Source of the DNA: an uncultured Gammaproteobacteria bacterium
GTDB taxonomy: Bacteria; Patescibacteriota; Patescibacteriia; UBA9570; XYC2-FULL-38-9
Length of the DNA stretch: 64,000 bases
Assembly: GCA_964492735.1 (NCBI GenBank)
Contig: CAZBLE010000002.1
Location: forward strand, 64,135 to 128,134
Direction of reading: 5' to 3'
Shown here: one piece after another, positions 1-64,000 of the stretch
Layout: each line of letters opens with the position of its first letter
Position numbering within the stretch: the first letter of the stretch is position 1
Made by a program: the position numbers and the translations under genes
Notes under the pieces: model-generated
What the model was told of the DNA's origin: nothing
The model's input: only the letters and a program-made list of their open reading frames with translations
Databases searched by the model: none

Positions 1-1710
1 GACGGACAATGTATAACTTCCATCTGCTGTCACACTTGTTTCTTCAACTGAACCGGTTGTTTTATTAATTGCTGTCACTGTTGCGCCATCTCCAAGTATT
101 GCATCAGAGAGTGCTGCACCAGAGGCGTCATTAATAATAGACCCGGTAATTGTTCCTTCATTACTCAGGGCAGTAATGTCTTGCGTGATTGTACTTGCTG
201 AAGTCAGTGGTACAGTTGTATCTGTTGCATAATAGCCTGCGCCTTTTTGTGTAATGAGTTGCATTGTGAGACTGGAGTCTCCATTTTTGTACGCCTTGAT
301 TGTATATGTTCCATCAGCGGCAACGGGACTGCTAAATTCATCCTTACCAGATTGCACCAATACACTTGCTGCAAGATTTTGGATCGCTGCACCAGAACTA
401 TCTCTTACTGTTCCGGTAATTGAGTAGTCTTTGCGCGTTGCAGTAATTTCTAAATTGTCAATTGTTTTGTTGTAATCAACAGTTGCTGCAGCGCTGTGTA
501 ATACAAGATGCGTTCCACTTGTAGTGTCTAAATCAATTGAGTATTCACCGCCCGCAACATTTGCAATAGTAAACGCACCGCCGGTTGTTGTGTTTCCAGT
601 GTATGTGCGTCCATTATGGATGTTTGTTGCTTTGACAGGAAGATTTGTCAGGGTGTCAGATGATTTCTCCTCAACATCTTTCGATGTGACATTGACCATT
701 TTGACCTTTCCTTTCAAAGTTGCTGTGTTGGCTTTTGCTGTTAGTGTGCCCCAATCTGTTGTTCCTGCGCCTTCTTCAACAACAAAGGTATTTTCTTTTG
801 GGTCAAAACTTTGCCCTGTAAGTTGAGGGTGGTAGGCTTCAACCGTATAAATTCCTGGAAGCAAGTAGAGTGATGCTACGCCGGTTGTTCCATTGATTTT
901 TGCTTGTGTACTCACCGGACCGTATTTGGTTAAACCAACAAAAGACACATCTCCATTAAAACTATTCAGGTTGAGAATTGCACCGTTTTTATCAACAGGT
1001 TTTACAGTGACGAGAGAGTTGCTATTCACAACATGAAATGTGACCGTTGCAGATTCTGCTGTTGTGTTTTCTGCAAAGCTCACTTCTTGTGCTGGGTCAA
1101 TATTCACCCATGGATAGCGAGTTGGATTTTGTTCACTGAGATTTCGGTCAGCTTTGACGACCCATTTTCCACCAGAGACATTCAAGGTGCCAGTGCCGTT
1201 TGTAATAGTTCCACTGGAAGAGAGTGTGCCATTTGAATTGACCGGCAGGGCTTGAATATCTGCATTGGCAACAGGTGCGCCGTTTTCATCAACCACATTG
1301 ACGTTGATTGTTTTACTGGCACCGATTAACTCAAAATTTGCTGTTTGAGTTGCAAGACCATCGGTATAGGTAAAGGAAGATCCTGTTGTTGGGCGGATGT
1401 AACCAGTTGGGAGAATGGCAGATGGGCCAATTTCAACACTAAGTTGTTGACCGATTGCTGTGGCATTGTCTCCAGAAATGGAATACACACCGCTGGCATT
1501 TGTTGTTGCATTGAATGAGACTGAACCATTGCCATTGTGGAGTTCAACCAGGACGCCAGAGGCCCCAGCACCACCTGGAAGGGTGACTGTTCCACTGACA
1601 AATGTGACGGTTGCGGCCGATGCTGGGGATACAAAAAATGCTGCAAACAGAGCAGCACTCAAGAATCCAAACAGCATGCGACGTAGTTGATTGCTCAATA
1701 CGTATTGCAT
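1..1710 (-). CDS. Secreted repetitive surface protein, 3'-truncated by the window edge. It is Thr/Gly/Ser/Asn/Val-rich and likely built from Ig-like or carboxypeptidase-regulatory-like beta-sandwich repeats.
   Basis: On the minus strand an ATG at 1710 is preceded by GAGGAG 6 nt upstream. My hand translation gives MQYVLSNQLRRMLFGFLSAALFAAFFVSPASAATVTF... (a signal peptide with an ASA cleavage site) and continues in frame to position 1. I checked the frame at 1320 and at 1650. The ORF track does not list it, probably because it has no stop inside the window. Confidence 0.55.
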   Translation of the reverse strand, partial: MQYVLSNQLRRMLFGFLSAALFAAFFVSPASAATVTFVSGTVTLPGGAGASGVLVELHNGNGSVSFNATTNASGVYSISGDNATAIGQQLSVEIGPSAILPTGYIRPTTGSSFTYTDGLATQTANFELIGASKTINVNVVDENGAPVANADIQALPVNSNGTLSSSGTITNGTGTLNVSGGKWVVKADRNLSEQNPTRYPWVNIDPAQEVSFAENTTAESATVTFHVVNSNSLVTVKPVDKNGAILNLNSFNGDVSFVGLTKYGPVSTQAKINGTTGVASLYLLPGIYTVEAYHPQLTGQSFDPKENTFVVEEGAGTTDWGTLTAKANTATLKGKVKMVNVTSKDVEEKSSDTLTNLPVKATNIHNGRTYTGNTTTGGAFTIANVAGGEYSIDLDTTSGTHLVLHSAAATVDYNKTIDNLEITATRKDYSITGTVRDSSGAAIQNLAASVLVQSGKDEFSSPVAADGTYTIKAYKNGDSSLTMQLITQKGAGYYATDTTVPLTSASTITQDITALSNEGTITGSIINDASGAALSDAILGDGATVTAINKTTGSVEETSVTADGSYTLSV

Positions 1711-1850
1711 ATATTTCTCCTCTAACTAATTATTTTATTTCACTTATTGAAAATAGTACCATATTTAGGCTTTTTGCCACAAATCCCTTGACGGATTTGT
1801 GAATTTCTCGTATGATCTGTGAGCTATTATTTTATTGAAGATGTATTTCT

Positions 1851-2321
1851 ATGTCTGAAGAAGAGAAAAAAGAAATGACCCCAGAAGCAGCTCCTGAGAC
1901 TGCTGATGTTGCTGTTGAGGCTCCAGAGGAGTCTGAAGAAGAGCGGGTTGCAAAAGAAGCAGAAGCCGCTAAACAGCAGGCTGAAGAAGAGGCTCTTGCC
2001 GCTGAAGAAGTGAAGGATGAGCAAGAACTCCGACCAGGAATGACTGTTCGTGTCCACTTTAAAATCAAAGAAGGTGAAAAAGAACGTATTCAGGTGTTTC
2101 AAGGTATGATTTTGGCACTTCGTGGCAAAACAGCGCCAACAAAAACCATGACCGTTCGTAAAGTAAGCTTTGGTATCGGTGTTGAACGTATTTTCCCACT
2201 TGCATCTCCATTGATTGAAAAGATTGAAATCGTGAAGATTGCGAAAGTGCGTCGTTCAAAATTGTTCTTCATCCGTGATTACGGAAAACGTTTGAAGGAA
2301 ACCCTCGTCAACAAACAATAG
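1851..2321 (+). CDS. rplS: 50S ribosomal protein L19, with a roughly 45-aa acidic (Glu/Ala-rich) N-terminal extension.
   Basis: The C-terminal 110 aa ([30 protein letters not shown]...[28 protein letters not shown]...[10 protein letters not shown]) matches the conserved L19 core. The N-terminus is low-complexity EEAK-rich. Confidence 0.85.
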
Positions 2322-2449
2322 ATCTTTTTATTCTATTGAACAAAAAGCTGGACTGAGTGCCAGTTTTTTGTTTTTATGTGTTATATGAAATGGACGGCTG
2401 AATTGGCATTTTAATCAGTAAATTATATGCTGATTCAACCAGTTATTAC

Positions 2450-2479
2450 TTGACAAGAAAGCAAAAAAAGATACATAAT
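2450..2479 (+). promoter_or_regulatory. Sigma70-like promoter for the tRNA-Leu/tRNA-Val unit.
   Basis: TTGACA at 2450-2455, an 18-nt spacer, then CATAAT at 2474-2479. This lies about 40 nt upstream of tRNA-Leu. Confidence 0.45.
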
Positions 2480-2519
2480 GCACTGCAACTTGAAAGAAAA
2501 ATGCATTCTGTATAGATAC

Positions 2520-2606
2520 GCGCGGGTGGCGGAATTGGTAGACGCGCAGGCTTGAGGGGTCTGTGGGAATTTTACTCTCGTGGAGGTTCAAGTCCTCTTC
2601 CGCGCA
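2520..2606 (+). tRNA. tRNA-Leu(GAG): tRNA-Leu (anticodon GAG), class II with a long variable arm.
   Basis: Acceptor stem GCGCGGG pairs with (U)CCGCGC. Anticodon stem CAGGC/GUCUG with loop UUGAGGG. T-arm GAGGTTCAAGTCCTC. Discriminator A. CCA is not encoded. Confidence 0.8.
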
Positions 2607-2704
2607 CTAGCTGAGGCATTTTCTTTTTCATGAGTCTTGCGCAAGAATAGCTTCTTGCAAAGAAGTTTGAAATACGATATTCTGTATCAGCTACAGAATG
2701 ATCC

Positions 2705-2781
2705 GGGCGCTTAGCTCAGTTGGCTAGAGCACCTCGTTTACACCGAGGGGGTCGGGGGTTCGAGCCCCTCAGCGCCCACCA
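2705..2781 (+). tRNA. tRNA-Val(TAC): tRNA-Val (anticodon UAC), with encoded CCA.
   Basis: Acceptor stem GGGCGCT/AGCGCCC. D-arm GCTCAGTTGGCTAGAGC. Anticodon stem CCTCG/CGAGG with loop TTTACAC. T-arm GGGGGTTCGAGCCCCTC. Ends ACCA. Confidence 0.85.
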
Positions 2782-2785
2782 AAAT

Positions 2786-2815
2786 AAAAAAGGCCCTACT
2801 ATGGGTCTTTTTTTA
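2786..2815 (+). terminator. Rho-independent terminator after tRNA-Val.
   Basis: AAAAAGGCCCTACTATGGGTCTTTTTTT: stem AGGCCC/GGGTCT, then a T7 run. Confidence 0.7.
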
Positions 2816-2885
2816 TTCGACAGTGTGTAAAAAGTATTGCATACTTTTTCAAAGGCGCTTGCATAATACCAATTATACATTTGAT

Positions 2886-3254
2886 ATGATAGAAGAAAGT
2901 GTACTAAAAAAACCAGAGGTGTATCCAAAAGGATGGGGTAGAGAATTGTGGATCGCTAATTCTCCTCTGTACTGCGGTAAAATAATGGAATTAAAAAAAG
3001 ATAAACGTTGCAGTATCCACTTTCATGAAGTGAAGGATGAAACATTTTACGTACTATCCGGTGTTGTTCAAATGAATATATATCCCAATGGCTATCCAGG
3101 AGAGCCAAAGGAAATTGTTATGAATCCTGGAGACACTCTCCACATCCCGCAGCAATTAGCGCATCAATTTATCGGCCTTGAGGATAGTACAATTCTTGAG
3201 GTGTCTACTCAACACATTGAAAAAGATAGTTATCGTCTTGTAAAAGGGGATTAG
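2886..3254 (+). CDS. Cupin-domain protein (cupin_2-like small barrel).
   Basis: WGRELWIANSPLYCGKIMEL...HFHEVKDETFYVLSGVV...PGDTLHIPQQLAHQF matches the two-motif cupin signature. I place the start at ATG 2886 (MIEESVLKK) rather than the TTG-type start at 2823 in the ORF track. Confidence 0.6.
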   Translation: MIEESVLKKPEVYPKGWGRELWIANSPLYCGKIMELKKDKRCSIHFHEVKDETFYVLSGVVQMNIYPNGYPGEPKEIVMNPGDTLHIPQQLAHQFIGLEDSTILEVSTQHIEKDSYRLVKGD

Positions 3255-3287
3255 AGAAACTATAGAGACCGGTGTCACCCGCCATAA

Positions 3288-3313
3288 TAAAAAGGCCTAC
3301 TACGGGTCTTTTT
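3288..3313 (+). terminator. Rho-independent terminator after the cupin gene; a near-copy of the hairpin at 2786-2815.
   Basis: AAAAAGGCCTACTACGGGTCTTTTTATT differs from the 2791-2815 hairpin by 2 nt. Confidence 0.65.
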
Positions 3314-3348
3314 ATTATGTTTATCCACCCCTTACATAAACATATTTA

Positions 3349-3377
3349 TTGACAGGTTTTTTTCACAAGAGTAGTAT
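3349..3377 (+). promoter_or_regulatory. Sigma70-like promoter of the first trkH paralog.
   Basis: TTGACA at 3349-3354, a 17-nt spacer, then TAGTAT at 3372-3377. Confidence 0.5.
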
Positions 3378-3420
3378 GGTCCGTGGCTTCTTGAAAATAT
3401 ATACACTAATCGTTTTACGA

Positions 3421-3459
3421 CAACTTGAGAATAAGGTTCCTCAAGTTGAATGATTTTTT
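3421..3459 (+). promoter_or_regulatory. Conserved leader hairpin (CAACTTGAG-N10-CTCAAGTTG) followed by a T6 run. Candidate attenuator or cis-regulatory RNA in the trkH-1 5' leader.
   Basis: A perfect 9-bp inverted repeat at 3421-3429 and 3440-3448, then AATGATTTTTTG. It sits about +37 from the predicted transcription start. The same CAACTTGAGAA...CAAGTTGA motif recurs in the trkH-2 leader at 5941-5970. Confidence 0.4.
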
Positions 3460-3593
3460 GTTGATTGTAGCAATAAAAATCTTACGACATTTCTGGTTCA
3501 GGTATTTTAATCTTGAACAAGAGGCGTCGTAATTGAACGATGGTATACTATTTTTCATAAAAAGTCCCTCACTTAATTTTAACGTGCCTTTTT

Positions 3594-5315
3594 ATGTTGA
3601 AACAACGGTTTCACTATCTATATTCAGCGCTCATTCCAGCGCTTCAAATTCAAATTGTTTTATTTTGTGGCTTTCTTTTAAGTCTCGGTGTGAGTATTTT
3701 TTATCAAGTAGTGAATGACCCTCGTTATCCAGTAGAGCGCCCCGCGTTATTATTTTATGGGATTATTATTAGTGGTGCCTGTGTATTATTGGGTCATTTA
3801 CTTAGTAAATACACTATGTATGACCATGAGCTTGATTTAGGGCATGGTGCGTGGGTCGTCTTTTTTACATGGATGATTGCGTGTGCGACTTCTGGCTTTG
3901 TGTTTATGCAGGCAGGATTTCCAGTGCCATCACGCGTTGAAGACTTTGCACTGGCGCGTCGATTTTTTGATGGCTTTTATGAATCAATGTCTGGGTTTAC
4001 AACGACTGGTACAAGTATTTTACCAAGCGTGGAAGCCTTTCCGCGGAGTATTTTATTTTGGCGTTCACTGACGCATTGGATTGGTGGGATGGGGATTGCG
4101 TTTATGGCACTGACCCTTTGGAAGGCAATTACTACTCGACGCTCAGAAGTTATTAATTCAGAAGCAGAGTCACCACATATTATTGCGTTTAAGAATGACC
4201 AAGAATCACGGCAGTCCGGATTTGATTTTTTGAAAACATACAGCTTTTTAAGCGCACTTTGCTTTATTGCGTTGTATCTGTCAGGTCATTTTTTTCGAGA
4301 CGTGCCATATGCACAGTGGTACGATAACCTTTTTGATTCCTTAACGATTACTTTTGGCACAATGGGAACTGGTGGCTTTGGTGTGTATGATTCAAGTATT
4401 GGGTTGCCGATTATAGAAAATGGACAGCTGATTACTGGTGGATTAAGGAATGCTGTTTCAGAATGGATCATTGCGTTTTTCATGGCTTTTGCTGGAATGA
4501 ATTTTGCATTATGGTATTCATTGATTTTTAAGGGCCGATTATTAAACATGCTGAAAAATCGTGAGTTCCAAGTATTTTGGTTATTCATTATTCTCAGCAC
4601 AGCTTCAATTACCTATTTATTGGTTCAATCTGGCATTCATGATTCTACACTTGAGTCATTACGTTTCGCGTTCTTTAATGTCACAAATATTGTTTCAACC
4701 ACTGGTTTTGGTAATGACGATTTCAACCTTTGGCCAGTTGGTGCTCAAGCGATCTTATTCTTGTCATACCTCACAGGCGCAATGGTTGGTTCCACCGGCG
4801 GTGGGTTAAAGTTTATTCGGTTTATCGTCTTGTTTAAATATCTCGGCATGCAAATTAAAAATTTGATCACCGGCTCTCAGAAATCTGGATTTGTTATCGA
4901 TGGTGTACGATACAATGATCGCAGTAGTGCATTGATTATTACGACCGTCACTATTTATTTCATGTTGTTTTTAGGAGGTGCGGTAGTCATTTTGTTGACA
5001 GGCAGTCAGGCGACATTTACAGATGGAACGATCCGCGGTATGGACTTTTTCACAGGATTTAATGCGGCGATTGCCAACCTTGGTAACATCGGGCCATCGA
5101 TTGTCAATGGTATTGCAGGAGCGGGCCCAACTGGGAACTACTCGTCATTTAGTACAGTTGCAAAAGTTGTTATGGCGATTCTGATGTTTATTGGCCGCAT
5201 TGGCGTGTTAACTTGCTTAATGTTGTTTGTGACAAAGCGTGGATTGGAAAATATGAACACTGAAAGAGCAGCAGTTGAATTTGATTCAGATACACCATTA
5301 TTACTCGGACGTTAA
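3594..5315 (+). CDS. trkH: TrkH/KtrB-family cation (K+) transporter, paralog 1.
   Basis: Multi-TM protein carrying the selectivity-filter-like motifs MSGFTTTGTSIL, FGTMGTGGFGVYD, VSTTGFGNDDF and GSTGGGLKFIRF that are characteristic of the Trk/Ktr/HKT superfamily. Confidence 0.8.
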   Translation: MLKQRFHYLYSALIPALQIQIVLFCGFLLSLGVSIFYQVVNDPRYPVERPALLFYGIIISGACVLLGHLLSKYTMYDHELDLGHGAWVVFFTWMIACATSGFVFMQAGFPVPSRVEDFALARRFFDGFYESMSGFTTTGTSILPSVEAFPRSILFWRSLTHWIGGMGIAFMALTLWKAITTRRSEVINSEAESPHIIAFKNDQESRQSGFDFLKTYSFLSALCFIALYLSGHFFRDVPYAQWYDNLFDSLTITFGTMGTGGFGVYDSSIGLPIIENGQLITGGLRNAVSEWIIAFFMAFAGMNFALWYSLIFKGRLLNMLKNREFQVFWLFIILSTASITYLLVQSGIHDSTLESLRFAFFNVTNIVSTTGFGNDDFNLWPVGAQAILFLSYLTGAMVGSTGGGLKFIRFIVLFKYLGMQIKNLITGSQKSGFVIDGVRYNDRSSALIITTVTIYFMLFLGGAVVILLTGSQATFTDGTIRGMDFFTGFNAAIANLGNIGPSIVNGIAGAGPTGNYSSFSTVAKVVMAILMFIGRIGVLTCLMLFVTKRGLENMNTERAAVEFDSDTPLLLGR

Positions 5316-5324
5316 TCTCATTTT

Positions 5325-5837
5325 ATGAATATTCTTTTTATCGGTTTAGTAGGTTCCGGAAAATCTACACTCGGTAGCATGGTCGCAAAAGAGCTTGGGT
5401 ATGCATTTATTGAAACAGACGTTTTGACATTAGATCGGACAGGGTACGCATCTATCAATGATGTCTATAAAGAAAGTGTTTCTTTTTGGGAAGAGACTGA
5501 GATTGAAGTCATGAAAGCGTTAAGTGGACATACAAAACAAGTGCTCGCTTGTGGTGGTGGTGTTGCGGAAAACGATATTAATTTTCAGTTTTTTCGAGAA
5601 AATTCTGAGACAACACACATCATCTATCTGTATTCTGAAGCAGGTGTATTGGCAGAGCGGGTACTGACTGCGCATTCTGAAATGACACTCAAAGAAGTCG
5701 ATGCAGTAACTGCAAAAATGAAAGAGCTGTTTAAAAAGCGTGATTCATTGTATCGATTGCAAGCAACGCATGTGATTGACACAACCAACAAAACGGCCAC
5801 AGACAATGTCCGAGAAATTTTAGATATTGTGGGTTAA
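5325..5837 (+). CDS. P-loop kinase of the shikimate-kinase/gluconokinase-like (AAA_33/SKI) fold.
   Basis: Walker A motif ILFIGLVGSGKSTLG, followed by ETD...ACGGGV and a lid region arranged as in shikimate-kinase-like proteins. The substrate is not assignable. Confidence 0.5.
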   Translation: MNILFIGLVGSGKSTLGSMVAKELGYAFIETDVLTLDRTGYASINDVYKESVSFWEETEIEVMKALSGHTKQVLACGGGVAENDINFQFFRENSETTHIIYLYSEAGVLAERVLTAHSEMTLKEVDAVTAKMKELFKKRDSLYRLQATHVIDTTNKTATDNVREILDIVG

Positions 5838-5867
5838 TGTTATCCACTGTTTCCACTATTCAAAACC

Positions 5868-5895
5868 TTGACCATTTATCACAGAGGCATATAAT
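5868..5895 (+). promoter_or_regulatory. Sigma70-like promoter of the second trkH paralog.
   Basis: TTGACC at 5868-5873, a 16-nt spacer, then TATAAT at 5890-5895. The leader that follows is about 215 nt long. Confidence 0.55.
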
Positions 5896-5940
5896 CATCT
5901 ACGGTTCATTCAATTGACTTTGTAGAGAATTTGCTTGCGG

Positions 5941-5970
5941 CAACTTGAGAAGCCTTATGCTTCCAAGTTG
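5941..5970 (+). promoter_or_regulatory. Second copy of the trkH leader hairpin motif (CAACTTGAGAAG...CTTCCAAGTTG).
   Basis: An imperfect inverted repeat with the same arms as 3421-3448, at about +40 from the predicted transcription start. A TTTTTTGTTG element also recurs further downstream at 6079-6088. Confidence 0.4.
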
Positions 5971-6116
5971 ATTGCTTGAGAAGGAAAAATTCTCACATGT
6001 ATTTCGATGAGTGGTGTGAAGATTTCACGTTGTTCATCGCAAGACATCCATGGTTAATTGTTTTCGTGAGCTGACGCTTTTTTGTTGCGTGTTCATTCAT
6101 GTGAATATTTTTTACT

Positions 6117-7727
6117 ATGTCTAATGTTGTTCGAACATTTTTTGACAAGCTATCATTTTTTACAGCAGCTGAAGCTACCGTTATCACGTTTGTTATTGCT
6201 TCATTAATTGGAGCTGGCGTGCTCTATGGTACTGAACATAATCGCTTGGTGCATGCAAAAAAGCCAATCTTACAAGAGGTGAGTGTTGAGCGTATTCATG
6301 CAACAGATGTTGACGTGCATGTTTCTGGTGAATCAAGCATACAAACACATACCTTCATCCAAGATGTTCAATATGAAGGCGAAACCTTTATTGACATGTG
6401 GTTCACTGCCGTGTCAGCATTGTGTGTCACTGGCCTTACGTCTACTGATTTTTCTGAATTTACACTCGCAGGCCAAATTGTTACGTTGGTGTTGATTCAA
6501 ATGGGTGGTTTGGGAATTATTGTGTTTACATCTTTATTCGCTTTGGCGATTGTTCGTGGACTGTCTGAGGGTGTCTCATTTCGACATTTATTATCTGGTG
6601 TTCTGGACACGGAAGACTATCATGTGTCAACGATGTTAAAGCATGTGTTCATGTACACATTTTTCTTTGAAGGCATTGCAGCAATGATTATGGGCATTCG
6701 ATTGCAATGGTTTAGCGACCCCGTACTATTACAAGGCTTAAATCCATGGTGGTGGTCGCTATTCCATTCTGTGTCTGCGTTTAATAATGCAGGCTTTGGG
6801 TTATTGAATAATAATTTAGTAAACTATGTCACTGATCCTGTGATTAATTTGACTATAGCGACATTGATTATTATCGGCGGGATCGGATATCCAGTCATGA
6901 TTGCGATTCATGCATGGCTTCGTTTAAAGGTTCGTTCTCGTAAAGATGCGACTCAAGCAACGCTTGATGCATCTGTGAGAGAAGTTATGGCATCTCCATT
7001 ACAACTACGCATCGCATTGATTGGTACCCTTCTGCTGTTGATGGTAGGTACAATTATTCCATTATTGGTTGAATGGAATAATCCTGTTATGGAAAGTCAT
7101 TCTATTCCAGAAAAAGTCTTGATTGCCTTTTTTCAAAGTACCTCAACGAGAACCGCTGGGTTTAACACAGTGGACATTGGCGTGCTTGGTGGCGCAACGT
7201 TATTGCTCTATATGATCCTAATGTTTATTGGTGCCAACCCGGCTGGTACGGGTGGTGGTATTAAAATCCCAACAATCGCAGTGCTGTATGGTTTTATGGT
7301 TGATTGGTTTAAAAAACCAGGCAGTCCAGTGACATTGTATCGATTGGTGGTGAGTAAATTTGCTGTTTCACATGCGATTCGATTACTGTTTTTCAGTTTT
7401 GTTTTTATGGGTAGTGTTTCATTTTTGATCATGGTTGCAGAATATCAATTTTTGATCACACCTGATCCAACTTTTAATTTTCTGAAGGTGATGTTTGAAA
7501 TTGTTTCGGCGTTCGGCACGGTTGGTTTATCAATGGGGTTTACTGGCAGCGTGACAAGTTTTGCTGCTGTTTTGACACCTTTTTCAAAAGTGATGTTAAT
7601 TTTGACAATGCTGTTTGGTCGGATTGGCCCACTAACCATTTTGGCGGCGTTGCCGTGGAAGCGAAAATACTTAAATCATCCACCAACGGGTGATCATGCA
7701 GATGCTCAGAAGATCCAGATTGGATAA
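6117..7727 (+). CDS. trkH: TrkH/KtrB-family cation (K+) transporter, paralog 2.
   Basis: ALCVTGLTSTDF, NNAGFGL, GGIGYPV and GTGGGIKIPT motifs. The C-terminus ends ...QKIQIG. Confidence 0.85.
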   Translation: MSNVVRTFFDKLSFFTAAEATVITFVIASLIGAGVLYGTEHNRLVHAKKPILQEVSVERIHATDVDVHVSGESSIQTHTFIQDVQYEGETFIDMWFTAVSALCVTGLTSTDFSEFTLAGQIVTLVLIQMGGLGIIVFTSLFALAIVRGLSEGVSFRHLLSGVLDTEDYHVSTMLKHVFMYTFFFEGIAAMIMGIRLQWFSDPVLLQGLNPWWWSLFHSVSAFNNAGFGLLNNNLVNYVTDPVINLTIATLIIIGGIGYPVMIAIHAWLRLKVRSRKDATQATLDASVREVMASPLQLRIALIGTLLLLMVGTIIPLLVEWNNPVMESHSIPEKVLIAFFQSTSTRTAGFNTVDIGVLGGATLLLYMILMFIGANPAGTGGGIKIPTIAVLYGFMVDWFKKPGSPVTLYRLVVSKFAVSHAIRLLFFSFVFMGSVSFLIMVAEYQFLITPDPTFNFLKVMFEIVSAFGTVGLSMGFTGSVTSFAAVLTPFSKVMLILTMLFGRIGPLTILAALPWKRKYLNHPPTGDHADAQKIQIG

Positions 7728-7895
7728 TTAAGAAATTGTGGTATCCCAGTAAGTTTTGTGTTGCCCGATTTGCGATGAACAGGAATGAGAGGAGGGGTCT
7801 TATTTATTGCCAATCGGACAACGTGCACATTCTTAATCGAATGAATCGTTGTTTGTTGCAAAAATACAGCACCACTATTCTCGTTGGAGAATCAC

Positions 7896-9392
7896 ATGAT
7901 TCAAAAGATGGATAAGGCGAGGTCTTGGTTTGCGGAGTGCTTTAAGCAGGTTAATTGGATGGATTGGAACATCCTCAACGTGCTAACCTTCGTCGTCGGC
8001 ACACTCTTCTTCGGGACGTTGCTGACGGTCATTGAAGGCCTGTCCATCACGGATGGAGTCTTCATGGTCACTTCGGCTCTGTGCGTCACGGGGCTCTCGA
8101 GCGTCGACTTCTCGCAGTTCACTCCGGCCGGTCAGATTCTCATTGCCCTCTGCATCCAGATGGGTGGGTTGGGAATCGTCACGTTTACTTTGCTGGCGGG
8201 CAGCTACATCGTGACTGGTTTGTCAAAGCGTGAGTCTGTTGCAGCGCTGCTGACCAGCGCTTTTGAAACGGACGACCACAAGTCTGCGCGGTACATGCTC
8301 TTCAGCGTGATCCTGCGGTATACGCTGCTTTTTGAAGGCGGCGGAACCCTGATCATGGGAGCATGGCTCCAGTGGGTCAACACCACAACCTTGTCCCCGG
8401 GCCAAAATCCGTGGACCTGGGCGTTTTTCCATTCCATTTCCGCGTTCAACAACGCAGGGTTTGGCATGGAAAGCGACAACCTGATGAAGTTCGCAGGAGA
8501 CCCGGTTATCAACGGTGTCATTGGCGGGCTGATTATCGCTGGAGGAATCGGCTACACTGTCATCCTCGCAGCTCACGTCTGGGTCCTGCGCCGTCTCGGA
8601 AACGGTGATAACTATCAGCAGCTGTTCGAGAAGCTGGTAGCTTCGCCAGTGCAGATCATCATCGCCCGGCGTGGCACGGTCCTGCTCCTTGCCGTTGGAA
8701 CTTTTGTGCCTCTCGTCATCGAGTGGAACAATCCGATGTTCAAGGACTTCAACACGTTCAGCATGCTGCTAGCAACCTGGTTCAACACCGGCGTGAGCCC
8801 GCGAACGGCAGGCTTCAACACCATTGATTTCAGCCAGTTGCATCCAACGACGCTTTGGCTAACCATTGCGTTGATGTTCATCGGCGCAAACCCTGGCGGC
8901 ACTGCGGGCGGGATCAAGATCCCGACCATGTACGTGCTGTGGGGCTACCTGCGCAACTGGCACCGTGAGCCTGGTGCGCACGTCATCGTTGCACATCACA
9001 TGGTGAGCGGGCGCACGGCCAAAAACGCCATCAACCTTTTCTTCTTCAGCGTCATTTGGGTTGGTATCGCAACCTTCCTGGTGACGGGCGCAGAAGAGTG
9101 GCGGATGGCTGAGGATCCGCGGATCAATCCGCTGGCGCTGCAATTTGAGGTCGTCAGCGCCTTCGGAACAGTTGGACTCAGCTTGGGACACCCGAGCGTC
9201 CCGTACTCGCTCTCTGGTGTGCTGTCCACCTTCAGCAAGTGGGTCATTATTCTCACCATGCTGATCGGTCGCCTCGGTCCGTTGACGTGGCTCGGGCTCT
9301 GGCCGTGGCCGCACAATGAGACAGCAGAGGGTGAAGATGCAGATCTCGATCCCGAAGCTCCTCGTGAGCCGGAGAAGCTGCAGATCGGCTGA
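7896..9392 (+). CDS. trkH: TrkH/KtrB-family cation (K+) transporter, paralog 3. It is GC-rich and probably a xenolog.
   Basis: About 50% identical to paralog 2 (ALCVTGLSSVDF, NNAGFGM, GGIGYTV, TAGGIKIPT), and it shares the C-terminal ...EKLQIG. The coding GC is visibly ~60%, against ~40% in the flanks. ATG 7896 is preceded by GGAGA. The ORF-track start at 7884 is a TTG. Confidence 0.85.
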   Translation: MIQKMDKARSWFAECFKQVNWMDWNILNVLTFVVGTLFFGTLLTVIEGLSITDGVFMVTSALCVTGLSSVDFSQFTPAGQILIALCIQMGGLGIVTFTLLAGSYIVTGLSKRESVAALLTSAFETDDHKSARYMLFSVILRYTLLFEGGGTLIMGAWLQWVNTTTLSPGQNPWTWAFFHSISAFNNAGFGMESDNLMKFAGDPVINGVIGGLIIAGGIGYTVILAAHVWVLRRLGNGDNYQQLFEKLVASPVQIIIARRGTVLLLAVGTFVPLVIEWNNPMFKDFNTFSMLLATWFNTGVSPRTAGFNTIDFSQLHPTTLWLTIALMFIGANPGGTAGGIKIPTMYVLWGYLRNWHREPGAHVIVAHHMVSGRTAKNAINLFFFSVIWVGIATFLVTGAEEWRMAEDPRINPLALQFEVVSAFGTVGLSLGHPSVPYSLSGVLSTFSKWVIILTMLIGRLGPLTWLGLWPWPHNETAEGEDADLDPEAPREPEKLQIG

Positions 9393-9451
9393 TGCATGAT
9401 TCCGGGCAGGCAGTGGGCGGTCCCGCCCCTGCCTGGAACTTCGAGGCCATC

Positions 9452-9497
9452 AAAAAACTCGCGCGATCGTAGTGATACAATCTCGCGAGTTCTTTTT
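9452..9497. terminator. Bidirectional intrinsic terminator between convergent trkH-3 and the eIF-2B-like gene.
   Basis: An A6 run, then the 8-bp stem AACTCGCG/CGCGAGTT, then CTTTTT. A second GC-rich hairpin (CAGGCAGTGGGCGG/CCGCCCCTGCCTG) lies at 9407-9435. Confidence 0.6.
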
Positions 9498-9514
9498 ATA
9501 TGTAGACAGAATAT

Positions 9515-10483
9515 TTATTTCTCTGAATCTGAATCAGAGAAAAAATCGGTACGCATTTGTTCACGTTCTTTGTAGCGTTCAGTGTAGAGCTGTTTAATTT
9601 CGGTTGGTTTCATGGTGCCCATTTCTGTGACGACAAAATCAAATAATTCAGCCGGCACGCGATCATGTGAAAATTTGATTCGTTCATAGGTCAAAATTTT
9701 CTTGGAATCAGCGTGGACTTTTTTTTGTGATGTTTTGTATGTACTGTGAGCCTTGTTTGATTGCCACAGTGAAAACTTCTTGGTTGCCATAAACATGTAT
9801 GTCGGAATATGGTCGGCATGAAATTCTGCGAGCACAGAATAGCTTCCAGCATCGCATACAAAGTTTTGATCGTAGTTTAAGGTTGTCGCACCAAAAAATA
9901 CTTTTGTAACATCTTGTGCAATATGCGACAGCATATATTCAGGAACCACAACAAACGGAATGTTATTTTCTGTAAAATTTGCAACCATATCAATGGTTTT
10001 ATCGGTTTCTTGCTCCGCCAGAATCACCGTAAACTTCTTTTTTTGGTTTACAGCAGTAGCAAGAATACGTCGCACAGTCCCAGAGTGAGAGTGAACTAAC
10101 ACAGTATCACCATCTTCTACGAGCTCTGCTCCACTGCGAACAATTACTTCAAATTCATCAGCATTGTCTACTTGCACTTTTTGAGTAGCTCTCACTACAA
10201 CCGCTTTAAAATCATCGACTGTGTGAATATTCTCACGTTCTAATTCAAGCGCTTGCCAGACATCATAAAAGTAAAAAATCACTAATGAAATTCGAGGTTG
10301 TGTATTTTTTACTTCACAAAACAGTTTGTAAAATTGTTTGAATAAATCATCAACTGTTTTTGCTTGAAAGCTATCTAACGTTTGCTGCAGTGTGTCCATG
10401 ACAAATTCTCCAAGCCGTGTAGATCCTTGCTCAGATTCAATGGTGCGGAATAAGTTTGAAAGTTGGTCTGTTGTTTGTGTCAT
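9515..10483 (-). CDS. eIF-2B alpha/beta/delta-family (IF-2B fold) protein. It is related to MtnA / ribose-1,5-bisphosphate isomerase, but the catalytic Cys and Asp positions appear to be replaced.
   Basis: VLVHSHSGTVRRILATAV...FTVILAEQ...IPFVVVPEYMLSHI...VFFGATTLNYDQNFVCDAGSYSVLAEFHADHIPTYMFMATKKF follows the IF-2B family layout. It shows HSHSG where THCNTG is expected, and GATTL where GADRI is expected. Confidence 0.5.
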   Translation of the reverse strand: MTQTTDQLSNLFRTIESEQGSTRLGEFVMDTLQQTLDSFQAKTVDDLFKQFYKLFCEVKNTQPRISLVIFYFYDVWQALELERENIHTVDDFKAVVVRATQKVQVDNADEFEVIVRSGAELVEDGDTVLVHSHSGTVRRILATAVNQKKKFTVILAEQETDKTIDMVANFTENNIPFVVVPEYMLSHIAQDVTKVFFGATTLNYDQNFVCDAGSYSVLAEFHADHIPTYMFMATKKFSLWQSNKAHSTYKTSQKKVHADSKKILTYERIKFSHDRVPAELFDFVVTEMGTMKPTEIKQLYTERYKEREQMRTDFFSDSDSEK

Positions 10484-10495
10484 ATGCGTTCAGAA

Positions 10496-11803
10496 TTAAA
10501 AGAGATACAAGCGACCCATTAAATAGAGTGAGCTGACAGTCAGGGTGATGATTGTAATCGGCATGCCCATTTTCGCAAATTCACCGAACGAAATATTGAC
10601 ACCGTGTTTTTTTGCAAGCTCAACAGCGATGTATCCAGCAGAAGAGCCAATGATTGTTCCATTACCACCGAGACATGCTCCAAGGGCTAATGCCCACCAC
10701 ATTAAGTCCAAATCTGGTTGGCCAGTCATTTTTTCTTGGAGTTCAAAAATAACCGGAATCATTAAGGCGACAAATGGAATGTTATTAATGACAGTTGACG
10801 CAAGGCCAATTACCCAGACAATCATTAATAGCATTAAAGCGTAATTGTCAGAAAAACGAGCAATTTGCTCTGTAATAACAGAGAGGAAGCCAACTTTTTC
10901 TAGCGCGCCAACTTGCACGAATAAACCAACGAAGAACAATAATGAGTCCCATTCAACTTCTTGCATGGCTGCTTTAAACGGTACGCGGCCAATGGTCAAA
11001 AGCGCCAAGACAATACCCGAACTCAAGCCAACGACACCAACAGATACGCCAATAAACGGCTGAACCACAAATCCAATCATTGTTGCAATTAATACGATAA
11101 GTGAAACAACGACAACATAGGGTTGCATGCCTTTTTGCTTAAAAGCTAAGGCAATACGCCGAACAGCGAGCGTGCCCATAAATAGCTGAGTCAAATTCCC
11201 TTTAATGGATTGAAATGAATGACGGTAGATCAGCATCATGTATCCCATTGAAAAAACAGACATGATAAGTACGGGAATCCATAAATTTTGAATAAATGAT
11301 ATGAAAGAAAGCCCAGCTCGGACACCAATTAATGTATTTGGTGGATCACCAATCAATGTTAATGTGCCTCCAATGTTACTAAAAATGGCAATTGCAACAA
11401 CGAGCAATTTGGCATTCATGTTAAGATTTTTTGCTAAGGCAATCGCCAGTGGGATAATTAAAATAACCACTGTGACGTTGTTTAAAAATGTACTTGTAAT
11501 TGCTGTTACCCCAGTAAACAGTAAAAAAACGGCAATTGGACTGCCGCCTGAGAGCGTTGCGATTTTTGTATTGAGCCAGGAAAAAATCCCTGATTTTTCA
11601 GCAATTGCAACTGTAAACATGAGACCAAGCAATAAAGCGAGGGTTTCAAAGTCAATCGCATGAATTGCTTCCTCCCAGGTAAGAATACCTGTCACTATGA
11701 GTAAGACAGCGCCTGCGAGCGCAATCATGGTGTTATCGATGCGTTCTATGAATAAAAGAAAAACGCACAGAACGAACACTCCAACGGCAAATGCCATTTC
11801 CAT
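10496..11803 (-). CDS. ArsB/NhaD-superfamily ion permease (CitMHS/YbiR-like).
   Basis: About 12 TM segments with the IGDPPN motif (GGTLTLIGDPPNTLIG) and the internal duplicated topology typical of ArsB/NhaD permeases. Confidence 0.6.
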   Translation of the reverse strand: MEMAFAVGVFVLCVFLLFIERIDNTMIALAGAVLLIVTGILTWEEAIHAIDFETLALLLGLMFTVAIAEKSGIFSWLNTKIATLSGGSPIAVFLLFTGVTAITSTFLNNVTVVILIIPLAIALAKNLNMNAKLLVVAIAIFSNIGGTLTLIGDPPNTLIGVRAGLSFISFIQNLWIPVLIMSVFSMGYMMLIYRHSFQSIKGNLTQLFMGTLAVRRIALAFKQKGMQPYVVVVSLIVLIATMIGFVVQPFIGVSVGVVGLSSGIVLALLTIGRVPFKAAMQEVEWDSLLFFVGLFVQVGALEKVGFLSVITEQIARFSDNYALMLLMIVWVIGLASTVINNIPFVALMIPVIFELQEKMTGQPDLDLMWWALALGACLGGNGTIIGSSAGYIAVELAKKHGVNISFGEFAKMGMPITIITLTVSSLYLMGRLYLF

Positions 11804-12144
11804 ATAATAATGTTAGTAATTAAAAAAACTTAATGAAAAGCCAAAAAGCAGCATACGCCTCTTTTAGTTCAGGTGCAATAGATTCGTTGCGTGAACTGTG
11901 GACAGAAATGTTGATATTGTACGTATTGACATACAAGGTATTTTAAGATAGAGTGGACCCTGTAAAAAGATTTCTTTTTCGCACATTTTATATTGATTTT
12001 TGCAACAACCAGATCCTATTGAGTATATACGGAGACGAGTGAATAATTCTATTGTTCGTTGGTCCCCATAGATAACTCGAATCAGACTGTGGGAGGATCG
12101 AGTTGTAAAAAAGCATTTCAACCTTAATTTTAAGGTATTTTCGG

Positions 12145-12173
12145 TTGACTATGTGCAATAAATCATATAAAAT
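12145..12173 (+). promoter_or_regulatory. Sigma70-like promoter of the A/V-ATPase operon.
   Basis: TTGACT at 12145-12150, a 17-nt spacer, then TAAAAT at 12168-12173. The ORF-track ATG at 12174 falls inside the -10 element. Confidence 0.5.
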
Positions 12174-12218
12174 ATGATAGAATTTTATTCATCTACGATC
12201 ATTAATATTGAATTCACC

Positions 12219-12503
12219 ATGCAAAAAATTGTTGAACTCATTGGGCTAGAAGAGCGGCACGCAAAGGCTACTGCTGCTTTGGAAGAGGAAATGGCTCAAA
12301 AGAATGCAGCGGCAGACGCTGAGCATACACAAGCAATGAACGCTGCTGAGGCGCGTTTACAAACAAAAGATCAAACAATTGATACAATTGTAGCGGCAAA
12401 AAAGGAAGAAATTGCTGTAGATCTAAAAAATGAAACCGCAACAGATAAAACAACAGTTACAGTTACAGATATTGAAAAAGTTATTTTAGAACATATTAAT
12501 TAA
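12219..12503 (+). CDS. atpH: A/V-type ATPase subunit H-like (small coiled-coil stator subunit).
   Basis: A 94-aa Ala/Glu/Lys-rich predicted coiled coil immediately upstream of subunit I. Its position matches archaeal ahaH. Confidence 0.5.
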   Translation: MQKIVELIGLEERHAKATAALEEEMAQKNAAADAEHTQAMNAAEARLQTKDQTIDTIVAAKKEEIAVDLKNETATDKTTVTVTDIEKVILEHIN

Positions 12504-12512
12504 TCTTTCTGT

Positions 12513-14552
12513 ATGGCAGTATTGGCATGTAAAAATATTACCATCAACTTTCCGAAAGAATCGACAAAGCAGGTGCTGCAAGCGATTCAACGGTTGCAAG
12601 TTGTTGAATTGCGTGAACAGCAAACAACAGTTGCATTACCGGAAAATATGGTAAATAAAGAGGCGGAAATTATGCACCAAATTGAGGTTGCAAATAAAGC
12701 CTACGATGCAATTGCAACGCTTGCTCCAAAAAAGGGCGCGCTTTCATTTTTAGCAGATGAACGTATTGCAATTTCATCTGAAGAATTTGCAGACGCAGTT
12801 GAGAAAAAGAGTACATTATTAAGCTGGGCTGAAGACATTACTGTACAACATGATGAGCAAATTCGTTTACGCGATGAACAAGAGGCTTTGGAACAAACTA
12901 TCCACACAGTTCAACCATTGCGCGATGTTGACGTAAAAATCTTTGGTGATTTTCAATACGTTGCGTTCGTTCCATTTTTTGTGCATGAAACTCGAAATGA
13001 CTCAGTCTTAAGTGATATTCAAAAGCGATTTCCTGAGGCTGTTGTGGAAGCCATTGATAAGATGAATGATGAATACGTCAATGTTGCGGCAGTAGCAAAA
13101 GAAGACCGTGAGGCGCTCGTTGCATATTTAATGGATAATGCAACAATGATTTCTGTTGACACAACAGTAAATGGTTCATTCCATGATGTATTTACACAAT
13201 CTTCGAATCGATTAGAAGAAGTAAAAAACCGCATTGCTGAGATTGATGCATTTATGGCAGAAAAAGCGAACCATATTGAATCAATGGCCGTGCTCAAAGA
13301 TGTCTTGCATTCTGAGATTAAAACATTATTTGCATGGCATTCACTTAAAGAAACTGGTGATACGTATATTGTTGAAGGATATTTAGAGCCAGGAGCTGAA
13401 GAATTGGTGACTCGCACATTTGATGAAATGTCAGGTGTGAGTGTTTCTGTTACTGAAGGATCTGATCAAACAAAAGTTGTCATGAAAAACAATTGGTTTG
13501 TGAAACCATTTGAAATCGTGACACAAATGATGGGAACCCCACTCGGTAATGGTATTGACCCAACACCATTACTCGCAATGTTCTTTGTTTTCATGTACGG
13601 GCTCGCATTATCTGAAGCTGGCTATGGCTTAGTCTGTGCCATTCTTACTGGAGTCTTGTTGCTCGTTGTGAAAAACATGAAACAAGGACCAAAGTCATTA
13701 TTCACAATTATCTTTTACGCTTCAATTTCAACTGTGGTTGTTGGTGCTATCTTTGGTAGTTGGTTTGGTGTTACTCCATCAGATATTAATATCGATAACC
13801 CAGATCAATATTTACCACATACCCGCTTTTTAATTAGCGTTGGTGTCTGGCCACTTGCTCAAAAACTACAGCTACTCAACCCATTGCAGCAAATTTTAAC
13901 ATTAATGATTGCAATGGGAGTGCTTGGTATTTTTCATTTGATGGTCGGATTAGCGCTATCAGTGCGTCAATATCTCAAACGCGGTGAACCAATGGAAGCA
14001 TTTTTTGCAGCTGGTTCATGGATGGTATTTCTTACGTTGATCATTCTCAATGTTCTCAATATGCAAGGCATGTTGGGAGAAGCGATGAAAAACTCGAGTG
14101 TACTCACAATCATTTTTGGTGTGTATTTCGTCATCATGATTCCAATTGTTGGCCGTGAGTCTGCAAGTTGGTTTGGGAAATTTGCCAAAGGTGCTTTTGA
14201 TCTCTTCTTTGGAGCGATTGGATACATCTCAGACATTCTGTCTTATACCCGTCTCGTTGCTCTCGGGCTTGCGACCGGTATTATTGCCGCCGTTGTTAAT
14301 ACATTAGCAGCTCTAGCTGGTGGTGGTTTGGCAAATTCTGATAACCTCGGAAAGGTTGTGATTGGTTACGTGATTATGCTCGTCATCTTCCTTGGTGGCC
14401 ATCTGTTCAATATCGCATTAAATGTGTTGGGCTCGTATATCACTGTTGGCCGTTTGCATTTTGTGGAATTCTTTGGAAAATTCTTTGAAAGTGGTGGTCA
14501 AGAACTGCAGCCACTGTCACCTTCTGAAGAATATATTCGTATCGTTAAATAA
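12513..14552 (+). CDS. atpI: A/V-type ATPase subunit I (membrane a-subunit).
   Basis: 679 aa: a ~350-aa hydrophilic N-terminal domain, then a C-terminal multi-TM domain that includes the conserved Arg-containing helix region. Confidence 0.8.
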   Translation: MAVLACKNITINFPKESTKQVLQAIQRLQVVELREQQTTVALPENMVNKEAEIMHQIEVANKAYDAIATLAPKKGALSFLADERIAISSEEFADAVEKKSTLLSWAEDITVQHDEQIRLRDEQEALEQTIHTVQPLRDVDVKIFGDFQYVAFVPFFVHETRNDSVLSDIQKRFPEAVVEAIDKMNDEYVNVAAVAKEDREALVAYLMDNATMISVDTTVNGSFHDVFTQSSNRLEEVKNRIAEIDAFMAEKANHIESMAVLKDVLHSEIKTLFAWHSLKETGDTYIVEGYLEPGAEELVTRTFDEMSGVSVSVTEGSDQTKVVMKNNWFVKPFEIVTQMMGTPLGNGIDPTPLLAMFFVFMYGLALSEAGYGLVCAILTGVLLLVVKNMKQGPKSLFTIIFYASISTVVVGAIFGSWFGVTPSDINIDNPDQYLPHTRFLISVGVWPLAQKLQLLNPLQQILTLMIAMGVLGIFHLMVGLALSVRQYLKRGEPMEAFFAAGSWMVFLTLIILNVLNMQGMLGEAMKNSSVLTIIFGVYFVIMIPIVGRESASWFGKFAKGAFDLFFGAIGYISDILSYTRLVALGLATGIIAAVVNTLAALAGGGLANSDNLGKVVIGYVIMLVIFLGGHLFNIALNVLGSYITVGRLHFVEFFGKFFESGGQELQPLSPSEEYIRIVK

Positions 14553-14582
14553 CTATTTAAAATCTATTAATTTTTTACAACT

Positions 14583-15053
14583 ATGATCGGAATTGTATAC
14601 GCAATTATCGGAGCAGCGATCGCTTCAGGCTTCGCTGGTATTGGATCTTCAATTGGTGTGGCTCGCGTGGGTCGAACTGGTGCAGGATTAGTAGCACAAG
14701 ACGGCAGTCAATTTGGAAGTATCTTATTGTTTTCTGCACTCCCTGGCTCACAGGCTGTCTACGGAATGCTTGCTGCAATTTTAATTTTGCAAAACACAGG
14801 CGTGTTATCTGGTACTCCAAAAGCGGTGACTCCAGAACAAGGATTAATGTTATTGTTTGCTGGTTTGCCAGTTGCATTAACATGTTTAGCTTCTGGAACA
14901 TTCCAGGGCTATACTATTAGTTCAGGTATCCAAATTATTGCAAAAGATAAAACACGCACTGGTCAAGTAATTATTTTAGCTGCGATGGTTGAAACATTTG
15001 CGATTTTTGGCCTTTTGGTCACTATCTTGATGATTAATGGCGTGAAGATTTAA
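14583..15053 (+). CDS. atpK: A/V-type ATPase proteolipid subunit K: a 16-kDa, 4-TM duplicated c-subunit with an NtpK-like Na+-binding signature.
   Basis: 156 aa, made of two hairpins. The only carboxylate is E137, in TM4 (AAMVETFAIFGL). TM2 carries L53-S56-Q57-Y60 (ALPGSQAVYG) and TM3 carries Q108. The spacing matches E. hirae NtpK (L61/T64/Q65/Y68/Q110/E139). Confidence 0.85.
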   Translation: MIGIVYAIIGAAIASGFAGIGSSIGVARVGRTGAGLVAQDGSQFGSILLFSALPGSQAVYGMLAAILILQNTGVLSGTPKAVTPEQGLMLLFAGLPVALTCLASGTFQGYTISSGIQIIAKDKTRTGQVIILAAMVETFAIFGLLVTILMINGVKI

Positions 15054-15072
15054 TTCATAGTTTGATTAGCAC

Positions 15073-15621
15073 ATGACTCTTCATACAACAATTGAGCAGA
15101 GAATGAAGGATGATGAGCAGGTCTTGCGTGGCCAGCTTATTGCATCACTTGAATCTCAACAGTTAACACATCGTCAAGAATTGGCTGAAAAGGAAAAGCT
15201 CGCCAAAGCAATGATCGATGATGTTGCTGCAGAACGTGTCTTTTTATCAACGTATCAAATGAAGCAAGATGTCTATTTTGCTGGCATTGAAGTTGATCGA
15301 AAGACGATTGATCAAGCATATCAAAACGTTTTGCCACAATTGCTCAACACAAAAACATTTATCGCACATATCGAAAAATTTTTAGCAGGCGTGGACACAG
15401 CTACAACATTGATTGCTGTTGGCACGCACGCTCAAGTACTTGCTGATGCAGTACGCGCTGCTGGACATACAGCAGTTGAAGTCAAAGAGGGTTCAGGAAA
15501 TGGCGCAGTGTCATATGAACAAGGCAGTATCCGTGCAGAATTTTCTATCGATGAATTTCTTGCAGATGTAAAAAAGATGACAATTTCATTTGTCTCAGAA
15601 TTTATTCGCAACAATGGCTAA
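15073..15621 (+). CDS. atpE: A/V-type ATPase subunit E.
   Basis: 182 aa: an N-terminal coiled coil plus a C-terminal globular domain. Its operon position is between K and C. Confidence 0.65.
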   Translation: MTLHTTIEQRMKDDEQVLRGQLIASLESQQLTHRQELAEKEKLAKAMIDDVAAERVFLSTYQMKQDVYFAGIEVDRKTIDQAYQNVLPQLLNTKTFIAHIEKFLAGVDTATTLIAVGTHAQVLADAVRAAGHTAVEVKEGSGNGAVSYEQGSIRAEFSIDEFLADVKKMTISFVSEFIRNNG

Positions 15622-16534
15622 CGATATCTCTACTATTGCAGCAAGTTTCTTGAAGGATCTCTACGCAATCCCGCCTTTTGCTGCTATGCGCGCTGCAGTT
15701 GAAGGGGGTTCGTTGCTTGCGAATCCTGAAGGATTCTTAGGCTCTGCATTCACCACAGAAACAGGCGCTGTTGTTGGCGAAGGCCAGCTTGATGCCTATT
15801 ATCGATCAGTTCTTGATCGAATTATCGCGGAATTACCAGAAAACAGTCTAGAGCGTCAATATATTGTCTTAACGGATGAATTTCGATTCATTAAAGAGAA
15901 GTATTTAGTGTTCCGTTCCACAGAGGTGTCACGCTTTTTTGAAACACTGACCCAAGAATTTGCTGACTCACTCACGTTGATCGATCTGTACCGTGCTGAC
16001 CTTGAAGAATTAGAAGAACGAATTCATCAGATTGATGATACGTTTGAGTTTGTGAGTGTGATTGATCGCAGCTATCTCAGTGTACTCGCTCGATTAGCCG
16101 GCAGTGCTGATGCATACATGCGTGAAATGATTCGAGTAAAAATTGAGCATTACAACATCATGACTGCGTTGCGTATGACGCAACTTGGAAAAAACCGCGA
16201 GCTCATTGAATCATTATTTATCACCGGTGATCTTGTTGATACCTATGCATTAGAACACCTCGAATATCGCGATGTTGTTTCAGAAATTGGAATGATGCTT
16301 GGCCTCAAGCCAGACCAAACATCCGTTACTTCTATTGAAACACATCTTTTAAATCATGAGATTGCTGTGATTAACACAGCGACTTTTGAGGGAGTGACTG
16401 GCGCGCGAATTATTCAATATGTTGAACAACTCCGCTTTTTCATTGCCAATATGAAAGTTGTATTTGCGAGTAAAGCAATGGGATTAAAAGAAGAGGAAGT
16501 AATTCAACGCTTCGTTGCTTACGACGCTATCTAA
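15614..16534 (+). CDS. atpC: A/V-type ATPase subunit C (eukaryotic d-like).
   Basis: About 307 aa and helical. ATG 15614 overlaps the atpE stop (ATGGCTAA). Its operon position is between E and F. Confidence 0.65.
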   Translation: MANDISTIAASFLKDLYAIPPFAAMRAAVEGGSLLANPEGFLGSAFTTETGAVVGEGQLDAYYRSVLDRIIAELPENSLERQYIVLTDEFRFIKEKYLVFRSTEVSRFFETLTQEFADSLTLIDLYRADLEELEERIHQIDDTFEFVSVIDRSYLSVLARLAGSADAYMREMIRVKIEHYNIMTALRMTQLGKNRELIESLFITGDLVDTYALEHLEYRDVVSEIGMMLGLKPDQTSVTSIETHLLNHEIAVINTATFEGVTGARIIQYVEQLRFFIANMKVVFASKAMGLKEEEVIQRFVAYDAI

Positions 16535-16544
16535 TATTGATTGT

Positions 16545-16877
16545 ATGAAATCACAAACAGCCATTGCCATCGGAAAAACAGGAACAACAACCGGCCTTCG
16601 AATGTTTGGTTTTGTCTGCCATGAAGTAGACAATATGGAAGACATGACAGGCATTATCGAGATGCTCGAAGCGCAGCGTGCAGGTATTGGCATGGTGCTT
16701 TTGACATCAGATATTCAATTGTCAGATCGACAGTTGAAAAAGTTTCAAGCTCTTGGTCTCCCGTCTATTACCATTCCAATTCACGGAGATCAAAAAGCAG
16801 TTGCGACAGCGCAAATGGAACAACTGATCGAAAAAGCGGTTGGTATGAAACTCAATTTCTTAACGAGCGAAAAATAA
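16545..16877 (+). CDS. atpF: A/V-type ATPase subunit F.
   Basis: MKSQTAIAIGKTGTTTGLRMFGF... is the typical subunit-F N-terminus (compare MKIAVIGD.DTV.GFRLAG). About 110 aa. Confidence 0.7.
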   Translation: MKSQTAIAIGKTGTTTGLRMFGFVCHEVDNMEDMTGIIEMLEAQRAGIGMVLLTSDIQLSDRQLKKFQALGLPSITIPIHGDQKAVATAQMEQLIEKAVGMKLNFLTSEK

Positions 16878-16886
16878 TTCACGAAT

Positions 16887-27368: not shown

Positions 27369-27947
27369 TTATAATTCTTCAACAGCAATTTTGCCGTTTT
27401 TGCTATAGGTTGCCTTTGGAAGAAAGACTGTTAAAATGCCATTTTCCAGAGTTGCGCGGACCTTATCATATTGAATATCAACGGGCAAGATAATGGTTCG
27501 GGAGAAGCCTCCCCAGTAGCATTCTTGAACAAAAAAGTCATCGTCTGCAATATGCGCAAATTGTGGTTTTCGGACGCCCTTGATCGTGATCATGTCGCCG
27601 TTCATGTCGATATCGAGGTCTTCTTTTTTGACACCAGCAACGGTTGAGGTAATAACAACTTCCTGATCAGTTTGAAACACATCAACAGCAAGTTCACCAT
27701 CGTAGGAAATAGGGTCTTCTTTAAGCCAGGTTTCATCAACATCTTTCCCAGAATAGCGAGGGGCGATGTTGGTTTTTGGGAGATGAGCTGATGTTTCGCG
27801 AATTAAGTCTTCAGCATCACGTTCAGCATTTGGATGAAAAGGGGTATCAAGCCCGCCAAATTCACGTCGAAAAAAGTCTTCAGTATATTGAACTTCTTTG
27901 GCGTCGAGCTCTTCCATGTTACGAGCTAGGTCATCGAGGGCAGGCAT
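27369..27947 (-). CDS. Hsp20/alpha-crystallin family small heat-shock protein.
   Basis: The alpha-crystallin domain ...DVFQTDQEVVITSTVAGVKKEDLDIDMNGDMITIKG...GFSRTIILPVDIQYDKVRATLENGILTVFLPKA. I reassigned the start to ATG 27947, downstream of a consensus promoter. The ORF-track start at 28013 is a TTG that lies inside the -35 element. Confidence 0.75.
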   Translation of the reverse strand: MPALDDLARNMEELDAKEVQYTEDFFRREFGGLDTPFHPNAERDAEDLIRETSAHLPKTNIAPRYSGKDVDETWLKEDPISYDGELAVDVFQTDQEVVITSTVAGVKKEDLDIDMNGDMITIKGVRKPQFAHIADDDFFVQECYWGGFSRTIILPVDIQYDKVRATLENGILTVFLPKATYSKNGKIAVEEL

Positions 27948-27984
27948 ATCTTTTATTTGAGTTTGTGGGTCAGTTTCGGATTCA

Positions 27985-28013
27985 ATTATACTGATTTTTT
28001 TAAAATGATGCAA
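27985..28013 (-). promoter_or_regulatory. Near-consensus sigma70 promoter for hsp20.
   Basis: On the minus strand: TTGCAT (28013-28008), a 17-nt spacer, then TATAAT (27990-27985). Confidence 0.55.
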
Positions 28014-28015
28014 CG

Positions 28016-28045
28016 AAAAAGCCGTCTAGAAAGACGACTTTTTGT
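28016..28045 (-). terminator. Intrinsic terminator after tRNA-Glu.
   Basis: Stem CGTCT/AGACG with loop AGAA, flanked by A and T runs. It also reads as a terminator on the plus strand. Confidence 0.55.
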
Positions 28046-28048
28046 TCT

Positions 28049-28123
28049 TGGTACTCGCAAGGGGAATCGAACCCCTATTGCTAGGATGAAAACCTAGTGT
28101 CCTAACCATTAGACGATGCGAGC
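28049..28123 (-). tRNA. tRNA-Glu(TTC): tRNA-Glu (anticodon UUC), with encoded CCA.
   Basis: The reverse complement reads GCTCGCATCGTCTAATGGTTAGGACACTAGGTTTTCATCCTAGCAATAGGGGTTCGATTCCCCTTGCGAGTACCA, with anticodon loop TTTTCAT. Confidence 0.85.
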
Positions 28124-28211
28124 AGATGCAGAATGTAGCCCGCGTAGTATAAAACCGACTTGCACTTCTGTCAATCCTGCTGTAGGCTAGCGGCGCACAA
28201 GGAGGTGCATC

Positions 28212-28307
28212 ATGAGATTGTGTAACGCCGCACGTTTTGCGGCTATCCTCGCGATTTTGGGGGCGATTCGGATCGCCTCCCGGCTTGACGAGACATTTAG
28301 AGGCTAA
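28212..28307 (+). CDS. Candidate 31-aa hydrophobic peptide (MRLCNAARFAAILAILGAIRIASRLDETFRG) with a perfect SD. Possibly a type-I-toxin-like or small membrane protein.
   Basis: AAGGAGGT at 28199-28206 lies 5 nt upstream of the ATG. It has its own candidate promoter (TTGCAC-17-TAGGCT, 28160-28188) and its own terminator. It sits in a GC-rich islet right beside tRNA-Glu. Confidence 0.3.
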   Translation: MRLCNAARFAAILAILGAIRIASRLDETFRG

Positions 28308-28339
28308 CCATGGCCCCTTGTGTCTCGTCGCTCGTTTTT
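28287..28339 (+). terminator. Hairpin plus T-run terminator that encloses the stop codon of the 31-codon ORF.
   Basis: GACGAGACA (28287-28295) pairs with TGTCTCGTC (28321-28329), then GCTCGTTTTTC. Confidence 0.45.
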
Positions 28340-28419
28340 CCTTATAAAATCCACCTCTTGAAAAGAGCCTTCGATTGTGCTATACTCTTGGTCTAAATCT
28401 AATACTATTCATTTTATTT

Positions 28420-29250
28420 ATGGTTAAAGACTACCCACATCCAATTGTGTACATCTCAGATTGCCGAGATGATAATACACGTGGTCGGCTACAAGCGCGT
28501 GTTGCAACATTATTTCATGATAGTCACATCACATTTGTTGGTGTGCATGATGATATCGAAGCTGCAATCAACCTTGTTGATATGATCGATGCATACGACG
28601 GTAAGCCAGGCGTTATCCTTGCAAACGTTGCTCGTCGCGAAGGTCATGCGAAAAAATGGCCAAATGGTACTCCATTCGGACATTTCCGTATTGGTGAATT
28701 AGATATTTTTACAACTATCGACGGGTACATTTTAAGTCTCGTTCAAAAATTATTAGATCATGACATCAGTGTTGATGTATATGATATCCCATCTGTCGTG
28801 CCACACATGCAAGGTCTTGATCCAGAAACGCAAGAACGCATTATTCATACGCAATTCCGCAGTTTTGACTACTTACCACGCCTTGCAGCACACATTATGG
28901 CTGGTGAAAAACTGCCAAAAACAGATACATTTACTCAAGTTCCACTGATTCCAAACGCTGTCTGTTGGGTAGATTCATTCGGTAACCTCAAAACAAACAT
29001 TCTTCCAGAAGAAGTTGGCTTTGAAGTTGGTAAGAGTGTTGTGGTTCGCGTTAGTTCAAACAAACAACTCCGTCTCCCATGCTATAACCGTTTGAAAGAC
29101 ATCCCAGATAACACAGTGGCATTCACTGTTGGGTCATCTGGTATGAACCAAAAACGCTTTCTCGAAATCATGCAACAAGGAAAGAGTGCAGCGTATACTC
29201 TTGGAATGGGCTCAGGCACATTAATTGAGTACGTTGAGACAGTTGATTAA
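28420..29250 (+). CDS. SAM hydroxide adenosyltransferase-like (DUF62) family protein, tentative.
   Basis: A two-domain layout with ...PIVYISDCRDDNTRGRLQARV... and ...GHFRIGELDIFTTIDGYIL... resembling the DUF62 N-terminal domain. I place the start at ATG 28420. Confidence 0.35.
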   Translation: MVKDYPHPIVYISDCRDDNTRGRLQARVATLFHDSHITFVGVHDDIEAAINLVDMIDAYDGKPGVILANVARREGHAKKWPNGTPFGHFRIGELDIFTTIDGYILSLVQKLLDHDISVDVYDIPSVVPHMQGLDPETQERIIHTQFRSFDYLPRLAAHIMAGEKLPKTDTFTQVPLIPNAVCWVDSFGNLKTNILPEEVGFEVGKSVVVRVSSNKQLRLPCYNRLKDIPDNTVAFTVGSSGMNQKRFLEIMQQGKSAAYTLGMGSGTLIEYVETVD

Positions 29251-29256
29251 GCACCA

Positions 29257-30297
29257 ATGGAATCAGTATTGATTCTCGGAATTGAAAGCTCGTTCGACGA
29301 CACCGGTGTGTCAGTTGTGCGAGCTTTTTCTGATGGGCAATTTGAGATTCTTTCAAATGAGCTGGCACTGCAAGACCATGTGAAAACTGGTGGTGCTGTG
29401 CCAGAGCTCGCAGCGCGGCGTCATGGAGAGAATATTGTGCCGACGATCCAACGTGCCTTGTCGGAAGCTGCTGCAGCGCCCGCGGATATTGATGTGATTG
29501 CAGTGACAACGACTCCTGGAATGATTGCCTGTTTGCAAGTCGGTATTGAAACGGCTAGAACACTGGCGGTGAGTTGGAGCAAGCCATTGATTGGCGTGCA
29601 TCACATGAAGGCGCATATTGCGAGTACATTCGCGGAACACCCGCACGTCGCATTTCCAGCAGTGGTGTTGCTTGCGAGTGGTGCGCATACGATGTTGGTC
29701 AGAATGGATTCAGCAGAGCAGTATGTGCTGCTTGGGCAAACACGCGATGATGCGGCAGGAGAAGCGTTTGATAAAATTGCACGAATGCTCGGACTGCCAT
29801 ATCCAGGTGGCCCAGAAATTGCGCGTATTGCAGAGGGTGGCGATGCTACGGCCTTTGCTTTTCCACGGCCAATGCTTCGTGAGTCAGGATTTGAGTTTTC
29901 ATTTGCGGGCTTAAAAACCGCTATTTTATATACTATTCGTGATCTCGGTGGTATTGATGCATTAACAGAACAGCAGCGCGCTGATCTCGCAGCAAGCGCA
30001 CAGCAGGCGATTATTGACGTGCTTGTGCAAAAAACCATACGAGCAGTCAAACAAGAGCATGCACAGACAGTGATTCTCGGGGGAGGAGTGTCAGCAAATG
30101 TTGCGCTGCGTGGCCAATTAGAAACAGCTGTTGCTGGAGTAGGTCAGGATTGTGTATTGATTGTACCGTCTCCTGGATTATTTACAGATAACGGCGCGAT
30201 GATTGCAATTGCGGCAGCTTCACGCGCATTGCGAAAAGAATATGATGATCCATTTTCATTGACCCCAGCAGCACGTACGCCGATTGATCAGGGGTGA
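29257..30297 (+). CDS. tsaD: tRNA N6-adenosine threonylcarbamoyltransferase TsaD (Kae1/YgjD family).
   Basis: LILGIESSFDDTGVSVV... at the N-terminus, a metal-binding HxxxH region (HHMKAHIAS) and the conserved C-terminal ...GGGVSANVALR. Confidence 0.9.
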   Translation: MESVLILGIESSFDDTGVSVVRAFSDGQFEILSNELALQDHVKTGGAVPELAARRHGENIVPTIQRALSEAAAAPADIDVIAVTTTPGMIACLQVGIETARTLAVSWSKPLIGVHHMKAHIASTFAEHPHVAFPAVVLLASGAHTMLVRMDSAEQYVLLGQTRDDAAGEAFDKIARMLGLPYPGGPEIARIAEGGDATAFAFPRPMLRESGFEFSFAGLKTAILYTIRDLGGIDALTEQQRADLAASAQQAIIDVLVQKTIRAVKQEHAQTVILGGGVSANVALRGQLETAVAGVGQDCVLIVPSPGLFTDNGAMIAIAAASRALRKEYDDPFSLTPAARTPIDQG

Positions 30298-30321
30298 TCG
30301 CCACGGCAATATTAATCAAAC

Positions 30322-30352
30322 AAAAAACCCGCTACTGTGAGCGGGTTTTTTT
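30322..30352. terminator. Bidirectional intrinsic terminator between tsaD and the DsbA-like gene.
   Basis: AAAAAACCCGCTACTGTGAGCGGGTTTTTTT. Confidence 0.75.
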
Positions 30353-30365
30353 AGACTTTAGATTC

Positions 30366-31160
30366 TTATTTTAGCAAGTTATCAAGTGTTGATTTCACTT
30401 GTGCAACTGGAAGTGCTCCTGGGATACTACCAACGATTGTTCCTTTCTTGTCAACAATGACAGAGAATGGAGTGCCGGTTGCGCCAAGACTTTGTGCCAA
30501 TGCTGCGTCTGCATCAACAGTACTTTCTGTTTTTTTGTTGTTTACGCAATCTGCAAATTTATCTTTATTCAAACCAAGTTTTTCTGCTGCTGCGATATGT
30601 TGATCCGCAGTGAGGTTTGTTGCTTGATTTGTGAAATGGTCATCAATAAATTCCCAGAATTTTCCTTGTTCAGCTGCACATTCAGATGCGATTGCCGCTC
30701 CTTGTGCTCCTGGATGAATACTGAGAGGGAAGTGCATGAATGCAACGCCAACTTTTCCGTCGTAGTCTTTAATGACTTGTTCAACAGTTGGGTGGAATTG
30801 TTTACAGAATGGGCAATCAAGGTCAGAGAACTCAATCAATGTTAAGTCACCTTTTCCAGTAATGTTGCGTACTTTTTTCATATCAACACTACCAGTCACA
30901 GTTGTGCCTGCCGCTGCGTTTGTGTTTGCATTCGCATTGGCTTTCACAGTTGTGCCTGTTCCTGCTGCTGTTCCGCCGCCGATTTCAGCGCCGCTAAGCA
31001 ATAAGTAGAGCATGAGTGCAAACCCAATGATTGCGATAACTGCTGTTGCTGAAACGATACCAGCCCAAAACGCAAATTTTGGAGGCATAGCGTCAAAGAG
31101 GCCTTGTTTTTTTGTTGAGGACACTTCTGGTGTACTCATTAATGGTTTTTGTTCTTCCAT
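30366..31160 (-). CDS. DsbA-family thiol:disulfide oxidoreductase with an N-terminal TM anchor.
   Basis: A CPFC active site (DLDCPFCKQFHP), a thioredoxin fold and the cis-Pro region. It has an N-terminal TM helix and an Ala/Gly/Thr/Asn-rich linker. Confidence 0.75.
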   Translation of the reverse strand: MEEQKPLMSTPEVSSTKKQGLFDAMPPKFAFWAGIVSATAVIAIIGFALMLYLLLSGAEIGGGTAAGTGTTVKANANANTNAAAGTTVTGSVDMKKVRNITGKGDLTLIEFSDLDCPFCKQFHPTVEQVIKDYDGKVGVAFMHFPLSIHPGAQGAAIASECAAEQGKFWEFIDDHFTNQATNLTADQHIAAAEKLGLNKDKFADCVNNKKTESTVDADAALAQSLGATGTPFSVIVDKKGTIVGSIPGALPVAQVKSTLDNLLK

Positions 31161-31234
31161 AATGAAGTGACAAGCTTAATAAATTATGATCACCTATAGA
31201 GGATAGTTGATTTTACGAAAAGGGTCAAACGACA

Positions 31235-31807
31235 TTAACTACACTGTCCAGATTGTTTGGTGGTATGACTTTGTTTTGGGAGGTCACGAGATTGAATATC
31301 GCGAGACTGAATCCGAAATTGTTGGTCGCAGCTTTCTATTGAGTCAACAAAGAAAAATGATTGCACACGTGCCATGACAGGTGTTTGAATGAATAATGAT
31401 AGGGCAGCTGCAGCGCCAATAAAAAAAGCAAATTGATGTTGCTTAATGTAATCGCGAGCAGACTTGAGTGTTTTTGCATCAATGTTTTCAAGTAGGTTGG
31501 CAAAATGGCCAATCGCGAGTGGGCCGTATTGTTTTTTGAGGTCAGTGAACATTTGTTTTGTTGCAGTTTCCACAAAGGCATTTTTTGTCACAGCGATTCT
31601 GTAAACACATGTTTTGCCAATCTTTCTTCGGAGAAGGAGTTCTTTTTCGAAGAGATGGGTTATCACGGTGAGAATGGTGTTGTAGGCATAGGGTGTGTCA
31701 CATTCGTGGGTGAGGGTTTCTGCAACCTGACGAACAGTAAATGGTTCGTCTGTGTAGTGTTTCCAGATGTGGTCCATGACCAATTGTTCGAGTTTTCCGA
31801 GTGACAT
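31235..31807 (-). CDS. BlaI/MecI/CopY-family transcriptional repressor with a C-terminal TM-like extension.
   Basis: An N-terminal winged helix LGKLEQLVMDHIWKHYTDEPFTVRQVAETL...YNTILTVITHLFEKELLLRRKIGKTCVYRIAVT. Confidence 0.6.
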   Translation of the reverse strand: MSLGKLEQLVMDHIWKHYTDEPFTVRQVAETLTHECDTPYAYNTILTVITHLFEKELLLRRKIGKTCVYRIAVTKNAFVETATKQMFTDLKKQYGPLAIGHFANLLENIDAKTLKSARDYIKQHQFAFFIGAAAALSLFIQTPVMARVQSFFFVDSIESCDQQFRIQSRDIQSRDLPKQSHTTKQSGQCS

Positions 31808-31865
31808 ATGGCACTAGTATACACCTCTGAAAACTATGCGCAATAGGTGATTGTAGGTGTAGATG

Positions 31866-31914
31866 CAAAAAGACCCCGAACCCCTGCGCGCAAATTGCTG
31901 ACAGGTGTTCGAGG
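31866..31914 (-). terminator. Intrinsic terminator of the 74-aa GC-rich gene.
   Basis: On the minus strand: stem CCTCGAACACCTG/CAGGGGTTCGGGG, then TCTTTTTGC. Confidence 0.5.
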
Positions 31915-31947
31915 CTTTTCCTTCGGCGGCGTGGCCGTCTCGTCCCT

Positions 31948-32172
31948 TCAGGGAACGTAGACGACCTCGACCAGGGCGTCATCCCGCAGCATCTGCTGCG
32001 GCTCTTGTGTCAGGGTCGCAACCCAAGCGCCTTGTCCGCTTTCTTCCATGGTGCAAGGGCTTCCTGCCCCGTTTATGAACTTATAGACTCCAGGCTTTCC
32101 GCTCCGGAAGCGGAAGACCTCCCCGTCCTTCAGGTCTCCGATGTTCGGGCAAACTCTATGCAGGGCCTTCAT
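31948..32172 (-). CDS. Hypothetical 74-aa protein encoded in a GC-rich islet.
   Basis: GGAGG sits 4 nt upstream of ATG 32172. It has its own terminator. The codon usage is GC-rich and unlike its neighbours. The sequence is MKALHRVCPNIGDLKDGEVFRFRSGKPGVYKFINGAGSPCTMEESGQGAWVATLTQEPQQMLRDDALVEVVYVP. Confidence 0.45.
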   Translation of the reverse strand: MKALHRVCPNIGDLKDGEVFRFRSGKPGVYKFINGAGSPCTMEESGQGAWVATLTQEPQQMLRDDALVEVVYVP

Positions 32173-32303
32173 CTTTCCTCCAGCGGTGATGAGCCTAAAA
32201 AAACCCTACAGATTCGCAATAAAAAATGCAAGGACGAGCGCCTCATTTTATTGACCAAGGGTGCTTCCTCAGGTACAGTACAAGGGTCATTTTAGATAAA
32301 AAT

Positions 32304-33284
32304 ATGCAGTATTCTGACCGAATTTACGGAATAATTGAGATCGATGAACCAGTCATTACTGAGCTGGTTGAAAGTGCGCCATTACAGCGTTTGAAAGAAA
32401 TTAACCAATATGGGGCGGCCTTTTTCCGGTTCCCACATTTAACAACCACTCGCTTTGAGCACAGTGTTGGGGTGTACTACATATTAAAAAAACTCAACGC
32501 GCCGATTATTGAACAGATCGCAGGGCTCTTGCACGACGCGCCACACACCGCATTTTCGCATGTGTCGGATGTCGTGTTTGAAGATGCGTCCCAGGCCTTT
32601 CACGATAAGTTCCACGAAAAGATTTTATTTAGTTCAAATATCCCACGGATTTTAAAACGGCATGGATTTTCTGTGTGGAAGCTGCTCAATAAATCGTCCT
32701 TTCATTTAGCAGAAAGTGATTTGCCGGATTTGTGTGCGGACCGGATTGATTATTTTTTCCGTGACTGTGTCACTGACAAGCAGCTTGATTTAGTTGACGC
32801 GCGCAAGATGCTTGATGACATGACAACACACAATGGTGAGATCGTGTTTAAGACAGAAGAAATCGCCAAGCAGTTTGCAACGGTCTATCGCGGTGCAAAT
32901 GAAAAATTGTGGGCGCATCCACTGCAAGCAGCGCTGTATTATTTATTATCATCAGCCATGAAGGTGGCACTCGAAGAAGGCGTGCTGACATTTGATGATT
33001 TATTCACGACTGACCAAGAAGTAGCCGCTAAGATGCGCGCTGCTGGAAACCCAGAGATCGACAAATTTTTACATGACATGGAAAATATTGCGGTCGAGGA
33101 AAATGCGACGTCATATGATTACCACATCCGTCCGAAAATTCGGTTAGTAGATCCGTATGTACTCGTTGATGGTGGTGAGCGTCATGAGCGATTATCTGAG
33201 CTTGATGCTGGATTTCGAGATGCGAATGCTCGGTTTATTGAAGAAAAGTCAAAAGGTTATTATATTAAAGTTCTGAATACCTAA
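32304..33284 (+). CDS. HD-domain phosphohydrolase (COG1078-like).
   Basis: RLKEINQYGAAFFRFPHLTTTRFEHSVGVYY...LLHDAPHTAFSH carries the HD motif. I place the start at ATG 32304. Confidence 0.65.
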   Translation: MQYSDRIYGIIEIDEPVITELVESAPLQRLKEINQYGAAFFRFPHLTTTRFEHSVGVYYILKKLNAPIIEQIAGLLHDAPHTAFSHVSDVVFEDASQAFHDKFHEKILFSSNIPRILKRHGFSVWKLLNKSSFHLAESDLPDLCADRIDYFFRDCVTDKQLDLVDARKMLDDMTTHNGEIVFKTEEIAKQFATVYRGANEKLWAHPLQAALYYLLSSAMKVALEEGVLTFDDLFTTDQEVAAKMRAAGNPEIDKFLHDMENIAVEENATSYDYHIRPKIRLVDPYVLVDGGERHERLSELDAGFRDANARFIEEKSKGYYIKVLNT

Positions 33285-33286
33285 TT

Positions 33287-35764
33287 GTGTTTATGGCAAT
33301 GGAAAAAAACTACAACCCACAAGATTACGAAAACGCAATATACACTGCTTGGAAAGACAGTGGTTTTTTTCATCCAGAGAATGTACCTGGCGCTGAAGGG
33401 CGAGAGCCGTTTGCTGTGATGATGCCGCCGCCAAATGTGACCGGTGTGTTGCATTTAGGACATGCGCTTGAAAATACGTTACTCGACGCTAAGATTCGGT
33501 TTGAACGCATGCGAGGGAAGCGCGCGTTGCTGCTCCCTGGAACAGATCACGCCGCAGTTGCGACGCAGGCGAAAGTCGAAGGCTTATTGAAAACGGGTGA
33601 ATTTGAATGGCCAATTGGAAGTGGACAGTTTGAACAAAGTGATAATCCACGAAAAGAGTTTGGACGCGACGGTTTGCTTGAACGGATTCGTGGGTTTGCC
33701 GAACAATCCAAGTCAACGATTTTGAACCAGATCGAGAAAATGGGAACAAGTGCTGATTGGGATCGGCTCGCGTATACGTTTGATGAACCTCGCAACCGCG
33801 CGGTGAATGAACTGTTTGTGCGGATGTATGAAGATGGGTTGATTTATCGTGGGTATCGCGTGGTGAATTGGTCAGTTGTTGGTCAGTCGACGTGTTCAGA
33901 TGATGAGTTGGTGTATGTGACTCGACCGTCAAAGCTGTATACATTTCGGTATAGCGCTGACTTTCCGATTCCAATTGCGACGACTCGCCCAGAAACAAAG
34001 CTCGGCGACACTGCAGTGGCGGTGCATCCAGAAGGGAAGTGGAAGGAATATATCGGGCAGACGTTTACAGTTCCTGGATTTGGTGGAGATGGTGGTGCTG
34101 ATTTAACTATTCGAGTGATTGGAGATGATGGGATTGATCCAGATTTTGGAACAGGCGCGCTTGGTGTGACAACCGCACATGCGCAGATTGATTATGAAAT
34201 GTATTTGAAGAATCCAGAAATTGGTGTGCAACCAGTCATCGGAAAAGACGGTAAGATGTTGTCGGTTTCCGGAAGTGCCTATGAAGGCTTAACAGTTGAA
34301 GAGTGTCGTGAAGCGATTCTGAAATGGTTGCGTGAGGCAGGGCTCATGATTGCTGAAGAGGAGATTGAGCAAAATGTTGCAACATCGGATCGGTTTAAAG
34401 ATATTGTTGAAGCGATTCCAATGGAGCAGTGGTTTATTAACGTGAACAAGGAAATTCCAGGGCGTGGCAAAACGCTCAAGCAGTTGATGCGTGAAGCGGT
34501 GACTGTCGGTCATGGTGGTGATCCTGCAAAAAAAGTTGAAATTGTTCCGGAGCGCTTTCAAAAAGTGTACGACCATTGGATTGAAGGGCTGCGTGATTGG
34601 AATATTTCTCGGCAAATTTGGTGGGGACATCGGATTCCAGCGTGGCACAAAGATGGTGAGGTGAAAGTCCAAGTTGAGTCTCCGGGGGATGGTTGGCTGC
34701 AAGACGAGGACACGCTCGATACCTGGTTTAGTTCTGGTTCATGGACGTTTAGCACGCTCGGCTGGCCAGAGCAGACAGCTGACATGAAAACGTATCACCA
34801 AGGTGGAACAAGTTGGATGCAGATGGGCCACGAGATTTTGTTTTTCTGGATGGCGCGCATGATTTTGATGACAACGTATGCGCTCGATGATATTCCATTT
34901 AAGCGTGTCTATATTCATGGCATTTTGTGTGACAAAGAAGGGAAGAAGTTTAGTAAGTCGTCAGGCAACGGAATTGATCCGCTCGATGTGATTGCGGAAT
35001 ATGGAACAGATGCGTTGCGGATGTCGCTGATTGAAAATATTACTCCCGGCAATGATGCGCGGTTTTATGAAGACAAGGTCGTGAAGTCACGCAATTTTGT
35101 GACGAAGTTGTGGAATGTTGCGCGGTTTGTAAATGAGCGTGCGCCACAGGATCCTGCAACGATTAATTTTAATGGAGCGTCGTTTACTGATCAGTTAATT
35201 CTCGCGTCACTCAATGAAGTGATTACTGAAGTGACAGCGGATTTAGAAAACGATCGGTTTGGGTTGGTTCCGGCAAAGTTGTATGATTTTGTGTGGAATG
35301 ATTTCGCGGCCTGGTATTTAGAAGAAGCCAAGCGTGATGATGTTGAATGTGTCATGCAGCGATATGTGCTTGCAGAAGTATTGAAATTATTGCACCCAGT
35401 CGCACCGTTTGTGACTGAGGTCATTGCAAAAGAATTGCAGTTGTTTGGAGAAGACATGTTGCTGATTCAAACGTGGCCACAAGGAAATGCTTCATTTACG
35501 TTTACAGATGAAATCACAAATGCACACGAGCATATTGCGCAGCTCTTAAAAGAACGTGAGTTAAAAAAACTCGAAGAAAAGAAAGATCCAAAAGTGGAAG
35601 CAGAAATTGCTGCTCGAAAAAAAGAAGAGCTCGCTCAGGCAATTAGTGTTCTTGAGGGTCGTCTCGCAAATCCGTCATATTCTGAAAAAGCGCCAGCGCA
35701 TTTAGTGCAGCAAACGCGTGATGAACTAGAAGAGAAGAAACGATTATTAGAAGAGCTGGGATAA
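33287..35764 (+). CDS. valS: Valine--tRNA ligase.
   Basis: PPPNVTGVLHLGHA (HIGH motif), KFSKSSGNGIDP (KMSKS motif), the editing-domain region and a C-terminal coiled coil. 825 aa. Confidence 0.9.
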   Translation: MFMAMEKNYNPQDYENAIYTAWKDSGFFHPENVPGAEGREPFAVMMPPPNVTGVLHLGHALENTLLDAKIRFERMRGKRALLLPGTDHAAVATQAKVEGLLKTGEFEWPIGSGQFEQSDNPRKEFGRDGLLERIRGFAEQSKSTILNQIEKMGTSADWDRLAYTFDEPRNRAVNELFVRMYEDGLIYRGYRVVNWSVVGQSTCSDDELVYVTRPSKLYTFRYSADFPIPIATTRPETKLGDTAVAVHPEGKWKEYIGQTFTVPGFGGDGGADLTIRVIGDDGIDPDFGTGALGVTTAHAQIDYEMYLKNPEIGVQPVIGKDGKMLSVSGSAYEGLTVEECREAILKWLREAGLMIAEEEIEQNVATSDRFKDIVEAIPMEQWFINVNKEIPGRGKTLKQLMREAVTVGHGGDPAKKVEIVPERFQKVYDHWIEGLRDWNISRQIWWGHRIPAWHKDGEVKVQVESPGDGWLQDEDTLDTWFSSGSWTFSTLGWPEQTADMKTYHQGGTSWMQMGHEILFFWMARMILMTTYALDDIPFKRVYIHGILCDKEGKKFSKSSGNGIDPLDVIAEYGTDALRMSLIENITPGNDARFYEDKVVKSRNFVTKLWNVARFVNERAPQDPATINFNGASFTDQLILASLNEVITEVTADLENDRFGLVPAKLYDFVWNDFAAWYLEEAKRDDVECVMQRYVLAEVLKLLHPVAPFVTEVIAKELQLFGEDMLLIQTWPQGNASFTFTDEITNAHEHIAQLLKERELKKLEEKKDPKVEAEIAARKKEELAQAISVLEGRLANPSYSEKAPAHLVQQTRDELEEKKRLLEELG

Positions 35765-35768
35765 TTGT

Positions 35769-37283
35769 ATGGGACGAAACGAAGGAGGTGGCAGAAGAGG
35801 ACGAGATCGCGAGAAAGCCCCGCGAGTTGATGTGCCTGGAGTGCCTCGACTTACAATAAAGTCTTCGGTGGAACGACAATATGGACGACAGGTTGTTGAA
35901 GCATTAAAGCGTTGGGATAATGCACTATATGAATATGATGCTTTAATTGTTTCTGAAGAGCTTCCATTTGATGATGTTGCTCTCTACGTACAAGAAATTG
36001 GCCTCTTTGATGAGTTAAAGGCTGACATTCCTCAAGCAGCGGCTTTAATAAATACAGTCTCAGAAAGCCGGGTGAGTAAAATTTTAGAAACCAGTGGCTC
36101 GGCAGAAAAAGCAGATCGTGAAGGTTTTCGTTTTGTGAAAAATGTTATGGACGATACTGTTGTAACGCCACATACACGACCATTATTTCATGCGCTCTTT
36201 CATGAATTACTTTTCGCATCGCGATTTGCTGAGCATCAAAAAAATATTACAAAAGGTGTGAGTCGTGACCCTGGTGCGCCAGAAGCACAAGTGCTTCAAG
36301 ATTTAGTTGCTACAAGAAATATTCCCCTCACGAAAGATGGTGCTCTATTTTTAGGAGGCGATATTGGTGATGTACTAAGAGAATTTATTTTTTTAGCAGG
36401 GTGTCGTGATTTATCTGATGCATTAAAAGGCGGTAAAATCCCAGATGAGTACACAGTGAATGCAGATGCCTATCGTGCAGAAGGAGATGTTATTGCAGCA
36501 TCATTACGCGGGCTGCCTACTGCTCCAACTAAATACACAACACAGAGAGGTCTTGAGATATTTAAAAATCTCTCCTTTACAACTCCGATAAAGTGTCCGC
36601 CTGCTATTATGGGCATAGTTGAGCTTGGTACTGATAAAAAAATATTTTTATTAAACGGCGGTTTTTTCGAGATAGTAATGCAGTTGCCGTTATCTCGTGT
36701 AACTGGAGATTTAGCATTGCCGCATGTAGCACTCACTTCACCTGAAATGATTTTTCGTAAATATGGAATTGAAAAATTATTCCCATTTATTCGTTTGCAA
36801 GTGTTGCGGTCTATTGAAGAGGCTATCTTGCTCGATAAAATTCCTGTAGAACAAGATGCCTTTCAGACAGCTTTTGCATTACGCGCTGTAGAGAAAGGTG
36901 TTCCCGCGAAAACGACAGAGGCAGATATTACTGAATTGCCAGAAGCTCCTGTGGTTTTAGAGTCAGTTGTTGCGCCTGTTGAAGTCGAAGAAGTGCCACA
37001 GCCTCTAGAGGAAGCGAATCGTGAAGAAGAGTTTGTAGTGCGTGAACGTCGAGCAAAAGCTGAGCGACTCCGCACGGTCCATTATCGTAAAGCAGTCAGT
37101 GCGCTTGGTCGCTTGGGTGTTGTGCTGGAACCAGGCGGTCGTCACATGAAAGCACGGTATGGTGAAAAAACTGCTGCATTTCCAAATTCACATTCTGGAA
37201 AGAATGCGGACATTACCTATATTTTACGATCTGTGTTAGAGATTCTCGGAATTACTGAAGAGGATTTTATTAAAGCGTTATAG
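35769..37283 (+). CDS. Hypothetical protein with an RGG-rich N-terminus and a C-terminal YcfA/HicA-like (dsRBD-like) domain.
   Basis: N-terminus MGRNEGGGRRGRDREKAPR. The C-terminus (GRHMKARYGEKTAAFPNSHSGKNADITYILRSVLEILGI) resembles the HicA consensus (GSH...vPhh.gkel..gtl.sIlkqagl). The start lies 5 nt after the valS stop. Confidence 0.45.
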   Translation: MGRNEGGGRRGRDREKAPRVDVPGVPRLTIKSSVERQYGRQVVEALKRWDNALYEYDALIVSEELPFDDVALYVQEIGLFDELKADIPQAAALINTVSESRVSKILETSGSAEKADREGFRFVKNVMDDTVVTPHTRPLFHALFHELLFASRFAEHQKNITKGVSRDPGAPEAQVLQDLVATRNIPLTKDGALFLGGDIGDVLREFIFLAGCRDLSDALKGGKIPDEYTVNADAYRAEGDVIAASLRGLPTAPTKYTTQRGLEIFKNLSFTTPIKCPPAIMGIVELGTDKKIFLLNGGFFEIVMQLPLSRVTGDLALPHVALTSPEMIFRKYGIEKLFPFIRLQVLRSIEEAILLDKIPVEQDAFQTAFALRAVEKGVPAKTTEADITELPEAPVVLESVVAPVEVEEVPQPLEEANREEEFVVRERRAKAERLRTVHYRKAVSALGRLGVVLEPGGRHMKARYGEKTAAFPNSHSGKNADITYILRSVLEILGITEEDFIKAL

Positions 37284-37308
37284 TTGCAATAGAAACGCTG
37301 GCTTGTAT

Positions 37309-39183
37309 TTAATCCTTCGCAACACGGAATACTTCGTCGAGTGTCGTCACACCGTCAATCGCTTTCAAAATTCCATCTTGTCCCATTGTGATCATTCCGG
37401 CATCACGCAATAATTCTTTCATTTTATATTCACTAATTTGGGAGCTGAGAATTTGCTGTTCAATTTCGGCAGACATGGTGAAAATTTCATAAATACCAAT
37501 GCGGCCTTTGTAACCACTGTTGCCACATTTTGCGCAACCTTTGCCGTGCTTCCATTGAACCGCGCTCATGTCTGGTTTTTGCTCGCCAGATTTTTCTGGA
37601 ATTAATGCTGCCCATTCCGTTGCACGCTGCAATTCTTCTGCAGTTGGAGTGTATACTTCCGCACAATCCTGACAGACTTTTCGAACCAAGCGTTGGCCAA
37701 TCACGGCGTTCAGCGCCGGCGCTAAGAAAATTCCTTGTACACCCATTCCAAGAAAGCGGGGAACAGCCCCTGCAGCATCATTCGTATGAATTGTTGAAAG
37801 CATGATATGACCAGTGAGTGCCGCTTCAACCGCGGTGGTCGCAGTTTCAAGATCACGGATTTCACCAACCATCACAACATCTGGATCTTGACGGAGAATC
37901 GCTCGGAGCCCCAACGCAAATGTATATTTCTTACTTGGATCAATCTGACTTTGAACAATTCCTTTTAATTTGTATTCAACTGGATTTTCTAATGTAATAA
38001 TTTTTGAATCTGGCGTGTTGAGTTTATTCAAAATCGCATACAAGGTCGTCGTTTTACCAGACCCAGTTGGACCAGTCGCGATAATCATGCCGTTTGGTTT
38101 TTCAATTTCCGCTTTCAACCGTGCAAATTGCAATGGTCGCATGCCTAAGTCTTCAAACGATAACCCAACAGAAGATGACTTCAATAAACGCATAACGATA
38201 CTTTCACCAAATGCGCTCGGCAGGGTAGAAACACGAATATCTAAGGCTTCACCATCTTCAAATTCAATGGAGATACTGCCATCTTGTGGGACATCGGTAA
38301 TGTTGAGTTTGAGTTCTGCAATCGCTTTCACGCGAGCAACGAGTCGCGGAAGTTCTGTGAGTGGCAAATGGGCAATACTCGTTAAAACCCCATCAATTCG
38401 AAAGCGCACAATAGCTGATTCTTTTTCTGCTTCGATATGAATATCTGACGAACCTTCATTGAGTGCCATTGAGACCAGCATCGCAAATGCTTCAGTCATG
38501 TTCGCGACTTTGAGACGTTGCTCTAAAATGTCATATGAGGTGATTTCAGTTTGAAATTGTTTGACTTGCTCTGCAGAAATATGCACACCAACTTCAACTT
38601 CTCTTACTTTTGTAACATTTTTGTAGAGCTCAAGCGCCACTTGCAAACTATGCGGTGAAATCATGTAGACAATCACATTTGTCCCAGGATGATCTTTGAT
38701 TAATTGCCGAACAACGGCATTGGTTTTTTCGCTAAGCGGATCAAGCGCGCCAACACGCATTTGGTTTTCTAAACGGAAAAAGACAACGAGATTATTTTCT
38801 CGAGCAATCTCTTCTGGTAATACACTAATAATTTCCGGACCAATGGGAAATCCATCAAGCTGAATATAAGGGAGTCCAAAAGAGACAGCATGGGCTTTCA
38901 CTTCACCTTCGCTACTCTCTAAATCAAACGTCTGTATTTTTTTCTCTAATAGTGGATCAAGATGCGGTGTTGTGTCGACTGGAGCTTCAGCTGTTTCTTG
39001 AGACAGAGATTGGACAGCAGCAGCTTGTGGAGATAATCCCTGTTGCACAGAGGGTGTTGTAGCTGCTGGATTTGTGTAGCGTGGTGCGCGCGTTGGTCGC
39101 GCTGCATTCAAATCACCACCAGTTGATTGACTGGATGGGCTTCCGCCGAGTAAATCTTCAATTGATGAAAAACCATTGTTCAT
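37309..39183 (-). CDS. pilB: Type IV pilus / type II secretion assembly ATPase (PilB/GspE family).
   Basis: Walker A motif GPTGSGKTTTLYA, Asp box, His box (HIMLSTIHTNDAAG), Walker B and a C-terminal tetracysteine motif (CQDC...CAKC). It has an N-terminal GSPII-like domain. Confidence 0.9.
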   Translation of the reverse strand: MNNGFSSIEDLLGGSPSSQSTGGDLNAARPTRAPRYTNPAATTPSVQQGLSPQAAAVQSLSQETAEAPVDTTPHLDPLLEKKIQTFDLESSEGEVKAHAVSFGLPYIQLDGFPIGPEIISVLPEEIARENNLVVFFRLENQMRVGALDPLSEKTNAVVRQLIKDHPGTNVIVYMISPHSLQVALELYKNVTKVREVEVGVHISAEQVKQFQTEITSYDILEQRLKVANMTEAFAMLVSMALNEGSSDIHIEAEKESAIVRFRIDGVLTSIAHLPLTELPRLVARVKAIAELKLNITDVPQDGSISIEFEDGEALDIRVSTLPSAFGESIVMRLLKSSSVGLSFEDLGMRPLQFARLKAEIEKPNGMIIATGPTGSGKTTTLYAILNKLNTPDSKIITLENPVEYKLKGIVQSQIDPSKKYTFALGLRAILRQDPDVVMVGEIRDLETATTAVEAALTGHIMLSTIHTNDAAGAVPRFLGMGVQGIFLAPALNAVIGQRLVRKVCQDCAEVYTPTAEELQRATEWAALIPEKSGEQKPDMSAVQWKHGKGCAKCGNSGYKGRIGIYEIFTMSAEIEQQILSSQISEYKMKELLRDAGMITMGQDGILKAIDGVTTLDEVFRVAKD

Positions 39184-39238
39184 ATGAACAACAGTATACC
39201 AAAGTTTTGTCGTAGAGCACAGATCTCGTGCGTAAACG

Positions 39239-40402
39239 CTACTGCGCTTTTTTTAATGCATCGCGTAATCGGTTGATAATAACGCGTTCAAATTCTTGTA
39301 ATGGGAGTGTTCCACGAATAGTCACAAAGTGATCTGAGCCTTCTGGCGCAAAGTCAGCAAACATATTTTTTGCGTGGATAAATGGCGCCGTACTAATAAT
39401 GGCAATGATCGTACTCTTTTCTGGGTGGTCTTTTTGCGGGCCATCTTCGTAGAGAATGACAACATTTTTCGCATCTGGCGTATTGATAATCAGTTCGTCA
39501 ATAACATCTGCAATTGTATCCGCATTGCCATTGGTTTCTGTGAGGTCTGCATGAGTGATGTGTGACCAGACGAGATCATAGTCCGTATCTGCTTGCAATC
39601 CACTGAGTACCTTGCCCCACAATTTTAAAGTGTTGACGCTTTTACTTTGATATAAATGTTTCACAATTTCATCACGTCGCGCACCTTGGTCAATGAGATG
39701 GGAGGCAATCGCAAGTGAGCGGGGAGTCACTGAGCCGGCCTGAAAACTTTTTGTCTTACTGATCATTCCAGTGAGTAAGTTTGTTGCAATATATTCATCG
39801 AGTAATTCATGTGGCCATTTTTCGAGCATTTCAAAAATCACTTCTGATGTTGAGGTAGCTCGAACACTCACTAAATTTACTTGCCCAAAGTGATCGTTTG
39901 CTGTCGTGTGGTCAATATTGACAATTGGTGTGCTATAAAAAAACTCTGCATTTTTTTCATAGAGCTGTCCGAGTGATTCAAGGTCTTTCGCGTCCAGTGT
40001 AATGACTAAATCAAATGCGTAATCACTGTCAGATGTAGTGACATCTGTCGCGGTAAAATTTCCTTCTTTTGGTGTAATGAAAATATTCAAATGCTTGTCT
40101 TGAATTTCATAGGATAATTCTTCTACAGATGCTTTCGACAGATCAAGGGAAATGATGAATTTTCGGAGACTCGAAATGTCATCAAAAATCTCGTCACTCT
40201 TTGGGAGGAAGCCGTGGTGTGCGGGGAGTTGAAAATTATAGGAAACAATTTTGGCTCGTTTTTTGAGTTTTTCGCACACTGCTAATAGTGCCAATCCAGA
40301 AGCAATTGCATCCGTAGTTGGTTGAAATGGTAACGCAATCAAGACAGCAGATGCCTGATTAAACAGCGATAAAATTTGATCTTCTTTGTGTTCTTTTGCC
40401 AT
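39239..40402 (-). CDS. DHH-family phosphoesterase (NrnA-like).
   Basis: DHH motif region (NIDHTTANDHFG), the Asp-rich motifs I-II and a DHHA1-like C-terminal domain. Confidence 0.55.
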   Translation of the reverse strand: MAKEHKEDQILSLFNQASAVLIALPFQPTTDAIASGLALLAVCEKLKKRAKIVSYNFQLPAHHGFLPKSDEIFDDISSLRKFIISLDLSKASVEELSYEIQDKHLNIFITPKEGNFTATDVTTSDSDYAFDLVITLDAKDLESLGQLYEKNAEFFYSTPIVNIDHTTANDHFGQVNLVSVRATSTSEVIFEMLEKWPHELLDEYIATNLLTGMISKTKSFQAGSVTPRSLAIASHLIDQGARRDEIVKHLYQSKSVNTLKLWGKVLSGLQADTDYDLVWSHITHADLTETNGNADTIADVIDELIINTPDAKNVVILYEDGPQKDHPEKSTIIAIISTAPFIHAKNMFADFAPEGSDHFVTIRGTLPLQEFERVIINRLRDALKKAQ

Positions 40403-40487
40403 ATGTATGCTAATCCGCCTCGTAATTTCAGACGACCAGCAATCCTACGTTTTTTGCGCTATTGTGTCAAGAAGGCCCTGTTTTAGG

Positions 40488-41699
40488 CTATCCAACCCAC
40501 AAATTGCTCGCATGGTAAAAAAACAGCAGTAATTGTGCAATTGTGCTGATTATTACGAGAAGTAGCAATAAGATGAATGAAATCTGTTGTTCCTGCGCAG
40601 TTTTTTTCTTTTCTAGTAAGACATTCACAATGGCTGGAAAGATCATGACCATCGATAGTGCATAGCGTGCATATGATGCGAGCGTTCCAGGAAGTGCAGA
40701 CATTGCGATGAGAACTGCAGTCACAGGAACAAAAGCGCGAAATGATTTTGAGCGCCACATGAGTACTAGCCCAATGAGTGTGAAGAAAAAAATCAGACGA
40801 CTGAGACTGCTGTGGTTAATACTCATGAACGTGCCTTCAACGAGCAACGCATCATGGATCCATTGCAATGGGTGAGTGAGATAATAAAAATCAAAGCCAC
40901 TCCCGAATTTTTTTTGAATAGCAAAGCCAGACAATGGATCGCCGGTCGCGCGGTACATATTTCCAAGGTAGAGCGCAGTGCCTGAGAGCGCACCTGCAAG
41001 TGGAGCAAGAAAAGGAGCTGCCCACCTTATATTATGATGACGATTAAATGCATGCCGTTGTGTCCATGCAAAAGCTGCAAGAACTCCAAGTACAGCAACA
41101 AGGCCATGCGGACGTGACAGTACAAGAAGAAGGCTAGCGCTGCCAGATAGCCATGCAACGCGCTGCCATGTTCCAATAACAACGAGAGAAAATAAGAGAA
41201 TAAAGATACCTTCTGTATAAATCAGGTGAAGAAAAAATGCAGTAGGGAATGTGATGAGTACTATTGTTGACCAGAAGGCAATGCGTCGATCAGACAGTAG
41301 TCGTACCATGCTGTAAAATGCTACGACTGTTGCAAATGAAATAAGGGTTGCAAGCGCTTGCGCCACAAAGAATGATGCACTGGTAAAAAACCATGCAACG
41401 CGCACGATGCCGGGAAGGAGCGGGAAAAATGCAATGCTTTTTTCTCCAGGGATATACCAATCAGCGGCAAGTTTTAAATAATTTTGTGCGTCCCATGTTT
41501 GAAGAGTTGAGAGGGGGGAGCGAATGAGGTTTCCATTCCATAATACATTTGTGTCATGGCAGATGTCGCAAAAATATCCGACTTGGTCTGCAGTGATAGC
41601 GACAATGACGAGGACTGCTTTCAGCAATACAAAAATCAACACAAGTAACAAGGCGTCATCGAGCCAACTTTTTCCAAAAATAGTCCTTGAATTTTTCAT
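40488..41699 (-). CDS. Polytopic membrane glycosyltransferase-like protein (GT-C fold, PIG-V/DUF2029-like).
   Basis: About 11 TM helices with an early periplasmic-loop acidic motif (WDAQNYLKLAADWY). Confidence 0.4.
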   Translation of the reverse strand: MKNSRTIFGKSWLDDALLLVLIFVLLKAVLVIVAITADQVGYFCDICHDTNVLWNGNLIRSPLSTLQTWDAQNYLKLAADWYIPGEKSIAFFPLLPGIVRVAWFFTSASFFVAQALATLISFATVVAFYSMVRLLSDRRIAFWSTIVLITFPTAFFLHLIYTEGIFILLFSLVVIGTWQRVAWLSGSASLLLVLSRPHGLVAVLGVLAAFAWTQRHAFNRHHNIRWAAPFLAPLAGALSGTALYLGNMYRATGDPLSGFAIQKKFGSGFDFYYLTHPLQWIHDALLVEGTFMSINHSSLSRLIFFFTLIGLVLMWRSKSFRAFVPVTAVLIAMSALPGTLASYARYALSMVMIFPAIVNVLLEKKKTAQEQQISFILLLLLVIISTIAQLLLFFYHASNLWVG

Positions 41700-41727
41700 C
41701 GTTTTGTAGTATACTATACATTGAACT

Positions 41728-42468
41728 ATGATTGAATTTATTTGGTACGATCTGTTGTATCAGCCACTGTATAATCTGTTGCTGTTTTTTTATTCGATCT
41801 CACCAGGCAAGGACATGGGCTTGGCGGTTATTATGTTTACTATTGCCATTCGTATTGTGTTATTACCACTCTCTATTCGTGGTGCACGAGCCGAAATTCG
41901 CATTGAACAGCTTCATCCAGTTATTGAAGAGATTAAAGTTCGCTATAAACATAATTTAGAAAAGCAGCGTGAAGCCATTCGTCGATTATTGAAGAAAAAT
42001 CACATTGGCGTGTTATCGAGTACCGTCGCGCTCCTGTTTCAGGTATTTTTCTTTATCGTGTTATATGAAATTTTTGCATCTGGATTGCAGCCAGGACTCG
42101 GGCACAACTTTCTGTATGCATTTAACATTGATCCGGGGATTGTCGACCCATATTTCTTTGGCCGATTAAATTTAATCATTACGAGTAATTACGCTTCATT
42201 ATTTGCAGCCGGCGTCATGTTGGTCAGTCAGATTGTGCATTACATGAATCGGAGAGGGGAAAAGACTCGAACAGAGCTGCTGATGATATTTGTGTTTCCA
42301 ATCGGTATTTACTTGGCATGTATCGTTTTGCCCTCTGCAAAGGCGATTTTCCTTTCAACAACAATGATTTTTACATTGCTGATTTTAGCCGTAAAGATTG
42401 TGGCCTTGCGATATATTGTAAAAGATGAGAAACTTAAACAAAAGATTGATGATTTATGGATAAGTTAA
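41728..42468 (+). CDS. yidC: YidC/Oxa1-family membrane insertase (short Gram-positive-like form).
   Basis: MGLAVIMFTIAIRIVLLPLSIRGARAEIRIEQLHPVIEEIKVRYKHNLEKQREAIRRLLKKNHIG matches the YidC core TM2 and coiled-coil region. The start could be ATG 41815. Confidence 0.7.
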   Translation: MIEFIWYDLLYQPLYNLLLFFYSISPGKDMGLAVIMFTIAIRIVLLPLSIRGARAEIRIEQLHPVIEEIKVRYKHNLEKQREAIRRLLKKNHIGVLSSTVALLFQVFFFIVLYEIFASGLQPGLGHNFLYAFNIDPGIVDPYFFGRLNLIITSNYASLFAAGVMLVSQIVHYMNRRGEKTRTELLMIFVFPIGIYLACIVLPSAKAIFLSTTMIFTLLILAVKIVALRYIVKDEKLKQKIDDLWIS

Positions 42469-43007
42469 TTATTTCCCTCGCAGTTGAAGACATCTTGTTT
42501 GGCATGTTTGTTTCTGTGCCGCCAGGATACGTTGCATGTATTTATTCTCACGGTAAAGGCGTGTTATTGAAAGTTTTGCGTCCAGGACTGCATTTGAAGC
42601 TTCCATTTTGGCATAAAGCAAAATTATTCAATACTCAAGTGCAGGAATATCAAATTCGCCGTGGTTTTGATATTGCAGTCAGTGATCTTGGTGACCAGTC
42701 AATTATCGTTGCAAGTCATGATGCACAAAATGTTGAGCTCGAAATGACTATTTTGTTTCATGTTGATCCTGATAATGCGACACAGTTATGGCAATTTATT
42801 GGCGATAACTACATTGAAAAAATTATTCGTCCAACTATCCGCTCTCGTATTCGTACTGTTGGAGCGCAATGGAACGCCCATGATTTTTTTAGCAGCAATC
42901 GATCACAAATCGAACAGCAAATTCATCATGAGTTAGTCCAGTCACTATCAGGCAAAGGCCTTATTGTTGTGGATGTGTTGCTTGGAAATGCAACCTTAAT
43001 TGAATAA
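42456..43007 (+). CDS. SPFH/band-7 domain protein.
   Basis: An N-terminal hydrophobic anchor, then PGLHLKLPF...VQEYQI...D..SIIVASHDAQNVELEMTILFHV, an SPFH-like core. Confidence 0.5.
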   Translation: MDKLIISLAVEDILFGMFVSVPPGYVACIYSHGKGVLLKVLRPGLHLKLPFWHKAKLFNTQVQEYQIRRGFDIAVSDLGDQSIIVASHDAQNVELEMTILFHVDPDNATQLWQFIGDNYIEKIIRPTIRSRIRTVGAQWNAHDFFSSNRSQIEQQIHHELVQSLSGKGLIVVDVLLGNATLIE

Positions 43008-43010
43008 GCT

Positions 43011-44825
43011 ATGACTAAAAAGAGTGCTCGCACAATTCGACACTCTTTTTTTGTCCTGAGTTTTTGTGTTTCTGTTTTTTTTGCGACACCAGTGCATGCG
43101 GCAACGCCAGTTGCAAAGACCTTTGTGTATCCACTGCGGAATGTAGAAATTGTGACACACCAAGGTGATGATTTTGGAAATGGGTTGTATCACATGGGCA
43201 TTGATTTAGGTGGGGAGTTGGGTGAAGGAGCTCCTGTCTATGCGATTGCTGACGGCGTGGTGAAAGAAGTGCGTGAACGAACGTCGTTTGGATTAGTGGT
43301 GTTAATTGAGCATACATTGCCAGATGGTAGTCATGTGGTTTCACTCTATGGACATTTAAAACCGTCTGACCAACCCGTTGCAGTAGGGGAAGTGGTTAAA
43401 ATGGGCGCGCGGATTGGAAGTCTTGGGAGTCGTGCAGAAAATGGTGGTTGGGGTGTGCATTTGCATTTTGGTATTCACAAAGATGCCTATAGTCCGGTGT
43501 GGATTTATTATGGTCATGTGCGTGATAAGGCGACAGAAATGTATTGGCACGACCCAGAGCACTTTATTAGTGATCGATTAACGAAAGATATATGGAAGCC
43601 AGATGTGAACGTGCAGCTGTCATCAAGTTCAATCAGCGGTGGTCGATTGCAATTTGCTATTGATGCTCAAGATCTTGGAAGTCTGATTAAAAATACAACA
43701 GTTGAATTGTCAGAAAATGACCAAGCAACGTGGCGAGAGGTTGATGCATTTGATAGTGAAGATAGTTATCCATTTCGTGTGAATATTCCGGCACCAAATA
43801 TTGCGAGTGGAAATTCATATATTAAAGTTACCGCAACAGATCATGTCGGGAATCAGACGCAAAAAATTATCCGTTTAACGAATAATATGCGCATGAACAC
43901 AGCGCTGGGTGGTGTTGTGATGAAGCGGCGAGGCCAAGGGACAATCACGCACATGATCTACCAGTCAGGTGGTATTGATCGAACAATTTCACCGCAATCT
44001 GTGAAGTCTTCAGAGACAGGAGATGTTGCAACAGGTGATTTGGATGGAGATGGAGATGCGGAAATAGCGACGATTCGAGGTGGGGCAAATCCAGTTGTTG
44101 CAGTATTTGATCATGATGGCGCGCGGTTGTATCAGTTTAAAGCCTATCCATATAAATCACAGCAATCTGCTCGTATTGCAGTTGGTGATGTCACCGGTGA
44201 CGGAATTGATGACATTGTGGTTGGGTATGGACCGGGAAATCAAAAAATGATTCGAGTCTTTTCTCAAGAGGGCGTGCTGTTGGGTGAAGTGGCGCCATTT
44301 ACTATCGTGAAAAAAGAAGGGATTGACGTTGCAACGGGAGATACAAATGGCGATGGGGTTGATGAAATTATTGCAACAACGCGAGCAAGTAAAAATACGA
44401 CAGTGGCTGTTGTGACCACATTCTCTGGTGAGCGATTAGCGAAGTTTAATGTGAGCGCGGCAAATTATAAAAGTGGTGCGAATGTAGCTGCTGGTGATGT
44501 AAATGGTGATGGTAAAGATGAGGTGATTGTGGGTCTTATGGCAGCGCAGAAGCGGCCAGCAAAAGTGATTGTGATCCGCGCAGAAACGCCAAGTAAAAAC
44601 CGCACTACCATTGTGCCATTTGGTAAAACATTCACTGGTGATATTGACGTTGCAGCATATGACACCAATGCTGATGGCAAGGTAGAGATCATGACAAGTC
44701 AGGCGTCTGGAGGAAAATCATTTGTGAAGCTGTATCGATTAAAGCCAGAACTCAAGCAAATAATGAGTGAAGAGTATTTTACAAAAACAGACCCATCAGG
44801 GGCCCGTATTGCAGCGTGGAAGTAA
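43011..44825 (+). CDS. Secreted M23-family (LytM-like) metallopeptidase fused to a C-terminal FG-GAP/VCBS repeat beta-propeller.
   Basis: A signal peptide. M23 motifs HMGIDLGG and GVHLHFGIH. At least five FG-GAP-like repeats (GDLDGDGDAEIA, GDVTGDGIDDIVVG, GDTNGDGVDEIIA, GDVNGDGKDEVIVG, YDTNADGKVEIM). Confidence 0.7.
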   Translation: MTKKSARTIRHSFFVLSFCVSVFFATPVHAATPVAKTFVYPLRNVEIVTHQGDDFGNGLYHMGIDLGGELGEGAPVYAIADGVVKEVRERTSFGLVVLIEHTLPDGSHVVSLYGHLKPSDQPVAVGEVVKMGARIGSLGSRAENGGWGVHLHFGIHKDAYSPVWIYYGHVRDKATEMYWHDPEHFISDRLTKDIWKPDVNVQLSSSSISGGRLQFAIDAQDLGSLIKNTTVELSENDQATWREVDAFDSEDSYPFRVNIPAPNIASGNSYIKVTATDHVGNQTQKIIRLTNNMRMNTALGGVVMKRRGQGTITHMIYQSGGIDRTISPQSVKSSETGDVATGDLDGDGDAEIATIRGGANPVVAVFDHDGARLYQFKAYPYKSQQSARIAVGDVTGDGIDDIVVGYGPGNQKMIRVFSQEGVLLGEVAPFTIVKKEGIDVATGDTNGDGVDEIIATTRASKNTTVAVVTTFSGERLAKFNVSAANYKSGANVAAGDVNGDGKDEVIVGLMAAQKRPAKVIVIRAETPSKNRTTIVPFGKTFTGDIDVAAYDTNADGKVEIMTSQASGGKSFVKLYRLKPELKQIMSEEYFTKTDPSGARIAAWK

Positions 44826-44849
44826 CACGGGACTATCGCCGTAGAAATT

Positions 44850-46226
44850 TTAGAAGTATGTAATGTATTGAAATACATTATCAAGACCTGCGTCGAATAT
44901 TTTTCTTAACTCTAACGCCGGGTTTGTTTTTTTTCGCAATTGTTCTATAAGGGGAGTGAGGTATTGTTCCTCATGAAGATTGCGTTTTTTTAAACCTTGT
45001 AACACTAGATTTACAATTGGCTCAACTATATCTTGTATAACTTGATTGCCGTAACGCCCTTTTAGTCCTAAACGAGCTGCTTCTAATCGGCTTGCTGCTA
45101 GCTCATCTAATGAGAGGTGCTCAATATATTTTTCAATATCTAATTTTGACTCTAACGCTCCTACTAAGAAAGCGGTTGCTGATAGTGTATTTCCTTGTCG
45201 TTGGAATGACAGAGGTCTAAACTCAATGTACTGATTCGTACAAGCTGATTGGAACCATGTATGAAATATGTGAGGATCTTTTGATAGTAACGCTTTGCGA
45301 CCAGCTTCATAGTCTGCTTGAGGGTTCAAGGCAAATCGTAGCCTTGCATCATGACGAATTAAAGATTGTTGTAATAGCGTGTCTTCTAGTGAGAGTGGCC
45401 TGAGTTGAGTTTTTTTAGGAGAGCCATAAATTTCTGTAAACAATACATCTTCTTGTGACTCTAACAACTCGAGTAATGTTTTTTTACTGTTTATTGTCCA
45501 TAAGCCTTGATTTGTCGATAGTAAAATCGCAGGTTTGTTTAAAGCATATAAAAAGTAGTCTTTCCAAGATGTGTAATGATGTTTAGGAATTCCAATTGTG
45601 TCTTTATAGCCAGTCGGCAAACTCACTGCCATTCGTTCGTAATTCAAAATTCTGATATCTAACGCATCTTGCCAAGAGCCTTTATACAAAGGAGCATTTG
45701 CATATAAAGCAATAGCAATGGGACTGAGTCTCTGTAAAAATAGCTGCTCATCAAATATATCTTCTGGGTTACCGCCAATGTTTATTTGCAGAGCAGCTGA
45801 TAGCGCAAATGGCTGCATCGCCTCTACATTAGATAGTAAAATCGGGTAGTGTGACTTTGGTGTAAATTCAGCGCTCGAGTAAGGAGCGCTCGGATGTGTG
45901 CCAATTCCGATTATTGACAGTGTGTCTCCAAGTATCTGTTTGAGTATCGAAAAAATTTCAAATTCTTGCTGTGCTGCTGTTTCTATATTTTCGCATGGCG
46001 GGAAAGCGATTTCCAGCAAGCAGTTGCCAAGATCATTGTCTATGACAATTTCACCATATGAAAACTTTTTTTTCACCCCAAGAATTTCCGTATTATATGG
46101 GTCTCGTTTTAATTCCCATCCAGCCCTCGCAAATTTTTCCCAGAGAGACAACATATCATCCCTGTTCGCAGGTAGGGTGTCTGATTTTACAATAATAGAC
46201 TCATATTCAAGTCCGATTGTTCTCAT
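44850..46226 (-). CDS. Carboxylate-amine ligase / glutamate-cysteine ligase-like (GCS2-family fold) protein.
   Basis: N-terminal IGLEYESIIV (compare GVEHE.FLV) and the overall size and pattern of GCS2/YbdK-like ligases. Weak. Confidence 0.4.
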   Translation of the reverse strand: MRTIGLEYESIIVKSDTLPANRDDMLSLWEKFARAGWELKRDPYNTEILGVKKKFSYGEIVIDNDLGNCLLEIAFPPCENIETAAQQEFEIFSILKQILGDTLSIIGIGTHPSAPYSSAEFTPKSHYPILLSNVEAMQPFALSAALQINIGGNPEDIFDEQLFLQRLSPIAIALYANAPLYKGSWQDALDIRILNYERMAVSLPTGYKDTIGIPKHHYTSWKDYFLYALNKPAILLSTNQGLWTINSKKTLLELLESQEDVLFTEIYGSPKKTQLRPLSLEDTLLQQSLIRHDARLRFALNPQADYEAGRKALLSKDPHIFHTWFQSACTNQYIEFRPLSFQRQGNTLSATAFLVGALESKLDIEKYIEHLSLDELAASRLEAARLGLKGRYGNQVIQDIVEPIVNLVLQGLKKRNLHEEQYLTPLIEQLRKKTNPALELRKIFDAGLDNVFQYITYF

Positions 46227-46270
46227 ACGTTCATCTTCATTTTGTGATGTGCACTGCGCGTATAAACTGC

Positions 46271-46347
46271 GTCATGAATTTGGTGTCAGAGGAGAGATTC
46301 GAACTCTCGACCCCGGGCTTATGAGTCCCGTGCTCTAACCAACTGAG
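46271..46347 (-). tRNA. tRNA-Met(CAT): tRNA-Met(CAU), elongator-like. It could instead be tRNA-Ile2 (the lysidine-modified CAU-anticodon form). CCA is encoded.
   Basis: The reverse complement reads GTCAGGGTAGCTCAGTTGGTTAGAGCACGGGACTCATAAGCCCGGGGTCGAGAGTTCGAATCTCTCCTCTGACACCA, with anticodon loop CTCATAA. Confidence 0.8.
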
Positions 46348-46428
46348 CTACCCTGACAAAGGGAAAATAACCGTAGATGCATCTTCAAGTGACGCAAAGT
46401 CGATTATAAACGCGATTTTGGATTTTGT

Positions 46429-47562
46429 CTAGCCCTGACTGTGTTGTGTCTCTGAGCTTTTTGCATAGCTGCGACTCGCAAGATATGTGGTAATTGGAAC
46501 CGCGAGAATCAGTGCTGTGCTACCAACGATTGTGCGAGCAATCTCTTCTGCTAAAAATTGACTGTTAATAGAAACCCAAAATGGTTGTGTTTGGACCTGG
46601 AACAACAAAATAAGTGGTAGTGAAGATCCAGCATATGCCAATACAAGAGTATTAATGAGTGATGCAATATGCTCTCGGCCAACGCGCATGCCTTTCGTAA
46701 ACAAGTCTTTAAATTGCAGCCGTGGATTGGCATCATGAATTTCTTCAATGGTTGCAGTCAGGGCAGTGGTGACATCATCAAGCACACCAAGTACACCAAT
46801 GATCATGCCGACAAGCAATAAGCCCTTCATATTAATTGTGCCGTTATAGGCAGATTGTGCAAAAAATGCATCTTCAGTTCCTTTGCCAAATAGCTTTGTA
46901 ACCCAAATTGCAAAACTGGAAAAAGCGAAAGCGAGCGCAATGGTGATAATTGTTCCTTGAACTGCAAGGACTGTTTTTTTTGTGATTCCGTGCGCCATGA
47001 AGATGGCAATAACTCCAATGCACACTGCACCAATTCCACCAACAACAACCGGGTTCATGCCTTTTGCAATTTGTGGAACAATAAGATACATCAGCAAGCT
47101 AAAAGAAAATCCAAGTCCCGCAAAAGCAGCAATTGATTTGCGCCCGCCAACAATGACTGCGATGGCAATAAAAATCAGCGTTAAAATAATGACGCCAGTC
47201 AAACGATAGTGATCTGTGATGTAAAACAAATCTTGTGATTCATTTTGTACTTTCAACAAGACTACTTGGTCATTTTTTTTAAAATCTCGTTCTGGTCCGT
47301 CGTCAGGATTTTTAACTTGTTGAATATCACGTGTTTGTGTATTGCCATTTGCGTCGCAGCAGTATTGCACGGTAAATGTTTGTTCTGGCCCATCAGTTGG
47401 GGAGAGGCTATTGCGTACATTTATAACAGTGCCACGAAAGTACTGTAATTCAGAATCTGCTGCAGGAGGAGCAACTGTCGTAGTTTGTGCGTTCGCGGAC
47501 ACAGGCAAGCCGCCGAGGTAGAGGATAATGCTGAGAAAAAAGAAGAGTCGATACATGCTCAC
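46429..47562 (-). CDS. YibE/F-like polytopic membrane protein with an N-terminal extracytoplasmic domain.
   Basis: A signal/anchor, then a ~100-aa hydrophilic domain, then 8 TM helices. Confidence 0.4.
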   Translation of the reverse strand: MSMYRLFFFLSIILYLGGLPVSANAQTTTVAPPAADSELQYFRGTVINVRNSLSPTDGPEQTFTVQYCCDANGNTQTRDIQQVKNPDDGPERDFKKNDQVVLLKVQNESQDLFYITDHYRLTGVIILTLIFIAIAVIVGGRKSIAAFAGLGFSFSLLMYLIVPQIAKGMNPVVVGGIGAVCIGVIAIFMAHGITKKTVLAVQGTIITIALAFAFSSFAIWVTKLFGKGTEDAFFAQSAYNGTINMKGLLLVGMIIGVLGVLDDVTTALTATIEEIHDANPRLQFKDLFTKGMRVGREHIASLINTLVLAYAGSSLPLILLFQVQTQPFWVSINSQFLAEEIARTIVGSTALILAVPITTYLASRSYAKSSETQHSQG

Positions 47563-47588
47563 TAGTATAGTGAGATTTTACGCATTGT

Positions 47589-48554
47589 CTAGTTTGTGCA
47601 GTTCATGGCCGCAGAAAGATTTTGTAGATTTTCTCGCATAATATCAGCATAGGTTGTTCCAGTGTCTTTTTGTTCAGGAGTGAGGCCTTCAATTGGATTC
47701 AAGACTGTTGATTGAGCGCCAACTTCTTGCGCAATGGCTTGAGAAAGTTTTGGGCTTGTGAGGGTTTCAAAGAAAATTGTGCGGATATTTTTTTCTTTTG
47801 CGAGCGTCGCAAGATCTGCTAAGTGACTTGCAGATGGTTCTGATTCAGATGAAATGCCGGCAATAGAATGAACGGTAATGCCATATCGTGCGCCAAGATA
47901 TGAAAAGGCATCGTGAGCGACAATGATTTCTGGAGTTGTGCATTGTGTGAGTGTCGTGCGGTACTCAGCGTCGAGTTCTTCAAGTGTTTTGATGTAGGTA
48001 TCTGCGTTTGATCGGTATTCTGCTGCATGTGCAGGATCTGCAGCAATGAACGCGTCACGCACAATAGCGGCTTCTTGTTGGAGTAATACAGGGTCAAGCC
48101 ATGTGTGTGGATCTTTTGGACCCTCTTCACGTTCTTCTTCTGAGCCTTCTTCGTTGCCAATATGCAGAGCTTCAGAAGTGTCACGGAGCGTCATTGTTTT
48201 TGTCACCTCAACCGTTTGAACGTTTTGTTCAGCGAGTTGTGGGGCAAGTTTTTCCGCCCATGCATCAAGGCCAGCGCCATGATACAGGAAGAGAGAAGTG
48301 TCATAGAGCGCTGCAGTATCACGAGCAGTGGGTTCAAAATCATGAATCTCAATCCCGGGTTTTACAATTGATGTGACAGTGACATGCTCTTTACCAATCT
48401 GCTGTGCGAGTTCTTCTAAGATATAGTATGAAACTCCAACGTAGAGTGTTTGTGTGTCTGATTCAGGTGTTGTTGAGCGAGTCTGATAGGCAATGGCTAT
48501 TCCGGCTCCAATAACAAGGAGTGTGATGAGTGTAATAAAAAGATATTTTTTCAT
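47589..48554 (-). CDS. znuA: Metal (Zn/Mn) ABC transporter substrate-binding protein, ZnuA/TroA cluster-9 family.
   Basis: A signal peptide, the conserved HDFEP and PHTWLDP motifs, and a His/Glu-rich flexible loop (HIGNEEGSEEEREEGPKDPH) as in ZnuA. Confidence 0.85.
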   Translation of the reverse strand: MKKYLFITLITLLVIGAGIAIAYQTRSTTPESDTQTLYVGVSYYILEELAQQIGKEHVTVTSIVKPGIEIHDFEPTARDTAALYDTSLFLYHGAGLDAWAEKLAPQLAEQNVQTVEVTKTMTLRDTSEALHIGNEEGSEEEREEGPKDPHTWLDPVLLQQEAAIVRDAFIAADPAHAAEYRSNADTYIKTLEELDAEYRTTLTQCTTPEIIVAHDAFSYLGARYGITVHSIAGISSESEPSASHLADLATLAKEKNIRTIFFETLTSPKLSQAIAQEVGAQSTVLNPIEGLTPEQKDTGTTYADIMRENLQNLSAAMNCTN

Positions 48555-48560
48555 ATCTTC

Positions 48561-48589
48561 AGACTAACGCAACTCAGTTGCATTTGCAA
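48561..48589 (-). promoter_or_regulatory. znuA promoter with an embedded palindromic operator (GCAACTCAGTTGC).
   Basis: On the minus strand: TTGCAA (-35, 48589-48584), a 17-nt spacer holding the palindrome at 48569-48581, then TAGTCT (-10, 48566-48561). About 7 nt separates it from the ATG. Confidence 0.55.
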
Positions 48590-48624
48590 GGGGAATGTGT
48601 GGAAAACAGAAAATCCTCTTTAGT

Positions 48625-49065
48625 TTATTGGCAATTTTTACACACCCCGACAAATTCGAGAGAGTGATCTAAGACACGAAACCCAGTTTGTTTTTTAATA
48701 TGTTTGCTTGCTGCAATGAGTTCTTGTGGCATATCAACATCTGCAACGGCGCCGCATTCAATGCATTGGATGTGATGATGATGACTACCAAGGGCGAGTT
48801 CATACCGCTTCATTTGCTCGCTCCCAAACTGGATTTCTTCAATGAGTTTTTCAGAAAGTAAAAATTCCAGTTCGCGATAGACTGTTGTTTTGTTGACAGT
48901 GAGTTTTTTGCGTTCCAAACCTTTGAGGATTTCTTGAACAGTCAGTGGAATGTGTGATGAGAAAAAAATACCAAGGACAGCTCGACGAGTCTGGGTAATT
49001 CGATGGCCTTTGTCGCGTAATGTTTCAATAACCGCTTCTGGCGTTGTCGATTCAGCATGTTTCAT
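48625..49065 (-). CDS. zur: Fur-family metalloregulator (likely Zur).
   Basis: A winged-helix N-terminus, an HHHH motif, and CIECG...CKNC (a structural Zn site). It is adjacent to znuA. Confidence 0.8.
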   Translation of the reverse strand: MKHAESTTPEAVIETLRDKGHRITQTRRAVLGIFFSSHIPLTVQEILKGLERKKLTVNKTTVYRELEFLLSEKLIEEIQFGSEQMKRYELALGSHHHHIQCIECGAVADVDMPQELIAASKHIKKQTGFRVLDHSLEFVGVCKNCQ

Positions 49066-49451
49066 ACGGTTGTTGTATGCAATTTTGCCGTGAAAGTCAA
49101 TCCTTGGTCAATCAGAAATTGAGATAGAATAACATCAACAGTTTCTGGCGTGTAAAACTCACATTGAATCATGTTTCTGTGCACTTTCGCTTCTAGATCT
49201 CGTAAGAGTTGCTTTGGCGGCGATGTTTTTTTGTACAGGCAAAGTGTTGGTTTTTGGGTGAGCAACATATGGGTGATAATAAATCGAATTTCCTGTGATG
49301 GTTCTGTGACTTCTAAAACGACCGCGTCAATACTTTTAAAAAAATCTACTGCTATTTTTTCTCGAGCATACACGTGAATATTATTTTGGTTACAAAAAGT
49401 TTCTATTCCGCGGTTATTCAGCTTTTCAGCTAGATATATTTGCATAGTCAT
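49062..49451 (-). CDS. Hypothetical Rossmann-like protein (nucleoside 2-deoxyribosyltransferase-like fold?).
   Basis: IYLAEKL...DAVVLEVTEPSQEIRFIITHMLLTQKPTLCLY resembles the N-deoxyribosyltransferase-like pattern. It overlaps the zur start by 4 nt (ATGA). Confidence 0.3.
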   Translation of the reverse strand: MTMQIYLAEKLNNRGIETFCNQNNIHVYAREKIAVDFFKSIDAVVLEVTEPSQEIRFIITHMLLTQKPTLCLYKKTSPPKQLLRDLEAKVHRNMIQCEFYTPETVDVILSQFLIDQGLTFTAKLHTTTV

Positions 49452-49578
49452 GCACTAAACTCTAAAGTAAAAAATCGTCAGGTGTAATCATTTTTCGCTG
49501 CTGTTACAAAAAAATATCCTAAAACATTGACGAAATTGGCTATATGATATACGACTATGTCAAATTATATTTTACAGT

Positions 49579-50340
49579 ATGTCCATCGACACAAAGAATA
49601 TTTTACGGCAAATCGGTTTTACAGATTCTGAAATTTTGATATATCTTGCTGCTATTCAGTATGGGCCAATGACTGTTATTGAGTTGGCAAAGCATTCTGG
49701 GCTCACTCGCCAAATGGTCTATACACTCCTGCCGCGTCTTGAAAAAGAAAGTTTAATGAAAGAAGTGCGGTCTGATAGTAAGCGTTTATTTGCAGCCACT
49801 GATCCAAAATTATTAGAAGATCGCGTAAACATGATTGCGCGTGATGTACGGTATGTGATTCCGCAATTACAAATGATGCATTCAGAGAATGCAATGTTAC
49901 CGATTATGACTGTTTATGATAATCCTTTGAGCATTCGGGAGTTGTATCGTCGTTTTATGAAAGAAGCTGTGCCAGAAGAAGATGTTCGTTTGTGGGTAAC
50001 GAATAAAGTGTGGGTGAGTATGGATGCCGATTATTTACGGACGTTTGTGCATTTTAAAAATAAGCATAGAATACGTGATTTAATTATTGCACCTGACACC
50101 AAAGAGTCGCGGTCATATGCAAAAGAAATGTTTCAACCGTATTCTGAGTACCGTTTTTTGAAAGATCATTGGAATACAAATGCAGAGAAATGGATCTGGA
50201 GAGATATTATTGTATACTTAACAATTAGCGATGAAGCAACAAATTTAATAGTCGTTGAATCACCCGCACTCGCAGCAATTGAACGGGCTGGGTTTGACGC
50301 TGTTTGGAGGTCATTACCAAAAGGGAGGAAGTCTATGTAG
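49579..50340 (+). CDS. TrmB-family transcriptional regulator.
   Basis: N-terminal HTH ILRQIGFTDSEILIYLAAIQYGPMTVIELAKHSGLTRQMVYTLLPRLEKESLM, plus a C-terminal TrmB-like domain. Confidence 0.55.
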   Translation: MSIDTKNILRQIGFTDSEILIYLAAIQYGPMTVIELAKHSGLTRQMVYTLLPRLEKESLMKEVRSDSKRLFAATDPKLLEDRVNMIARDVRYVIPQLQMMHSENAMLPIMTVYDNPLSIRELYRRFMKEAVPEEDVRLWVTNKVWVSMDADYLRTFVHFKNKHRIRDLIIAPDTKESRSYAKEMFQPYSEYRFLKDHWNTNAEKWIWRDIIVYLTISDEATNLIVVESPALAAIERAGFDAVWRSLPKGRKSM

Positions 50341-50491
50341 ATATTGATATGAGGCGTGAAGGTACAAAAATTTTGAGGAGGATATTTGTATCAGGTATAT
50401 TGTTTATCAAATAAGAAAGGGAACCAGCACGCCGACCCAACTCTGCTCAGTGAGGGAGGGTGGTCCTTGTGCTGGTTGGCGCGTTTATCTG

Positions 50492-51011
50492 TCAGGTCGC
50501 CGCGCGGTAGGTCGTTGCGCTGGGGCGGATGCAGAGCCAGTCATCGGGGTAGATCAGGTCGTCGTCAGTAAGGTTCGTCACAACGAACCCGGAGTTGATG
50601 ACGACCACATCATCGCCGTAGCGCTGCTTGAGCTCTTTCACCGTCCAACCAGCTTCTTCGCTGGCGATGGTGATCTGTGCGGCTCGGGGGTAGCGGAAGG
50701 TGATCCGCAGTCCAGCAGGGAGGGGGGTATCTCGGTTGAGGTCTTCGATGAGCTCGAGACCTTCGCCATCCGCGATTGCCAAGCCACGAATGTCTGCGAG
50801 GTCTTCTGCTTCCACGAGCTCCTCGAGAAGTTGACCGAGAGTCTGTCCCTCAAAGGTCTCTCCCGTTGCGATGCGGCCCCCGGCGCTCACCATCCGTCCC
50901 GTTCCCAGGACGATGTAGTTGCAGCCGCCGAGCTGCGTCATCGTGGCTGCCGCGAACATCGCACCAAGCCTAGTTAACAATCCTCTGCGTGTCAGGCTCA
51001 TAGGAGCGCCT
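50492..51011 (-). CDS. Twin-arginine (Tat) signal lipoprotein, hypothetical. GC-rich.
   Basis: AGGAGG lies 7 nt upstream of ATG 51011. MSLTRRGLLTRLGAMFAAATMTQLGGC gives an RR motif plus an LGGC lipobox. The C-terminal half is beta-grasp-like. Confidence 0.5.
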
Positions 51012-51413
51012 CCTGGTTTGTTTGCTCCGAAGATTTGTCGATGCGGCGCCATCAACAAATTTTGGCAACAAAAAAACCGGGCACAGCCGGAATATCAAAA
51101 ATATTCACATACGCTGTTTCCACTCCACGAGAAACGTCAGAAAAATCTTTGAACTGGACCTGGCTTATTCGCTCTTCCAGAGAAGGCGACATGACAGTTG
51201 CGGGTCAGCGCTGGGAATCACACCCAGACTTCCGTTGCAAAGAAGGTGACAAACTTCGAACAAAGAACGATAGTACAAGCACTATAACATAGTTTTTCAA
51301 TTACTACATCTAGTGTTATCCACAGAGAATAGGCACTATAGAGCGGATTTATTAATGAACGCCATTTTTTAGCAAAAAAATATGAAGAAGGGAATATGGT
51401 CATTGCTCCACTG

Positions 51414-52193
51414 TCAGTGAATGTGACCTTCTTCCTCTTCTTCATACACACGACCACTGTGGTCCGTGTGGTCGTGGTGCGCACCCGGCTTTACAATGTG
51501 ATGGTCAAAGCCGGCACGGAACTGGACCCCGAGGCTGCCGCACTTGCTCTGGCACCAGTCAGTGCCAGTAAAGCCTGCATGTGAACTCATGAGCATGAGC
51601 TCGTAGATTCCGCGGCTCATGTGTCCGGTTTCAAGGCGTAGCACGAGACCGATGTTTAGCTCAGCATAACTGACGCCGAAGAAGCTACTTGAGTGAGCCT
51701 CTGGTACAAATGCCGGTGCCCATTCAATCCGCGCACCAATGCCAAAGCTGCGGCGAGTCTCAATATGAGGCACAACTGTCAGCGCGATTTGCGCATCTTC
51801 AGCGTCCGCGTGGACCTCTAAGTCACCGTAGAGTCGGAAGTTGCCGCCTGGCAAGCCCCAGCGCGTGTCAATGACACCGCCGCCAGAGATTGCGACCCCA
51901 TTTTGTTCAAGATGCAGACCGAGAGCTGGCCCGATGTCAACTTCAAACCACTGGCCATTTTCTGTGTGGCCGTGGATGTCGAGGCCAGCGTGGCAATCTC
52001 CATGCCCAAGCAAAGTCCCATCAGAACTGGTGATACCAGATCCAACAAGGCCGCCGTGGCAGCCAATCGAAAAGGCAATGGGGATTTTCCCTTCTGCCTC
52101 ATGTGCATGCTCATCTTCTTCCGCGACTGCTTTCGCAAGCGGAAAAAAGAGCACGAAGAAAGAGCAGATAAACAACCGGACAATTGAACGCAT
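51414..52193 (-). CDS. Secreted His-rich (putative metal-binding) protein. GC-rich.
   Basis: A signal peptide. His clusters at both ends (EEDEHAHEAEG...; ...GAHHDHTDHSGRVYEEEEEGHIH) and many internal His/Asp residues. Its promoter shares the znuA operator. Confidence 0.5.
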   Translation of the reverse strand: MRSIVRLFICSFFVLFFPLAKAVAEEDEHAHEAEGKIPIAFSIGCHGGLVGSGITSSDGTLLGHGDCHAGLDIHGHTENGQWFEVDIGPALGLHLEQNGVAISGGGVIDTRWGLPGGNFRLYGDLEVHADAEDAQIALTVVPHIETRRSFGIGARIEWAPAFVPEAHSSSFFGVSYAELNIGLVLRLETGHMSRGIYELMLMSSHAGFTGTDWCQSKCGSLGVQFRAGFDHHIVKPGAHHDHTDHSGRVYEEEEEGHIH

Positions 52194-52265
52194 GGGAAGC
52201 CTCTATGGAAAGGGTGTTTTTTGCAAAGAACAAATGATTGATACAGCGACACAACAAGCGGCCGT

Positions 52266-52294
52266 ATCTTAATGCAACTTAGTTGCGTTTGCAA
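52266..52294 (-). promoter_or_regulatory. Promoter of the His-rich protein gene with the same embedded palindrome (GCAACTTAGTTGC).
   Basis: On the minus strand: TTGCAA (52294-52289), a 17-nt spacer holding the palindrome at 52274-52286, then TAAGAT (52271-52266). A 26-nt block is nearly identical to the znuA promoter at 48565-48593. Confidence 0.55.
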
Positions 52295-52347
52295 GGGGCG
52301 GATATTAAAAAAATGTGGACAACTGTCCAAAATGAGTGATGAGTGGA

Positions 52348-53220
52348 TTAGAGTGTGGAAGAATGAACGCCGCCGCTTTGTGCCCAATAGTCACGATAGA
52401 GCTGTGATAGCTCAAGAACTCTTGGCGTAATTGTTTCAAATACAAAATCATCAATTGATTTTATTGGCAACACTTTTGTGCTCGTGCTGGTGAGAAACGC
52501 GCCGTCGTATGAGCTGATTTCAGAAAGGTGAATTGGTCGCTGTTCAACAGACCAACCGTTTTGAATCGCAATGTCTTGCAGAACAATCTTTGTTACACCT
52601 TCAAGAATCTCTGCTTGCGGTGGGTGATAGAGGATTTTTTTATCTGTATTCACTGTAAAAAAATTAGTGCGCGTGCCTTCAGTGATTTCTTGGTTGCGAT
52701 TGAGCAAGAGTGCGTCATACGCGCCATGTTTTTTCGCTTCACGGTACGCCAAGTAACTGCCAAGCATTGCAAGAGTTTTCGCCTCTGGAAATGGCCGTTC
52801 ATATGAATGCGTAATCGTATGGCAACCGGTTTTATAGAGTTTCCGATCAACAAACAATGGAGCTGAAGCAAAGAGATAGAGTTGTACATCAGCGGGATTT
52901 GCTGCGCCCAGAAATAAGATTTTGATATTACATGTCTGAGCGATCGCAAGAGCGTGAGTAATAAATGTATTCAGCTGCTCAGTAATCTGCTGCGTTGTAA
53001 AGGCATGTTCAAGGTCAATGTGATGCGCGGAATGCAGTAGTCGATCAACATGTTGCTGCGTAAAATACGCAATACCATTTTCAATCCGAATGGTTTCATA
53101 GACCCCAAAGCCATATTCGAGTTCTGTGTTTGCGACTGGCAGGACAGCGTCAGCGGCTGGTAGGAGCTCGCCATTACGCATACAGAGTTGTTCAAGTGAG
53201 TGATTCATAGTCAGTTCCAT
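52348..53220 (-). CDS. Class IV (fold-type IV) aminotransferase (IlvE/Dat/PabC family).
   Basis: EGTRTNFF, the PLP-Lys region and EGVTK at the C-terminus. I place the start at ATG 53220 or 53208 to avoid a 146-nt overlap with the upstream HD gene. Confidence 0.7.
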   Translation of the reverse strand: MELTMNHSLEQLCMRNGELLPAADAVLPVANTELEYGFGVYETIRIENGIAYFTQQHVDRLLHSAHHIDLEHAFTTQQITEQLNTFITHALAIAQTCNIKILFLGAANPADVQLYLFASAPLFVDRKLYKTGCHTITHSYERPFPEAKTLAMLGSYLAYREAKKHGAYDALLLNRNQEITEGTRTNFFTVNTDKKILYHPPQAEILEGVTKIVLQDIAIQNGWSVEQRPIHLSEISSYDGAFLTSTSTKVLPIKSIDDFVFETITPRVLELSQLYRDYWAQSGGVHSSTL

Positions 53221-53821
53221 TCCATTCCGCGAGGAATTGTTGTTTATATTCTTCAAGGAGGCGATGTCGTTCATTGCCAATCCGTTGTCCGCTATCGGTG
53301 TTGAGTAAATCGCGTAACCGTAAGAGTTTTTCGTCAAAGTGAACGACTGTCGATTCTGTATCAGTCACGTTGTACATCGCGCGACCAGTAGCACCGCCAT
53401 AGGCAAACGCTCGACCAATACCAATCGCGCCCATCGCATCCAATCGGTCAGCGTCTTGAACACACTTGCCTTCAAGTGATTCCATGTTTTTCTTGCCGCC
53501 TGAACCGCTGAATGACACCTTTTCAACAATCTCAGAAACAATAACTGCAGTTGCTTCATCACCACCAGCTGCCAGAATCATTTCTTTGGCCATTCGTGGG
53601 CCAATTTCACGATCACCATTATGAAATTTATGGTCGGCAATATCGTGGAGCAGAGCAGCGAGTGTGACAATATACAGGTCGGCATTTTCACGAGCAGCGA
53701 TCCATTGAGCGAGTTTCACCACACGCTCTACATGTGACCAATCATGCCCACTTGAATCTCCGGCCATTGCAGCATGTGCTTGAGCTGTAATGGTTTCGAT
53801 GATGTTGTTATTGTTTTCCAT
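53192..53821 (-). CDS. HD-domain metal-dependent phosphohydrolase.
   Basis: HD motif (LLHDIADHKF) and a downstream DADRLDAMGAIGIGRAF motif. Confidence 0.65.
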   Translation of the reverse strand: MENNNNIIETITAQAHAAMAGDSSGHDWSHVERVVKLAQWIAARENADLYIVTLAALLHDIADHKFHNGDREIGPRMAKEMILAAGGDEATAVIVSEIVEKVSFSGSGGKKNMESLEGKCVQDADRLDAMGAIGIGRAFAYGGATGRAMYNVTDTESTVVHFDEKLLRLRDLLNTDSGQRIGNERHRLLEEYKQQFLAEWNGTDYESLT

Positions 53822-54386
53822 TACGGTGTGGGTAGGCAATAATAGTGATTGCAGTGAGTAAGCAGTTTAAGCCAAGGAGAATTGTGAGTTGCATCAGTGC
53901 AACGTTGCCGAATTTCCAAATCAGCGGCAGATAGAGGATTGCTGCGCAGAGACACCCTATCCAATAATCAAGCGGTAATTTGAAGAGCCATGTGCGATGC
54001 CACCAAACAGCTTTTGGACCGAAGTCACGTAGCGCATAATGCGGATTCAATACAAACCAGAGGAAATCCCAAATGACGGCAAACACAAAAAAGAATGCGA
54101 GGACTTGGATTTCTTGTTCCAGGCTCCATGTCCAATTCCAGACAAACGGCAGATGAAAGAAGAATAAGAGGAGGGTGAAGAGGGAGAGGTGATAGCCGGT
54201 CATGTCTTTGCGGGTGAGCGCATAGGTGATTTTGGCAGTGCGGCTGTTTTTGTCTGGTTTCCAGGCAGGCAAATTTGCAGCCCAGCCGTCGCGACCTTCA
54301 ATTTGAATTTCCAGAATCGCGAGAATGACACCAACGATAAAGATATAGAACACCAATAGTGTGAATTGAGAGAGGGTGAGCAACAT
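53808..54386 (-). CDS. Hypothetical membrane protein (5-6 TM, Trp-rich).
   Basis: Hydrophobic helices. No known domain. Confidence 0.35.
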   Translation of the reverse strand: MLLTLSQFTLLVFYIFIVGVILAILEIQIEGRDGWAANLPAWKPDKNSRTAKITYALTRKDMTGYHLSLFTLLLFFFHLPFVWNWTWSLEQEIQVLAFFFVFAVIWDFLWFVLNPHYALRDFGPKAVWWHRTWLFKLPLDYWIGCLCAAILYLPLIWKFGNVALMQLTILLGLNCLLTAITIIAYPHRNGKQ

Positions 54387-54394
54387 AGGAAAAA

Positions 54395-55909
54395 ATGAAT
54401 GATTGTTTTATACTGCTTAGTATGACGAATATCACAGAGACTGACAAACGCCGCCAGCGAGTGTTGCAGGAAGGTGTAACTGATTTCGACAGTGCACCGC
54501 AGGCCGTGGTCTATTGGATGACACGAGAAATGCGGGTGCACGATAATTGGAGTTTGCTGACTGCGATTGAGATTGCCAATCAGCAGCAAGTGCCAGTAGT
54601 TGTCATCTACAACCTGAAAGCGGATTATCTTGGTGGCGGCGCTCGGCAGTATCATTTGAAGTTGCAGGGTTTGCAGAGTGTTGAAACAGGATTGCGCAAA
54701 CACCATATTCAACTGCTTGTCACAACAGGCGACGATGCAGAATCTGAGATGCACGCACTTTTGAATAAATGGAATGTGCAAACAGTTGTTGTTGATTTCA
54801 ACCCACTGCGGATTCAGCAAGAGTGGAATGCGGCATTGATGAAGCAGTTGCCGAACGTATCGCTCATTGAAGTGGATGCGCATAATATTGTCCCGGTGTG
54901 GGAGACATCTGAAAAACAAGAATGGGCAGCGCGCACCATTAGGCCAAAAATTCACAAACGCTTGCCAGAGTTTTTAACAGAATTTCCAGCAACCCACGCA
55001 CCAAAGCAACAGCGGCTCCTTGCAGATGTGTATCCGCAACCAAAAGCGCCGCATTGGGAGGCGCTTGAAAAAGCCGGGCCAAAACCGCAAGAGATTGACG
55101 CGGAAATTGCAGTGATGGGAGGGGAAGTTCCTGCTCACAAAAAGCTTGAGGTATTTATCAAGAGGTTGAAAGGATACGGCATCGACCGCAATGACCCGAC
55201 GATCGATGGCCAGTCTGATTTGTCACCCTATTTGCATTACGGCATGATTGCGCCGCAACGTGTTGCGCTCTCGGTAATTGCAGAGGCAGGTGTGTCGGTT
55301 GAGCGGTTATTTGATGCGCGGCAAAATGCGGCTTCTCGAGAAAAGCAATCCAAACAAATGTCGCTCGCAGATTCCGCTGCAGCGTTTTTGGAAGAGCTGA
55401 TTGTGCGCCGCGAGCTGTCGGACAACTATTGTTTGTATCAACCGCACTACGATTCCTTTGCAGGTTTTCCGGATTGGGCACAGCAGACCTTAAACGCGCA
55501 TCGTCGGGACACGCGAGAATATCTCTATACATTAAAAGAGTTTGAACAAGGTAAGACACATGACACAGCGTGGAATGCGGCGCAGCTGCAAATGGTGCGA
55601 ACCGGGAAAATGCACGGGTATATGCGCATGTATTGGGCAAAAAAAATACTGGAATGGACGAAAGATCCTGAGCAAGCGCAAAAATGGGCGATTGTGCTGA
55701 ATGATCGGTATTCACTGGATGGACGAGATCCGAATGGATATGTCGGCATTGCGTGGTCGATCGGCGGTGTGCATGACAGGCCGTGGTTTGATCGAGAGGT
55801 TTTTGGGACTGTTCGGTTTATGGCAGAGTCGGGTCTCAAAAAAAAGTTTGACCTTGAAGCGTATGTTGCCAAGTGGGCGCCGAGTAGTACAAATGGGACG
55901 TTATTTTAA
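54395..55909 (+). CDS. phr: Class II CPD deoxyribodipyrimidine photolyase.
   Basis: PVVVIYNL and the C-terminal FAD-binding signature ...WAIVLNDRYSLDGRDPNGYVGIAWSIGGVHDRPWFDREVFGTVRFM, typical of class II photolyases. The start could be ATG 54422. Confidence 0.85.
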   Translation: MNDCFILLSMTNITETDKRRQRVLQEGVTDFDSAPQAVVYWMTREMRVHDNWSLLTAIEIANQQQVPVVVIYNLKADYLGGGARQYHLKLQGLQSVETGLRKHHIQLLVTTGDDAESEMHALLNKWNVQTVVVDFNPLRIQQEWNAALMKQLPNVSLIEVDAHNIVPVWETSEKQEWAARTIRPKIHKRLPEFLTEFPATHAPKQQRLLADVYPQPKAPHWEALEKAGPKPQEIDAEIAVMGGEVPAHKKLEVFIKRLKGYGIDRNDPTIDGQSDLSPYLHYGMIAPQRVALSVIAEAGVSVERLFDARQNAASREKQSKQMSLADSAAAFLEELIVRRELSDNYCLYQPHYDSFAGFPDWAQQTLNAHRRDTREYLYTLKEFEQGKTHDTAWNAAQLQMVRTGKMHGYMRMYWAKKILEWTKDPEQAQKWAIVLNDRYSLDGRDPNGYVGIAWSIGGVHDRPWFDREVFGTVRFMAESGLKKKFDLEAYVAKWAPSSTNGTLF

Positions 55910-56277
55910 TGCCGTTCAATCAGTTTTTTTGTTTCAGGCTTGTAATACAATGCAATAATATTACGTTCAAGAAATTCTTGGAGCACTTGTTTCCCGAGTT
56001 CTGTGAGTGCATATTCTTTACGCGCTGGCCCTTTGTTTCCCGGAACAGTGACATATTCAACAATCCCCGTTTGGTGATATCGTCGCAATGATCTGTAGAG
56101 ACTTTGTTCTTCAATGGTGAGAATTCCAGTGCTTTGTTGTGTGACAAAATCTAAAATAGCTGCCATGTGCTTATTCCCATCTTTTAAGGCAAGAAGAACC
56201 CAGAGCGTGAGTTGTCCTTTTTTAAAGACATCTTCCCAAGCTGCTAATAGATCTTTTTTATAGGCTGTTGTATTCAC
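55906..56277 (-). CDS. PadR-family transcriptional regulator.
   Basis: GQLTLWVLLALKDGNKH...LYRSLRRYHQTGIVEYV...RKEYALTELGKQVLQEFL is a PadR winged helix. Confidence 0.75.
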   Translation of the reverse strand: MNTTAYKKDLLAAWEDVFKKGQLTLWVLLALKDGNKHMAAILDFVTQQSTGILTIEEQSLYRSLRRYHQTGIVEYVTVPGNKGPARKEYALTELGKQVLQEFLERNIIALYYKPETKKLIERH

Positions 56278-56280
56278 GTG

Positions 56281-57144
56281 TTATTGGAATAATGTATTTT
56301 TATGTACGCCATTCATCCGATTCCGACGTTTCAATATCGCCTCAATAAAAAGGATGATTAAAATAAATAGTGGACTGAATGTAGCACTCTCTGTTGGAGT
56401 GGTGTATAGCAGGTTGATGGCAATATCCTTTAATACATAGGCGCCCATTAAGAATATGATTCCAGATATATACGAGTTGATTTTTTTGAAAAAGTGCTGA
56501 TTCGCTGACCATAGCCCTAAGATGCATGCCATGAATGCAAAATCCACACATGCAATCGAGATTGAGAGGCTGATGCCAACAACAATGATTTGAAGGTTCG
56601 CTGCGTCAGAAAGCGGAGGGAGAGGGTATTGCGCTAGGAGTGCGGATGTAGTGATAAGAAAGGTAATGTACGCAAGATTGATTAGTACAAAATGCCAGAG
56701 AGACTGAAGTTGCAATCTTTCCATTGCCCAGTCATAGAGCTTGCGTAATCCTGCTATGTACACGCCGATCCCAGTATATAATCCGACGAAAATCAATGTG
56801 CCCATTGATATAAGGAATAAGAGACTACTGATAATGAGCAGGCCAAAAAAGAGTTCTACTTCTGGAAATACAAGTGATAAAAAACCGAGAATGCACGAAG
56901 CAGCAAGATTTACGACAATGCTGTTCACAGTTGTCCGGGTCCACGATTGTATTTGATTTTGTAGATACACCCACACGCCAGCGCATGCAAGGAGTACTAC
57001 GAATGAACACAGAAACCACTGATCATCTGTTAAAAAAGAAACAGGAGTTTGCTGGCTGCCAACGTAGATGCTGAAGGCCATAACAATAATGGCAACAGCT
57101 TGATATTGACGGAGCAGTCTTTTGGGCTTTCTTGGGAGTTCCAT
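56281..57144 (-). CDS. Polytopic membrane protein, co-transcribed upstream of PadR.
   Basis: About 8 TM helices. The stop is 4 nt from the padR start. Confidence 0.4.
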   Translation of the reverse strand: MELPRKPKRLLRQYQAVAIIVMAFSIYVGSQQTPVSFLTDDQWFLCSFVVLLACAGVWVYLQNQIQSWTRTTVNSIVVNLAASCILGFLSLVFPEVELFFGLLIISSLLFLISMGTLIFVGLYTGIGVYIAGLRKLYDWAMERLQLQSLWHFVLINLAYITFLITTSALLAQYPLPPLSDAANLQIIVVGISLSISIACVDFAFMACILGLWSANQHFFKKINSYISGIIFLMGAYVLKDIAINLLYTTPTESATFSPLFILIILFIEAILKRRNRMNGVHKNTLFQ

Positions 57145-57205
57145 AAAAACAAAATATTAAATACTATTCATCATGTATAGTACCTAATGATTACTATGTC
57201 AAGTC

Positions 57206-57742
57206 TTATACTTCGTTTGGCTCTTCAATCTGCTCTTCAAGGATTTGTTCAATTTTTGAAATATTGACCGGCTCTAACATTTGTTGGAGTTCAGTGTCTT
57301 GTGATAGGTCGATATTATTTTTTTCGGCAAGTCGGACAAGAATTGAAAGGATTTTTGTGATTTCTCGTTCTGTGATCACGTTGATTTGCAGGTCAATTTC
57401 TTCACGAATATCATCGATATTTGCCGATCGATTTTGAGACACTAATACAATAATTGCAAGGATAATTGCTTCCAAGGAAACGACCATTGTGAGAAAGCTA
57501 AATGGGTATTCGTCAAATGGTTTCAGGAAGGGGACAAGGTCAGCATTGATGGCAATCCATACACCAAACCATGAAATATTTAATAATAAAAACACCATAC
57601 TCCCAAATTTGGTTGTGAGTGTGTCGGCAATTTTTTCCGCGAGGTTTCGCTTTGCGTTTGTTTTTGCTTTAAAACTTTTAATGACGAGCGCATCATTTTT
57701 GTGTGTTTTGTGGGCGAGGGGGTGTGTCGATTCTTTGATCAT
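57206..57742 (-). CDS. DUF1003-family membrane protein.
   Basis: KFGSMVF...W...FDEYPFSFLTMVVSLEAIILAIIVLVSQNRSANIDDIREEIDLQIN matches the DUF1003 pattern. I place the start at ATG 57742. Confidence 0.55.
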   Translation of the reverse strand: MIKESTHPLAHKTHKNDALVIKSFKAKTNAKRNLAEKIADTLTTKFGSMVFLLLNISWFGVWIAINADLVPFLKPFDEYPFSFLTMVVSLEAIILAIIVLVSQNRSANIDDIREEIDLQINVITEREITKILSILVRLAEKNNIDLSQDTELQQMLEPVNISKIEQILEEQIEEPNEV

Positions 57743-57805
57743 AAGAGGAATAATAATATGCGTAGTATAGCAAGACAGGATTTTTTTGTATGTAGAGGTA
57801 CAAAA

Positions 57806-57832
57806 AACCCCTCGCGAGTGGAGGGGTTTGTA
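57806..57832 (-). terminator. Intrinsic terminator.
   Basis: AAAAAACCCCTCGCGAGTGGAGGGGTTTGTA, with stem CCCCTC/GAGGGG. Confidence 0.6.
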
Positions 57833-57851
57833 TGTGCTGTAGAATGATCTG

Positions 57852-58280
57852 TTATGCTTGTTTTTTGTAGACGAAGAATGTTGCAACAGAACTAATGAAG
57901 CTCACGACCCAAGCGAGCCATGCAACGTAATATCCCATTTCCATTTTTGTGATTCCAAGAGTTTCAGCTGATGCACTGCCTGAAACATTTGCAGATGCCA
58001 TTGGAACTAATACAACAACTAAGAGGAGGATGCTTAAAATTGCCATCATCTTTTTTGCTTTCCATGCAGCGAATGCAGAAACAAGTAGAAGAATCACACC
58101 GATTGCGATCACAAATGTTTGCTTTGGTTTCACTGCGTCTTCAATTGTTGCTTTTGCAAAACTTGCAAGACTGCCTTCTGGAACAACGATCCAAGTCATG
58201 AGACCGGCAACAATAAATAAAATACTTCCGATGTAGTTTGCGATTGCAACGGGGTGCAATAGGTATGATTTATTTTCCAT
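57852..58280 (-). CDS. Hypothetical small membrane protein (4 TM).
   Basis: Hydrophobic throughout. No known domain. Confidence 0.35.
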   Translation of the reverse strand: MENKSYLLHPVAIANYIGSILFIVAGLMTWIVVPEGSLASFAKATIEDAVKPKQTFVIAIGVILLLVSAFAAWKAKKMMAILSILLLVVVLVPMASANVSGSASAETLGITKMEMGYYVAWLAWVVSFISSVATFFVYKKQA

Positions 58281-58432
58281 AAGAAAATGATATATTGATT
58301 AATACCTCAAAGAATAGCAGATATGGGATTTTTCTGAAAGTGAAATGGTGTGTAGAAACAACAAAACCTCGGTCTGCATACAGCGAGCTGTAGCGTTCCG
58401 AGGATTTTCTCCTCTTGAGAGCACCGGTCGGA

Positions 58433-58705
58433 TCAGGACCGGCTCAATCGCCTCACGGCGATGATGCGCACGGCGTTCCGTGCGGCTCGGAGGGCGGCGA
58501 CGGTCTGATTGACCTCGCCGTCACCCCAGGGAAGGAGGCTAATGCCAATGGCACCGGCCTCACAGGTGCAAAGCGTGGCCAGAAGGCCGGCCACGCCACC
58601 GTTGTCGGGACAGGACGCCCAGAGCGCGAGGGCGCTCAGGACGGCCATCGTACAGAGGTTCCGGAGCCGCAGGAGCGGGTCCGGAGGACACAACCACTTC
58701 ATCAT
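58433..58705 (-). CDS. Hypothetical 90-aa Cys-containing small membrane protein encoded in a GC-rich islet.
   Basis: AGGAGGA lies 4 nt upstream of ATG 58705. The sequence is MMKWLCPPDPLLRLRNLCTMAVLSALALWASCPDNGGVAGLLATLCTCEAGAIGISLLPWGDGEVNQTVAALRAARNAVRIIAVRRLSRS. Confidence 0.4.
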   Translation of the reverse strand: MMKWLCPPDPLLRLRNLCTMAVLSALALWASCPDNGGVAGLLATLCTCEAGAIGISLLPWGDGEVNQTVAALRAARNAVRIIAVRRLSRS

Positions 58706-58896
58706 GGCGTCCTCCTCTTGCACTGCCAGGCGGCAGCGCCAGTGCCGAGGGATTCGGCAACTGCAGACTGCTGAGGACTCCATCCATCAGACTGCAATTT
58801 CCGATCCAGCATGCCATTAAGGGGCGTGTATATTGCACACCTTATACGCGAATATTCAGTATTTGTCTAGTACCCCTTGTGGAGAGCTCTGCCGAT

Positions 58897-59178
58897 TTAT
58901 TCAGTTCGTTGTATCAGTGTTATTGTTCCATTATCACTAATGAAATTATCAAGCACAGGAATATCGGCGGCAGATCGAATTGTCCAGTTTAAGAAGGTGA
59001 TAAGAAGAGCGGCGATAATTGATGCGCCGACTGCATATCCAGCACCTTTTCCAATTGAAATAACAACATTCCATTTAAACGAAATTTGCTTTTCAATTTT
59101 TTTGTCGAGTTCATGAATTCGCTGAGAGAGCTGCTGTAGTTCATGTTCGAGTTCTTGTTCTTTTTTTATTTGTACCAT
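58897..59178 (-). CDS. Small coiled-coil plus TM hypothetical protein.
   Basis: MVQIKKEQELEHELQQLSQRIHELDKKIEKQ, then a TM helix. Native AT-rich codon usage. Confidence 0.35.
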   Translation of the reverse strand: MVQIKKEQELEHELQQLSQRIHELDKKIEKQISFKWNVVISIGKGAGYAVGASIIAALLITFLNWTIRSAADIPVLDNFISDNGTITLIQRTE

Positions 59179-59328
59179 ACGGAAAGTATAGAACAATTTG
59201 TATCAAATAGACAAAGTGCGGAGTGGTCAGTTCCGCCTGCGATTCGACTTCGGGGTGTTGTGTGAAGTGAGTCGCTTTTTTGACCGGTGGTGGTTGGCAC
59301 GGTGACGGCAGACTCCAGTACCCTAGGT

Positions 59329-59982
59329 TCAGCCGTTGAGACCGTGCACCGTGCGGAACGCCGGAAGAGTGCACAGGTGCTCGTACACTCCCCAGATCTT
59401 CGGCCACTTCTCCGAGACGGGGAGGCTGAAGCGGCTGATCGCCGCCCAGACCTCGGTGCCGAGGGTGATGTCGGCGAGCGTCAAGCGCTCGCCAACGCAG
59501 AAGTCTGGGTCGCTCTGGTGGAGCTTGAGCATCCTCTCGAGGGCGTCGAAGGCACGCCCTACCCAGAAGATCGACCAGCCGTTGGTCTCGGCCCTGCTGG
59601 TGTAGTGAGCTTCCTGCATCAGCCGCAGGAGCGGCTGGCGGTTGCCGAGCGGCCTCAGGTCCGAGTCCAGGAGCCGCATGATCTCCCGAACCCGGAAGCG
59701 CTCGAGTGTGCCTTCGCCCAGCAGCTGTGCCTTAGGACACAGCTCGGCGAAGTACTCCATGATTGCCCCACTTTGAGTGAGGACATCCTCCACCTTGCCG
59801 TGACCCGTCAGGTCGAGGGCAGGGACACGCTGGTTCGGGTTAATCGCCGTGAAGGCGCTCCCGAACTGCTCTTCTGCGGCCAGGTTGACTTCGATCAGTG
59901 TGTAGTTGATTCTGAGGAGGGCAAGGACGACGCGCACGGGCTTTGGGCCCCGTGCCGCTTCGCATGAATAGAGTTTCATCAT
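59329..59982 (-). CDS. Glutathione S-transferase (zeta/maleylacetoacetate-isomerase-like). GC-rich.
   Basis: GGAGG lies 6 nt upstream of the ATG. KLYSCEAARGPKPVRVVLAL...NPNQRVPAL...QSGAIMEYF gives the N-terminal thioredoxin-like GST domain plus a C-terminal helical domain. Confidence 0.7.
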   Translation of the reverse strand: MMKLYSCEAARGPKPVRVVLALLRINYTLIEVNLAAEEQFGSAFTAINPNQRVPALDLTGHGKVEDVLTQSGAIMEYFAELCPKAQLLGEGTLERFRVREIMRLLDSDLRPLGNRQPLLRLMQEAHYTSRAETNGWSIFWVGRAFDALERMLKLHQSDPDFCVGERLTLADITLGTEVWAAISRFSLPVSEKWPKIWGVYEHLCTLPAFRTVHGLNG

Positions 59983-60099
59983 GCACAACCTCCATGGTTG
60001 AGTGCAGAATTACCCTAAGCCGTCTCAGATATTTGGTCAACTGATGTATACGGAGTTTTTTAGCAAGCCGAGCGCACTATATGTGCTATACTATTTTTT

Positions 60100-61209
60100 A
60101 TGAAACGATTTTTTTTATTCTCCACTCTCATCATCGGCAGCATGCTCTGCATCGCTCAGCCAGCGCAGGCTGCATCGGGAATTACGTATGGGCCATATAT
60201 TCAGCGAGTCACAATGAAAGCAGCAACAATTTTAATTGAAACAGATGCCAGTGAAGCAGTTACACTTCACTATCGTGAGCTAGGCACACAGTGGCGAACC
60301 ATGTCTGATGCACAACCAAAAAATAGACATCGGTATCGATTAACTGGCCTCAAACCAAATACAACATATGAGTATGTTTTATTGCGAGGTAATACACCAA
60401 TCACACAAGAATATGCCTTTACAACACTGCATACTATTACGAATGACGACCCATTAAAAATCGCGGTCGTTGGTGATTCAGGTGAAATCAATAAAGATAC
60501 ATTGCGTGTCGTTTCTCAAATGCAACAATGGAAACCAGAGATGATTTTACATACAGGAGATATTGCATACACAGAAGGCACGCTTCCTGAATTTATTTCT
60601 GGATTTTTTAAACCATACCAACCATTGATTGCGACAACGCCACTCTATGCTGCAATGGGAAATCATGAATTTAGAACAGGACAAGGGAGTGTGTACAAAG
60701 AAGTCCTTGAAATGCCAACATCAAAAAGTGGTGGGGAAGACTATTATTCCTTCAATGTTGATTCGGTGCACATCGTGTCGCTCAATACGAACTTGGATTA
60801 TTCGGTTGGGAGTAAACAGAATGCATGGCTTCAGCAGGACCTCGCGAAGTCAAAAGAGAAATGGAAAATTGTGATATTTCACCACCCGCCCTTTAGTTCT
60901 GGAGAACATGGCGGAGACACGTTGATTGCAGCAGCGCTCGCTCCGATTTTTGAAACCAATGGGGTTGATCTTGTTTTGAATGGGCATGATCACGATTATG
61001 AACGTAACCAAGAAATCAGTGGAGTGGACTATATTGTTACTGGCGGTGGAGGAAGAGCGACATATGCAAAAGAGTCTAACAACCCATATTCAAAAGTGTT
61101 TGTTTCTGAAAATCATTTTGTTGGCCTGAAGGTCTATCCACATAAAATTTCACTTCGCGCCATTGATAAGCGTGGATATGAAATTGATGCGTACACGATT
61201 AAAGAATAG
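60100..61209 (+). CDS. Secreted purple-acid-phosphatase-like metallophosphoesterase with an N-terminal FN3-like domain.
   Basis: A signal peptide and the motifs GDSG, GDIAY, GNHEF, FHHPP and GHDHDYER. Confidence 0.8.
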   Translation: MKRFFLFSTLIIGSMLCIAQPAQAASGITYGPYIQRVTMKAATILIETDASEAVTLHYRELGTQWRTMSDAQPKNRHRYRLTGLKPNTTYEYVLLRGNTPITQEYAFTTLHTITNDDPLKIAVVGDSGEINKDTLRVVSQMQQWKPEMILHTGDIAYTEGTLPEFISGFFKPYQPLIATTPLYAAMGNHEFRTGQGSVYKEVLEMPTSKSGGEDYYSFNVDSVHIVSLNTNLDYSVGSKQNAWLQQDLAKSKEKWKIVIFHHPPFSSGEHGGDTLIAAALAPIFETNGVDLVLNGHDHDYERNQEISGVDYIVTGGGGRATYAKESNNPYSKVFVSENHFVGLKVYPHKISLRAIDKRGYEIDAYTIKE

Positions 61210-62293
61210 CCGGCCCTGTTACCTCACTCATAATCTGAAGTTGTTTTACAATAATACGCATGAGCTGTTTTGCTCGACGTTCGTCTTCTGGATTTGACCA
61301 CGTAAGGCCTGGACTCGCATTGCCTTCTACAAGATAGAGGTTGCCATTTTCACTCCGCATAAAATCTAAGGTGTACATACCATTTTTTAGGTGTGCCGTT
61401 TTTTGAATTTGGGCAATCATTTTGACGACTTGTTCTGGGATGTCATCTGTCGCGATGTAATCAATCGCACCGCCTTGTTTTGCGTTGGCTCGAAAGTCAC
61501 CTTTTTTTGCAGTTCGAATAAAACTTTGCAAAATTTGTTTGTCGCCGATAATCACCCGTAAATCTGCTTTGCCATTTTTCCGCCCAGTATCAAAATTACT
61601 CGCGTGAATAAACGGTTGTAATAAAAATTGGACATCATCAACGCCGGTTGGAATTTTTTTAAATGCAGCGTCTGTGTGAATTTTGTAAATATGATCACCG
61701 CCACCGCCAAAGACATCTTTTAAAATAAGCTCTTTTGTAAAGTCTTCAATGTGCGCATGAGTGTCGATTTGTTTTTTGAGTGCGCGCTTAGCAGTGTTCA
61801 TGGTTTTGAGTGAACCAAGATTGATTGCAACAGTTGGAAGCATGTATTGAGAAAGCGCGGCGTAGGTTGTGAGTTTGTTATCAAATAACATCCGCGTATC
61901 ATGATTGTGATACAGCGCAATGGACTGAGAGTCACCAAGTAATTGTTTCATTGCAGCGTCATTGGTGTGAGCGATGTTGGAGAACTTGTCGAACACAACA
62001 GCAGTCGTCGCAGAGTGTGTTACGCGGTTCCACTGAGTGGTATATGTCCAATAGGAAGACACTGTTCCGGTCCCACTAATGTCAGCGACAGTCGCAAAGC
62101 CAGCGGAAAGTCCGAGTCGTTTTGCATACTTTAAGAGATAAGCGTAACTGCGATTGCAGCTCGCTGCCGCGCCTCTGCCAGCAAATGGTGAAATGCCAGT
62201 ATAGCTATTATTTGCGGCACTTTGTGCATCTTTATTGCTGTAAATAACAAGAAAATCGCGTTGTGTTGGACTCGTTTCAATAAGTGTATTCAT
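61199..62293 (-). CDS. ATP-grasp family protein (RimK/glutathione-synthetase-like ligase fold).
   Basis: ILKDVFGGGGDHIYKIH (ATP-binding loop), LQPFI, and the C-terminal LYLVEGNASPGL Mg/ATP-site motif. Confidence 0.55.
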   Translation of the reverse strand: MNTLIETSPTQRDFLVIYSNKDAQSAANNSYTGISPFAGRGAAASCNRSYAYLLKYAKRLGLSAGFATVADISGTGTVSSYWTYTTQWNRVTHSATTAVVFDKFSNIAHTNDAAMKQLLGDSQSIALYHNHDTRMLFDNKLTTYAALSQYMLPTVAINLGSLKTMNTAKRALKKQIDTHAHIEDFTKELILKDVFGGGGDHIYKIHTDAAFKKIPTGVDDVQFLLQPFIHASNFDTGRKNGKADLRVIIGDKQILQSFIRTAKKGDFRANAKQGGAIDYIATDDIPEQVVKMIAQIQKTAHLKNGMYTLDFMRSENGNLYLVEGNASPGLTWSNPEDERRAKQLMRIIVKQLQIMSEVTGPAIL

Positions 62294-62378
62294 TCATAGA
62301 GACCCTACCATGCTGACCCTAAAGTAGATAGGGCAGCACGAATATGCTAGGATGGACCTCTATTATTATTGAGTATGT

Positions 62379-62714
62379 ATGGTTACAACAAATACAGGAT
62401 TACAATATGAAGATGTCACAGTAGGTGACGGAGCAGAAGCGACAAAAGGCGCAATGGTATCAGTGCATTACACTGGAACATTGGAAGACGGAACGCAATT
62501 TGACAGTTCACGTTCACGTGGACCATTTGAGTTCGCGCTTGGCGGCGGCATGGTAATCGCTGGGTGGGATGAAGGTGTCCAAGGAATGAAAGTTGGCGGA
62601 ACACGAACATTGGTGATCCCATCAGACTTAGCATATGGTCCAATGGGAATTCCAGGTGCGATTCCAGGTGGCGCAACATTGCATTTTGATGTTGAATTGC
62701 TCGCAGTGAAATAA
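62379..62714 (+). CDS. FKBP-type peptidyl-prolyl cis-trans isomerase.
   Basis: GLQYEDVTVGDGAEATKGAMVSVHYTGTLEDGTQFDSS...GWDEGVQGMKVGGTRTLVIPSDLAYG is the canonical FKBP domain. Confidence 0.9.
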   Translation: MVTTNTGLQYEDVTVGDGAEATKGAMVSVHYTGTLEDGTQFDSSRSRGPFEFALGGGMVIAGWDEGVQGMKVGGTRTLVIPSDLAYGPMGIPGAIPGGATLHFDVELLAVK

Positions 62715-62730
62715 CGGCAAGAGGATTATA

Positions 62731-62761
62731 AAAAAGGTGGCGTGTGAGCCGCCTTTTTTTT
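62731..62761 (+). terminator. Intrinsic terminator after the FKBP gene.
   Basis: AAAAAGGTGGCGTGTGAGCCGCCTTTTTTTT. Confidence 0.7.
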
Positions 62762-62824
62762 GTAGTCATATACTACTGACATATGATAGACTAAATACAA
62801 TCTTTCAAATTCAAATATATCTTT

Positions 62825-64000
62825 ATGCTGAAAATATTTTATGCTAGTGCGCTGTCGTTGCTGTTATTCCTGGTAGTAGGGTTTACTCCGGCAATTGCGC
62901 ATGCAGAGAGTTATACGGTAACAACACTTGATGACGAACTAGATGGTTCACCAGTGTGTACAACAGGCAGTTCAACCGATTGTTCCTTGCGCGAAGCAGT
63001 CACTGCTGCGAATAGTGGGGGAGAAGATACGATTGTCATACCAGCGAATACCTATCAAATTACTCGCACTGGGGCTGGAGAAGATAGCGGTAGTACTGGT
63101 GATTTTGATCTTACAGATACGGATAGGACAACGATTACAGGCGCTGACATGTCGACAACAATTATTGATCAGGATGATGTGAGTCCTGTTGATCGCGCGT
63201 TTCATATTACAACAGGTGCAGTAGTGACGATGTCAGGCCTCACAGTGAACGATAGTAAGGTAACAAGTGAAAATGGAGGCGGTATATTAAATGAAGGATC
63301 GCTTACAATGTCATATGTGACTGTCCAAAATAGTGCTCTTAATAATCCAAGTGGAATTATTGCCCAGTACGGAGCGGGTATTTATTGCGGAGCAGGTGAT
63401 ATGACATTGACAAATGTTGTGGTGAGTGGAAACGCATCGGCTGATCCAGCAACCCAAGCAGTATTTGGTGGTGGGATTGGAGTTTCAGGAGATTGTAATT
63501 CTGATATCAGTCGTACGACAATTTCTGGTAATTCAGCCGGGACTGGTGGTGGTGTATTTATTGATACAAATACCACAACAACAAACACACTGACTGACGT
63601 TGAATTTACAAACAATACAGCCGCTTCAGACGCGGGTGGTGGTCTTGCTGGTTCTGGACCGGAAGGGAATAATCCAATTGTGATGAATCGGGTGACGTTT
63701 ATTGAAAATACCGCGATTTCTGGTGGTGGTATTTTTACCAGCACTCCGATGCAGATTACAAATGGTACGTTTTACAACAATACAGCGTCTGACACAGGCG
63801 GCGCGATGAATGCAAACGCAGGAGATACTCCAGCAATCACTATTGCATTTTCAACTTTTACGAATAATAATGCGAGCATTGCGGCAGGTATCTACAGCGG
63901 CGGCGCAAGTAACGTAGTGTTGAAAAATAACATTATTGCATCCAATTTTGTTGCGCCAATGCCAGCGCCTTTTTACGAAGATTGCCAAGGAAATTTTACG
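62825..64000 (+). CDS. Secreted parallel beta-helix repeat protein with an N-terminal CSLREA motif. 3'-truncated by the window edge.
   Basis: ATG 62825. Signal peptide MLKIFYASALSLLLFLVVGFTPAIAHA. The sequence ...DCSLREAVTAANSGGEDTIVIPANTYQI... followed by Gly/Asn/Thr-rich repeats (NNTAASDAGGG..., ISGGGIF...) is typical of right-handed beta-helix adhesin/lyase-like proteins. I checked the frame at two points. The ORF track omits it because it has no stop in the window. Confidence 0.55.
   Translation, partial: MLKIFYASALSLLLFLVVGFTPAIAHAESYTVTTLDDELDGSPVCTTGSSTDCSLREAVTAANSGGEDTIVIPANTYQITRTGAGEDSGSTGDFDLTDTDRTTITGADMSTTIIDQDDVSPVDRAFHITTGAVVTMSGLTVNDSKVTSENGGGILNEGSLTMSYVTVQNSALNNPSGIIAQYGAGIYCGAGDMTLTNVVVSGNASADPATQAVFGGGIGVSGDCNSDISRTTISGNSAGTGGGVFIDTNTTTTNTLTDVEFTNNTAASDAGGGLAGSGPEGNNPIVMNRVTFIENTAISGGGIFTSTPMQITNGTFYNNTASDTGGAMNANAGDTPAITIAFSTFTNNNASIAAGIYSGGASNVVLKNNIIASNFVAPMPAPFYEDCQGNFT

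What the first reader, a model, noticed from the sequence alone, without database searches (positions are those of the whole stretch)
1..64000. A mosaic genome: at least seven short GC-rich islets with strong Shine-Dalgarno sites set in an AT-rich backbone whose genes mostly lack an SD.
Islets by eye: 7880-9480 (trkH-3), 20755-20877 (hairpin cluster), 28130-28340, 31850-32230, 50400-52340, 58380-58860 and 59215-60010. tsaD (29257-30297) also looks moderately GC-elevated. Every gene in an islet has an AGGAGG-class SD 4-7 nt from the start. Native starts (valS, ruvB, pilB, queA, atpA, tsaD) show none. This difference in translation-initiation signal points to a foreign, high-GC, SD-using donor and repeated small-scale acquisition. 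No integrase or transposase is present, so the mechanism is unclear. One islet abuts tRNA-Glu.
Basis: seen in the sequence. Interest (0 to 1): 0.65.

Follow-up and report, generated by a model that had tools for sequence, protein, structure and literature searches.

The report
GC-rich single-gene islets, Patescibacteria chromosome
Seven short GC-rich genes with classical ribosome-binding sites sit in an AT-rich chromosome of an uncultured ultra-small (CPR) bacterium whose own genes have none; they are real, and relatives have GC-rich islets at the five of these loci that could be checked, yet several have very divergent coding parts and none has lost its GC-richness, which "recently imported foreign DNA" does not explain.

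Summary
Seven single-gene islets (54-62% GC, GC3 0.56-0.82) lie in a 42% GC backbone (GC3 0.36 +/- 0.045). Six of seven islet genes reach an anti-SD pairing of -6 kcal/mol or better, against 3 of 55 backbone genes. Many backbone genes look leaderless. Two items in the finding are wrong: 20755-20877 is one long terminator hairpin, and tsaD is native (GC3 0.39).

The islets are not assembly chimeras, because other assemblies reproduce the junctions. They are not recent arrivals either. Relatives whose backbone synonymous sites are near saturation (K4 0.5-1.4) carry GC-rich, SD-bearing islets at the five of these loci that held contigs reach.

Leaders, SDs and terminators are highly conserved, but the coding parts are unusually divergent or swapped: GST 39% aa, the 169-aa protein 36%, one slot with unrelated cassettes, and a TrkH allele tree that contradicts the backbone tree. 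No outside donor appeared in billions of proteins.

Third-position substitutions in TrkH-3 favour GC (equilibrium GC3 about 0.64, against 0.34 in flanking genes).

Best reading: these are old, moron-like, foreign-type transcription units whose alleles turn over by recombination, and whose GC-richness is being maintained. How it is maintained is unresolved.

The parts
7896..9392 (+). Islet 1: TrkH-3, a 498-aa K+ transporter. It is GC-rich from about 7957 to 9504 (57% GC, GC3 0.72). The SD is weak (GGAG, within the 7885-7898 start region). The first ~60 nt of the ORF are AT-rich. Terminator hairpins lie at about 9400-9497.
   Evidence: - Pfam TrkH, E = 1e-53.
- 46% aa identity to the adjacent AT-rich TrkH-2.
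- It branches outside the TrkH clade that holds TrkH-2.
- It occupies the same locus in L163 (94% aa) and L171 (92%). In L165 the allele is 56% aa identical with GC3 0.87.
28153..28347 (+). Islet 2: AAGGAGG at 28199-28205, then a 31-aa hydrophobic peptide ORF at 28212-28307 (MRLCNAARFAAILAILGAIRIASRLDETFRG). A terminator hairpin at 28287-28329 overlaps the end of the ORF. The islet lies 30 nt from the 5' end of tRNA-Glu (28049-28123, minus strand).
   Evidence: - Sequence and translation.
- ORF length, hydrophobic pattern, SD and hairpin are kept in L168 and L169. The peptide is only 52-55% identical, and the stem shows compensatory changes.
31836..32210 (-). Islet 3: GGAGG inside 32173-32182, a 74-aa ORF at 31948-32172, and a terminator. 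It lies between a BlaI-like repressor gene and an HD-domain gene.
   Evidence: -. No family match.
- Relative L170 has conserved flanks here but an unrelated GC-rich cassette with its own AAGGAGG (BLASTP E = 1.1).
50402..51136 (-). Islet 4: a 169-aa protein ORF at 50492-51001 with a twin-arginine signal and a lipobox-like LGGC. AGGAGG lies inside 51002-51015. The conserved leader carries a palindrome at 51033-51062. The terminator is at about 50402-50491. GC3 is 0.71.
   Evidence: -.
- Only two full-length family members among 1.84e9 representatives.
- The orthologue in L172 is at the syntenic place. The 135 nt upstream are about 96% identical, but the protein is 36-37% identical.
51390..52204 (-). 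Islet 5: a 259-aa His-rich, beta-rich protein with a signal peptide (ORF 51414-52193). The SD is weak (GAGG inside 52194-52204). GC3 is 0.56. The part encoding the signal peptide is AT-rich.
   Evidence: -.
- No family or viral match.
- It is alone in its 90% cluster and absent from the syntenic region of L172.
- The AF2 model is unusable (pLDDT 40).
58355..58869 (-). Islet 6: a promoter-like TAGACA-17-TATAAG at 58841-58869, a ~135-nt structured leader, AGGAGG inside 58706-58718, and a 90-aa membrane-protein ORF at 58433-58705. GC is 62% and GC3 is 0.80.
   Evidence: -.
- Orthologues in L164 (59-60% aa at 80% nt) and L172 (54% aa over the aligned 59 of 90 residues), with GC3 0.76-0.78.
- The leader is more conserved than the CDS. 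In the predicted fold, its second hairpin pairs CCUC with the GAGG of the SD.
59207..60040 (-). Islet 7: a promoter-like TTGACC-17-TAGGGT at 60012-60040, GGAGG inside 59983-59994, a zeta-class-like glutathione S-transferase ORF at 59329-59979 (216 aa), and a conserved GC-rich 3' region at 59207-59328. GC is 61% and GC3 is 0.82.
   Evidence: - Pfam GST_N and GST_C. The NCBIfam maiA match is below its cut-off.
- An independent ENA contig, L161, is 99.9% identical across both junctions.
- Relative L164 has a GC-rich GST at the same place. Its flanks are about 96-98% identical in 50-nt windows, but the CDS is 39% aa identical.
20755..20877 (.). Not an islet: a single extended hairpin with a flanking A-run and T-run, between convergent genes (V/A-ATPase subunit D and queA). 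It is a bidirectional intrinsic terminator.
   Evidence: Fold dG -52.2 kcal/mol, z = -5.8 against shuffles. Sequence. Neighbouring genes.
29257..30297 (+). Not an islet: tsaD, a native gene. Its raised GC comes from codon positions 1 and 2.
   Evidence: GC1 0.65, GC2 0.47, GC3 0.39, no SD. Pfam TsaD.
6117..7727 (+). Context: AT-rich TrkH-2, the paralogue next to TrkH-3 (GC3 0.36). Window 5820-7758 is missing from relative L163, which keeps only TrkH-3 at this place.

Best explanation
**What the islets are.** The backbone is a Patescibacteria (CPR) chromosome. Its genes start without an SD, and many have a TATACT box 6-13 nt before the ATG, so they are probably leaderless. Scattered in its intergenic spaces are self-contained single-gene transcription units. 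Each has its own promoter, a leader, a GC-rich ORF and a terminator. Five have a strong AGGAGG-type SD and two a weak one, and some leaders are structured.

**Origin (inferred).** These look like foreign-type genes added one at a time, moron-like, by illegitimate recombination in a competent cell. This happened before the sampled relatives diverged. It was not recent.

**What has happened since (shown by identity patterns).** Each locus, with its leader, SD and terminator, is inherited and strongly conserved. The coding part behaves as a replaceable or fast-evolving module.
- Alleles move between lineages by homologous recombination. The breakpoints lie at or inside the gene ends.
- Very divergent alleles occupy the same slot in close relatives, and at one slot the cassettes are unrelated.

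**GC-richness.** It is being maintained rather than decaying. Either a GC-rich allele pool keeps re-supplying the loci, or fixation in these highly recombining genes is biased towards GC (gene conversion or selection on the mRNA). Which force acts is not resolved.

**Function (inferred).** The islets add envelope, transport and detoxification accessory proteins, translated through an SD route that the core genome does not use.
For: **Reality of the junctions**
- L161 (ENA, 99.9% identical) and L162 (Logan, 100%) span islet-backbone junctions.
- Relatives carry the same junctions.

**Backbone identity and translation signals**
- The source-named RuvB hits, at 62-70% identity, are all Patescibacteria.
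- SD and composition contrast. The syntenic relative L172 shows the same contrast.

**Age of the islets**
- The loci are GC-rich in genomes with backbone K4 of 0.5-1.4 from the window.

**Conserved regulatory shell around a divergent core**
- GST: flanks about 96-98% identical, CDS 39% aa.
- 169-aa gene: 135-nt leader about 96% identical, protein 36-37%.
- 90-aa gene: leader conserved and structured, CDS 54-60% aa.
- 31.9k slot: unrelated cassettes.

**Recombination**
- At IF-2B, L163 and L165 are 94% identical to each other and 83% to the window.
- In TrkH-3 the pattern reverses. Window and L163 are 91% identical and L165 is 61% to both. Identity jumps from about 60% to 97% roughly 15 nt before the stop codon.
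- TrkH-3 is a mosaic: 75-83% identity in 7900-8297 and mostly 85-97% (60-nt windows 78-98%) in 8298-9270 among window, L163 and L171.

**GC is maintained**
- Polarised third-position changes in TrkH-3 are AT>GC 0.446 and GC>AT 0.246 per site, giving an equilibrium GC3 of 0.64 (current 0.73).
- The flanking IF-2B and 276-aa genes give an equilibrium of 0.34.
- Fisher p = 5e-4 for AT sites and 5e-12 for GC sites.

**No mobile-element signatures**. **No phage link**.
Against: - No donor or outside gene pool was found. The GST, TrkH-3 and 169-aa families have no close outside relatives in 5.8e9 and 1.84e9 proteins. Foreign origin therefore rests on composition and SD alone.
- If the alleles have lived only in these AT-biased genomes, an extra force is needed to keep GC3 at 0.6-0.87. 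That force is not demonstrated.
- Some AT-rich backbone genes are equally divergent between the window and L172 (ZnuA 42%, a 403-aa protein 48%). Fast divergence is therefore not exclusive to islets.
- Promoters, transcription starts and leaderless status are read from sequence only.
- Polarisation used parsimony on three sequences at high divergence. The known bias runs against the result, but the numbers are rough.
- Only one islet (TrkH-3) had enough lineages for that test.
- Islet 5 (259 aa) has no relative at all, so its age is unknown.
Confidence: 0.5

Rival explanations
1. One reading: recent, repeated single-gene imports from a high-GC, SD-using donor, such as the host cell of this episymbiont. 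Each islet would be a fresh acquisition that is still un-ameliorated.
For: - GC3 0.56-0.82, GC-type codon choice and strong SDs.
- The L165 TrkH-3 allele has GC3 0.87 and differs sharply from the allele in its close relative L163.
- Unrelated cassettes occupy the 31.9k slot.
- Islet 5 is unique to this genome.
- Published work reports HGT in Patescibacteria covering up to 13% of genome length (PMC12455944).
Against: - Islets occupy identical loci, with near-identical leaders and SDs, in relatives whose synonymous sites are near saturation.
- No donor-like homologue was found.
- Independent imports could not keep the same leader, start codons and terminator while changing only the ORF.
Confidence: 0.15
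2. In-situ origin. The islet genes are native, or anciently resident, lineage-specific genes that a local process has driven GC-rich and fast-evolving. Candidates are GC-biased gene conversion at recombination hot spots, selection for GC-rich structured mRNAs tied to SD-dependent initiation, or a targeted mutational process.
For: - The families are endemic to this lineage.
- Orthologous loci stay GC-rich across saturated divergence.
- The substitution pattern in TrkH-3 is shifted about 3.6-fold towards GC relative to flanking genes.
- There is direct evidence of extra recombination in the islets.
- The GC-rich domain coincides with the transcription unit.
- TrkH-3's amino-acid composition is close to backbone composition (GARP 0.25 against 0.24), so its GC excess is concentrated at synonymous positions (GC3 0.72 against 0.36), with smaller rises at positions 1 and 2.
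Against: - It does not explain why these genes alone carry canonical SDs and leaders.
- The GC boundaries are sharp, within tens of nt, whereas conversion tracts should blur them.
- To my knowledge no bacterial precedent exists for a GC3 shift this large from biased conversion.
- TrkH-3 branches outside the clade containing TrkH-2, so it is not a recent duplicate.
- The non-homologous cassettes at 31.9k require replacement, not divergence.
Confidence: 0.28
3. Artefact: chimeric assembly or binning that mixed reads from a GC-rich organism into an AT-rich contig.
For: All data come from short-read metagenome assemblies. Contigs of relatives (L166, L167) break exactly at one islet edge.
Against: - Each islet is a tidy intergenic insertion with backbone on both sides.
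- Junctions are reproduced in ENA, Logan, JGI and NCBI assemblies from different samples, and in relatives 15-25% diverged.
- Leaders run continuously from AT-rich into GC-rich sequence and are conserved.
Confidence: 0.02

Closest known systems
Phage 'morons' (single genes with their own promoter and terminator, inserted between two genes of a lambdoid phage, with atypical base composition). Described from my own knowledge (Hendrix, Juhala and colleagues, about 2000).
   Same: - One ORF per insertion, placed in an intergenic space.
- Its own promoter-like site, SD and terminator.
- Composition clearly different from the neighbours.
- No recombinase or repeats at the ends.
   Different: - The host is a cellular chromosome, not a phage or prophage. 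There are no phage genes nearby and no viral homologues.
- The islets are conserved at fixed loci across a bacterial clade.
- Their ORFs are swapped or hyperdivergent.
Classical horizontally acquired genomic islands or islets
   Same: Atypical GC, codon usage and translation signals, and accessory-type functions: a transporter, GST, secreted and membrane proteins.
   Different: - No integrase, transposase, direct repeats or insertion at a tRNA 3' end.
- Single genes of 0.2-1.5 kb.
- Present in all relatives that could be checked.
- No identifiable donor.
- No sign of amelioration in the one islet that could be tested.
Replacement-type flexible genomic islands, such as O-antigen or glycosylation loci: same locus, conserved flanks, deeply divergent or non-homologous content, persistently atypical GC. 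From my own knowledge (Rodriguez-Valera, Lopez-Perez and colleagues; the enterobacterial O-antigen literature).
   Same: - Conserved flanks with very divergent or unrelated content at the same slot in close relatives.
- An allele tree that disagrees with the backbone tree.
- Atypical composition that persists.
- A bias towards envelope proteins.
   Different: - Single small genes rather than multi-gene clusters.
- The composition deviates upward, not downward.
- The replaced unit is often just the ORF, inside a conserved leader and terminator.
GC-biased gene conversion as a driver of local GC content (reported for recombining bacterial genes; from my own knowledge, Lassalle et al. 2015)
   Same: Elevated GC3 coincides with evidence of extra recombination, and the substitution pattern is shifted towards GC.
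   Different: The size of the effect (GC3 0.36 to 0.7-0.87) and the sharp gene-sized boundaries go far beyond what has been described. Bias in fixation was not measured here.

Membership tests
Classical genomic island / islet (HGT) | Base composition and codon usage atypical for the genome | tested here: met
   GC 54-62% against 42.3%. GC3 0.56-0.82 against 0.362 +/- 0.045.
Classical genomic island / islet (HGT) | Mobility genes (integrase or transposase) or flanking direct repeats / att sites | tested here: not met
   No such Pfam domain in any ORF of 80 aa or more that was scanned; valS was not scanned. No flanking or shared repeats.
Classical genomic island / islet (HGT) | Sporadic presence among close relatives (recent gain) | tested here: not met
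   Five of seven loci could be checked in relatives and all five are occupied by a GC-rich islet there. A sixth (the 169-aa gene) is present in the more distant L172. Only the 259-aa gene is absent from L172.
Classical genomic island / islet (HGT) | Closest homologues in a different, identifiable taxon (donor) | tested here: not met
   GST best outside hit 34%. TrkH-3 best 46-49%, in the same TrkH clade as the native TrkH-2. The 169-aa family is confined to this lineage.
Phage moron | Single ORF with its own promoter and terminator, inserted between two genes, with deviant composition | tested here: met
   Promoter-like hexamers, SD, ORF and hairpin terminators were read from the sequence and are conserved in relatives. 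Transcription itself was not measured.
Phage moron | Resides in a phage or prophage genome | tested here: not met
   The neighbours are housekeeping genes: valS, ruvB, V/A-ATPase, L19 and tRNAs. No viral relatives.
Integron gene cassette | attC recombination site at the cassette end and an IntI integrase nearby, with cassettes in an array | tested here: not met
   No shared end motif or imperfect inverted repeat common to the islets. They are dispersed rather than arrayed. No integrase.
Replacement flexible genomic island | Same chromosomal slot, conserved flanks, deeply divergent or non-homologous content between close relatives | tested here: met
   GST (39% aa inside flanks about 96-98% identical), TrkH-3 in L165 against L163 (61% nt inside about 97% flanks), and unrelated cassettes at the 31.9k slot.
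Replacement flexible genomic island | Multi-gene cluster for an exposed cell-surface structure | tested here: not met
   Each islet holds a single gene. The functions are mixed: TrkH, GST, a lipoprotein, and small membrane proteins.
Diversity-generating retroelement target | Reverse transcriptase plus a template repeat matching a variable region, with adenine-specific changes | tested here: not met
   No RT domain and no TR/VR-like repeat in the window. Divergence spans whole ORFs. The rest of the genome was not available.
Structured non-coding RNA gene (the usual cause of GC peaks in AT-rich genomes) | Match to a known RNA family, or no conserved ORF | tested here: not met
   Rfam finds only the 4 tRNAs. 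In TrkH-3 the changes cluster at third codon positions (44/56, 66/90, 82/117). Small ORFs keep their length and pattern across relatives.

The most novel reading that the evidence does not exclude
An AT-rich, SD-less, largely leaderless Patescibacteria lineage keeps a second, endemic class of genes. These genes are GC-rich, have leaders and depend on an SD. A gene-specific bias in fixation towards GC holds them at a different compositional equilibrium. The bias could be biased gene conversion at recombination hot spots, or selection on the mRNA. It would also speed up their protein evolution. On this reading the 'foreign look' is produced and maintained inside the lineage rather than imported.
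Probability: 0.25. Interest if true: 0.85.

Novelty: new variant of a known kind. Interest (0 to 1): 0.62.

Why it matters
- **Detecting gene transfer.** Atypical GC plus foreign-type translation signals is the textbook signature of recent horizontal transfer. Here the signature sits on loci that are old and fixed in position, and on three gene families that have no close relatives outside this Patescibacteria lineage. Methods that rely on composition would misdate or misattribute these genes.
- **What sets GC content.** If the GC-richness is maintained in place, this is a compact natural test of what sets base composition in bacteria: biased gene conversion or selection against AT-biased mutation. 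AT-rich flanking genes a few nucleotides away serve as internal controls.
- **Two routes to translation.** The data suggest two initiation regimes in one small genome, leaderless or SD-less core genes alongside SD-led accessory genes. This bears on reports that many Parcubacteria lack the anti-SD (PMC9297842).
- **Candidate host-interaction genes.** Fast-diverging envelope and secreted proteins behind conserved, structured leaders are candidates for host interaction in episymbiotic ultra-small bacteria.

Tried and rejected
- **Exact look-ups** of two window proteins with guessed start codons found nothing. Later look-ups through cluster members worked.
- **The single metagenome scan**, with the metallophosphoesterase as query, gave only hits of 36% identity or less (apart from a few short partial matches up to 42%) and no useful context.
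- **The genome scan**, with the photolyase as query, gave one short close relative, L001, which stops short of the islets. L001 is labelled Bdellovibrionales. The RuvB hits point instead to Patescibacteria, so the label looks wrong.
- **A known RNA family behind the GC peaks**: rejected.
- **Phage origin**: three viral-contig scans and PHROGs found nothing useful.
- **Shared end motifs, att sites, target duplications or DGR-type repeats**: none.
- **The promoter and terminator scanner** found no more sites than in shuffled sequence.
- **Function of the orphan proteins**:
  - Pfam, NCBIfam and PHROGs gave nothing for the 31-, 90-, 169- and 259-aa proteins, and only a chance-level PHROG match (E = 0.019) for the 74-aa protein.
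  - AlphaFold models had pLDDT 40 and 48, too poor for fold search, so none was run.
  - The C-terminus of the 169-aa protein weakly resembles LysM repeats (E = 2e-5 to a LysM-repeat protein). It does not reach Pfam's LysM model.
- **TrkH-3 as a recent GC-shifted duplicate of TrkH-2**: rejected, because TrkH-3 branches outside the clade that holds TrkH-2.
- **Simple amelioration**: rejected. With backbone W/S differences of about 0.4 per four-fold site, an islet present in the common ancestor and evolving like the backbone would have needed an ancestral GC4 above 1 to reach today's 0.68-0.86 (my calculation).

Full report

The window is 43.5% GC. A 100-nt scan and a 400-nt profile pick out seven segments at 54-62% GC: 7957-9504, 28153-28347, 31836-32210, 50402-51050, 51390-52146, 58355-58837 and 59207-60031. 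The remainder is 42.3% GC, and its 400-nt windows average 0.424 with SD 0.035.

Each segment holds exactly one plausible gene:
- TrkH-3 (498 aa);
- a 31-aa hydrophobic peptide;
- a 74-aa protein;
- a 169-aa protein with a twin-arginine signal and a lipobox-like motif;
- a 259-aa His-rich secreted protein;
- a 90-aa membrane protein;
- a zeta-like glutathione S-transferase (GST).

Their GC3 is 0.56-0.82. For 32 backbone genes it is 0.362 +/- 0.045 with a maximum of 0.50, and the islets' codon choice shifts to C- and G-ending codons.

I scored pairing of the 20 nt before each start codon with a generic anti-SD sequence. Islet genes have a median of -10 kcal/mol, and 6 of 7 reach -6 or better. 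The 55 backbone genes have a median of +0.2, and 3 of 55 reach -6, all three with the motif about 13-21 nt from the start (Mann-Whitney p = 1.6e-5). Many backbone starts have a TATACT box 6-13 nt upstream, which suggests leaderless mRNAs.

The finding needs these corrections:
- 20755-20877 is not an islet. It is one extended hairpin (dG -52 kcal/mol, z = -5.8) between convergent genes, which makes it a bidirectional terminator.
- tsaD has backbone-like GC3 (0.39), so it is native.
- 50400-52340 is two islets.
- The SD is weak for TrkH-3 and for the 259-aa gene.
- The islet beside tRNA-Glu lies at the 5' side of the tRNA gene.
- Rfam finds only four tRNAs, so the GC peaks are not known RNA genes.

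**2. What is the genome, and are the junctions real?**

The backbone genes include a V/A-type ATPase operon, an IF-2B-family protein, PilB, VanW, queA, tsaD, ruvB, L19, YidC, ZnuA and Fur, and a photolyase. Pfam found no integrase or transposase in any scanned ORF of 80 aa or more. The source-named RuvB hits, at 62-70% identity, are all Patescibacteria: Kerfeld-, Falkow- and Komeilibacteria.

The window belongs to a 132-kb NCBI contig. Two other assemblies span islet-backbone junctions:
- an ENA contig, 99.9% identical to window 58492-60113;
- a Logan contig, 100% identical to window 6822-11905.

A chimeric assembly is therefore very unlikely.

**3. The islets are old and fixed in position.**

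Cluster members of window proteins led to contigs of relatives:
- Lake Mendota contigs L163, L164, L166 and L168;
- GCA_964608475.1 (L165);
- L169, L170 and L171;
- a more distant syntenic relative, L172, from a 168-kb contig.

Backbone proteins are mostly 75-96% identical to the window's. Backbone four-fold sites differ by K4 of about 0.5-1.4, which is near saturation.

Wherever a relative's contig reaches an islet locus, a GC-rich, SD-bearing islet is there:
- TrkH-3 in L163, L165 and L171;
- the 31-aa peptide in L168 and L169;
- the 31.9k slot in L170;
- the 90-aa gene in L164 and L172;
- GST in L164;
- the 169-aa gene in L172.

L172's own genes also lack an SD, except for its islet gene.

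**4. A conserved shell around an unstable core.**

The regulatory parts of the islets are among the best-conserved sequences in the region.
- GST: the promoter-like site, leader, GGAGG and first codons, and the roughly 115-nt 3' region, are about 96-98% identical in 50-nt windows between the window and L164. The ORF between them is about 50% identical in nucleotides and 39% in amino acids.
- 169-aa gene: the 135 nt upstream are about 96% identical to L172. They include a palindrome and CCAGGAGG. The proteins are 36-37% identical.
- 90-aa gene: the leader is more conserved than the ORF (54-60% aa). It folds into two hairpins with compensatory changes, and the second hairpin pairs with the SD.
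- 31.9k slot: the window and L170 share flanks but carry unrelated GC-rich cassettes, each with its own AGGAGG.

Some AT-rich backbone genes are also very divergent in L172 (ZnuA 42%), so fast divergence is not unique to the islets.

**5. Alleles move by recombination.**

At IF-2B, L163 and L165 are 94% identical to each other and 83% identical to the window. In the adjoining TrkH-3 the pattern reverses: the window and L163 are 91% identical, and L165 is 61% identical to both. L165's allele has GC3 of 0.87. Between L163 and L165, identity jumps from about 60% to 95-100% roughly 15 nt before the stop codon.

Among the window, L163 and L171 the gene is a mosaic. Identity is 75-83% in the first 400 nt and mostly 85-97% (60-nt windows 78-98%) in 8298-9270. 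Four-fold divergence in TrkH-3 (0.45) is lower than in the flanking genes (1.1-1.2).

L163 lacks the AT-rich paralogue TrkH-2 altogether. Contigs of two relatives end exactly at an islet edge, as expected if strains differ there.

**6. No donor.**

- The best outside hit for GST is 34% identical.
- TrkH-3's best outside hits are 46-49% identical. They belong to the TrkH clade that contains the native TrkH-2. The TrkH-3 alleles form their own long-branched clade outside it, so TrkH-3 is neither a recent duplicate nor close to any sampled lineage.
- A full HMMER pass over 1.84 billion representatives found only two full-length members of the 169-aa family. Both lie in this lineage at the syntenic place.
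- Viral scans and PHROGs gave nothing useful.

**7. The GC-richness is not decaying.**

I polarised substitutions using three TrkH-3 sequences.
- Changes cluster at third codon positions, so the protein is under purifying selection.
- At third positions, AT>GC runs at 0.446 per AT site and GC>AT at 0.246 per GC site. This implies an equilibrium GC3 of 0.64, against a current 0.73.
- The same method gives an equilibrium of 0.34 for two flanking native genes, whose current GC3 is 0.32-0.39.
- Both halves of TrkH-3 behave alike, and the contrasts with the backbone are significant (p = 5e-4 and 5e-12).

Parsimony's known bias in skewed sequences inflates common-to-rare changes. That bias works against this result (my own knowledge).

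A two-state calculation points the same way. Backbone lineages differ in AT/GC class at about 0.4 of four-fold sites, so only about 40% of any ancestral GC excess should survive in each lineage. Today's GC4 of 0.68-0.86 would then require an ancestral value above 1. So either the ORFs were renewed after the lineages split, or they evolve under a regime that favours GC.

**8. Interpretation.**

Shown:
- The compositional and SD contrast is real.
- The loci are inherited at fixed positions, with conserved leaders and terminators.
- The ORFs are unusually divergent or swapped.
- The recombination breakpoints are visible.
- No mobility genes and no donor were found.
- The substitution pattern in TrkH-3 favours GC.

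Inferred: the islets began as moron-like single-gene additions of foreign type, before these lineages diverged. Their ORFs now turn over by homologous recombination through the conserved shell. Their GC-richness is kept up either by a GC-rich allele pool or by GC-biased fixation.

I give this composite about 0.5. A purely in-situ origin gets about 0.28, recent repeated import about 0.15, and artefact about 0.02.

Published work fits the setting. HGT, mostly between Patescibacteria, has been reported to cover up to 13% of genome length (PMC12455944). About half of Parcubacteria appear to lack the anti-SD motif (PMC9297842). The strong conservation of AGGAGG in the islet leaders across relatives suggests that this lineage's ribosome can still use it, but the 16S rRNA was not available to check.

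**9. Comparison with known systems, and novelty.**

- In architecture the islets match phage morons, but they sit in a cellular chromosome.
- In population behaviour they resemble replacement-type flexible islands such as O-antigen loci, but at single-gene scale and with GC shifted upward.
- They fail the defining tests for classical mobile islands, integron cassettes, DGR targets and RNA genes (see the membership table).

I class the finding as a new variant of a known kind. What is new is the combination of four things: foreign-type signals, ancient fixed loci, ORF-only turnover, and GC-richness that does not ameliorate.

Noticed in passing
window 58706-58869 (minus strand); L164 4790-4924; L172 5660-5793: The ~135-nt leader of the 90-aa islet gene is more conserved than its ORF. 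It folds into two hairpins, with 5 compensatory pairs among 3 sequences. The second hairpin pairs CCUC with the GAGG of the SD. This is a candidate SD-sequestering regulatory leader with no Rfam match.
   Followed up: partly
window 51002-51136 (minus strand); L172 9870-10000: The 135 nt upstream of the 169-aa gene are about 96% identical to a distant relative, although the proteins are 36-37% identical. The stretch contains the palindrome AAATTTGTTGATG-GCGCCG-CATCGACAAAT, which looks like an operator. Regulator genes lie beside it: TrmB in the window, Fur in L172.
   Followed up: partly
window-wide, e.g. upstream of 31807, 39183, 41699, 41728, 60100: Backbone genes have no SD and often carry TATACT 6-13 nt before the ATG. 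This implies leaderless or near-leaderless mRNAs as the default in this Patescibacteria lineage.
   Followed up: partly
window 5820-7758; 55877-57218; L164 4162-4818; L172 against window 44850-46226 and 49062-50340: AT-rich genes also come and go between relatives:
- TrkH-2 is absent from L163.
- PadR plus a 287-aa gene are absent from L001.
- A DM13-domain gene is present only in L164.
- GCS2, TrmB and a 129-aa gene are absent from the L172 region.

Gene flux is therefore not limited to the GC-rich class.
   Followed up: partly
window 28212-28329; L168 ~6380-6520; L169 ~124-260: The 31-aa hydrophobic peptide beside tRNA-Glu keeps its length and pattern in three lineages, although the sequences are 52-55% identical. 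The terminator hairpin that overlaps its 3' end shows compensatory changes. It could be a small membrane peptide or a toxin-like gene.
   Followed up: partly
L166 and L167 ends = window 50347-50353: Contigs from two different samples stop exactly at the edge of islet 4. This suggests assembly-graph branching caused by strain-level differences in islet content.
   Followed up: no
L163 1-900: The Lake Mendota relative has a further GC-rich segment (60-63% GC) encoding an inositol-monophosphatase-family protein at the contig end. It has no counterpart in the window, so relatives carry islets of their own.
   Followed up: no
window 44850-46226, 61199-62293, 59329-59979: A glutamate-cysteine-ligase-family gene and a RimK/glutathione-synthase-like ATP-grasp gene lie in the backbone, the latter about 1.2 kb from the GST islet (a metallophosphoesterase gene lies between them). 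The GST may therefore have a native thiol partner.
   Followed up: no
L001 (JBIIKE010000073.1): The closest genome-collection relative is deposited as 'Bdellovibrionales bacterium'. Its backbone is about 80% identical in DNA to this Patescibacteria-like window, so the label looks like a taxonomic or binning error.
   Followed up: partly
window 50495-50700 (C-terminal half of the 169-aa protein): There is weak similarity (phmmer E = 2e-5) to LysM repeats of a GH25 muramidase-like protein, but no Pfam LysM hit. This may be a degenerate peptidoglycan-binding module on a fast-diverging lipoprotein.
   Followed up: partly

What the first reader, a model, noticed from the sequence alone, without database searches (positions are those of the whole stretch)
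3421..3459. A conserved hairpin motif in the 5' leaders of two trkH paralogs: a candidate cis-regulatory RNA or attenuator.
Both long leaders (~210-215 nt) carry the same element at about +37 to +40 from the predicted transcription start. The first reads CAACTTGAGAA-N-CTCAAGTTGAATG (3421-3452, perfect 9-bp stem, followed by TTTTTT). The second reads CAACTTGAGAAG-N-CTTCCAAGTTGATTG (5941-5974). A TTTTTTGTTG decamer also recurs (3454-3463 and 6079-6088). A stem-loop conserved between paralogs and followed by a U-run looks like a transcription attenuator or riboswitch-like switch controlling K+ transporter expression. It does not match the ydaO/c-di-AMP riboswitch that commonly controls ktr/kdp genes, so it may be a different element.
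Basis: seen in the sequence. Interest (0 to 1): 0.6.

Follow-up and report, generated by a model that had tools for sequence, protein, structure and literature searches.

The report
Structured leader RNA before potassium transporters
The shared hairpin is real, but it is one arm of a larger, previously undescribed folded leader RNA placed in front of potassium-uptake genes in a small group of ultra-small (Patescibacteria-like) bacteria; it is probably a regulatory RNA, not a simple hairpin-plus-U-run terminator.

Summary
CAACTTG-N-CAAGTTG occurs exactly twice in 64 kb (0.02 expected), at about +37/+40 of two predicted promoters upstream of two distant TrkH paralogs.

The hairpin (H1) is only part of the feature. 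It is the best-conserved arm of a 124-138 nt element with three consecutive hairpins (H1, H2, H3), closed by a variable outer helix in three of five predicted folds.

The element recurs upstream of TrkH-1 orthologs in three related metagenomic lineages (95, 77 and 54% protein identity):
- Stems covary.
- Each copy folds far better than shuffles (z -3.5 to -8.5).
- G-U pairs favour the sense strand.
- A covariance model built without window copy 2 or L012 finds both full-length. It finds nothing in 94 other TrkH loci.

Rfam has no match, including ydaO and the Na+, Li+, Mg2+ and Mn2+ classes.

The attenuator reading is poorly supported. The T-run is the 5' arm of H2 and is absent in three of five copies. 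The TTTTTTGTTG decamer is not leader-specific.

An H1-like hairpin (CGR-ACAAC...GTTGT-TTG) also sits inside a second conserved leader upstream of TrkH-3 and Kup.

Verdict: a new, narrowly distributed candidate cis-regulatory leader RNA. Its effector and output mechanism are unknown.

The parts
3321..3328 (+). TTATCCAC box about 20 nt upstream of the -35 of promoter 1. It is a DnaA-box-like DNA site and probably not part of the RNA.
   Evidence: There are only 4 copies in the window. The same box sits 261-328 nt upstream of the TrkH start in L008, L009, L014, L096 and L102.
3349..3377 (+). Predicted sigma-70-type promoter of the TrkH-1 leader (TTGACA-17-TAGTAT); inferred TSS near 3384.
   Evidence: The promoter is identical in L008. 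Equivalents in the relatives are TTGACG-16-TATAAT in L009 and, read by eye from the L012 sequence but not flagged by the scan, TTGACG-17-TAGTCT in L012.
3408..3542 (+). Leader RNA element, copy 1 (135 nt): P0 / H1 / H2 / H3.
   Evidence: MFE -42.6 kcal/mol, z = -5.9, with a four-way junction in the MFE structure. CM hits.
3409..3414 (+). P0 5' strand, ATCGTT. It pairs with 3536-3541.
   Evidence: The equivalent is TATCGA/TCGATA in L008 and AAGATG/TATCTT in L009.
3415..3420 (+). Conserved pre-H1 segment TTACGA (consensus RCGR). It is an exact repeat of the H3 5' base and is complementary to the H3 3' base.
   Evidence: Alt-B table.
3421..3448 (+). H1, the hairpin of the finding. The base CAAC/GTTG is invariant; the upper stem and loop are variable.
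3452..3481 (+). H2 hairpin (GATTTTT...AAAAATC plus an inner stem).
3483..3531 (+). H3, a long imperfect hairpin with the conserved base TACGAC/GTCGTA.
   Evidence: There are compensatory changes against L008: C:G to T:A and G:C to T:A.
3536..3541 (+). P0 3' strand, AACGAT.
3594..5315 (+). TrkH-1 (573 aa), the gene downstream of copy 1. It is followed by aroK (5325-5837).
5840..5847 (+). TTATCCAC box upstream of promoter 2.
5868..5895 (+). Predicted promoter of the TrkH-2 leader (TTGACC-16-TATAAT, 11 of 12); inferred TSS near 5902.
5929..6052 (+). Leader RNA element, copy 2 (124 nt). H1 is 5941-5970. H2 is 5977-5995 (TGAGAA/TTCTCA). H3 is 6005-6039 (CGATGAG.../...TTCATCG). A possible closing helix is CTTG 5934-5937 / CAAG 6040-6043.
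   Evidence: Found full-length by CM R2, which was built without it (22.7 bits, E 5.7e-4). Fold z = -3.5.
6117..7727 (+). TrkH-2 (536 aa), the gene downstream of copy 2.
   Evidence: The 70%-identical ortholog in L012 has a different leader.
7818..7852 (+). H1-like hairpin (ATCGG-ACAACG...CGTTGT-TTG) inside a second, different conserved leader (about 7758-7895) upstream of TrkH-3 (7896-9392).

Best explanation
The reported hairpin (H1) is the most sequence-conserved arm of a 124-138 nt sense-strand leader RNA. The RNA consists of three consecutive hairpins, H1, H2 and H3. In most copies a variable outer helix (P0) can close them into a four-way junction. Together with its promoter it forms a self-contained module placed in front of K+-uptake genes: TrkH-1 in four lineages, and a distant paralog, TrkH-2, in this genome only.

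The invariant parts are the base of H1 (CGR-CAAC...GTTG-ATTG) and the base of H3 (CGA...TCG). Nearly the same H1 base is embedded in a second, architecturally different leader in front of TrkH-3 and Kup. From this I infer that H1 is a recognition hairpin for one trans-acting effector common to the clade's K+ transporter mRNAs, most likely an RNA-binding protein. I further infer that binding shifts the competing CGA/TCG/TTG pairings and thereby changes translation initiation or mRNA stability, not transcription termination at H1.

Shown: the element, its fold, its conservation and covariation, its strand, its gene association, and its absence from Rfam.

Inferred: that it is regulatory, that H1 is the recognition site, and that the output is translational or stability control.
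For: - Non-chance and leader-specific: 2 copies against 0.02 expected. There are no further plus-strand CM hits in the window.
- Orthologous leaders retain the element: L008 (95% aa), L009/L010 (77%) and L012/L013 (54%).
- Independent detection: CM R1, built from the window copy and L008, finds L009 full-length (34.7 bits, E 7e-7). CM R2, built from those three, finds window copy 2 (22.7 bits) and L012 (18.4 bits) full-length.
- Controls: in 80 viral contigs that carry the H1 palindrome plus ATTG by chance, the best score is 13.2 bits. In 94 other TrkH loci only the L012 duplicate is hit.
- Folding: all five copies independently give H1, H2 and H3 in the MFE structure, with z = -5.9, -8.5, -7.0, -3.5 and -6.7.
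- Covariation: on the CM alignment of three sequences, 95.3% of cells are paired and 11 pairs change on both sides (0 of 500 shuffles reach this). With slid partners, 34-50% are paired and 0-5 pairs change on both sides. On the five-sequence hand alignment, 135 of 140 cells are canonical, with 4 anchored covarying pairs in H1 and 3 in H3.
- Strand: the plus strand is 5-16 kcal/mol more stable than the minus strand, with 4-7 G-U pairs per copy.
- Portability: the TrkH-2 ortholog in L012 lacks the element. L009 has no TrkH-2 gene at this position.
- Shared hairpin: CGR-A?-CAAC...GTTG hairpins occur at four loci in the window (five counted matches, two of them overlapping; 1.1 expected). Three of the four are the three TrkH leaders. 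The same hairpin lies in the conserved TrkH-3/Kup leader.
Against: - There are only four lineages plus one paralogous copy, and two of the lineages are close relatives, so statistical power is low.
- P0 and H2 are not positionally anchored, so their 'covariation' is partly a product of hand alignment.
- P0 is not in the MFE of copy 2 or L012.
- No conserved expression platform was found. Start-codon or SD-sequestering helices can be drawn in each leader, but they differ between leaders, and start-region accessibility is no lower than the leader average.
- No candidate binding protein or ligand is identified.
- Leaders of other TrkH-1 relatives at 52-58% identity lack the element. The L096/L102 leaders keep only an H1-like hairpin. 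The RNA therefore evolves fast, and some of its structure could be neutral.
- No expression data are available. The promoter and TSS are predictions.
Confidence: 0.55

Rival explanations
1. Ligand-sensing riboswitch. The P0/H1/H2/H3 four-way junction would be an aptamer for a small effector linked to K+ homeostasis, such as c-di-AMP, K+ itself or another ion or nucleotide. Ligand binding would stabilise P0 and so free or occlude the ribosome-binding region.
For: - The RNA is a multi-helix junction with conserved nucleotides at the junction (RCGA before H1, ATTG after H1, CGA/TCG at the H3 base).
- It is associated only with K+ transporters.
- In L009 the P0 3' strand ATCTT is also part of a helix (ATCTTTGTTA/TAACGAAGGT) that covers the GAAGG Shine-Dalgarno sequence. 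This is an expression-platform-like arrangement.
- It matches no known family, so it would be a new class.
Against: - Loops and most junction lengths vary freely even between 95%-identical strains.
- P0 is not conserved in position and is absent from the MFE in 2 of 5 copies.
- The SD-coupling seen in L009 is not reproduced in the other leaders.
- The same H1 base recurs in a leader with a different architecture. That fits a modular protein site better than a junction pocket.
- The distribution is very narrow.
Confidence: 0.2
2. Transcription attenuator. H1 followed by the U-rich tract would be an intrinsic terminator that is read through under some condition.
For: - In L008, H1 (12 bp, 6 G-C, 4-nt loop) followed by ATTGATTTTT is flagged terminator-like.
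- The sequence 3' of H1 is moderately U-rich in all copies (AATGATTTTTT, ATTGATTTTT, TAACTTTCT, ATTGCTTG, TTGATTGTTTG).
Against: - It is not flagged in the window (either copy), L009 or L012.
- The T-run begins 5 nt after the stem.
- The T-run is base-paired as the 5' arm of H2 (GATTTTT/AAAAATC). In copy 2 and L012 it is replaced by non-U-rich arms that keep the pairing (TGAGAA/TTCTCA, TGTGCGAAC/GTTTGCGCA).
- H1 in the window copy has a 10-nt loop and only 4 G-C pairs.
- No conserved antiterminator alternative to H1 was found by inspection.
- H2, H3 and P0, which lie downstream of the supposed terminator, are conserved. A terminator model does not explain that.
Confidence: 0.08
3. DNA-level palindromic operator. 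The inverted repeat would be bound by a dimeric transcription factor acting as a roadblock downstream of the promoter.
For: - There is a perfect inverted repeat at a similar distance from both promoters.
- A separate conserved DNA box (TTATCCAC) upstream of the promoters suggests that these genes are also under protein control at the DNA level.
Against: - The distance between the conserved half-sites CAAC and GTTG varies from 13 to 25 nt among copies. This is incompatible with a fixed dimer footprint.
- Arms keep complementarity through G-T pairs and compensatory changes, not through sequence (CAACTTG/CAAGTTG becomes CAACGTA/TACGTTG or CAACTTG/CAGGTTG).
- The plus strand folds 5-16 kcal/mol better than the minus strand.
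- H2 and H3 show the same behaviour.
Confidence: 0.05
4. Constitutive structural leader. The stable 5' hairpins would merely protect the mRNA from RNases or set a basal translation level, with no signal-dependent switching.
For: - The structure is very stable and evolves fast in sequence.
- No expression platform was identified.
Against: - Sequence-invariant stem bases (CGRCAAC/GTTG, CGA/TCG) across lineages are not needed for mere stability.
- The same hairpin base recurs specifically in K+ transporter leaders.
- The promoter plus leader module was recruited to a second paralog.
Confidence: 0.12

Closest known systems
ydaO / c-di-AMP riboswitch (Rfam RF00379), the leader RNA that controls ktr, kimA and kdp K+ transporter genes in Firmicutes and Actinobacteria
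   Same: It is a long structured 5' leader in front of K+ uptake genes, a multi-helix junction, and present in several copies per genome in front of different transporters.
   Different: There is no Rfam match at the gathering threshold or at E <= 10. The element has three simple hairpins plus a variable closing helix, not the pseudo-two-fold ydaO fold (fold description from my own knowledge). It has far fewer conserved nucleotides and is confined to a few Patescibacteria-like MAG lineages.
Protein-binding leader hairpins (for example RAT/LicT-SacY, PyrR sites, ribosomal-protein leaders)
   Same: The hairpin has a sequence-conserved lower stem and flanks while its upper stem and loop drift. 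It is reused in front of several functionally related genes.
   Different: No overlapping terminator is present, unlike RAT or PyrR sites. No cognate protein is known. The comparison is by analogy only and rests on my own knowledge.
Metal-ion riboswitches for cation transporters: Na+ (DUF1646 motif, PMC9337991), Li+ (nhaA-I, PMC9646797), Mg2+ M-box, Mn2+ yybP-ykoY
   Same: These are cis-regulatory leaders in front of cation transporters that were discovered as orphan motifs by comparative genomics.
   Different: None of these Rfam models matches. No K+-selective riboswitch class is known to me, and no ligand evidence exists here.
Rho-independent attenuators
   Same: A hairpin followed by a U-rich stretch early in a leader, seen in the window copy 1 / L008 lineage.
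   Different: The U-tract is neither adjacent to the stem nor conserved, and it is paired within H2. Downstream hairpins are conserved.

Membership tests
ydaO / c-di-AMP riboswitch | Match to the Rfam covariance model RF00379 at or near the gathering score. | tested here: not met
   cmscan of the whole window at gathering threshold gives only 4 tRNAs. cmscan of 3250-8000 at E <= 10 gives no ydaO hit. The relatives L009, L012, L014 and L096 at E <= 1 give none.
Other cation or second-messenger riboswitch classes in Rfam 15 (Na+ DUF1646, Li+ nhaA-I, M-box, yybP-ykoY, NiCo and others) | Match to any of the family models. | tested here: not met
   The only hits are chance-level matches to eukaryotic snoRNA and lncRNA models, far below their gathering scores.
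Riboswitch (generic) | A conserved secondary structure supported by covariation. | tested here: met
Riboswitch (generic) | Highly conserved unpaired nucleotides forming a ligand pocket. | tested here: inconclusive
   RCGA before H1, ATTG after H1 and CGA/TCG at the H3 base are conserved. Each can also be drawn as paired, and there are only five sequences.
Riboswitch (generic) | An expression platform (terminator or RBS-sequestering helix) mutually exclusive with the aptamer. | tested here: inconclusive
   An arrangement of this kind is seen in L009 only (P0 3' strand shared with an anti-SD helix). It is not conserved in the other four leaders.
Riboswitch (generic) | Direct, selective ligand binding. 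| not testable with these tools
   This needs in-line probing or ITC.
Intrinsic terminator / attenuator | A G+C-rich stem, a short loop and a U-tract starting within 0-2 nt of the stem. | tested here: not met
   The scan flags H1 only in L008. It does not flag the window copies, L009 or L012. In the window the T-run starts 5 nt after the stem, and the loop is 10 nt.
Intrinsic terminator / attenuator | A conserved alternative (antiterminator) pairing that competes with the terminator stem. | tested here: not met
   Inspection of the 5' leader against the H1 arms in five leaders (sequences) gives only 3-5 bp matches that are not conserved.
Palindromic transcription-factor operator | Fixed spacing and sequence conservation of the half-sites on double-stranded DNA. 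| tested here: not met
   The spacing between CAAC and GTTG is 13-25 nt. Changes are compensatory or G-T. Folding energy is strand-asymmetric.
Dispersed repeat (REP/MITE-like) | Many copies, including in non-leader contexts. | tested here: not met
   There are two copies in 64 kb, both in leaders. There are none in 94 other TrkH loci.
Leader peptide / small ORF | A conserved reading frame. | tested here: not met
   Only mechanical TTG or ATG ORFs of 20-61 aa are present, and they are unrelated between the two leaders. One-nucleotide indels separate the window copy from L008.

The most novel reading that the evidence does not exclude
The clade uses an RNA-based K+-homeostasis regulon. Two new leader RNAs would share one recognition hairpin (CGR-CAAC...GUUG-UUG): the 124-138 nt H1-H2-H3 junction described here, and a roughly 300-nt conserved leader before TrkH-3 and Kup. 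At least one of them would be a new riboswitch class that senses K+ status directly, through K+ itself or a nucleotide messenger such as c-di-AMP, in organisms where no such regulation has been described.
Probability: 0.15. Interest if true: 0.75.

Novelty: new member of a known kind. Interest (0 to 1): 0.45.

Why it matters
My two full-text searches found nothing on K+-transporter leader RNAs in Patescibacteria. The only mention of riboswitches in a 2024 perspective on the group is as a prospective engineering tool (PMC11665869).

Here three tandem TrkH paralogs each carry a long structured leader, and none of the leaders matches any curated RNA family. If the element is regulatory, it gives a first handle on K+ homeostasis control in these reduced genomes. 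It would also add one or two orphan RNA motifs whose gene association (TrkH, Kup) points to a short list of testable effectors: K+, c-di-AMP, or an RNA-binding protein. A K+-responsive RNA would be new.

The limits are also clear. The distribution is narrow, with four lineages in about 5.8 billion searched proteins' worth of contigs. There is no expression or binding evidence.

Tried and rejected
- **Genome-collection scan.** Querying with TrkH-1 gave only relatives at 50% identity or less, and none has the motif.
- **Metagenome scan.** The TrkH-1 family alignment was reduced to generic TrkH peptide patterns. It returned 80 mostly distant TrkH loci with no motif, so the single scan was effectively wasted.
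- **Third protein search.** Querying with the L012 ortholog found no new close relatives.
- **Further contig look-ups.** L011, L098-L101, L103 and L184 gave short or AT-rich leaders without the element. L096 and L102 keep only an H1-like hairpin, CACACAACCC...GGGTTGTGTG.
- **Viral-contig pattern scan.** It returned only chance matches. I used these as a negative control.
- **N-padded alignment.** I tried to push my hand-made five-sequence structural alignment through MAFFT, padding with N, so that the count of structure pairs could score it. MAFFT re-gapped two rows. The five-sequence table was therefore computed in Python, and the tool was run only on the three-sequence CM alignment.
- **Kink-turn reading.** I considered GA before H1, a 3-nt bulge and GA after H1. 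This fits only window copy 1 and L008, so I rejected it.
- **Loop motifs.** I considered a CsrA-type GGA or SD-like AAGG motif in the loops. It is present in most copies but never at the same position, so I did not pursue it.
- **Antiterminator search.** I looked for pairings against the H1 arms and found only 3-5 bp matches that are not conserved.
- **Start-region accessibility.** There is no consistent sequestration signal across the five leaders.
- **Literature.** I found nothing on TrkH leaders or K+-associated RNA motifs in Patescibacteria.

Full report
**Observation.**
- Copy 1 is CAACTTGAG (3421-3429), a 10-nt loop, then CTCAAGTTG (3440-3448). AATGA and TTTTTT (3454-3459) follow.
- Copy 2 is CAACTTG-A-GAAGC, a 5-nt loop, then GCTTC-CAAGTTG (5941-5970). 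ATTG follows.
- The gapped palindrome CAACTTG-N8-24-CAAGTTG occurs exactly twice in the 64-kb window on both strands. The expectation is 0.02, and no shuffle of 100 had two copies.
- Both copies lie about 37-40 nt downstream of the inferred starts of the two best promoter-like matches in the region: 3349-3377 and 5868-5895.
- Both copies lie upstream of ORFs that Pfam assigns to the TrkH family. These ORFs are only distant paralogs of each other, 26% identical over 208 aa.
- A third TrkH paralog follows at 7896-9392. aroK lies between the first two.
- The TTTTTTGTTG decamer is real but occurs five times in the window. It sits at unrelated positions in the two leaders. Its second copy is at 6078-6087, not 6079-6088. 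It is not part of the motif.

**Source organism and relatives.**
- The nearest genome-collection relatives of TrkH-1 are MAGs at 50% identity or less. They are labelled Patescibacteria group, Candidatus Saccharibacteria or Candidatus Peribacteria, and one is labelled Limisphaerales. The window, at 43.5% G+C, is therefore probably from a Patescibacteria/CPR genome.
- A search of 5.8 billion proteins found only two close TrkH-1 orthologs, at 95% and 77% identity.
- Their contigs are L008 and L009/L010. Together with L012/L013 (54% identity, reached through the TrkH-2 ortholog), all retain the hairpin in the TrkH-1 leader.
- Other relatives at 52-58% identity have short or AT-rich leaders without the element.
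- L096 and L102 keep only an H1-like hairpin, CACACAACCC-N-GGGTTGTGTG.

**The hairpin is part of a larger element.** In all five leaders the hairpin (H1) is followed by two more hairpins.
- H2 differs completely in sequence between lineages: GATTTTT/AAAAATC, ACTTTCT/GGAAAGT, TGAGAA/TTCTCA and TGTGCGAAC/GTTTGCGCA.
- H3 is long and has a conserved base, TACGAY.../...RTCGTA, or CGATGAG/TTCATCG in copy 2.
- RNAfold run on each 124-138 nt segment separately gives H1, H2 and H3 in every MFE structure.
- The z-scores against dinucleotide shuffles are -5.9, -8.5, -7.0, -3.5 and -6.7.
- In three of the five, the MFE structure also closes the hairpins with an outer helix, P0, into a four-way junction: ATCGTT/AACGAT, TATCGA/TCGATA and AAGATG/TATCTT.
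- For copy 2 and L012, closing helices can be drawn (CTTG/CAAG, TGTACT/AGTACA) but are not in the MFE.

**Objective tests of shared structure.**
- A covariance model built only from window copy 1 and L008 finds the L009 leader full-length (34.7 bits, E 7e-7).
- A model built from those three finds window copy 2 (5929-6052, 22.7 bits, E 5.7e-4) and the L012 leader (18.4 bits, E 9e-3) full-length. These are the only new plus-strand hits with E below 1 in 125 kb.
- The minus-strand hits are reverse-complement readings of hairpins: H3 at 3472-3552 and H1 at 5941-5970.
- In 80 viral contigs chosen because they carry CAACTTG-N-CAAGTTGATTG by chance, the best score is 13.2 bits.
- In 94 other TrkH loci only the duplicate of L012 is hit.
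- On the model-derived three-sequence alignment, 95.3% of cells are standard pairs and 11 pairs change on both sides. No shuffle of 500 reaches either value.
- When partners are slid by 1-3 columns, 34-50% of cells pair and 0-5 pairs change on both sides.
- In my hand alignment of all five copies, 135 of 140 cells are canonical.
- The positionally anchored helices covary. In H1, TTG/CAA becomes GTA/TAC in L012, and there is a T-G pair in L008. In H3, C:G becomes T:A and A:T becomes G:C. The P0 and H2 columns of that table are alignment-dependent and should be discounted.
- All five copies fold 5-16 kcal/mol better on the plus strand than on the minus strand, and each contains 4-7 G-U pairs. 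The structure therefore belongs to the sense RNA.

**What it is not.**
- Not a known RNA family. The window at gathering threshold yields only four tRNAs. The 3250-8000 region at E <= 10 yields only chance snoRNA and lncRNA matches. The relatives yield nothing. This excludes ydaO and the curated Na+, Li+, Mg2+ and Mn2+ classes at sequence-and-structure level.
- Not a dispersed repeat.
- Not coding.
- Not a fixed-spacing DNA operator. The conserved CAAC and GTTG half-sites are 13-25 nt apart in different copies. Complementarity is maintained by G-T and compensatory changes, not by sequence.
- Poorly supported as a hairpin-plus-U-run terminator:
  - The T-run of copy 1 starts 5 nt after the stem.
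  - It is itself the 5' arm of H2 (GATTTTT paired with AAAAATC).
  - It is replaced by non-U-rich but still paired arms in copy 2 and L012.
  - The terminator scan flags H1 only in L008, not in the window, L009 or L012.
  - The conserved H2, H3 and P0 downstream would be unexplained by a terminator model.

**Clues to function.**
1. The pre-H1 segment (TTACGA, ATTACGA, CATGCGA, CTTGCGG, CTTGCGA) resembles the 5' base of H3. Both are complementary to the 3' base of H3.
   - At the one informative column, the 3' residue (T,T,T,C,C) tracks the pre-H1 residue (A,A,G,G,G) rather than the H3 5' residue (A,A,A,T,T).
   - The same CGA can also pair with the TTG that follows H1 (note 5).
   - The invariant trinucleotides therefore have competing partners, as in RNA switches. 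With five sequences this is only suggestive.
2. The promoter plus leader behaves as a portable module.
   - The 70%-identical TrkH-2 ortholog in L012 has a different, short leader.
   - L009 lacks TrkH-2 altogether.
   - The promoter-proximal part of copy 2 (TATAATCATCTACGGTTCA) resembles the TrkH-1 promoter region of L009.
3. An H1-like hairpin, ATCGR-ACAACG...CGTTGT-TTG, lies in a second leader.
   - That leader has a different architecture and is strongly conserved. It lies in front of TrkH-3 (window 7758-7895, L009) and in front of a Kup transporter in L012.
   - It is about 300 nt long in L009 and L012, with covarying stems. The window copy has an internal deletion of about 180 nt. It has no Rfam match either.
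   - A regex for CGR-A?-CAAC...GTTG hairpins finds four loci in the window (five counted matches, two of them overlapping; 1.1 expected). Three of the four are the three TrkH leaders.

**Mechanism.** I commit to the following.
- The element is a cis-acting leader RNA.
- Its conserved H1 base is a recognition site for one effector shared by the clade's K+-transporter mRNAs. A modular hairpin reused in two unrelated leader architectures fits a protein site somewhat better than a junction pocket.
- The output is at the level of translation or mRNA stability.
- The existence, fold, conservation and gene association are shown. The regulatory role, the effector and the output are inferred.
- I could not find a conserved expression platform. 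Helices covering the SD or start codon can be drawn in each leader. One example is CATAAAAAG/CTTTTTATG in copy 1. Another is ATCTTTGTTA/TAACGAAGGT in L009, which shares ATCTT with P0. These helices differ between leaders, and the computed accessibility of the start region is not distinctive.
- A true ligand-sensing riboswitch remains a live alternative (about 0.2). The attenuator (about 0.08), a constitutive stabilising structure (about 0.12) and a DNA operator (about 0.05) are less likely.

**Comparison, novelty and limits.**
- Functionally the closest analogue is the ydaO/c-di-AMP riboswitch regulon of K+ transporters. Membership was tested and is not met.
- The element is best filed as a new, narrowly distributed member of the general kind 'structured cis-regulatory 5' leader RNA'.
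- Only four lineages and one paralogous copy are available. There are no transcript or binding data. The promoters and start codons are predictions.

Noticed in passing
window 7758-7895; L009 9247-9530; L012 9534-9830 (+) and 1700-1400 (-): A second, different and strongly conserved leader RNA lies upstream of TrkH-3 (window, L009) and of Kup (L012). L012 also carries an orphan copy on its minus strand. The leader is about 300 nt long, has covarying stems and 1-nt indels (so it is non-coding), and the window copy has an internal deletion of about 180 nt. It contains an H1-like hairpin, ATCGR-ACAACG...CGTTGT-TTG. It has no Rfam match and occurs only in the same three lineages. It may be a better riboswitch candidate than the reported element.
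   Followed up: partly
window 3321-3328 and 5840-5847; L008 79; L009 6740; L014 4733; L096 3673; L102 1188: A GTTATCCAC box, resembling a DnaA box, lies 16-29 nt upstream of the -35 of TrkH promoters, always 261-328 nt before the start codon. It is the only plus-strand copy in each relative's locus and one of only 4 copies in the window. It is found in a wider set of lineages than the RNA element and is absent in L012. It is probably a protein-binding DNA site.
   Followed up: partly
window 3594-9392: Three TrkH-family paralogs lie in tandem (573, 536 and 498 aa), with aroK between the first two, and each has its own long leader. TrkH-3 is 94% identical to its L009 ortholog, whereas TrkH-1 is only 77% identical. 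L009 lacks TrkH-2, so TrkH-2 with its promoter and leader looks like an insertion between aroK and the TrkH-3 leader.
   Followed up: partly
L014 4168-4460 and L096 3080-3400: A conserved non-coding stretch of about 300 nt lies upstream of the TrkH promoter in two related contigs. It looks like a structured RNA gene but has no Rfam match at E <= 1.
   Followed up: no
window 30531-30540, 31108-31117, 51066-51075 (-): Three further copies of TTTTTTGTTG lie outside the TrkH leaders (5 in total against 1.1 expected). They are probably T-rich terminator or intergenic sequence. They were not examined.
   Followed up: no
window 51316-51323: A TTATCCACA sequence, a perfect DnaA-box consensus, lies in an apparently intergenic stretch (51059-51413). 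It was not examined further.
   Followed up: no
window 3564-3615 and L008 equivalent: The last 31 nt before the TrkH-1 start codon are identical between the window and L008, although the leader upstream diverges. This stretch can form a local hairpin (TTTTAACGTG / TATGTTGAAA) that includes the AUG.
   Followed up: partly

What the first reader, a model, noticed from the sequence alone, without database searches (positions are those of the whole stretch)
14583..15053. The V/A-ATPase proteolipid K is an NtpK-type 16-kDa duplicated c-subunit with an intact Na+-binding signature.
The 156-aa K subunit has four TM helices but only one ion-binding carboxylate, E137 in TM4. TM2 carries L53/S56/Q57/Y60 and TM3 carries Q108. 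The spacing is the same as the Na+-coordinating residues of Enterococcus hirae NtpK (L61/T64/Q65/Y68/Q110/E139), and NtpK is also 156 aa. One site per two hairpins, together with the Na+ ligands, predicts an ATP-driven Na+ pump rather than an ATP synthase. That would be notable physiology for a small-genome, Patescibacteria-like bacterium.
Basis: partly seen in the sequence, partly recalled or inferred. Interest (0 to 1): 0.7.

Follow-up and report, generated by a model that had tools for sequence, protein, structure and literature searches.

The report
NtpK-type sodium-site rotor subunit, V-ATPase
The gene encodes an ordinary NtpK-type rotor subunit of a bacterial V/A-type ATPase with a complete sodium-binding site, a feature shared by nearly all related bacterial enzymes and already reported for Patescibacteria, and the sequence alone cannot tell whether the enzyme pumps sodium or makes ATP.

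Summary
Window 14583-15053 (+) encodes a 156-aa, 15.7-kDa proteolipid with four helices. Its best solved relative is Enterococcus hirae NtpK (2BL2; E=1.4e-23; model TM-score 0.90, rmsd 1.1 Å). L53/S56/Q57/Y60/Q108/E137 align column for column with NtpK L61/T64/Q65/Y68/Q110/E139. Gly55 sits where single-hairpin subunits carry their carboxylate, and no other membrane-embedded acid exists.

The gene lies in a compact nine-gene V/A-ATPase operon, with gene order as in the enterococcal ntp operon. Its subunit I is closest to E. hirae NtpI and keeps both arginines. The host is a Patescibacteria bacterium.

The finding is not unusual. All 74 related operons whose K alignment reached every site carry the same motif. 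A published survey predicts 4,927 of 9,167 A-type ATPases to be Na+-specific. Na+-capable V-ATPases in candidate phyla radiation (CPR) bacteria were described in 2018.

The "one site per two hairpins, therefore a pump" argument fails, because a Na+ enzyme with a V-type c subunit has been shown to synthesise ATP. Pump direction remains plausible only from context: fermentative CPR physiology and three adjacent TrkH-family K+ transporter genes, echoing enterococcal NtpJ.

In passing, the F-A-B-D block is about 95% identical in DNA to a relative whose flanking sequence is about 70% identical, which points to a swapped V1 cassette.

The parts
14583..15053 (+). Subunit K (c, proteolipid). It is 156 aa with two ATP-synt_C hairpins and four helices. 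The single ion site comprises the L53 carbonyl, S56, Q57, Q108 and E137, with Y60 as the stabiliser.
   Evidence: NtpK E=1.4e-23; PF00137, 2 stretches; NF005124 137.8 bits, above the cut-off of 127; model matches 2bl2_A, TM 0.90, rmsd 1.1 Å.
12513..14552 (+). Subunit I (a, stator). R580, R647 and E652 align with NtpI R573, R629 and E634.
   Evidence: best PDB hit is 8wci_P, 'V-type sodium ATPase subunit I', E=5e-35.. Residues checked.
12174..12503 (+). 109-aa ORF at the position of the enterococcal ntpF gene (peripheral-stalk G/H-type subunit). It is assigned by position only.
   Evidence: No Pfam, NCBIfam or PDB match. It lies 9 nt upstream of I. It is conserved at the same place in L002 at 50% identity.
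15073..15621 (+). 182-aa ORF at the position of subunit E (peripheral stalk). It is assigned by position only.
   Evidence: No Pfam, NCBIfam or PDB match. Homologues sit at the same position in L002 (62%) and L003 (23%).
15614..16534 (+). Subunit C (d/AC39). The likely start is the ATG at 15614, which overlaps E by 8 nt.
   Evidence: PF01992. The gene call in the identical contig L001 gives 306 aa..
16545..16877 (+). Subunit F (110 aa).
   Evidence: Weak NCBIfam hits to V-type subunit F, below the cut-off. Gene call in L001. Hits at the syntenic position in 5 loci.
16887..18722 (+). Catalytic subunit A (611 aa).
   Evidence: NF003220 888 bits (cut-off 470) and four Pfam domains.
18737..20131 (+). 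Subunit B (464 aa).
   Evidence: NF003235 723.6 bits (cut-off 349).
20137..20754 (+). Central-stalk subunit D (205 aa).
   Evidence: PF01813 E=9.5e-53 and TIGR00309.
3594..9392 (+). Context only; the association is inferred. Three TrkH-family K+(/Na+) transporter genes lie at 3594-5315, 6117-7727 and 7884-9392, with a shikimate kinase gene at 5325-5837 between the first two.
   Evidence: PF02386 and TIGR00933. The second and third are 31% identical to the TrkH-family gene at the end of the ntp operon of Enterococcus eurekensis (L071 13934-15103), and the first is conserved next to the operon in L002.
10496..11803 (-). Context only. This is an ion-transporter-superfamily permease (CitMHS/ArsB-like). 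Its hits to DASS Na+-coupled symporter, NhaD and MamN models are all below their cut-offs.

Best explanation
The gene encodes the rotor proteolipid of a complete V/A-type rotary ATPase of the E. hirae Ntp type in a Patescibacteria (Parcubacteria/Paceibacteria-related) genome.

Each 4-helix K subunit holds one ion site. E137 (helix 4), Q108 (helix 3), and S56, Q57 and the L53 carbonyl (helix 2) would coordinate Na+, and Y60 would hold the glutamate. Sites rotate past the two conserved arginines of subunit I (R580, R647).

What is shown: homology, fold, the full ligand set, the intact operon, and strict conservation of the ligands.

What is inferred:
- Na+ is the ion used in vivo (likelihood about 0.8).
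- The enzyme normally runs as an ATP-driven Na+ exporter that builds a membrane potential or sodium-motive force and keeps Na+ low while TrkH-type systems take up K+ (likelihood about 0.55-0.6).

The pump direction rests on the generally fermentative, respiration-poor physiology reported for CPR bacteria and on the neighbouring K+ transporter genes. It does not rest on the K sequence.
For: - Residue-by-residue alignment to NtpK.
- AlphaFold2 model with pLDDT 97.2, whose best PDB match is 2bl2_A at TM 0.90 and rmsd 1.1 Å.
- The H+-type human c subunit (6wlw_1) has Ile/Ile/Ile at the S56/Q57/Q108 positions, and Thermus K has Leu and Phe at the Q57 and Y60 positions.
- Q57, Y60, Q108 and E137 are invariant, and position 56 is Ser or Thr, in 54 homologues down to 38% identity.
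- The motif meets the published criterion for Na+ specificity (PMC2359735; PMC11738941).
- Subunit I is closest to the Na+-ATPase NtpI and both arginines are kept.
- The nine genes are packed with gaps of -8 to 30 nt.
- Three TrkH-family genes lie upstream, and an Enterococcus ntp operon carries a homologous TrkH-family gene.
- CPR V-type ATPases have been proposed to hydrolyse fermentation-derived ATP and export Na+ (PMC6146748).
Against: - No activity or ion-binding data exist.
- Coordinates of the model were not available, so ligand distances were not measured.
- The T64 to Ser change is untested in a V-type ring.
- The named relatives of K come from freshwater (Chattahoochee lakes; a Paceibacteria metagenome-assembled genome whose isolate name begins ME2015), where Na+ is scarce, and Na+-type enzymes move H+ when Na+ is absent.
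- An enzyme with the same type of c subunit is a proven ATP synthase.
- Only 64 kb of the genome was seen, so an F-type ATPase or a primary Na+ pump elsewhere cannot be excluded.
- No TrkA/KtrA gating subunit gene was found in the window.
Confidence: 0.6

Rival explanations
1. The enzyme has the same architecture and Na+ site but works mainly as a Na+-driven ATP synthase. It would use a sodium gradient made by another system or supplied by a host or the environment.
For: The A1AO enzyme of Eubacterium callanderi has a V-type c subunit with one Na+ site and synthesises ATP at 90-150 mV (PMC9171764). With a 10-mer ring the ratio would be 3.3 Na+ per ATP, within the 2.66-5.6 range that paper gives for ATP synthases. 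One paper assumed that CPR V-type ATPases make ATP (PMC11974145).
Against: No Na+-gradient generator appears in the 64-kb window. CPR genomes are generally reported to lack respiratory chains. The neighbouring K+ uptake genes resemble the enterococcal Na+-extrusion and K+-uptake arrangement.
Confidence: 0.2
2. Despite the motif, the coupling ion in the cell is H+, or H+ and Na+ are used promiscuously, because the organism lives in low-Na+ water.
For: Na+-dependent rotary ATPases translocate H+ when Na+ is absent (PMC2359735). The closest named relatives of K are freshwater Patescibacteria. Source databases label the homologues either 'H+-transporting' or 'H+/Na+-transporting'.
Against: All five ligand positions and the stabilising Tyr are kept under strict conservation across 54 homologues and in all 74 fully aligned operons, which would not be expected if Na+ binding were irrelevant. 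From my own knowledge, not tested here: E. hirae NtpK binds Na+ with micromolar affinity, which would suffice in fresh water.
Confidence: 0.15
3. The operon is a decaying or non-functional horizontally acquired remnant.
For: The peripheral-stalk ORFs (109 aa and 182 aa) match no profile. CPR A/V-type operons are thought to be horizontally acquired.
Against: All nine ORFs are intact and tightly spaced. The operon's GC content (0.40-0.43) is like the rest of the window. The same nine genes are conserved in L002. The catalytic subunits score far above their family cut-offs.
Confidence: 0.02

Closest known systems
Enterococcus hirae NtpK (PDB 2BL2), the K10 rotor ring of the V-type Na+-ATPase, and its ntp operon
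   Same: Same length (156 aa), four helices and one carboxylate in helix 4. Ligands sit at identical alignment columns. Identity is 41% with rmsd 1.1 Å. Subunit I is closest to NtpI. Gene order matches ntpF-I-K-E-C-G-A-B-D (my knowledge of the E. hirae operon; consistent with the I, K, F, A, B, D hits in L071). A TrkH-family gene is linked to the operon.
   Different: Ser replaces Thr64. The helix 2-3 loop is six residues longer. The TrkH-family genes are three, lie upstream and are separated from the operon by two opposite-strand genes, rather than being one gene at the operon's end. Ring stoichiometry and ion dependence are unknown. The host is a Patescibacteria bacterium, not a Bacillota.
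Na+ A1AO ATP synthase of Eubacterium callanderi, with a V-type c subunit
   Same: It is a bacterial A/V-type enzyme whose c subunit has one Na+ site per two hairpins.
   Different: That enzyme is shown to synthesise ATP and sits in an acetogen that has a Na+-motive respiratory system. No such system is seen here.
Eukaryotic V-ATPase 16-kDa proteolipid c (for example human ATP6V0C, 6wlw_1)
   Same: It has the same duplicated 4-helix fold and a single Glu in helix 4 (TM-score about 0.8; alignment).
   Different: It is H+-type, with Ile/Ile/Ile at the S56/Q57/Q108 positions. Identity is 24%.
Thermus thermophilus V/A-ATPase subunit K (for example 6qum_O)
   Same: It is a homologous hairpin from a bacterial V/A-type enzyme.
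   Different: It is a single hairpin with a carboxylate in every hairpin, with Leu and Phe at the Q57 and Y60 positions. It is an H+-coupled synthase.
V-type ATPases already reported in CPR/Patescibacteria genomes
   Same: V-type operons in Paceibacterales and other CPR have been read as Na+-capable from the K motif (PMC6146748; PMC11974145; PMC10656485).
   Different: This lineage's closest named relatives are freshwater taxa rather than soda-lake or hyperalkaline ones.

Membership tests
NtpK-type Na+-binding V/A-ATPase proteolipid | Two ATP-synt_C hairpins in one polypeptide of about 156 aa, forming four transmembrane helices | tested here: met
   PF00137 matches in 2 stretches. The protein is 156 aa. 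The model has helices 2-39, 41-72, 84-121 and 123-153. NF005124 scores 137.8 bits against a cut-off of 127.
NtpK-type Na+-binding V/A-ATPase proteolipid | A single membrane-embedded carboxylate in helix 4, with the helix 2 equivalent lost | tested here: met
   The only acidic residues are D40, E85, D122 and E137. The first three lie at helix ends. G55 aligns with the Thermus carboxylate.
NtpK-type Na+-binding V/A-ATPase proteolipid | A complete Na+ ligand set at the NtpK columns: L61 carbonyl, T/S64, Q65, Q110 and E139, plus the stabilising Y68 | tested here: met
   L53, S56, Q57, Q108, E137 and Y60 sit at those columns. Ser is accepted in the published motif (Ser/Thr66).
NtpK-type Na+-binding V/A-ATPase proteolipid | Three-dimensional fold superimposable on 2BL2 | tested here: met
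   Foldseek rank 1 is 2bl2_A with TM 0.90, rmsd 1.1 Å and 150 aligned columns. Side-chain to ion distances were not measured.
NtpK-type Na+-binding V/A-ATPase proteolipid | Measured Na+ binding, or Na+-dependent ATPase activity or transport | not testable with these tools
   This needs expression and biochemistry.
NtpK-type Na+-binding V/A-ATPase proteolipid | Decameric ring (10 sites per turn) | not tested
   No multimer modelling was available, so the stoichiometry is unknown.
Bacterial V/A-type ATPase operon (Ntp type) | Genes for I, K, C(d), F, A, B and D are present and adjacent | tested here: met
   Intergenic gaps run from -8 to 30 nt.
Bacterial V/A-type ATPase operon (Ntp type) | Peripheral-stalk subunits E and G/H | tested here: inconclusive
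   ORFs of 182 aa and 109 aa sit at the expected positions but match no profile or solved chain. They are conserved in L002.
Bacterial V/A-type ATPase operon (Ntp type) | Stator arginines of subunit I facing the ring | tested here: met
   R580 and R647 align with NtpI R573 and R629.
ATP-driven Na+ pump (physiological direction as in E. hirae) | Net ATP hydrolysis with Na+ export in vivo | not testable with these tools
   The K sequence does not decide direction. Only context bears on it.

The most novel reading that the evidence does not exclude
In this freshwater-related Patescibacteria lineage, the Na+-type V/A-ATPase together with several TrkH-type transporters is the cell's only primary membrane energiser. 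These ultra-small cells would therefore run on a sodium-motive force in low-Na+ water, using a Ser-variant NtpK site. In addition, the soluble A3B3DF motor is exchanged between lineages as a cassette, independently of the membrane sector.
Probability: 0.25. Interest if true: 0.4.

Novelty: new member of a known kind. Interest (0 to 1): 0.2.

Why it matters
The finding adds one more well-supported example that CPR/Patescibacteria with V/A-type ATPases carry the Na+ motif. It gives a clean candidate operon for testing ion specificity and direction in an uncultured lineage. It opens no new question: the motif, the fold, the operon type and their presence in CPR are all already described. The most useful outcome is the correction that a duplicated one-site c subunit does not by itself predict a pump.

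Tried and rejected
- Stalk subunits. I looked for profile or solved-structure matches for the 109-aa and 182-aa ORFs in Pfam, NCBIfam and PDB sequences, with E-values up to 1. Nothing significant appeared. They are called G/H and E by position only.
- TrkA/KtrA gating subunit and primary Na+ pumps. I scanned essentially all window ORFs of at least 100 aa against Pfam and found neither.
- Sample habitat. I searched papers for the accessions SRR12487046 and ERZ650281 and found no paper. Only the Ca. Elulimicrobium description turned up, and it does not mention ATPases.
- Ligand distances. I wanted to measure them in the model, but model coordinates are not exposed to the script sandbox.
None exists in the window protein. 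However, 13 of 54 homologues carry Glu at position 51.
- Recent horizontal acquisition of the operon judged from composition. The operon's GC is like the rest of the window, so I did not pursue this.
- F-type ATPase elsewhere in the genome.

Full report
**1. The observation**

Window 14583-15053 (+) is an intact ORF that starts at the first start codon after the upstream stop. The opposite strand is full of stops. The protein is 15.7 kDa and strongly hydrophobic. L53, S56, Q57, Y60, Q108 and E137 are at the stated positions.

phmmer against every PDB chain ranks Enterococcus hirae NtpK first (2bl2_A, 156 aa, E=1.4e-23). The printed alignment pairs query 53/56/57/60 with NtpK 61/64/65/68, Q108 with Q110, and E137 with E139.

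The protein has only four acidic residues: D40, E85, D122 and E137. An AlphaFold2 model built on 54 homologues has pLDDT 97.2 and pTM 0.89, with helices at 2-39, 41-72, 84-93/95-121 and 123-153. D40, E85 and D122 therefore sit at helix ends, and only E137 is buried in a helix.

The carboxylate of the single-hairpin Thermus K subunit (its PET motif) aligns with query G55, so hairpin 1 has lost its site.

**2. Fold and discrimination from H+ types**

Foldseek of the model against the PDB puts 2bl2_A first, with TM 0.90, rmsd 1.1 Å over 150 columns and 41% identity. Eukaryotic c, c' and c'' subunits follow at TM about 0.8 and 20-24% identity.

I recalled the human 16-kDa proteolipid sequence and verified that it is identical to 6wlw_1. 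It aligns with Ile, Ile and Ile at the S56, Q57 and Q108 positions, while keeping the Tyr and the helix 4 Glu. Thermus K has Leu and Phe at the Q57 and Y60 positions.

The window protein thus carries exactly the residues that separate the Na+ type from these two H+ types.

Mulkidjanian et al. give the NtpK ligands as Glu139, Gln110, the Thr64 hydroxyl, the Leu61 backbone carbonyl and Gln65, with Tyr68 as a non-ligating stabiliser. The equivalent hydroxyl ligand in the Ilyobacter tartaricus Na+ ring is a serine (PMC2359735). The Thr to Ser change is therefore conservative and lies inside the published motif.

**3. Surroundings**

The gene is third in a compact nine-gene cluster with intergenic gaps of -8 to 30 nt:

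| Position | Product | Basis |
|---|---|---|
| 12174-12503 | 109-aa ORF | position only |
| 12513-14552 | subunit I | profile and PDB hits |
| 14583-15053 | subunit K | profile, PDB and fold |
| 15073-15621 | 182-aa ORF | position only |
| 15614-16534 | subunit C | Pfam |
| 16545-16877 | subunit F | weak NCBIfam hits, synteny |
| 16887-18722 | subunit A | profile hits |
| 18737-20131 | subunit B | profile hits |
| 20137-20754 | subunit D | profile hits |

I, K, C, A, B and D are identified by Pfam or NCBIfam. F is identified only weakly.

The 109-aa and 182-aa ORFs match no profile and no solved chain. They are called G/H-type and E only because they occupy those places and are conserved in the syntenic contig L002.

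The best solved relative of subunit I is the E. hirae 'V-type sodium ATPase subunit I' (8wci_P, E=5e-35). R580, R647 and E652 align with NtpI R573, R629 and E634.

Upstream lie three TrkH-family cation transporter genes (3594-5315, 6117-7727, 7884-9392) and, on the opposite strand, an ion-transporter-superfamily permease (10496-11803). The ntp operon of Enterococcus eurekensis (L071) is followed by a TrkH-family gene that is 31% identical to the second and third of these. The closest syntenic relative, L002, also has TrkH, Kup and NhaB/CitMHS-like genes next to the operon. Among the 82 fetched loci, only these show the linkage.

**4. The organism**

- RuvB from the window finds named relatives only in the Patescibacteria group: Kerfeldbacteria, Falkowbacteria and Komeilibacteria.
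- The best species-representative match for subunit A is a Candidatus Paceibacteria metagenome-assembled genome at 69%, followed by many Bacillota at about 60%.
- K homologues at 66-69% identity are labelled Ca. Elulimicrobium humile and Candidatus Parcubacteria.

The operon's GC content (0.40-0.43) matches the rest of the window.

**5. How common this is**

In the 75 related operons where a K gene was found, every K whose alignment reached all the sites (74 of 75) has (L/I/V)-P-(G/A)-(T/S)-Q-x-x-Y, the helix 3 Gln and the helix 4 Glu. The remaining alignment stopped before the Glu. Thr is usual. Ser occurs only in L001, L002, L003 and L032; L003 and L032 are named CPR genomes, and L001 and L002 are the window itself and its syntenic relative.

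In the 54 word-index homologues, Q57, Y60, Q108 and E137 are invariant. Position 56 is Ser in 46 and Thr in 8.

The ProAD survey predicts 4,927 of 9,167 A-type ATPases to be Na+-specific. Among bacterial genera with a single A-type enzyme, it counts 682 Na+ genera against 180 H+ genera (PMC11738941).

For CPR specifically:
- Mahendrarajah et al. found CPR genomes with only an A/V-type complex, acquired horizontally (PMC10656485).
- A 2025 study reports V-type ATPases in Paceibacterales (PMC11974145).

The finding is therefore a further member of a well-described kind.

**6. Mechanism and direction**

The sequence supports a rotor in which each K subunit carries one Na+ past the stator arginines.

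Litty and Muller purified a Na+ A1AO enzyme with a V-type c subunit and showed ATP synthesis at 90-150 mV, explicitly against that expectation (PMC9171764). They also note that E. hirae has 10 subunits per ring. That would give 3.3 ions per ATP, within the range they give for ATP synthases.

Direction must therefore come from physiology. CPR genomes are reported to be fermentative and to lack most of the respiratory chain. No Na+-gradient generator is present in this 64-kb window. The linked K+ uptake genes also recall the enterococcal arrangement. In E. hirae the V-ATPase extrudes Na+ while the NtpJ (KtrB-type) system takes up K+; this is from my own knowledge and was not tested here.

I rate Na+ coupling at about 0.8 and pump direction at about 0.55-0.6. 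Two caveats apply. The named relatives come from fresh water, and Na+-type enzymes can move H+ when Na+ is lacking.

**7. Noticed in passing: a mosaic operon**

I compared the window with the syntenic contig L002. DNA identity in 300-nt bins is 59-83% from 11962 to 16461 and from 20662 to 24561. It is 91-99% from about 16762 to 20661, with a transitional 86% bin at 16462-16761. The high-identity block covers genes F, A, B and D.

| Gene | Protein identity | Third-codon-position identity |
|---|---|---|
| F | 99% | 94% |
| A | 99% | 87% |
| B | 99% | 88% |
| D | 99% | 77% |
| 109-aa ORF | 50% | not computed |
| I | 68% | not computed |
| K | 87% | not computed |
| E | 62% | 56% |
| C | 67% | 45% |

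The block corresponds to the soluble A3B3DF motor. It appears to have been exchanged between two lineages long after the rest of the locus diverged.

A separately assembled contig, L001, is 100% identical to window 12400-21941 across both blocks. This argues against an assembly chimera on the window side.

The K motif is unchanged in both versions.

**8. Verdict**

Novelty: a new member of a known kind. Interest: low.

Noticed in passing
window about 16500-20700 (genes F, A, B, D) compared with L002 11966-16175: The operon is a mosaic. The F-A-B-D block is 91-99% identical in DNA and 99% in protein to the syntenic contig L002. The rest of the operon and both flanks are only about 59-83% identical in DNA (I 68%, K 87%, E 62%, C 67% in protein). 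Third-codon identity is 77-94% inside the block against 45-56% outside. This suggests that the soluble A3B3DF motor was exchanged between lineages as a cassette.
   Followed up: partly
window 3594-5315, 6117-7727, 7884-9392: Three paralogous TrkH-family cation transporter genes lie in a row upstream of the ATPase operon, and no TrkA/KtrA gating subunit gene is found in the window. The second and third also hit the fungal/plant-type TRK/HKT model TIGR00934, below its cut-off. They are 31% identical to the TrkH-family gene at the end of an Enterococcus ntp operon.
   Followed up: partly
window 12174-12503 and 15073-15621: The two ORFs at the positions of the peripheral-stalk subunits (G/H-type and E) match no Pfam, NCBIfam or PDB sequence, although the rest of the operon is readily recognised. 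The stalk subunits are very divergent in this lineage.
   Followed up: partly
alignment A1, query position 51 (helix 2, four residues before G55): 13 of 54 K homologues carry a Glu here, where the window protein has Ser. This would be a second membrane-embedded carboxylate one helical turn from the ion site in those relatives.
   Followed up: no
window 10496-11803 (-): An ion-transporter-superfamily permease (CitMHS/ArsB-like) lies between the TrkH genes and the operon. Its hits to the MamN, DASS Na+-coupled symporter, ArsB and NhaD models are all below their cut-offs, so its substrate is unknown.
   Followed up: no
window 14553-14582: The 30-nt spacer before K (taactatttaaaatctattaattttttacaact) has no obvious purine-rich Shine-Dalgarno sequence.
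   Followed up: no
window 15590-15621: The mechanical ORF list starts subunit C at TTG 15590. The gene call in the identical contig L001 starts at ATG 15614, which overlaps the stop of the preceding ORF by 8 nt.
   Followed up: yes

What the first reader, a model, noticed from the sequence alone, without database searches (positions are those of the whole stretch)
28130..28340. A tRNA-Glu-adjacent GC-rich islet carrying an SD-led 31-codon hydrophobic peptide with its own promoter and terminator.
Immediately 3' of tRNA-Glu, a classic integration hotspot, lies a ~200-bp GC-rich unit. It holds a candidate promoter (TTGCAC-17-TAGGCT), a perfect SD (AAGGAGGT), the ORF MRLCNAARFAAILAILGAIRIASRLDETFRG (one TM-like helix with flanking Arg), and a 9-bp hairpin plus T-run terminator that encloses the stop codon. 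The architecture resembles type I toxin or small membrane peptide genes, or a remnant of an integrated element. It falls below the 60-aa cutoff of the ORF track.
Basis: seen in the sequence. Interest (0 to 1): 0.6.

Follow-up and report, generated by a model that had tools for sequence, protein, structure and literature searches.

The report
Conserved 31-codon membrane-peptide gene beside tRNA-Glu
The flagged 200 bases hold a genuine, evolutionarily conserved mini-gene for a 31-residue membrane peptide in an uncultured CPR (Peregrinibacteria-like) bacterium, and it is unusual mainly because it carries a textbook ribosome-binding site in a genome that otherwise almost never uses one.

Summary
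tRNA-Glu lies on the minus strand, so the islet is upstream (5') of the tRNA and overlaps its promoter; it is not 3' of it.

Five related genomes carry the same unit at the same place. Each has a weak + promoter interleaved with the strong tRNA-Glu promoter, then GGAGGT 6 nt before an ATG, a 28-31-codon (one 65-codon) hydrophobic ORF, and a hairpin enclosing the stop codon. The downstream SAM_HAT (DUF62) gene has its own conserved promoter.

Across species with dS of about 0.4-1.3, the ORF keeps its length. It shows dN/dS of 0.21-0.41 in its own frame, against about 0.5-1.4 in the other two frames. The one length difference is an in-frame 9-nt deletion. The terminator helix is maintained by compensatory changes.

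My verdict is a real, translated, fast-evolving, lineage-restricted small membrane-protein gene with no detectable homologue. I found no antisense promoter, no sequestered SD, no paralogues and no att repeats. The type I toxin and integrated-element readings are therefore not supported.

The genome is SD-scarce: 0 of about 48 long ORFs has an SD. The consensus SD therefore either marks foreign origin or gives this ORF a special mode of initiation. Function remains inferred.

The parts
28049..28123 (-). tRNA-Glu(UUC), with encoded CCA. This is the neighbouring gene, whose promoter overlaps the unit.
   Evidence: ARAGORN. Rfam tRNA model, 65.5 bits.
28146..28174 (-). tRNA-Glu promoter TTGACA-17-TATACT (11/12 match). 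It is interleaved with the small-ORF promoter.
   Evidence: The same promoter is found in L001, L020, L019, L002 and L021.
28160..28188 (+). Candidate promoter of the small ORF: TTGCAC-17-TAGGCT (7/12 match). TTGC and TGTAG..T are kept in all six loci. The inferred TSS is about 28195.
   Evidence: Sequence. Alignments. Not flagged by the consensus scan, so this part is inferred.
28199..28206 (+). Consensus Shine-Dalgarno AAGGAGGT, 5 nt before the ATG. It lies in the loop and 3' arm of a 4-bp 5'-terminal hairpin (28195-28208).
   Evidence: The GGAGGT core is invariant in 6/6 loci. Hairpin.
28212..28307 (+). 31-codon ORF MRLCNAARFAAILAILGAIRIASRLDETFRG. It has a hydrophobic helix at about residues 3-23 followed by a charged tail.
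   Evidence: Orthologues. dN/dS of 0.21-0.41 in frame against 0.5-1.4 out of frame. Hydropathy.
28227..28243 (+). Intra-ORF hairpin A: GCCGCA / UGCGGC.
   Evidence: 96% of cells are paired, with one-sided changes only.
28258..28281 (+). Intra-ORF hairpin B: GGGGGCGAU-UCGG-AUCGCCUCC.
   Evidence: 78% of cells are paired, and 2 pairs have changes on both sides.
28287..28339 (+). Terminator-like compound hairpin (28287-28331) enclosing the TAA stop, followed by GCUCG and UUUUU (28335-28339).
   Evidence: 7 of 15 pairs have compensatory double changes. An equivalent hairpin is present in all orthologues.
28358..28386 (+). Independent promoter (TTGAAA-17-TGcTATACT) of the downstream SAM_HAT_C/DUF62 gene (28420-29250). 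It marks the right-hand boundary of the unit.
   Evidence: Conserved and also present in loci without the islet. Pfam PF20257.

Best explanation
This is a self-contained mini-gene producing a roughly 145-nt monocistronic mRNA (about 28195-28340, + strand). It encodes a 31-residue single-helix membrane peptide.

How expression is set:
- Transcription starts from a weak sigma-70-type promoter. Its -35 and spacer are interleaved with the strong divergent tRNA-Glu promoter, so the two promoters probably compete for RNA polymerase (inferred).
- Translation is driven by a consensus Shine-Dalgarno 5 nt upstream of the ATG (inferred from conservation together with the coding signature).
- The mRNA is compact and structured. 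It has a 5' hairpin, two hairpins inside the ORF, and a long 3' hairpin whose 5' arm is formed by the last five codons and whose loop holds the stop codon. The 3' hairpin most likely ends and stabilises the transcript. A terminating ribosome would have to open it (inferred).

The peptide has a roughly 20-residue hydrophobic helix and a short charged, mostly acidic tail. It most likely inserts into the cytoplasmic membrane and acts there as a small accessory membrane protein.

The gene is confined to a narrow clade of CPR (Peregrinibacteria/Kerfeldbacteria-like) genomes. It evolves about ten times faster at the protein level than its neighbour. Its high GC and its SD in an SD-scarce genome are compatible with acquisition from outside.

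Shown: the anatomy, the conservation, the purifying selection in frame, the compensatory maintenance of the 3' hairpin, and the absence of known homologues. Inferred: the TSS, promoter competition, membrane insertion, and the biological role.
For: Conservation:
- The same unit sits at the same position (tRNA-Glu(-) | ORF(+) | DUF62(+)) in L001, L002, L019, L020 and L021.
- ATG and GGAGGT are invariant.
- The gene was called as a 31-aa gene in GCA_964608475.1.

Coding signature:
- Four orthologues keep exactly 31 codons, although the neighbouring gene shows dS of 0.44-1.3.
- In the ORF frame pS is 0.43-0.64 and pN is 0.14-0.30, giving dN/dS of 0.21-0.41 in all 6 pairs. The two alternative frames give 0.47-1.41 and contain stops.
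- L002 differs by an in-frame 9-nt gap.

Hydrophobicity is kept even where the sequence is not. The best 19-residue Kyte-Doolittle windows score 1.7-2.5 in all six peptides.

RNA structure:
- 86% of cells are paired, against 38-53% in the slid controls.
- 11 pairs have changes on both sides, 7 of them in the terminator helix.
- 0/500 shuffles reach the observed values.

Independence from the downstream gene: a conserved promoter lies between the hairpin and DUF62 in every locus, including loci that lack the islet.

Outlier status: 0 of about 48 long ORFs in the window has a GGAGG-type SD. SD-led ORFs otherwise occur in GC-rich islands.
Against: - There is no expression data.
- The + promoter is a poor consensus match (7/12).
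- The T-run is separated from the stem by 5 nt and is weak in L001 and L019, so termination efficiency is uncertain.
- If this lineage's 16S rRNA lacks the CCUCC anti-SD, the 'SD' could not work as such. This has been reported for the peregrinibacterium Ca. Peribacter riflensis (PMC10783764).
- The window peptide has Arg at positions 8 and 20 inside the helix. Its longest uncharged run is only 11 residues, which is marginal for a transmembrane segment. The orthologues have runs of 17-20.
- Only 5-6 sequences from one narrow clade are available, so the selection and covariation statistics rest on few, related genomes.
- In L021 the ORF is replaced by an unrelated 65-codon ORF whose stop lies beyond the terminator. 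That may be a pseudogene or an assembly frameshift.
- No homologue with a known function was found.
Confidence: 0.75

Rival explanations
1. Type I toxin-antitoxin-like module. The peptide would be a membrane-depolarising toxin, with translation held in check by an antisense or trans-acting sRNA and by mRNA structure.
For: - The peptide is small and hydrophobic with a charged tail, and its mRNA is strongly structured.
- Its distribution is narrow and patchy, and its protein evolves fast.
- One strain (L021) has the ORF replaced by a different transmembrane ORF and has a weak antisense promoter, CTGACT-17-TATACT, 3' of that ORF.
Against: - No antisense promoter is conserved in the six loci.
- The SD is exposed in a hairpin loop, not sequestered, and no conserved anti-SD element lies within the transcript (my own inspection).
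- There are no paralogous copies in 64 kb.
- There is no match to Pfam, NCBIfam or PADLOC-type toxin families at E<=10 in Pfam and NCBIfam.
- Toxicity is untested.
Confidence: 0.12
2. Cis-regulatory leader (upstream ORF plus attenuator) for the downstream SAM_HAT/DUF62-tsaD genes. A ribosome reaching the stop codon inside the terminator hairpin would melt the hairpin and allow read-through, coupling downstream expression to translation of the leader.
For: - The stop codon lies inside the terminator hairpin in five of six loci, and the 5' arm is coding.
- The unit is always directly upstream of, and co-oriented with, DUF62.
- The terminator's T-run is imperfect, so read-through is plausible.
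Against: - A conserved strong promoter (TTGAAA-17-TGnTATACT) lies between the hairpin and DUF62 in every locus.
- DUF62 orthologues at 63-82% identity have that promoter or other upstream genes, and no leader.
- No alternative antiterminator pairing and no run of regulatory codons are evident.
- The peptide sequence itself is under purifying selection for a hydrophobic helix. A pure ribosome-sensor uORF would not need that.
Confidence: 0.08
3. A structured non-coding sRNA, or a mere tRNA-promoter upstream region, in which the open reading frame is incidental.
For: - Four hairpins are conserved, with compensatory changes including two inside the ORF.
- The genome hardly uses SDs, and a relative is reported to lack the anti-SD core.
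- The z-score for folding is about -3 on both strands.
Against: - Substitutions are frame-specific, with dN/dS of 0.2-0.4 only in the ORF frame.
- ORF length is exactly preserved and the one indel is in frame.
- The start context is invariant.
- A hydrophobic ORF is retained even in L002 and L021, where the nucleotide sequence has diverged or been replaced.
- There is no Rfam match even at E<=10.
Confidence: 0.05

Closest known systems
Bacterial small membrane proteins of under 50 aa encoded by stand-alone small ORFs (for example KdpF, CydX, AcrZ, MgtS, Prli42). Comparison is from general knowledge.
   Same: - Length is about 30 aa.
- It has a single hydrophobic helix with short charged flanks.
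- It has its own ribosome-binding site.
- It is missed by ORF-length cut-offs.
- Sequence conservation is weak while hydrophobicity is conserved.
   Different: - There is no sequence match to any of them.
- It is not in an operon with a membrane complex; it is monocistronic with its own promoter and terminator.
- It is confined to a few CPR genomes.
Type I toxins of the Fst/Ldr, TisB and Hok kinds. Comparison is from general knowledge.
   Same: - Hydrophobic peptide of about 30 aa followed by a charged or acidic tail (for example ...SRLDE).
- GC-rich, highly structured short mRNA.
- Patchy, strain-variable distribution.
   Different: - No antisense RNA gene is detectable.
- The SD is not sequestered.
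- It is single-copy.
- No family-model hit.
The rpsU mRNA of Flavobacteriia, which is the lone strong-SD gene in an SD-blind lineage (PMC9976891, PMC13000453).
   Same: A consensus or extended SD stands out in a genome whose genes otherwise lack SDs.
   Different: - The product here is a hydrophobic peptide, not ribosomal protein bS21.
- Peregrinibacteria frequently lack bS21 altogether (PMC9297842).
- Other SD-led ORFs in this window lie in GC-rich, probably acquired islands. The SD may therefore simply be a relic of origin.

Membership tests
Stand-alone small membrane-protein gene | Translated ORF: conserved start context and protein-level purifying selection. | tested here: met
   GGAGGT plus ATG are invariant in 6/6 loci. 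dN/dS is 0.21-0.41 in frame against 0.47-1.41 out of frame. The one indel is in frame.
Stand-alone small membrane-protein gene | A hydrophobic segment long enough to span a membrane. | tested here: met
   Best 19-residue hydropathy is 1.7-2.5 in all six peptides, and uncharged runs are 17-31 residues in five of six. The window copy is marginal, with Arg8 and Arg20 and an uncharged run of 11.
Type I toxin-antitoxin | An antisense (cis) or adjacent sRNA antitoxin gene overlapping the toxin mRNA. | tested here: not met
   Consensus promoter scans of six loci find no conserved minus-strand promoter over or 3' of the ORF. Only L021 has a 9/12 match. This is a sequence-only test; RNA-seq would be decisive.
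Type I toxin-antitoxin | A translationally inert primary transcript, with the SD sequestered by a conserved intramolecular pairing. | tested here: not met
   In the consensus structure the SD lies in the loop of a 4-bp 5' hairpin. The CCUCC at 28276-28280 that could pair with it is not conserved in the orthologues. The UGCACUUCU:GGAGGUGCA pairing seen lies upstream of the inferred TSS.
Type I toxin-antitoxin | The peptide is toxic on overexpression. | not testable with these tools
   Requires an experiment.
Integrated element or remnant at a tRNA gene | Located at the 3' end of the tRNA and flanked by a direct repeat of the tRNA 3' segment (attL/attR). | tested here: not met
   The islet is at the 5' (promoter) side of a minus-strand tRNA. 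The 27-nt 3' end of tRNA-Glu occurs once in the window even with up to 3 mismatches allowed. No meaningful direct repeats lie in 27000-29500.
Leader-peptide transcription attenuator | Leader ORF and terminator lie in the 5' UTR of the regulated gene, with no intervening promoter, and with mutually exclusive terminator and antiterminator structures. | tested here: not met
   A conserved 10/12 promoter with an extended -10 lies between the hairpin and DUF62. No alternative pairing appears in the consensus fold.
Any Rfam RNA family | A covariance-model match. | tested here: not met
   No hit in 28124-28450 at gathering thresholds or at E<=10.

The most novel reading that the evidence does not exclude
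In an SD-scarce CPR genome, this peptide gene is the one native-context ORF in the window with a consensus SD that has been conserved across species. It could therefore be translated by a specialised, SD-dependent route. Examples would be translation only by ribosomes whose 16S 3' tail is free, or only under conditions when the competing tRNA-Glu promoter is shut down. That would make the peptide a growth-state or ribosome-state-gated membrane effector. It would be analogous in logic to rpsU in Flavobacteriia but would have a membrane-active output. It might also be the first type I-toxin-like module in Patescibacteria.
Probability: 0.1. Interest if true: 0.7.

Novelty: new member of a known kind. 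Interest (0 to 1): 0.38.

Why it matters
Small membrane proteins are systematically missed in annotation, and almost nothing is known about them in CPR/Patescibacteria. These bacteria have reduced genomes, and their episymbiotic lifestyle depends on the cell envelope. This locus gives a clean, comparative-genomics-validated example. It shows a frame-specific selection signature, a conserved start context and a compensatorily maintained terminator. It also flags that a consensus SD has been maintained in a lineage that otherwise does without SDs. That makes it a convenient natural reporter for asking whether these ribosomes can still use SD-anti-SD pairing. On present evidence it remains an orphan accessory gene of unknown role, not a new kind of system.

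Tried and rejected
- **Rfam.** Scans of the whole window at gathering thresholds and of 28000-28450 at E<=10 found only the tRNA.
- **phmmer.** The 31-aa peptide against 1.84 billion representatives gave 0 hits at E<=0.001. Power is low for a 31-aa hydrophobic query. Even the true orthologues, at about 55% identity, would score near E~1.
- **The search for homologous proteins.** The tool refuses queries under 40 aa. A concatenation of four orthologous peptides gave nothing at E<=10. The 65-aa L021 ORF found only itself.
- **Family models.** Pfam and NCBIfam at E<=10 gave only sub-threshold transmembrane noise.
- **tblastn.** The peptide found no match in the plasmid or phage collections.
- **IMG/VR.** A pattern scan for SD-ATG-MRxC gave one hit (L024), which is an unrelated zinc-finger-like ORF and so a chance match.
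- **Exact look-up** of the window peptide in the gene-position index: not on record.
- **More distant DUF62 loci.** L003, L004, L008, L009, L015, L016, L018 and L023 all lack the unit. Two JGI contigs had no DNA available.
- **att repeats and paralogues.** None in the window.
- **SD-sequestering helix.** The helix UGCACUUCU:GGAGGUGCA appears in the fold of 28124-28350. I rejected it because its 5' arm is the promoter -35 region, upstream of the inferred TSS. Its conservation is explained by the two -35 boxes.
- **MITE/REP-like insertion.** Considered, but there are no terminal repeats and no other copies.

Full report
**1. What is in the sequence**

The window around the finding reads, left to right on the + strand, as follows.

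- An Hsp20 gene lies on the minus strand at 27369-27947 (PF00011).
- A bidirectional hairpin lies at about 28019-28040.
- tRNA-Glu(UUC) lies on the minus strand at 28049-28123.
- The flagged segment follows.
- A PF20257 (SAM hydroxide adenosyltransferase C-terminal, 'DUF62') gene lies at 28420-29250, followed by tsaD.

- TTGCAC (28160-28165), a 17-nt spacer and TAGGCT (28183-28188).
- AAGGAGGT at 28199-28206.
- ATG at 28212.
- A 31-codon ORF ending with TAA at 28305-28307.
- A 9-bp stem, 28287-28295 with 28321-28329, around that stop.
- TTTTT at 28335-28339.

GC is 54% for 28130-28340 and 58% for the 28175-28335 core, against 43.5% for the window. Six per cent of equal-sized windows are at least as GC-rich.

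Orientation needs correcting. The tRNA is on the minus strand, so the segment is upstream of it. Positions 28146-28174 are an 11/12 sigma-70 promoter on the minus strand (TTGACA-17-TATACT), placed correctly to drive the tRNA. The proposed + promoter is interleaved with it: each promoter's -35 box lies in the other's spacer.

Taken alone, none of the motifs exceeds chance. AAGGAGGT occurs twice in the window against 1.07 expected. The + promoter is too weak to pass the scan. The scan does not call the large hairpin a terminator, because its loop is 25 nt and the T-run is 5 nt from the stem.

**2. Comparative evidence**

I used the DUF62 protein to fetch related loci. This gave five further genomes with the same arrangement, tRNA-Glu(-) | small ORF(+) | DUF62(+). 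They are L001, L002, L019, L020 and L021. The first hits are labelled Peregrinibacteria, Kerfeldbacteria or Peribacteria, or are mislabelled MAGs, so the organism is a CPR bacterium.

The peptides are:

| Locus | Peptide | Length |
|---|---|---|
| window | MRLCNAARFAAILAILGAIRIASRLDETFRG | 31 |
| L020 | MRLCNAAHFAAILVILAAIRVAVRLDEAFEG | 31 |
| L001 | MRICAVANFAVILALLAAIRVAVEIDEALKG | 31 |
| L019 | MRICAAVNFAAILTLLVAISVARRIDEVLED | 31 |
| L002 | MDLVRTAVVVLVLAAIAALTALVEQLED | 28 |
| L021 | non-alignable ORF with an N-terminal hydrophobic helix | 65 |

L002 differs from the 31-aa forms by an in-frame 9-nt gap. L019's copy was independently called as a gene in its assembly.

All six loci keep the following:

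- the tRNA promoter;
- the TTGC...-17-TG-TAG..T element;
- GGAGGT 5-6 nt before the ATG;
- a hairpin around or at the end of the ORF;
- the DUF62 promoter TTGAAA-17-TGnTATACT.

These genomes are not strains of one species. The neighbouring DUF62 gene has dS of 0.44-1.3 with 90-98% amino-acid identity, giving dN/dS of 0.02-0.06. Over the same distances the small ORF keeps its exact length. In its own frame pS is 0.43-0.64 and pN is 0.14-0.30, so dN/dS is 0.21-0.41 in all six pairwise comparisons. The two other frames give 0.47-1.41 and carry stop codons in several genomes. This frame-specific signature, the in-frame indel and the invariant start context are the main reasons I conclude that the ORF is translated. 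Constraint is about ten-fold weaker than on DUF62. That is typical where mainly hydrophobicity matters. All six peptides have a 19-residue window with Kyte-Doolittle mean of 1.7-2.5.

**3. RNA anatomy**

RNAalifold on five orthologues gives four hairpins.

- A 4-bp 5' hairpin with the SD core in its loop.
- Hairpin A at 28227-28243.
- Hairpin B at 28258-28281.
- A long compound 3' hairpin at 28287-28331, with the stop codon inside.

Counting pairs gives the following.

- 86% of cells are paired, against 38-53% when partners are slid by 1-3 columns.
- 11 pairs have changes on both sides, 7 of them in the 3' hairpin.
- 0/500 shuffles reach the observed paired fraction or the observed number of double changes.

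Two caveats apply. There are only five related sequences, and the structure was derived from the same alignment.

The 3' hairpin is clearly selected. Its arms differ almost completely between the window (GACGAGACA/TGTCTCGTC) and L001 (ACGAAGCGCTT/AAGCGCTTCGT), yet they pair in both. Single-sequence folds have z of about -3 on both strands.

**4. What it is not**

- *A known RNA family.* Rfam finds nothing in the segment even at E<=10.
- *A known protein family.* There is no Pfam or NCBIfam family, no phmmer hit among 1.84 billion representatives (low power), and no tblastn hit in plasmids or phages. Two work-around searches found nothing, and an IMG/VR pattern hit was a chance match.
- *An integrated element at a tRNA.* It is on the wrong (5') side of the tRNA, and there is no repeat of the tRNA 3' end or any other flanking repeat.
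- *A type I toxin-antitoxin module.* No antisense promoter is conserved. The SD is not sequestered within the inferred transcript. No other copy lies in 64 kb.
- *A leader-peptide attenuator for DUF62.* A conserved strong promoter separates the hairpin from DUF62. DUF62 genes in genomes without the unit have the same kind of promoter directly upstream.

**5. Distribution and origin**

The unit is absent upstream of DUF62 in every more distant relative examined: L003, L004, L008, L009, L015, L016, L018 and L023.

L015 is the most informative case. Its DUF62 is 82% identical. There, tRNA-Glu is on the + strand, followed by a terminator and the DUF62 promoter, with no small ORF. The clade that has the peptide gene therefore also has the tRNA inverted. 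Gain of the unit is thus linked to a local rearrangement, but not to a recognisable integration event.

The genome is essentially SD-free. None of about 48 long ORFs has a GGAGG-type SD before its start, and the usual context is AT-rich. SD-led ORFs occur in GC-rich islands at 50-52 kb and 58-60 kb, the latter including a GST. The 8-9.4 kb island, 57% GC and holding a TrkH gene, has no GGAGG-type SD before its ORF. Together these point to horizontally acquired DNA.

The small-ORF unit shares that signature of higher GC plus a consensus SD. A foreign origin is therefore plausible, but it is an inference. The Ala/Gly/Arg-rich peptide and the hairpins would raise GC by themselves.

The literature agrees that at least one peregrinibacterium, Ca. 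Peribacter riflensis, is SD-scarce with 7% of genes. The same source reports that it lacks a conserved CCUCC (PMC10783764). Peregrinibacteria also often lack bS21 (PMC9297842). Whether this organism's 16S rRNA retains the anti-SD could not be checked, because there is no rRNA in the window. The conserved spacing of SD and ATG, together with the coding signature, argues that the SD is used.

**6. Most likely mechanism**

Shown: an autonomous unit with a conserved start context, a selected ORF and a selected 3' hairpin.

Inferred:

- A transcript of about 145 nt starts near 28195 from a weak promoter. That promoter must compete with the overlapping, much stronger tRNA-Glu promoter.
- Initiation is efficient and SD-dependent.
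- The roughly 20-residue helix inserts into the membrane, leaving a short charged tail.
- The 3' hairpin ends and stabilises the message. Terminating ribosomes open it transiently.

The biological role of the peptide is unknown. I commit to 'accessory small membrane protein' as the most probable reading. The rivals are a toxin-like role at about 0.12, a leader/attenuator at about 0.08, and a purely non-coding RNA at about 0.05.

**7. Novelty and score**

This is a new, orphan member of a known kind: stand-alone small membrane-protein genes. It is interesting for two reasons. It is a well-validated small ORF in a CPR genome. It is also a conserved consensus SD in an SD-scarce lineage, for which the closest parallel is rpsU in Flavobacteriia (PMC9976891, PMC13000453), although the product and context differ. 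Nothing here suggests a new kind of system, so interest is moderate to low (0.38).

Noticed in passing
whole window (for example starts at 3594, 12513, 23008-24018(-), 28420, 29257): The genome is essentially Shine-Dalgarno-free. 0 of about 48 long ORFs has GGAGG/AGGAG within 18 nt of its first start, and the typical start context is AT-rich (...TTTTATG). This matches published SD scarcity in a peregrinibacterium (PMC10783764).
   Followed up: partly
window 8001-9400; 50000-52000; 58000-60000: These are GC-rich islands (51-57% GC against 43.5% overall) that look horizontally acquired. The genes are TrkH (7884-9392 +), a TAT-signal-like 169-aa ORF behind CCAGGAGG (about 50492-51001, -), and a glutathione S-transferase (59329-59982, -) behind CATGGAGG. 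Between 58415 and 58838, overlapping roughly 90-120-aa ORFs on both strands make the coding strand unclear.
   Followed up: partly
L021:2094-2291 (GCA_964632705.1, CAZWCN010000080.1): In a genome whose DUF62 is 97% identical to the window's, the 31-codon ORF is replaced by a non-alignable 65-codon ORF with an N-terminal hydrophobic helix. The replacement sits in the same slot, behind the same promoter and a TAGGAGGT SD. Its stop lies 24 nt beyond the terminator hairpin and T-run, so it may be a pseudogene or an assembly frameshift. A weak antisense promoter (CTGACT-17-TATACT, 2313..2285) lies 3' of it.
   Followed up: partly
L015:1-170 (Logan SRR28385527_9158): In the nearest relative without the small ORF (DUF62 82% identical), tRNA-Glu is on the opposite strand, co-oriented with DUF62. 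It is followed by a bidirectional terminator, AAAAAAGAGCCTTCAAGGCTCTTTTT. Half of that hairpin (AAAGAGCCTTC) survives at window 28370-28380. This suggests a local inversion accompanied gain or loss of the unit.
   Followed up: partly
window 27985-28045: A compact signal cluster lies here. A hairpin at 28023-28036, flanked by A- and T-runs, can terminate tRNA-Glu transcription on the minus strand. It is immediately followed on the minus strand by TTGCAT-17-TATAAT, a likely Hsp20 promoter. The Hsp20 ORF probably starts at the ATG at 27947, not the TTG at 28013 listed by the ORF finder.
   Followed up: no
window 28160-28174: The -35 boxes of the divergent tRNA-Glu and small-ORF promoters are only 9 nt apart centre to centre, and each lies in the other's spacer. 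The two promoters should therefore be mutually exclusive. The arrangement is conserved in all six loci.
   Followed up: partly
protein hits P0043-P0050: Close homologues (58-59% identity) of this CPR DUF62/SAM_HAT protein appear in MMETSP eukaryotic transcriptomes, for example Hemiselmis andersenii. This suggests either transfer into algae or CPR-like contaminants or symbionts in those cultures.
   Followed up: no
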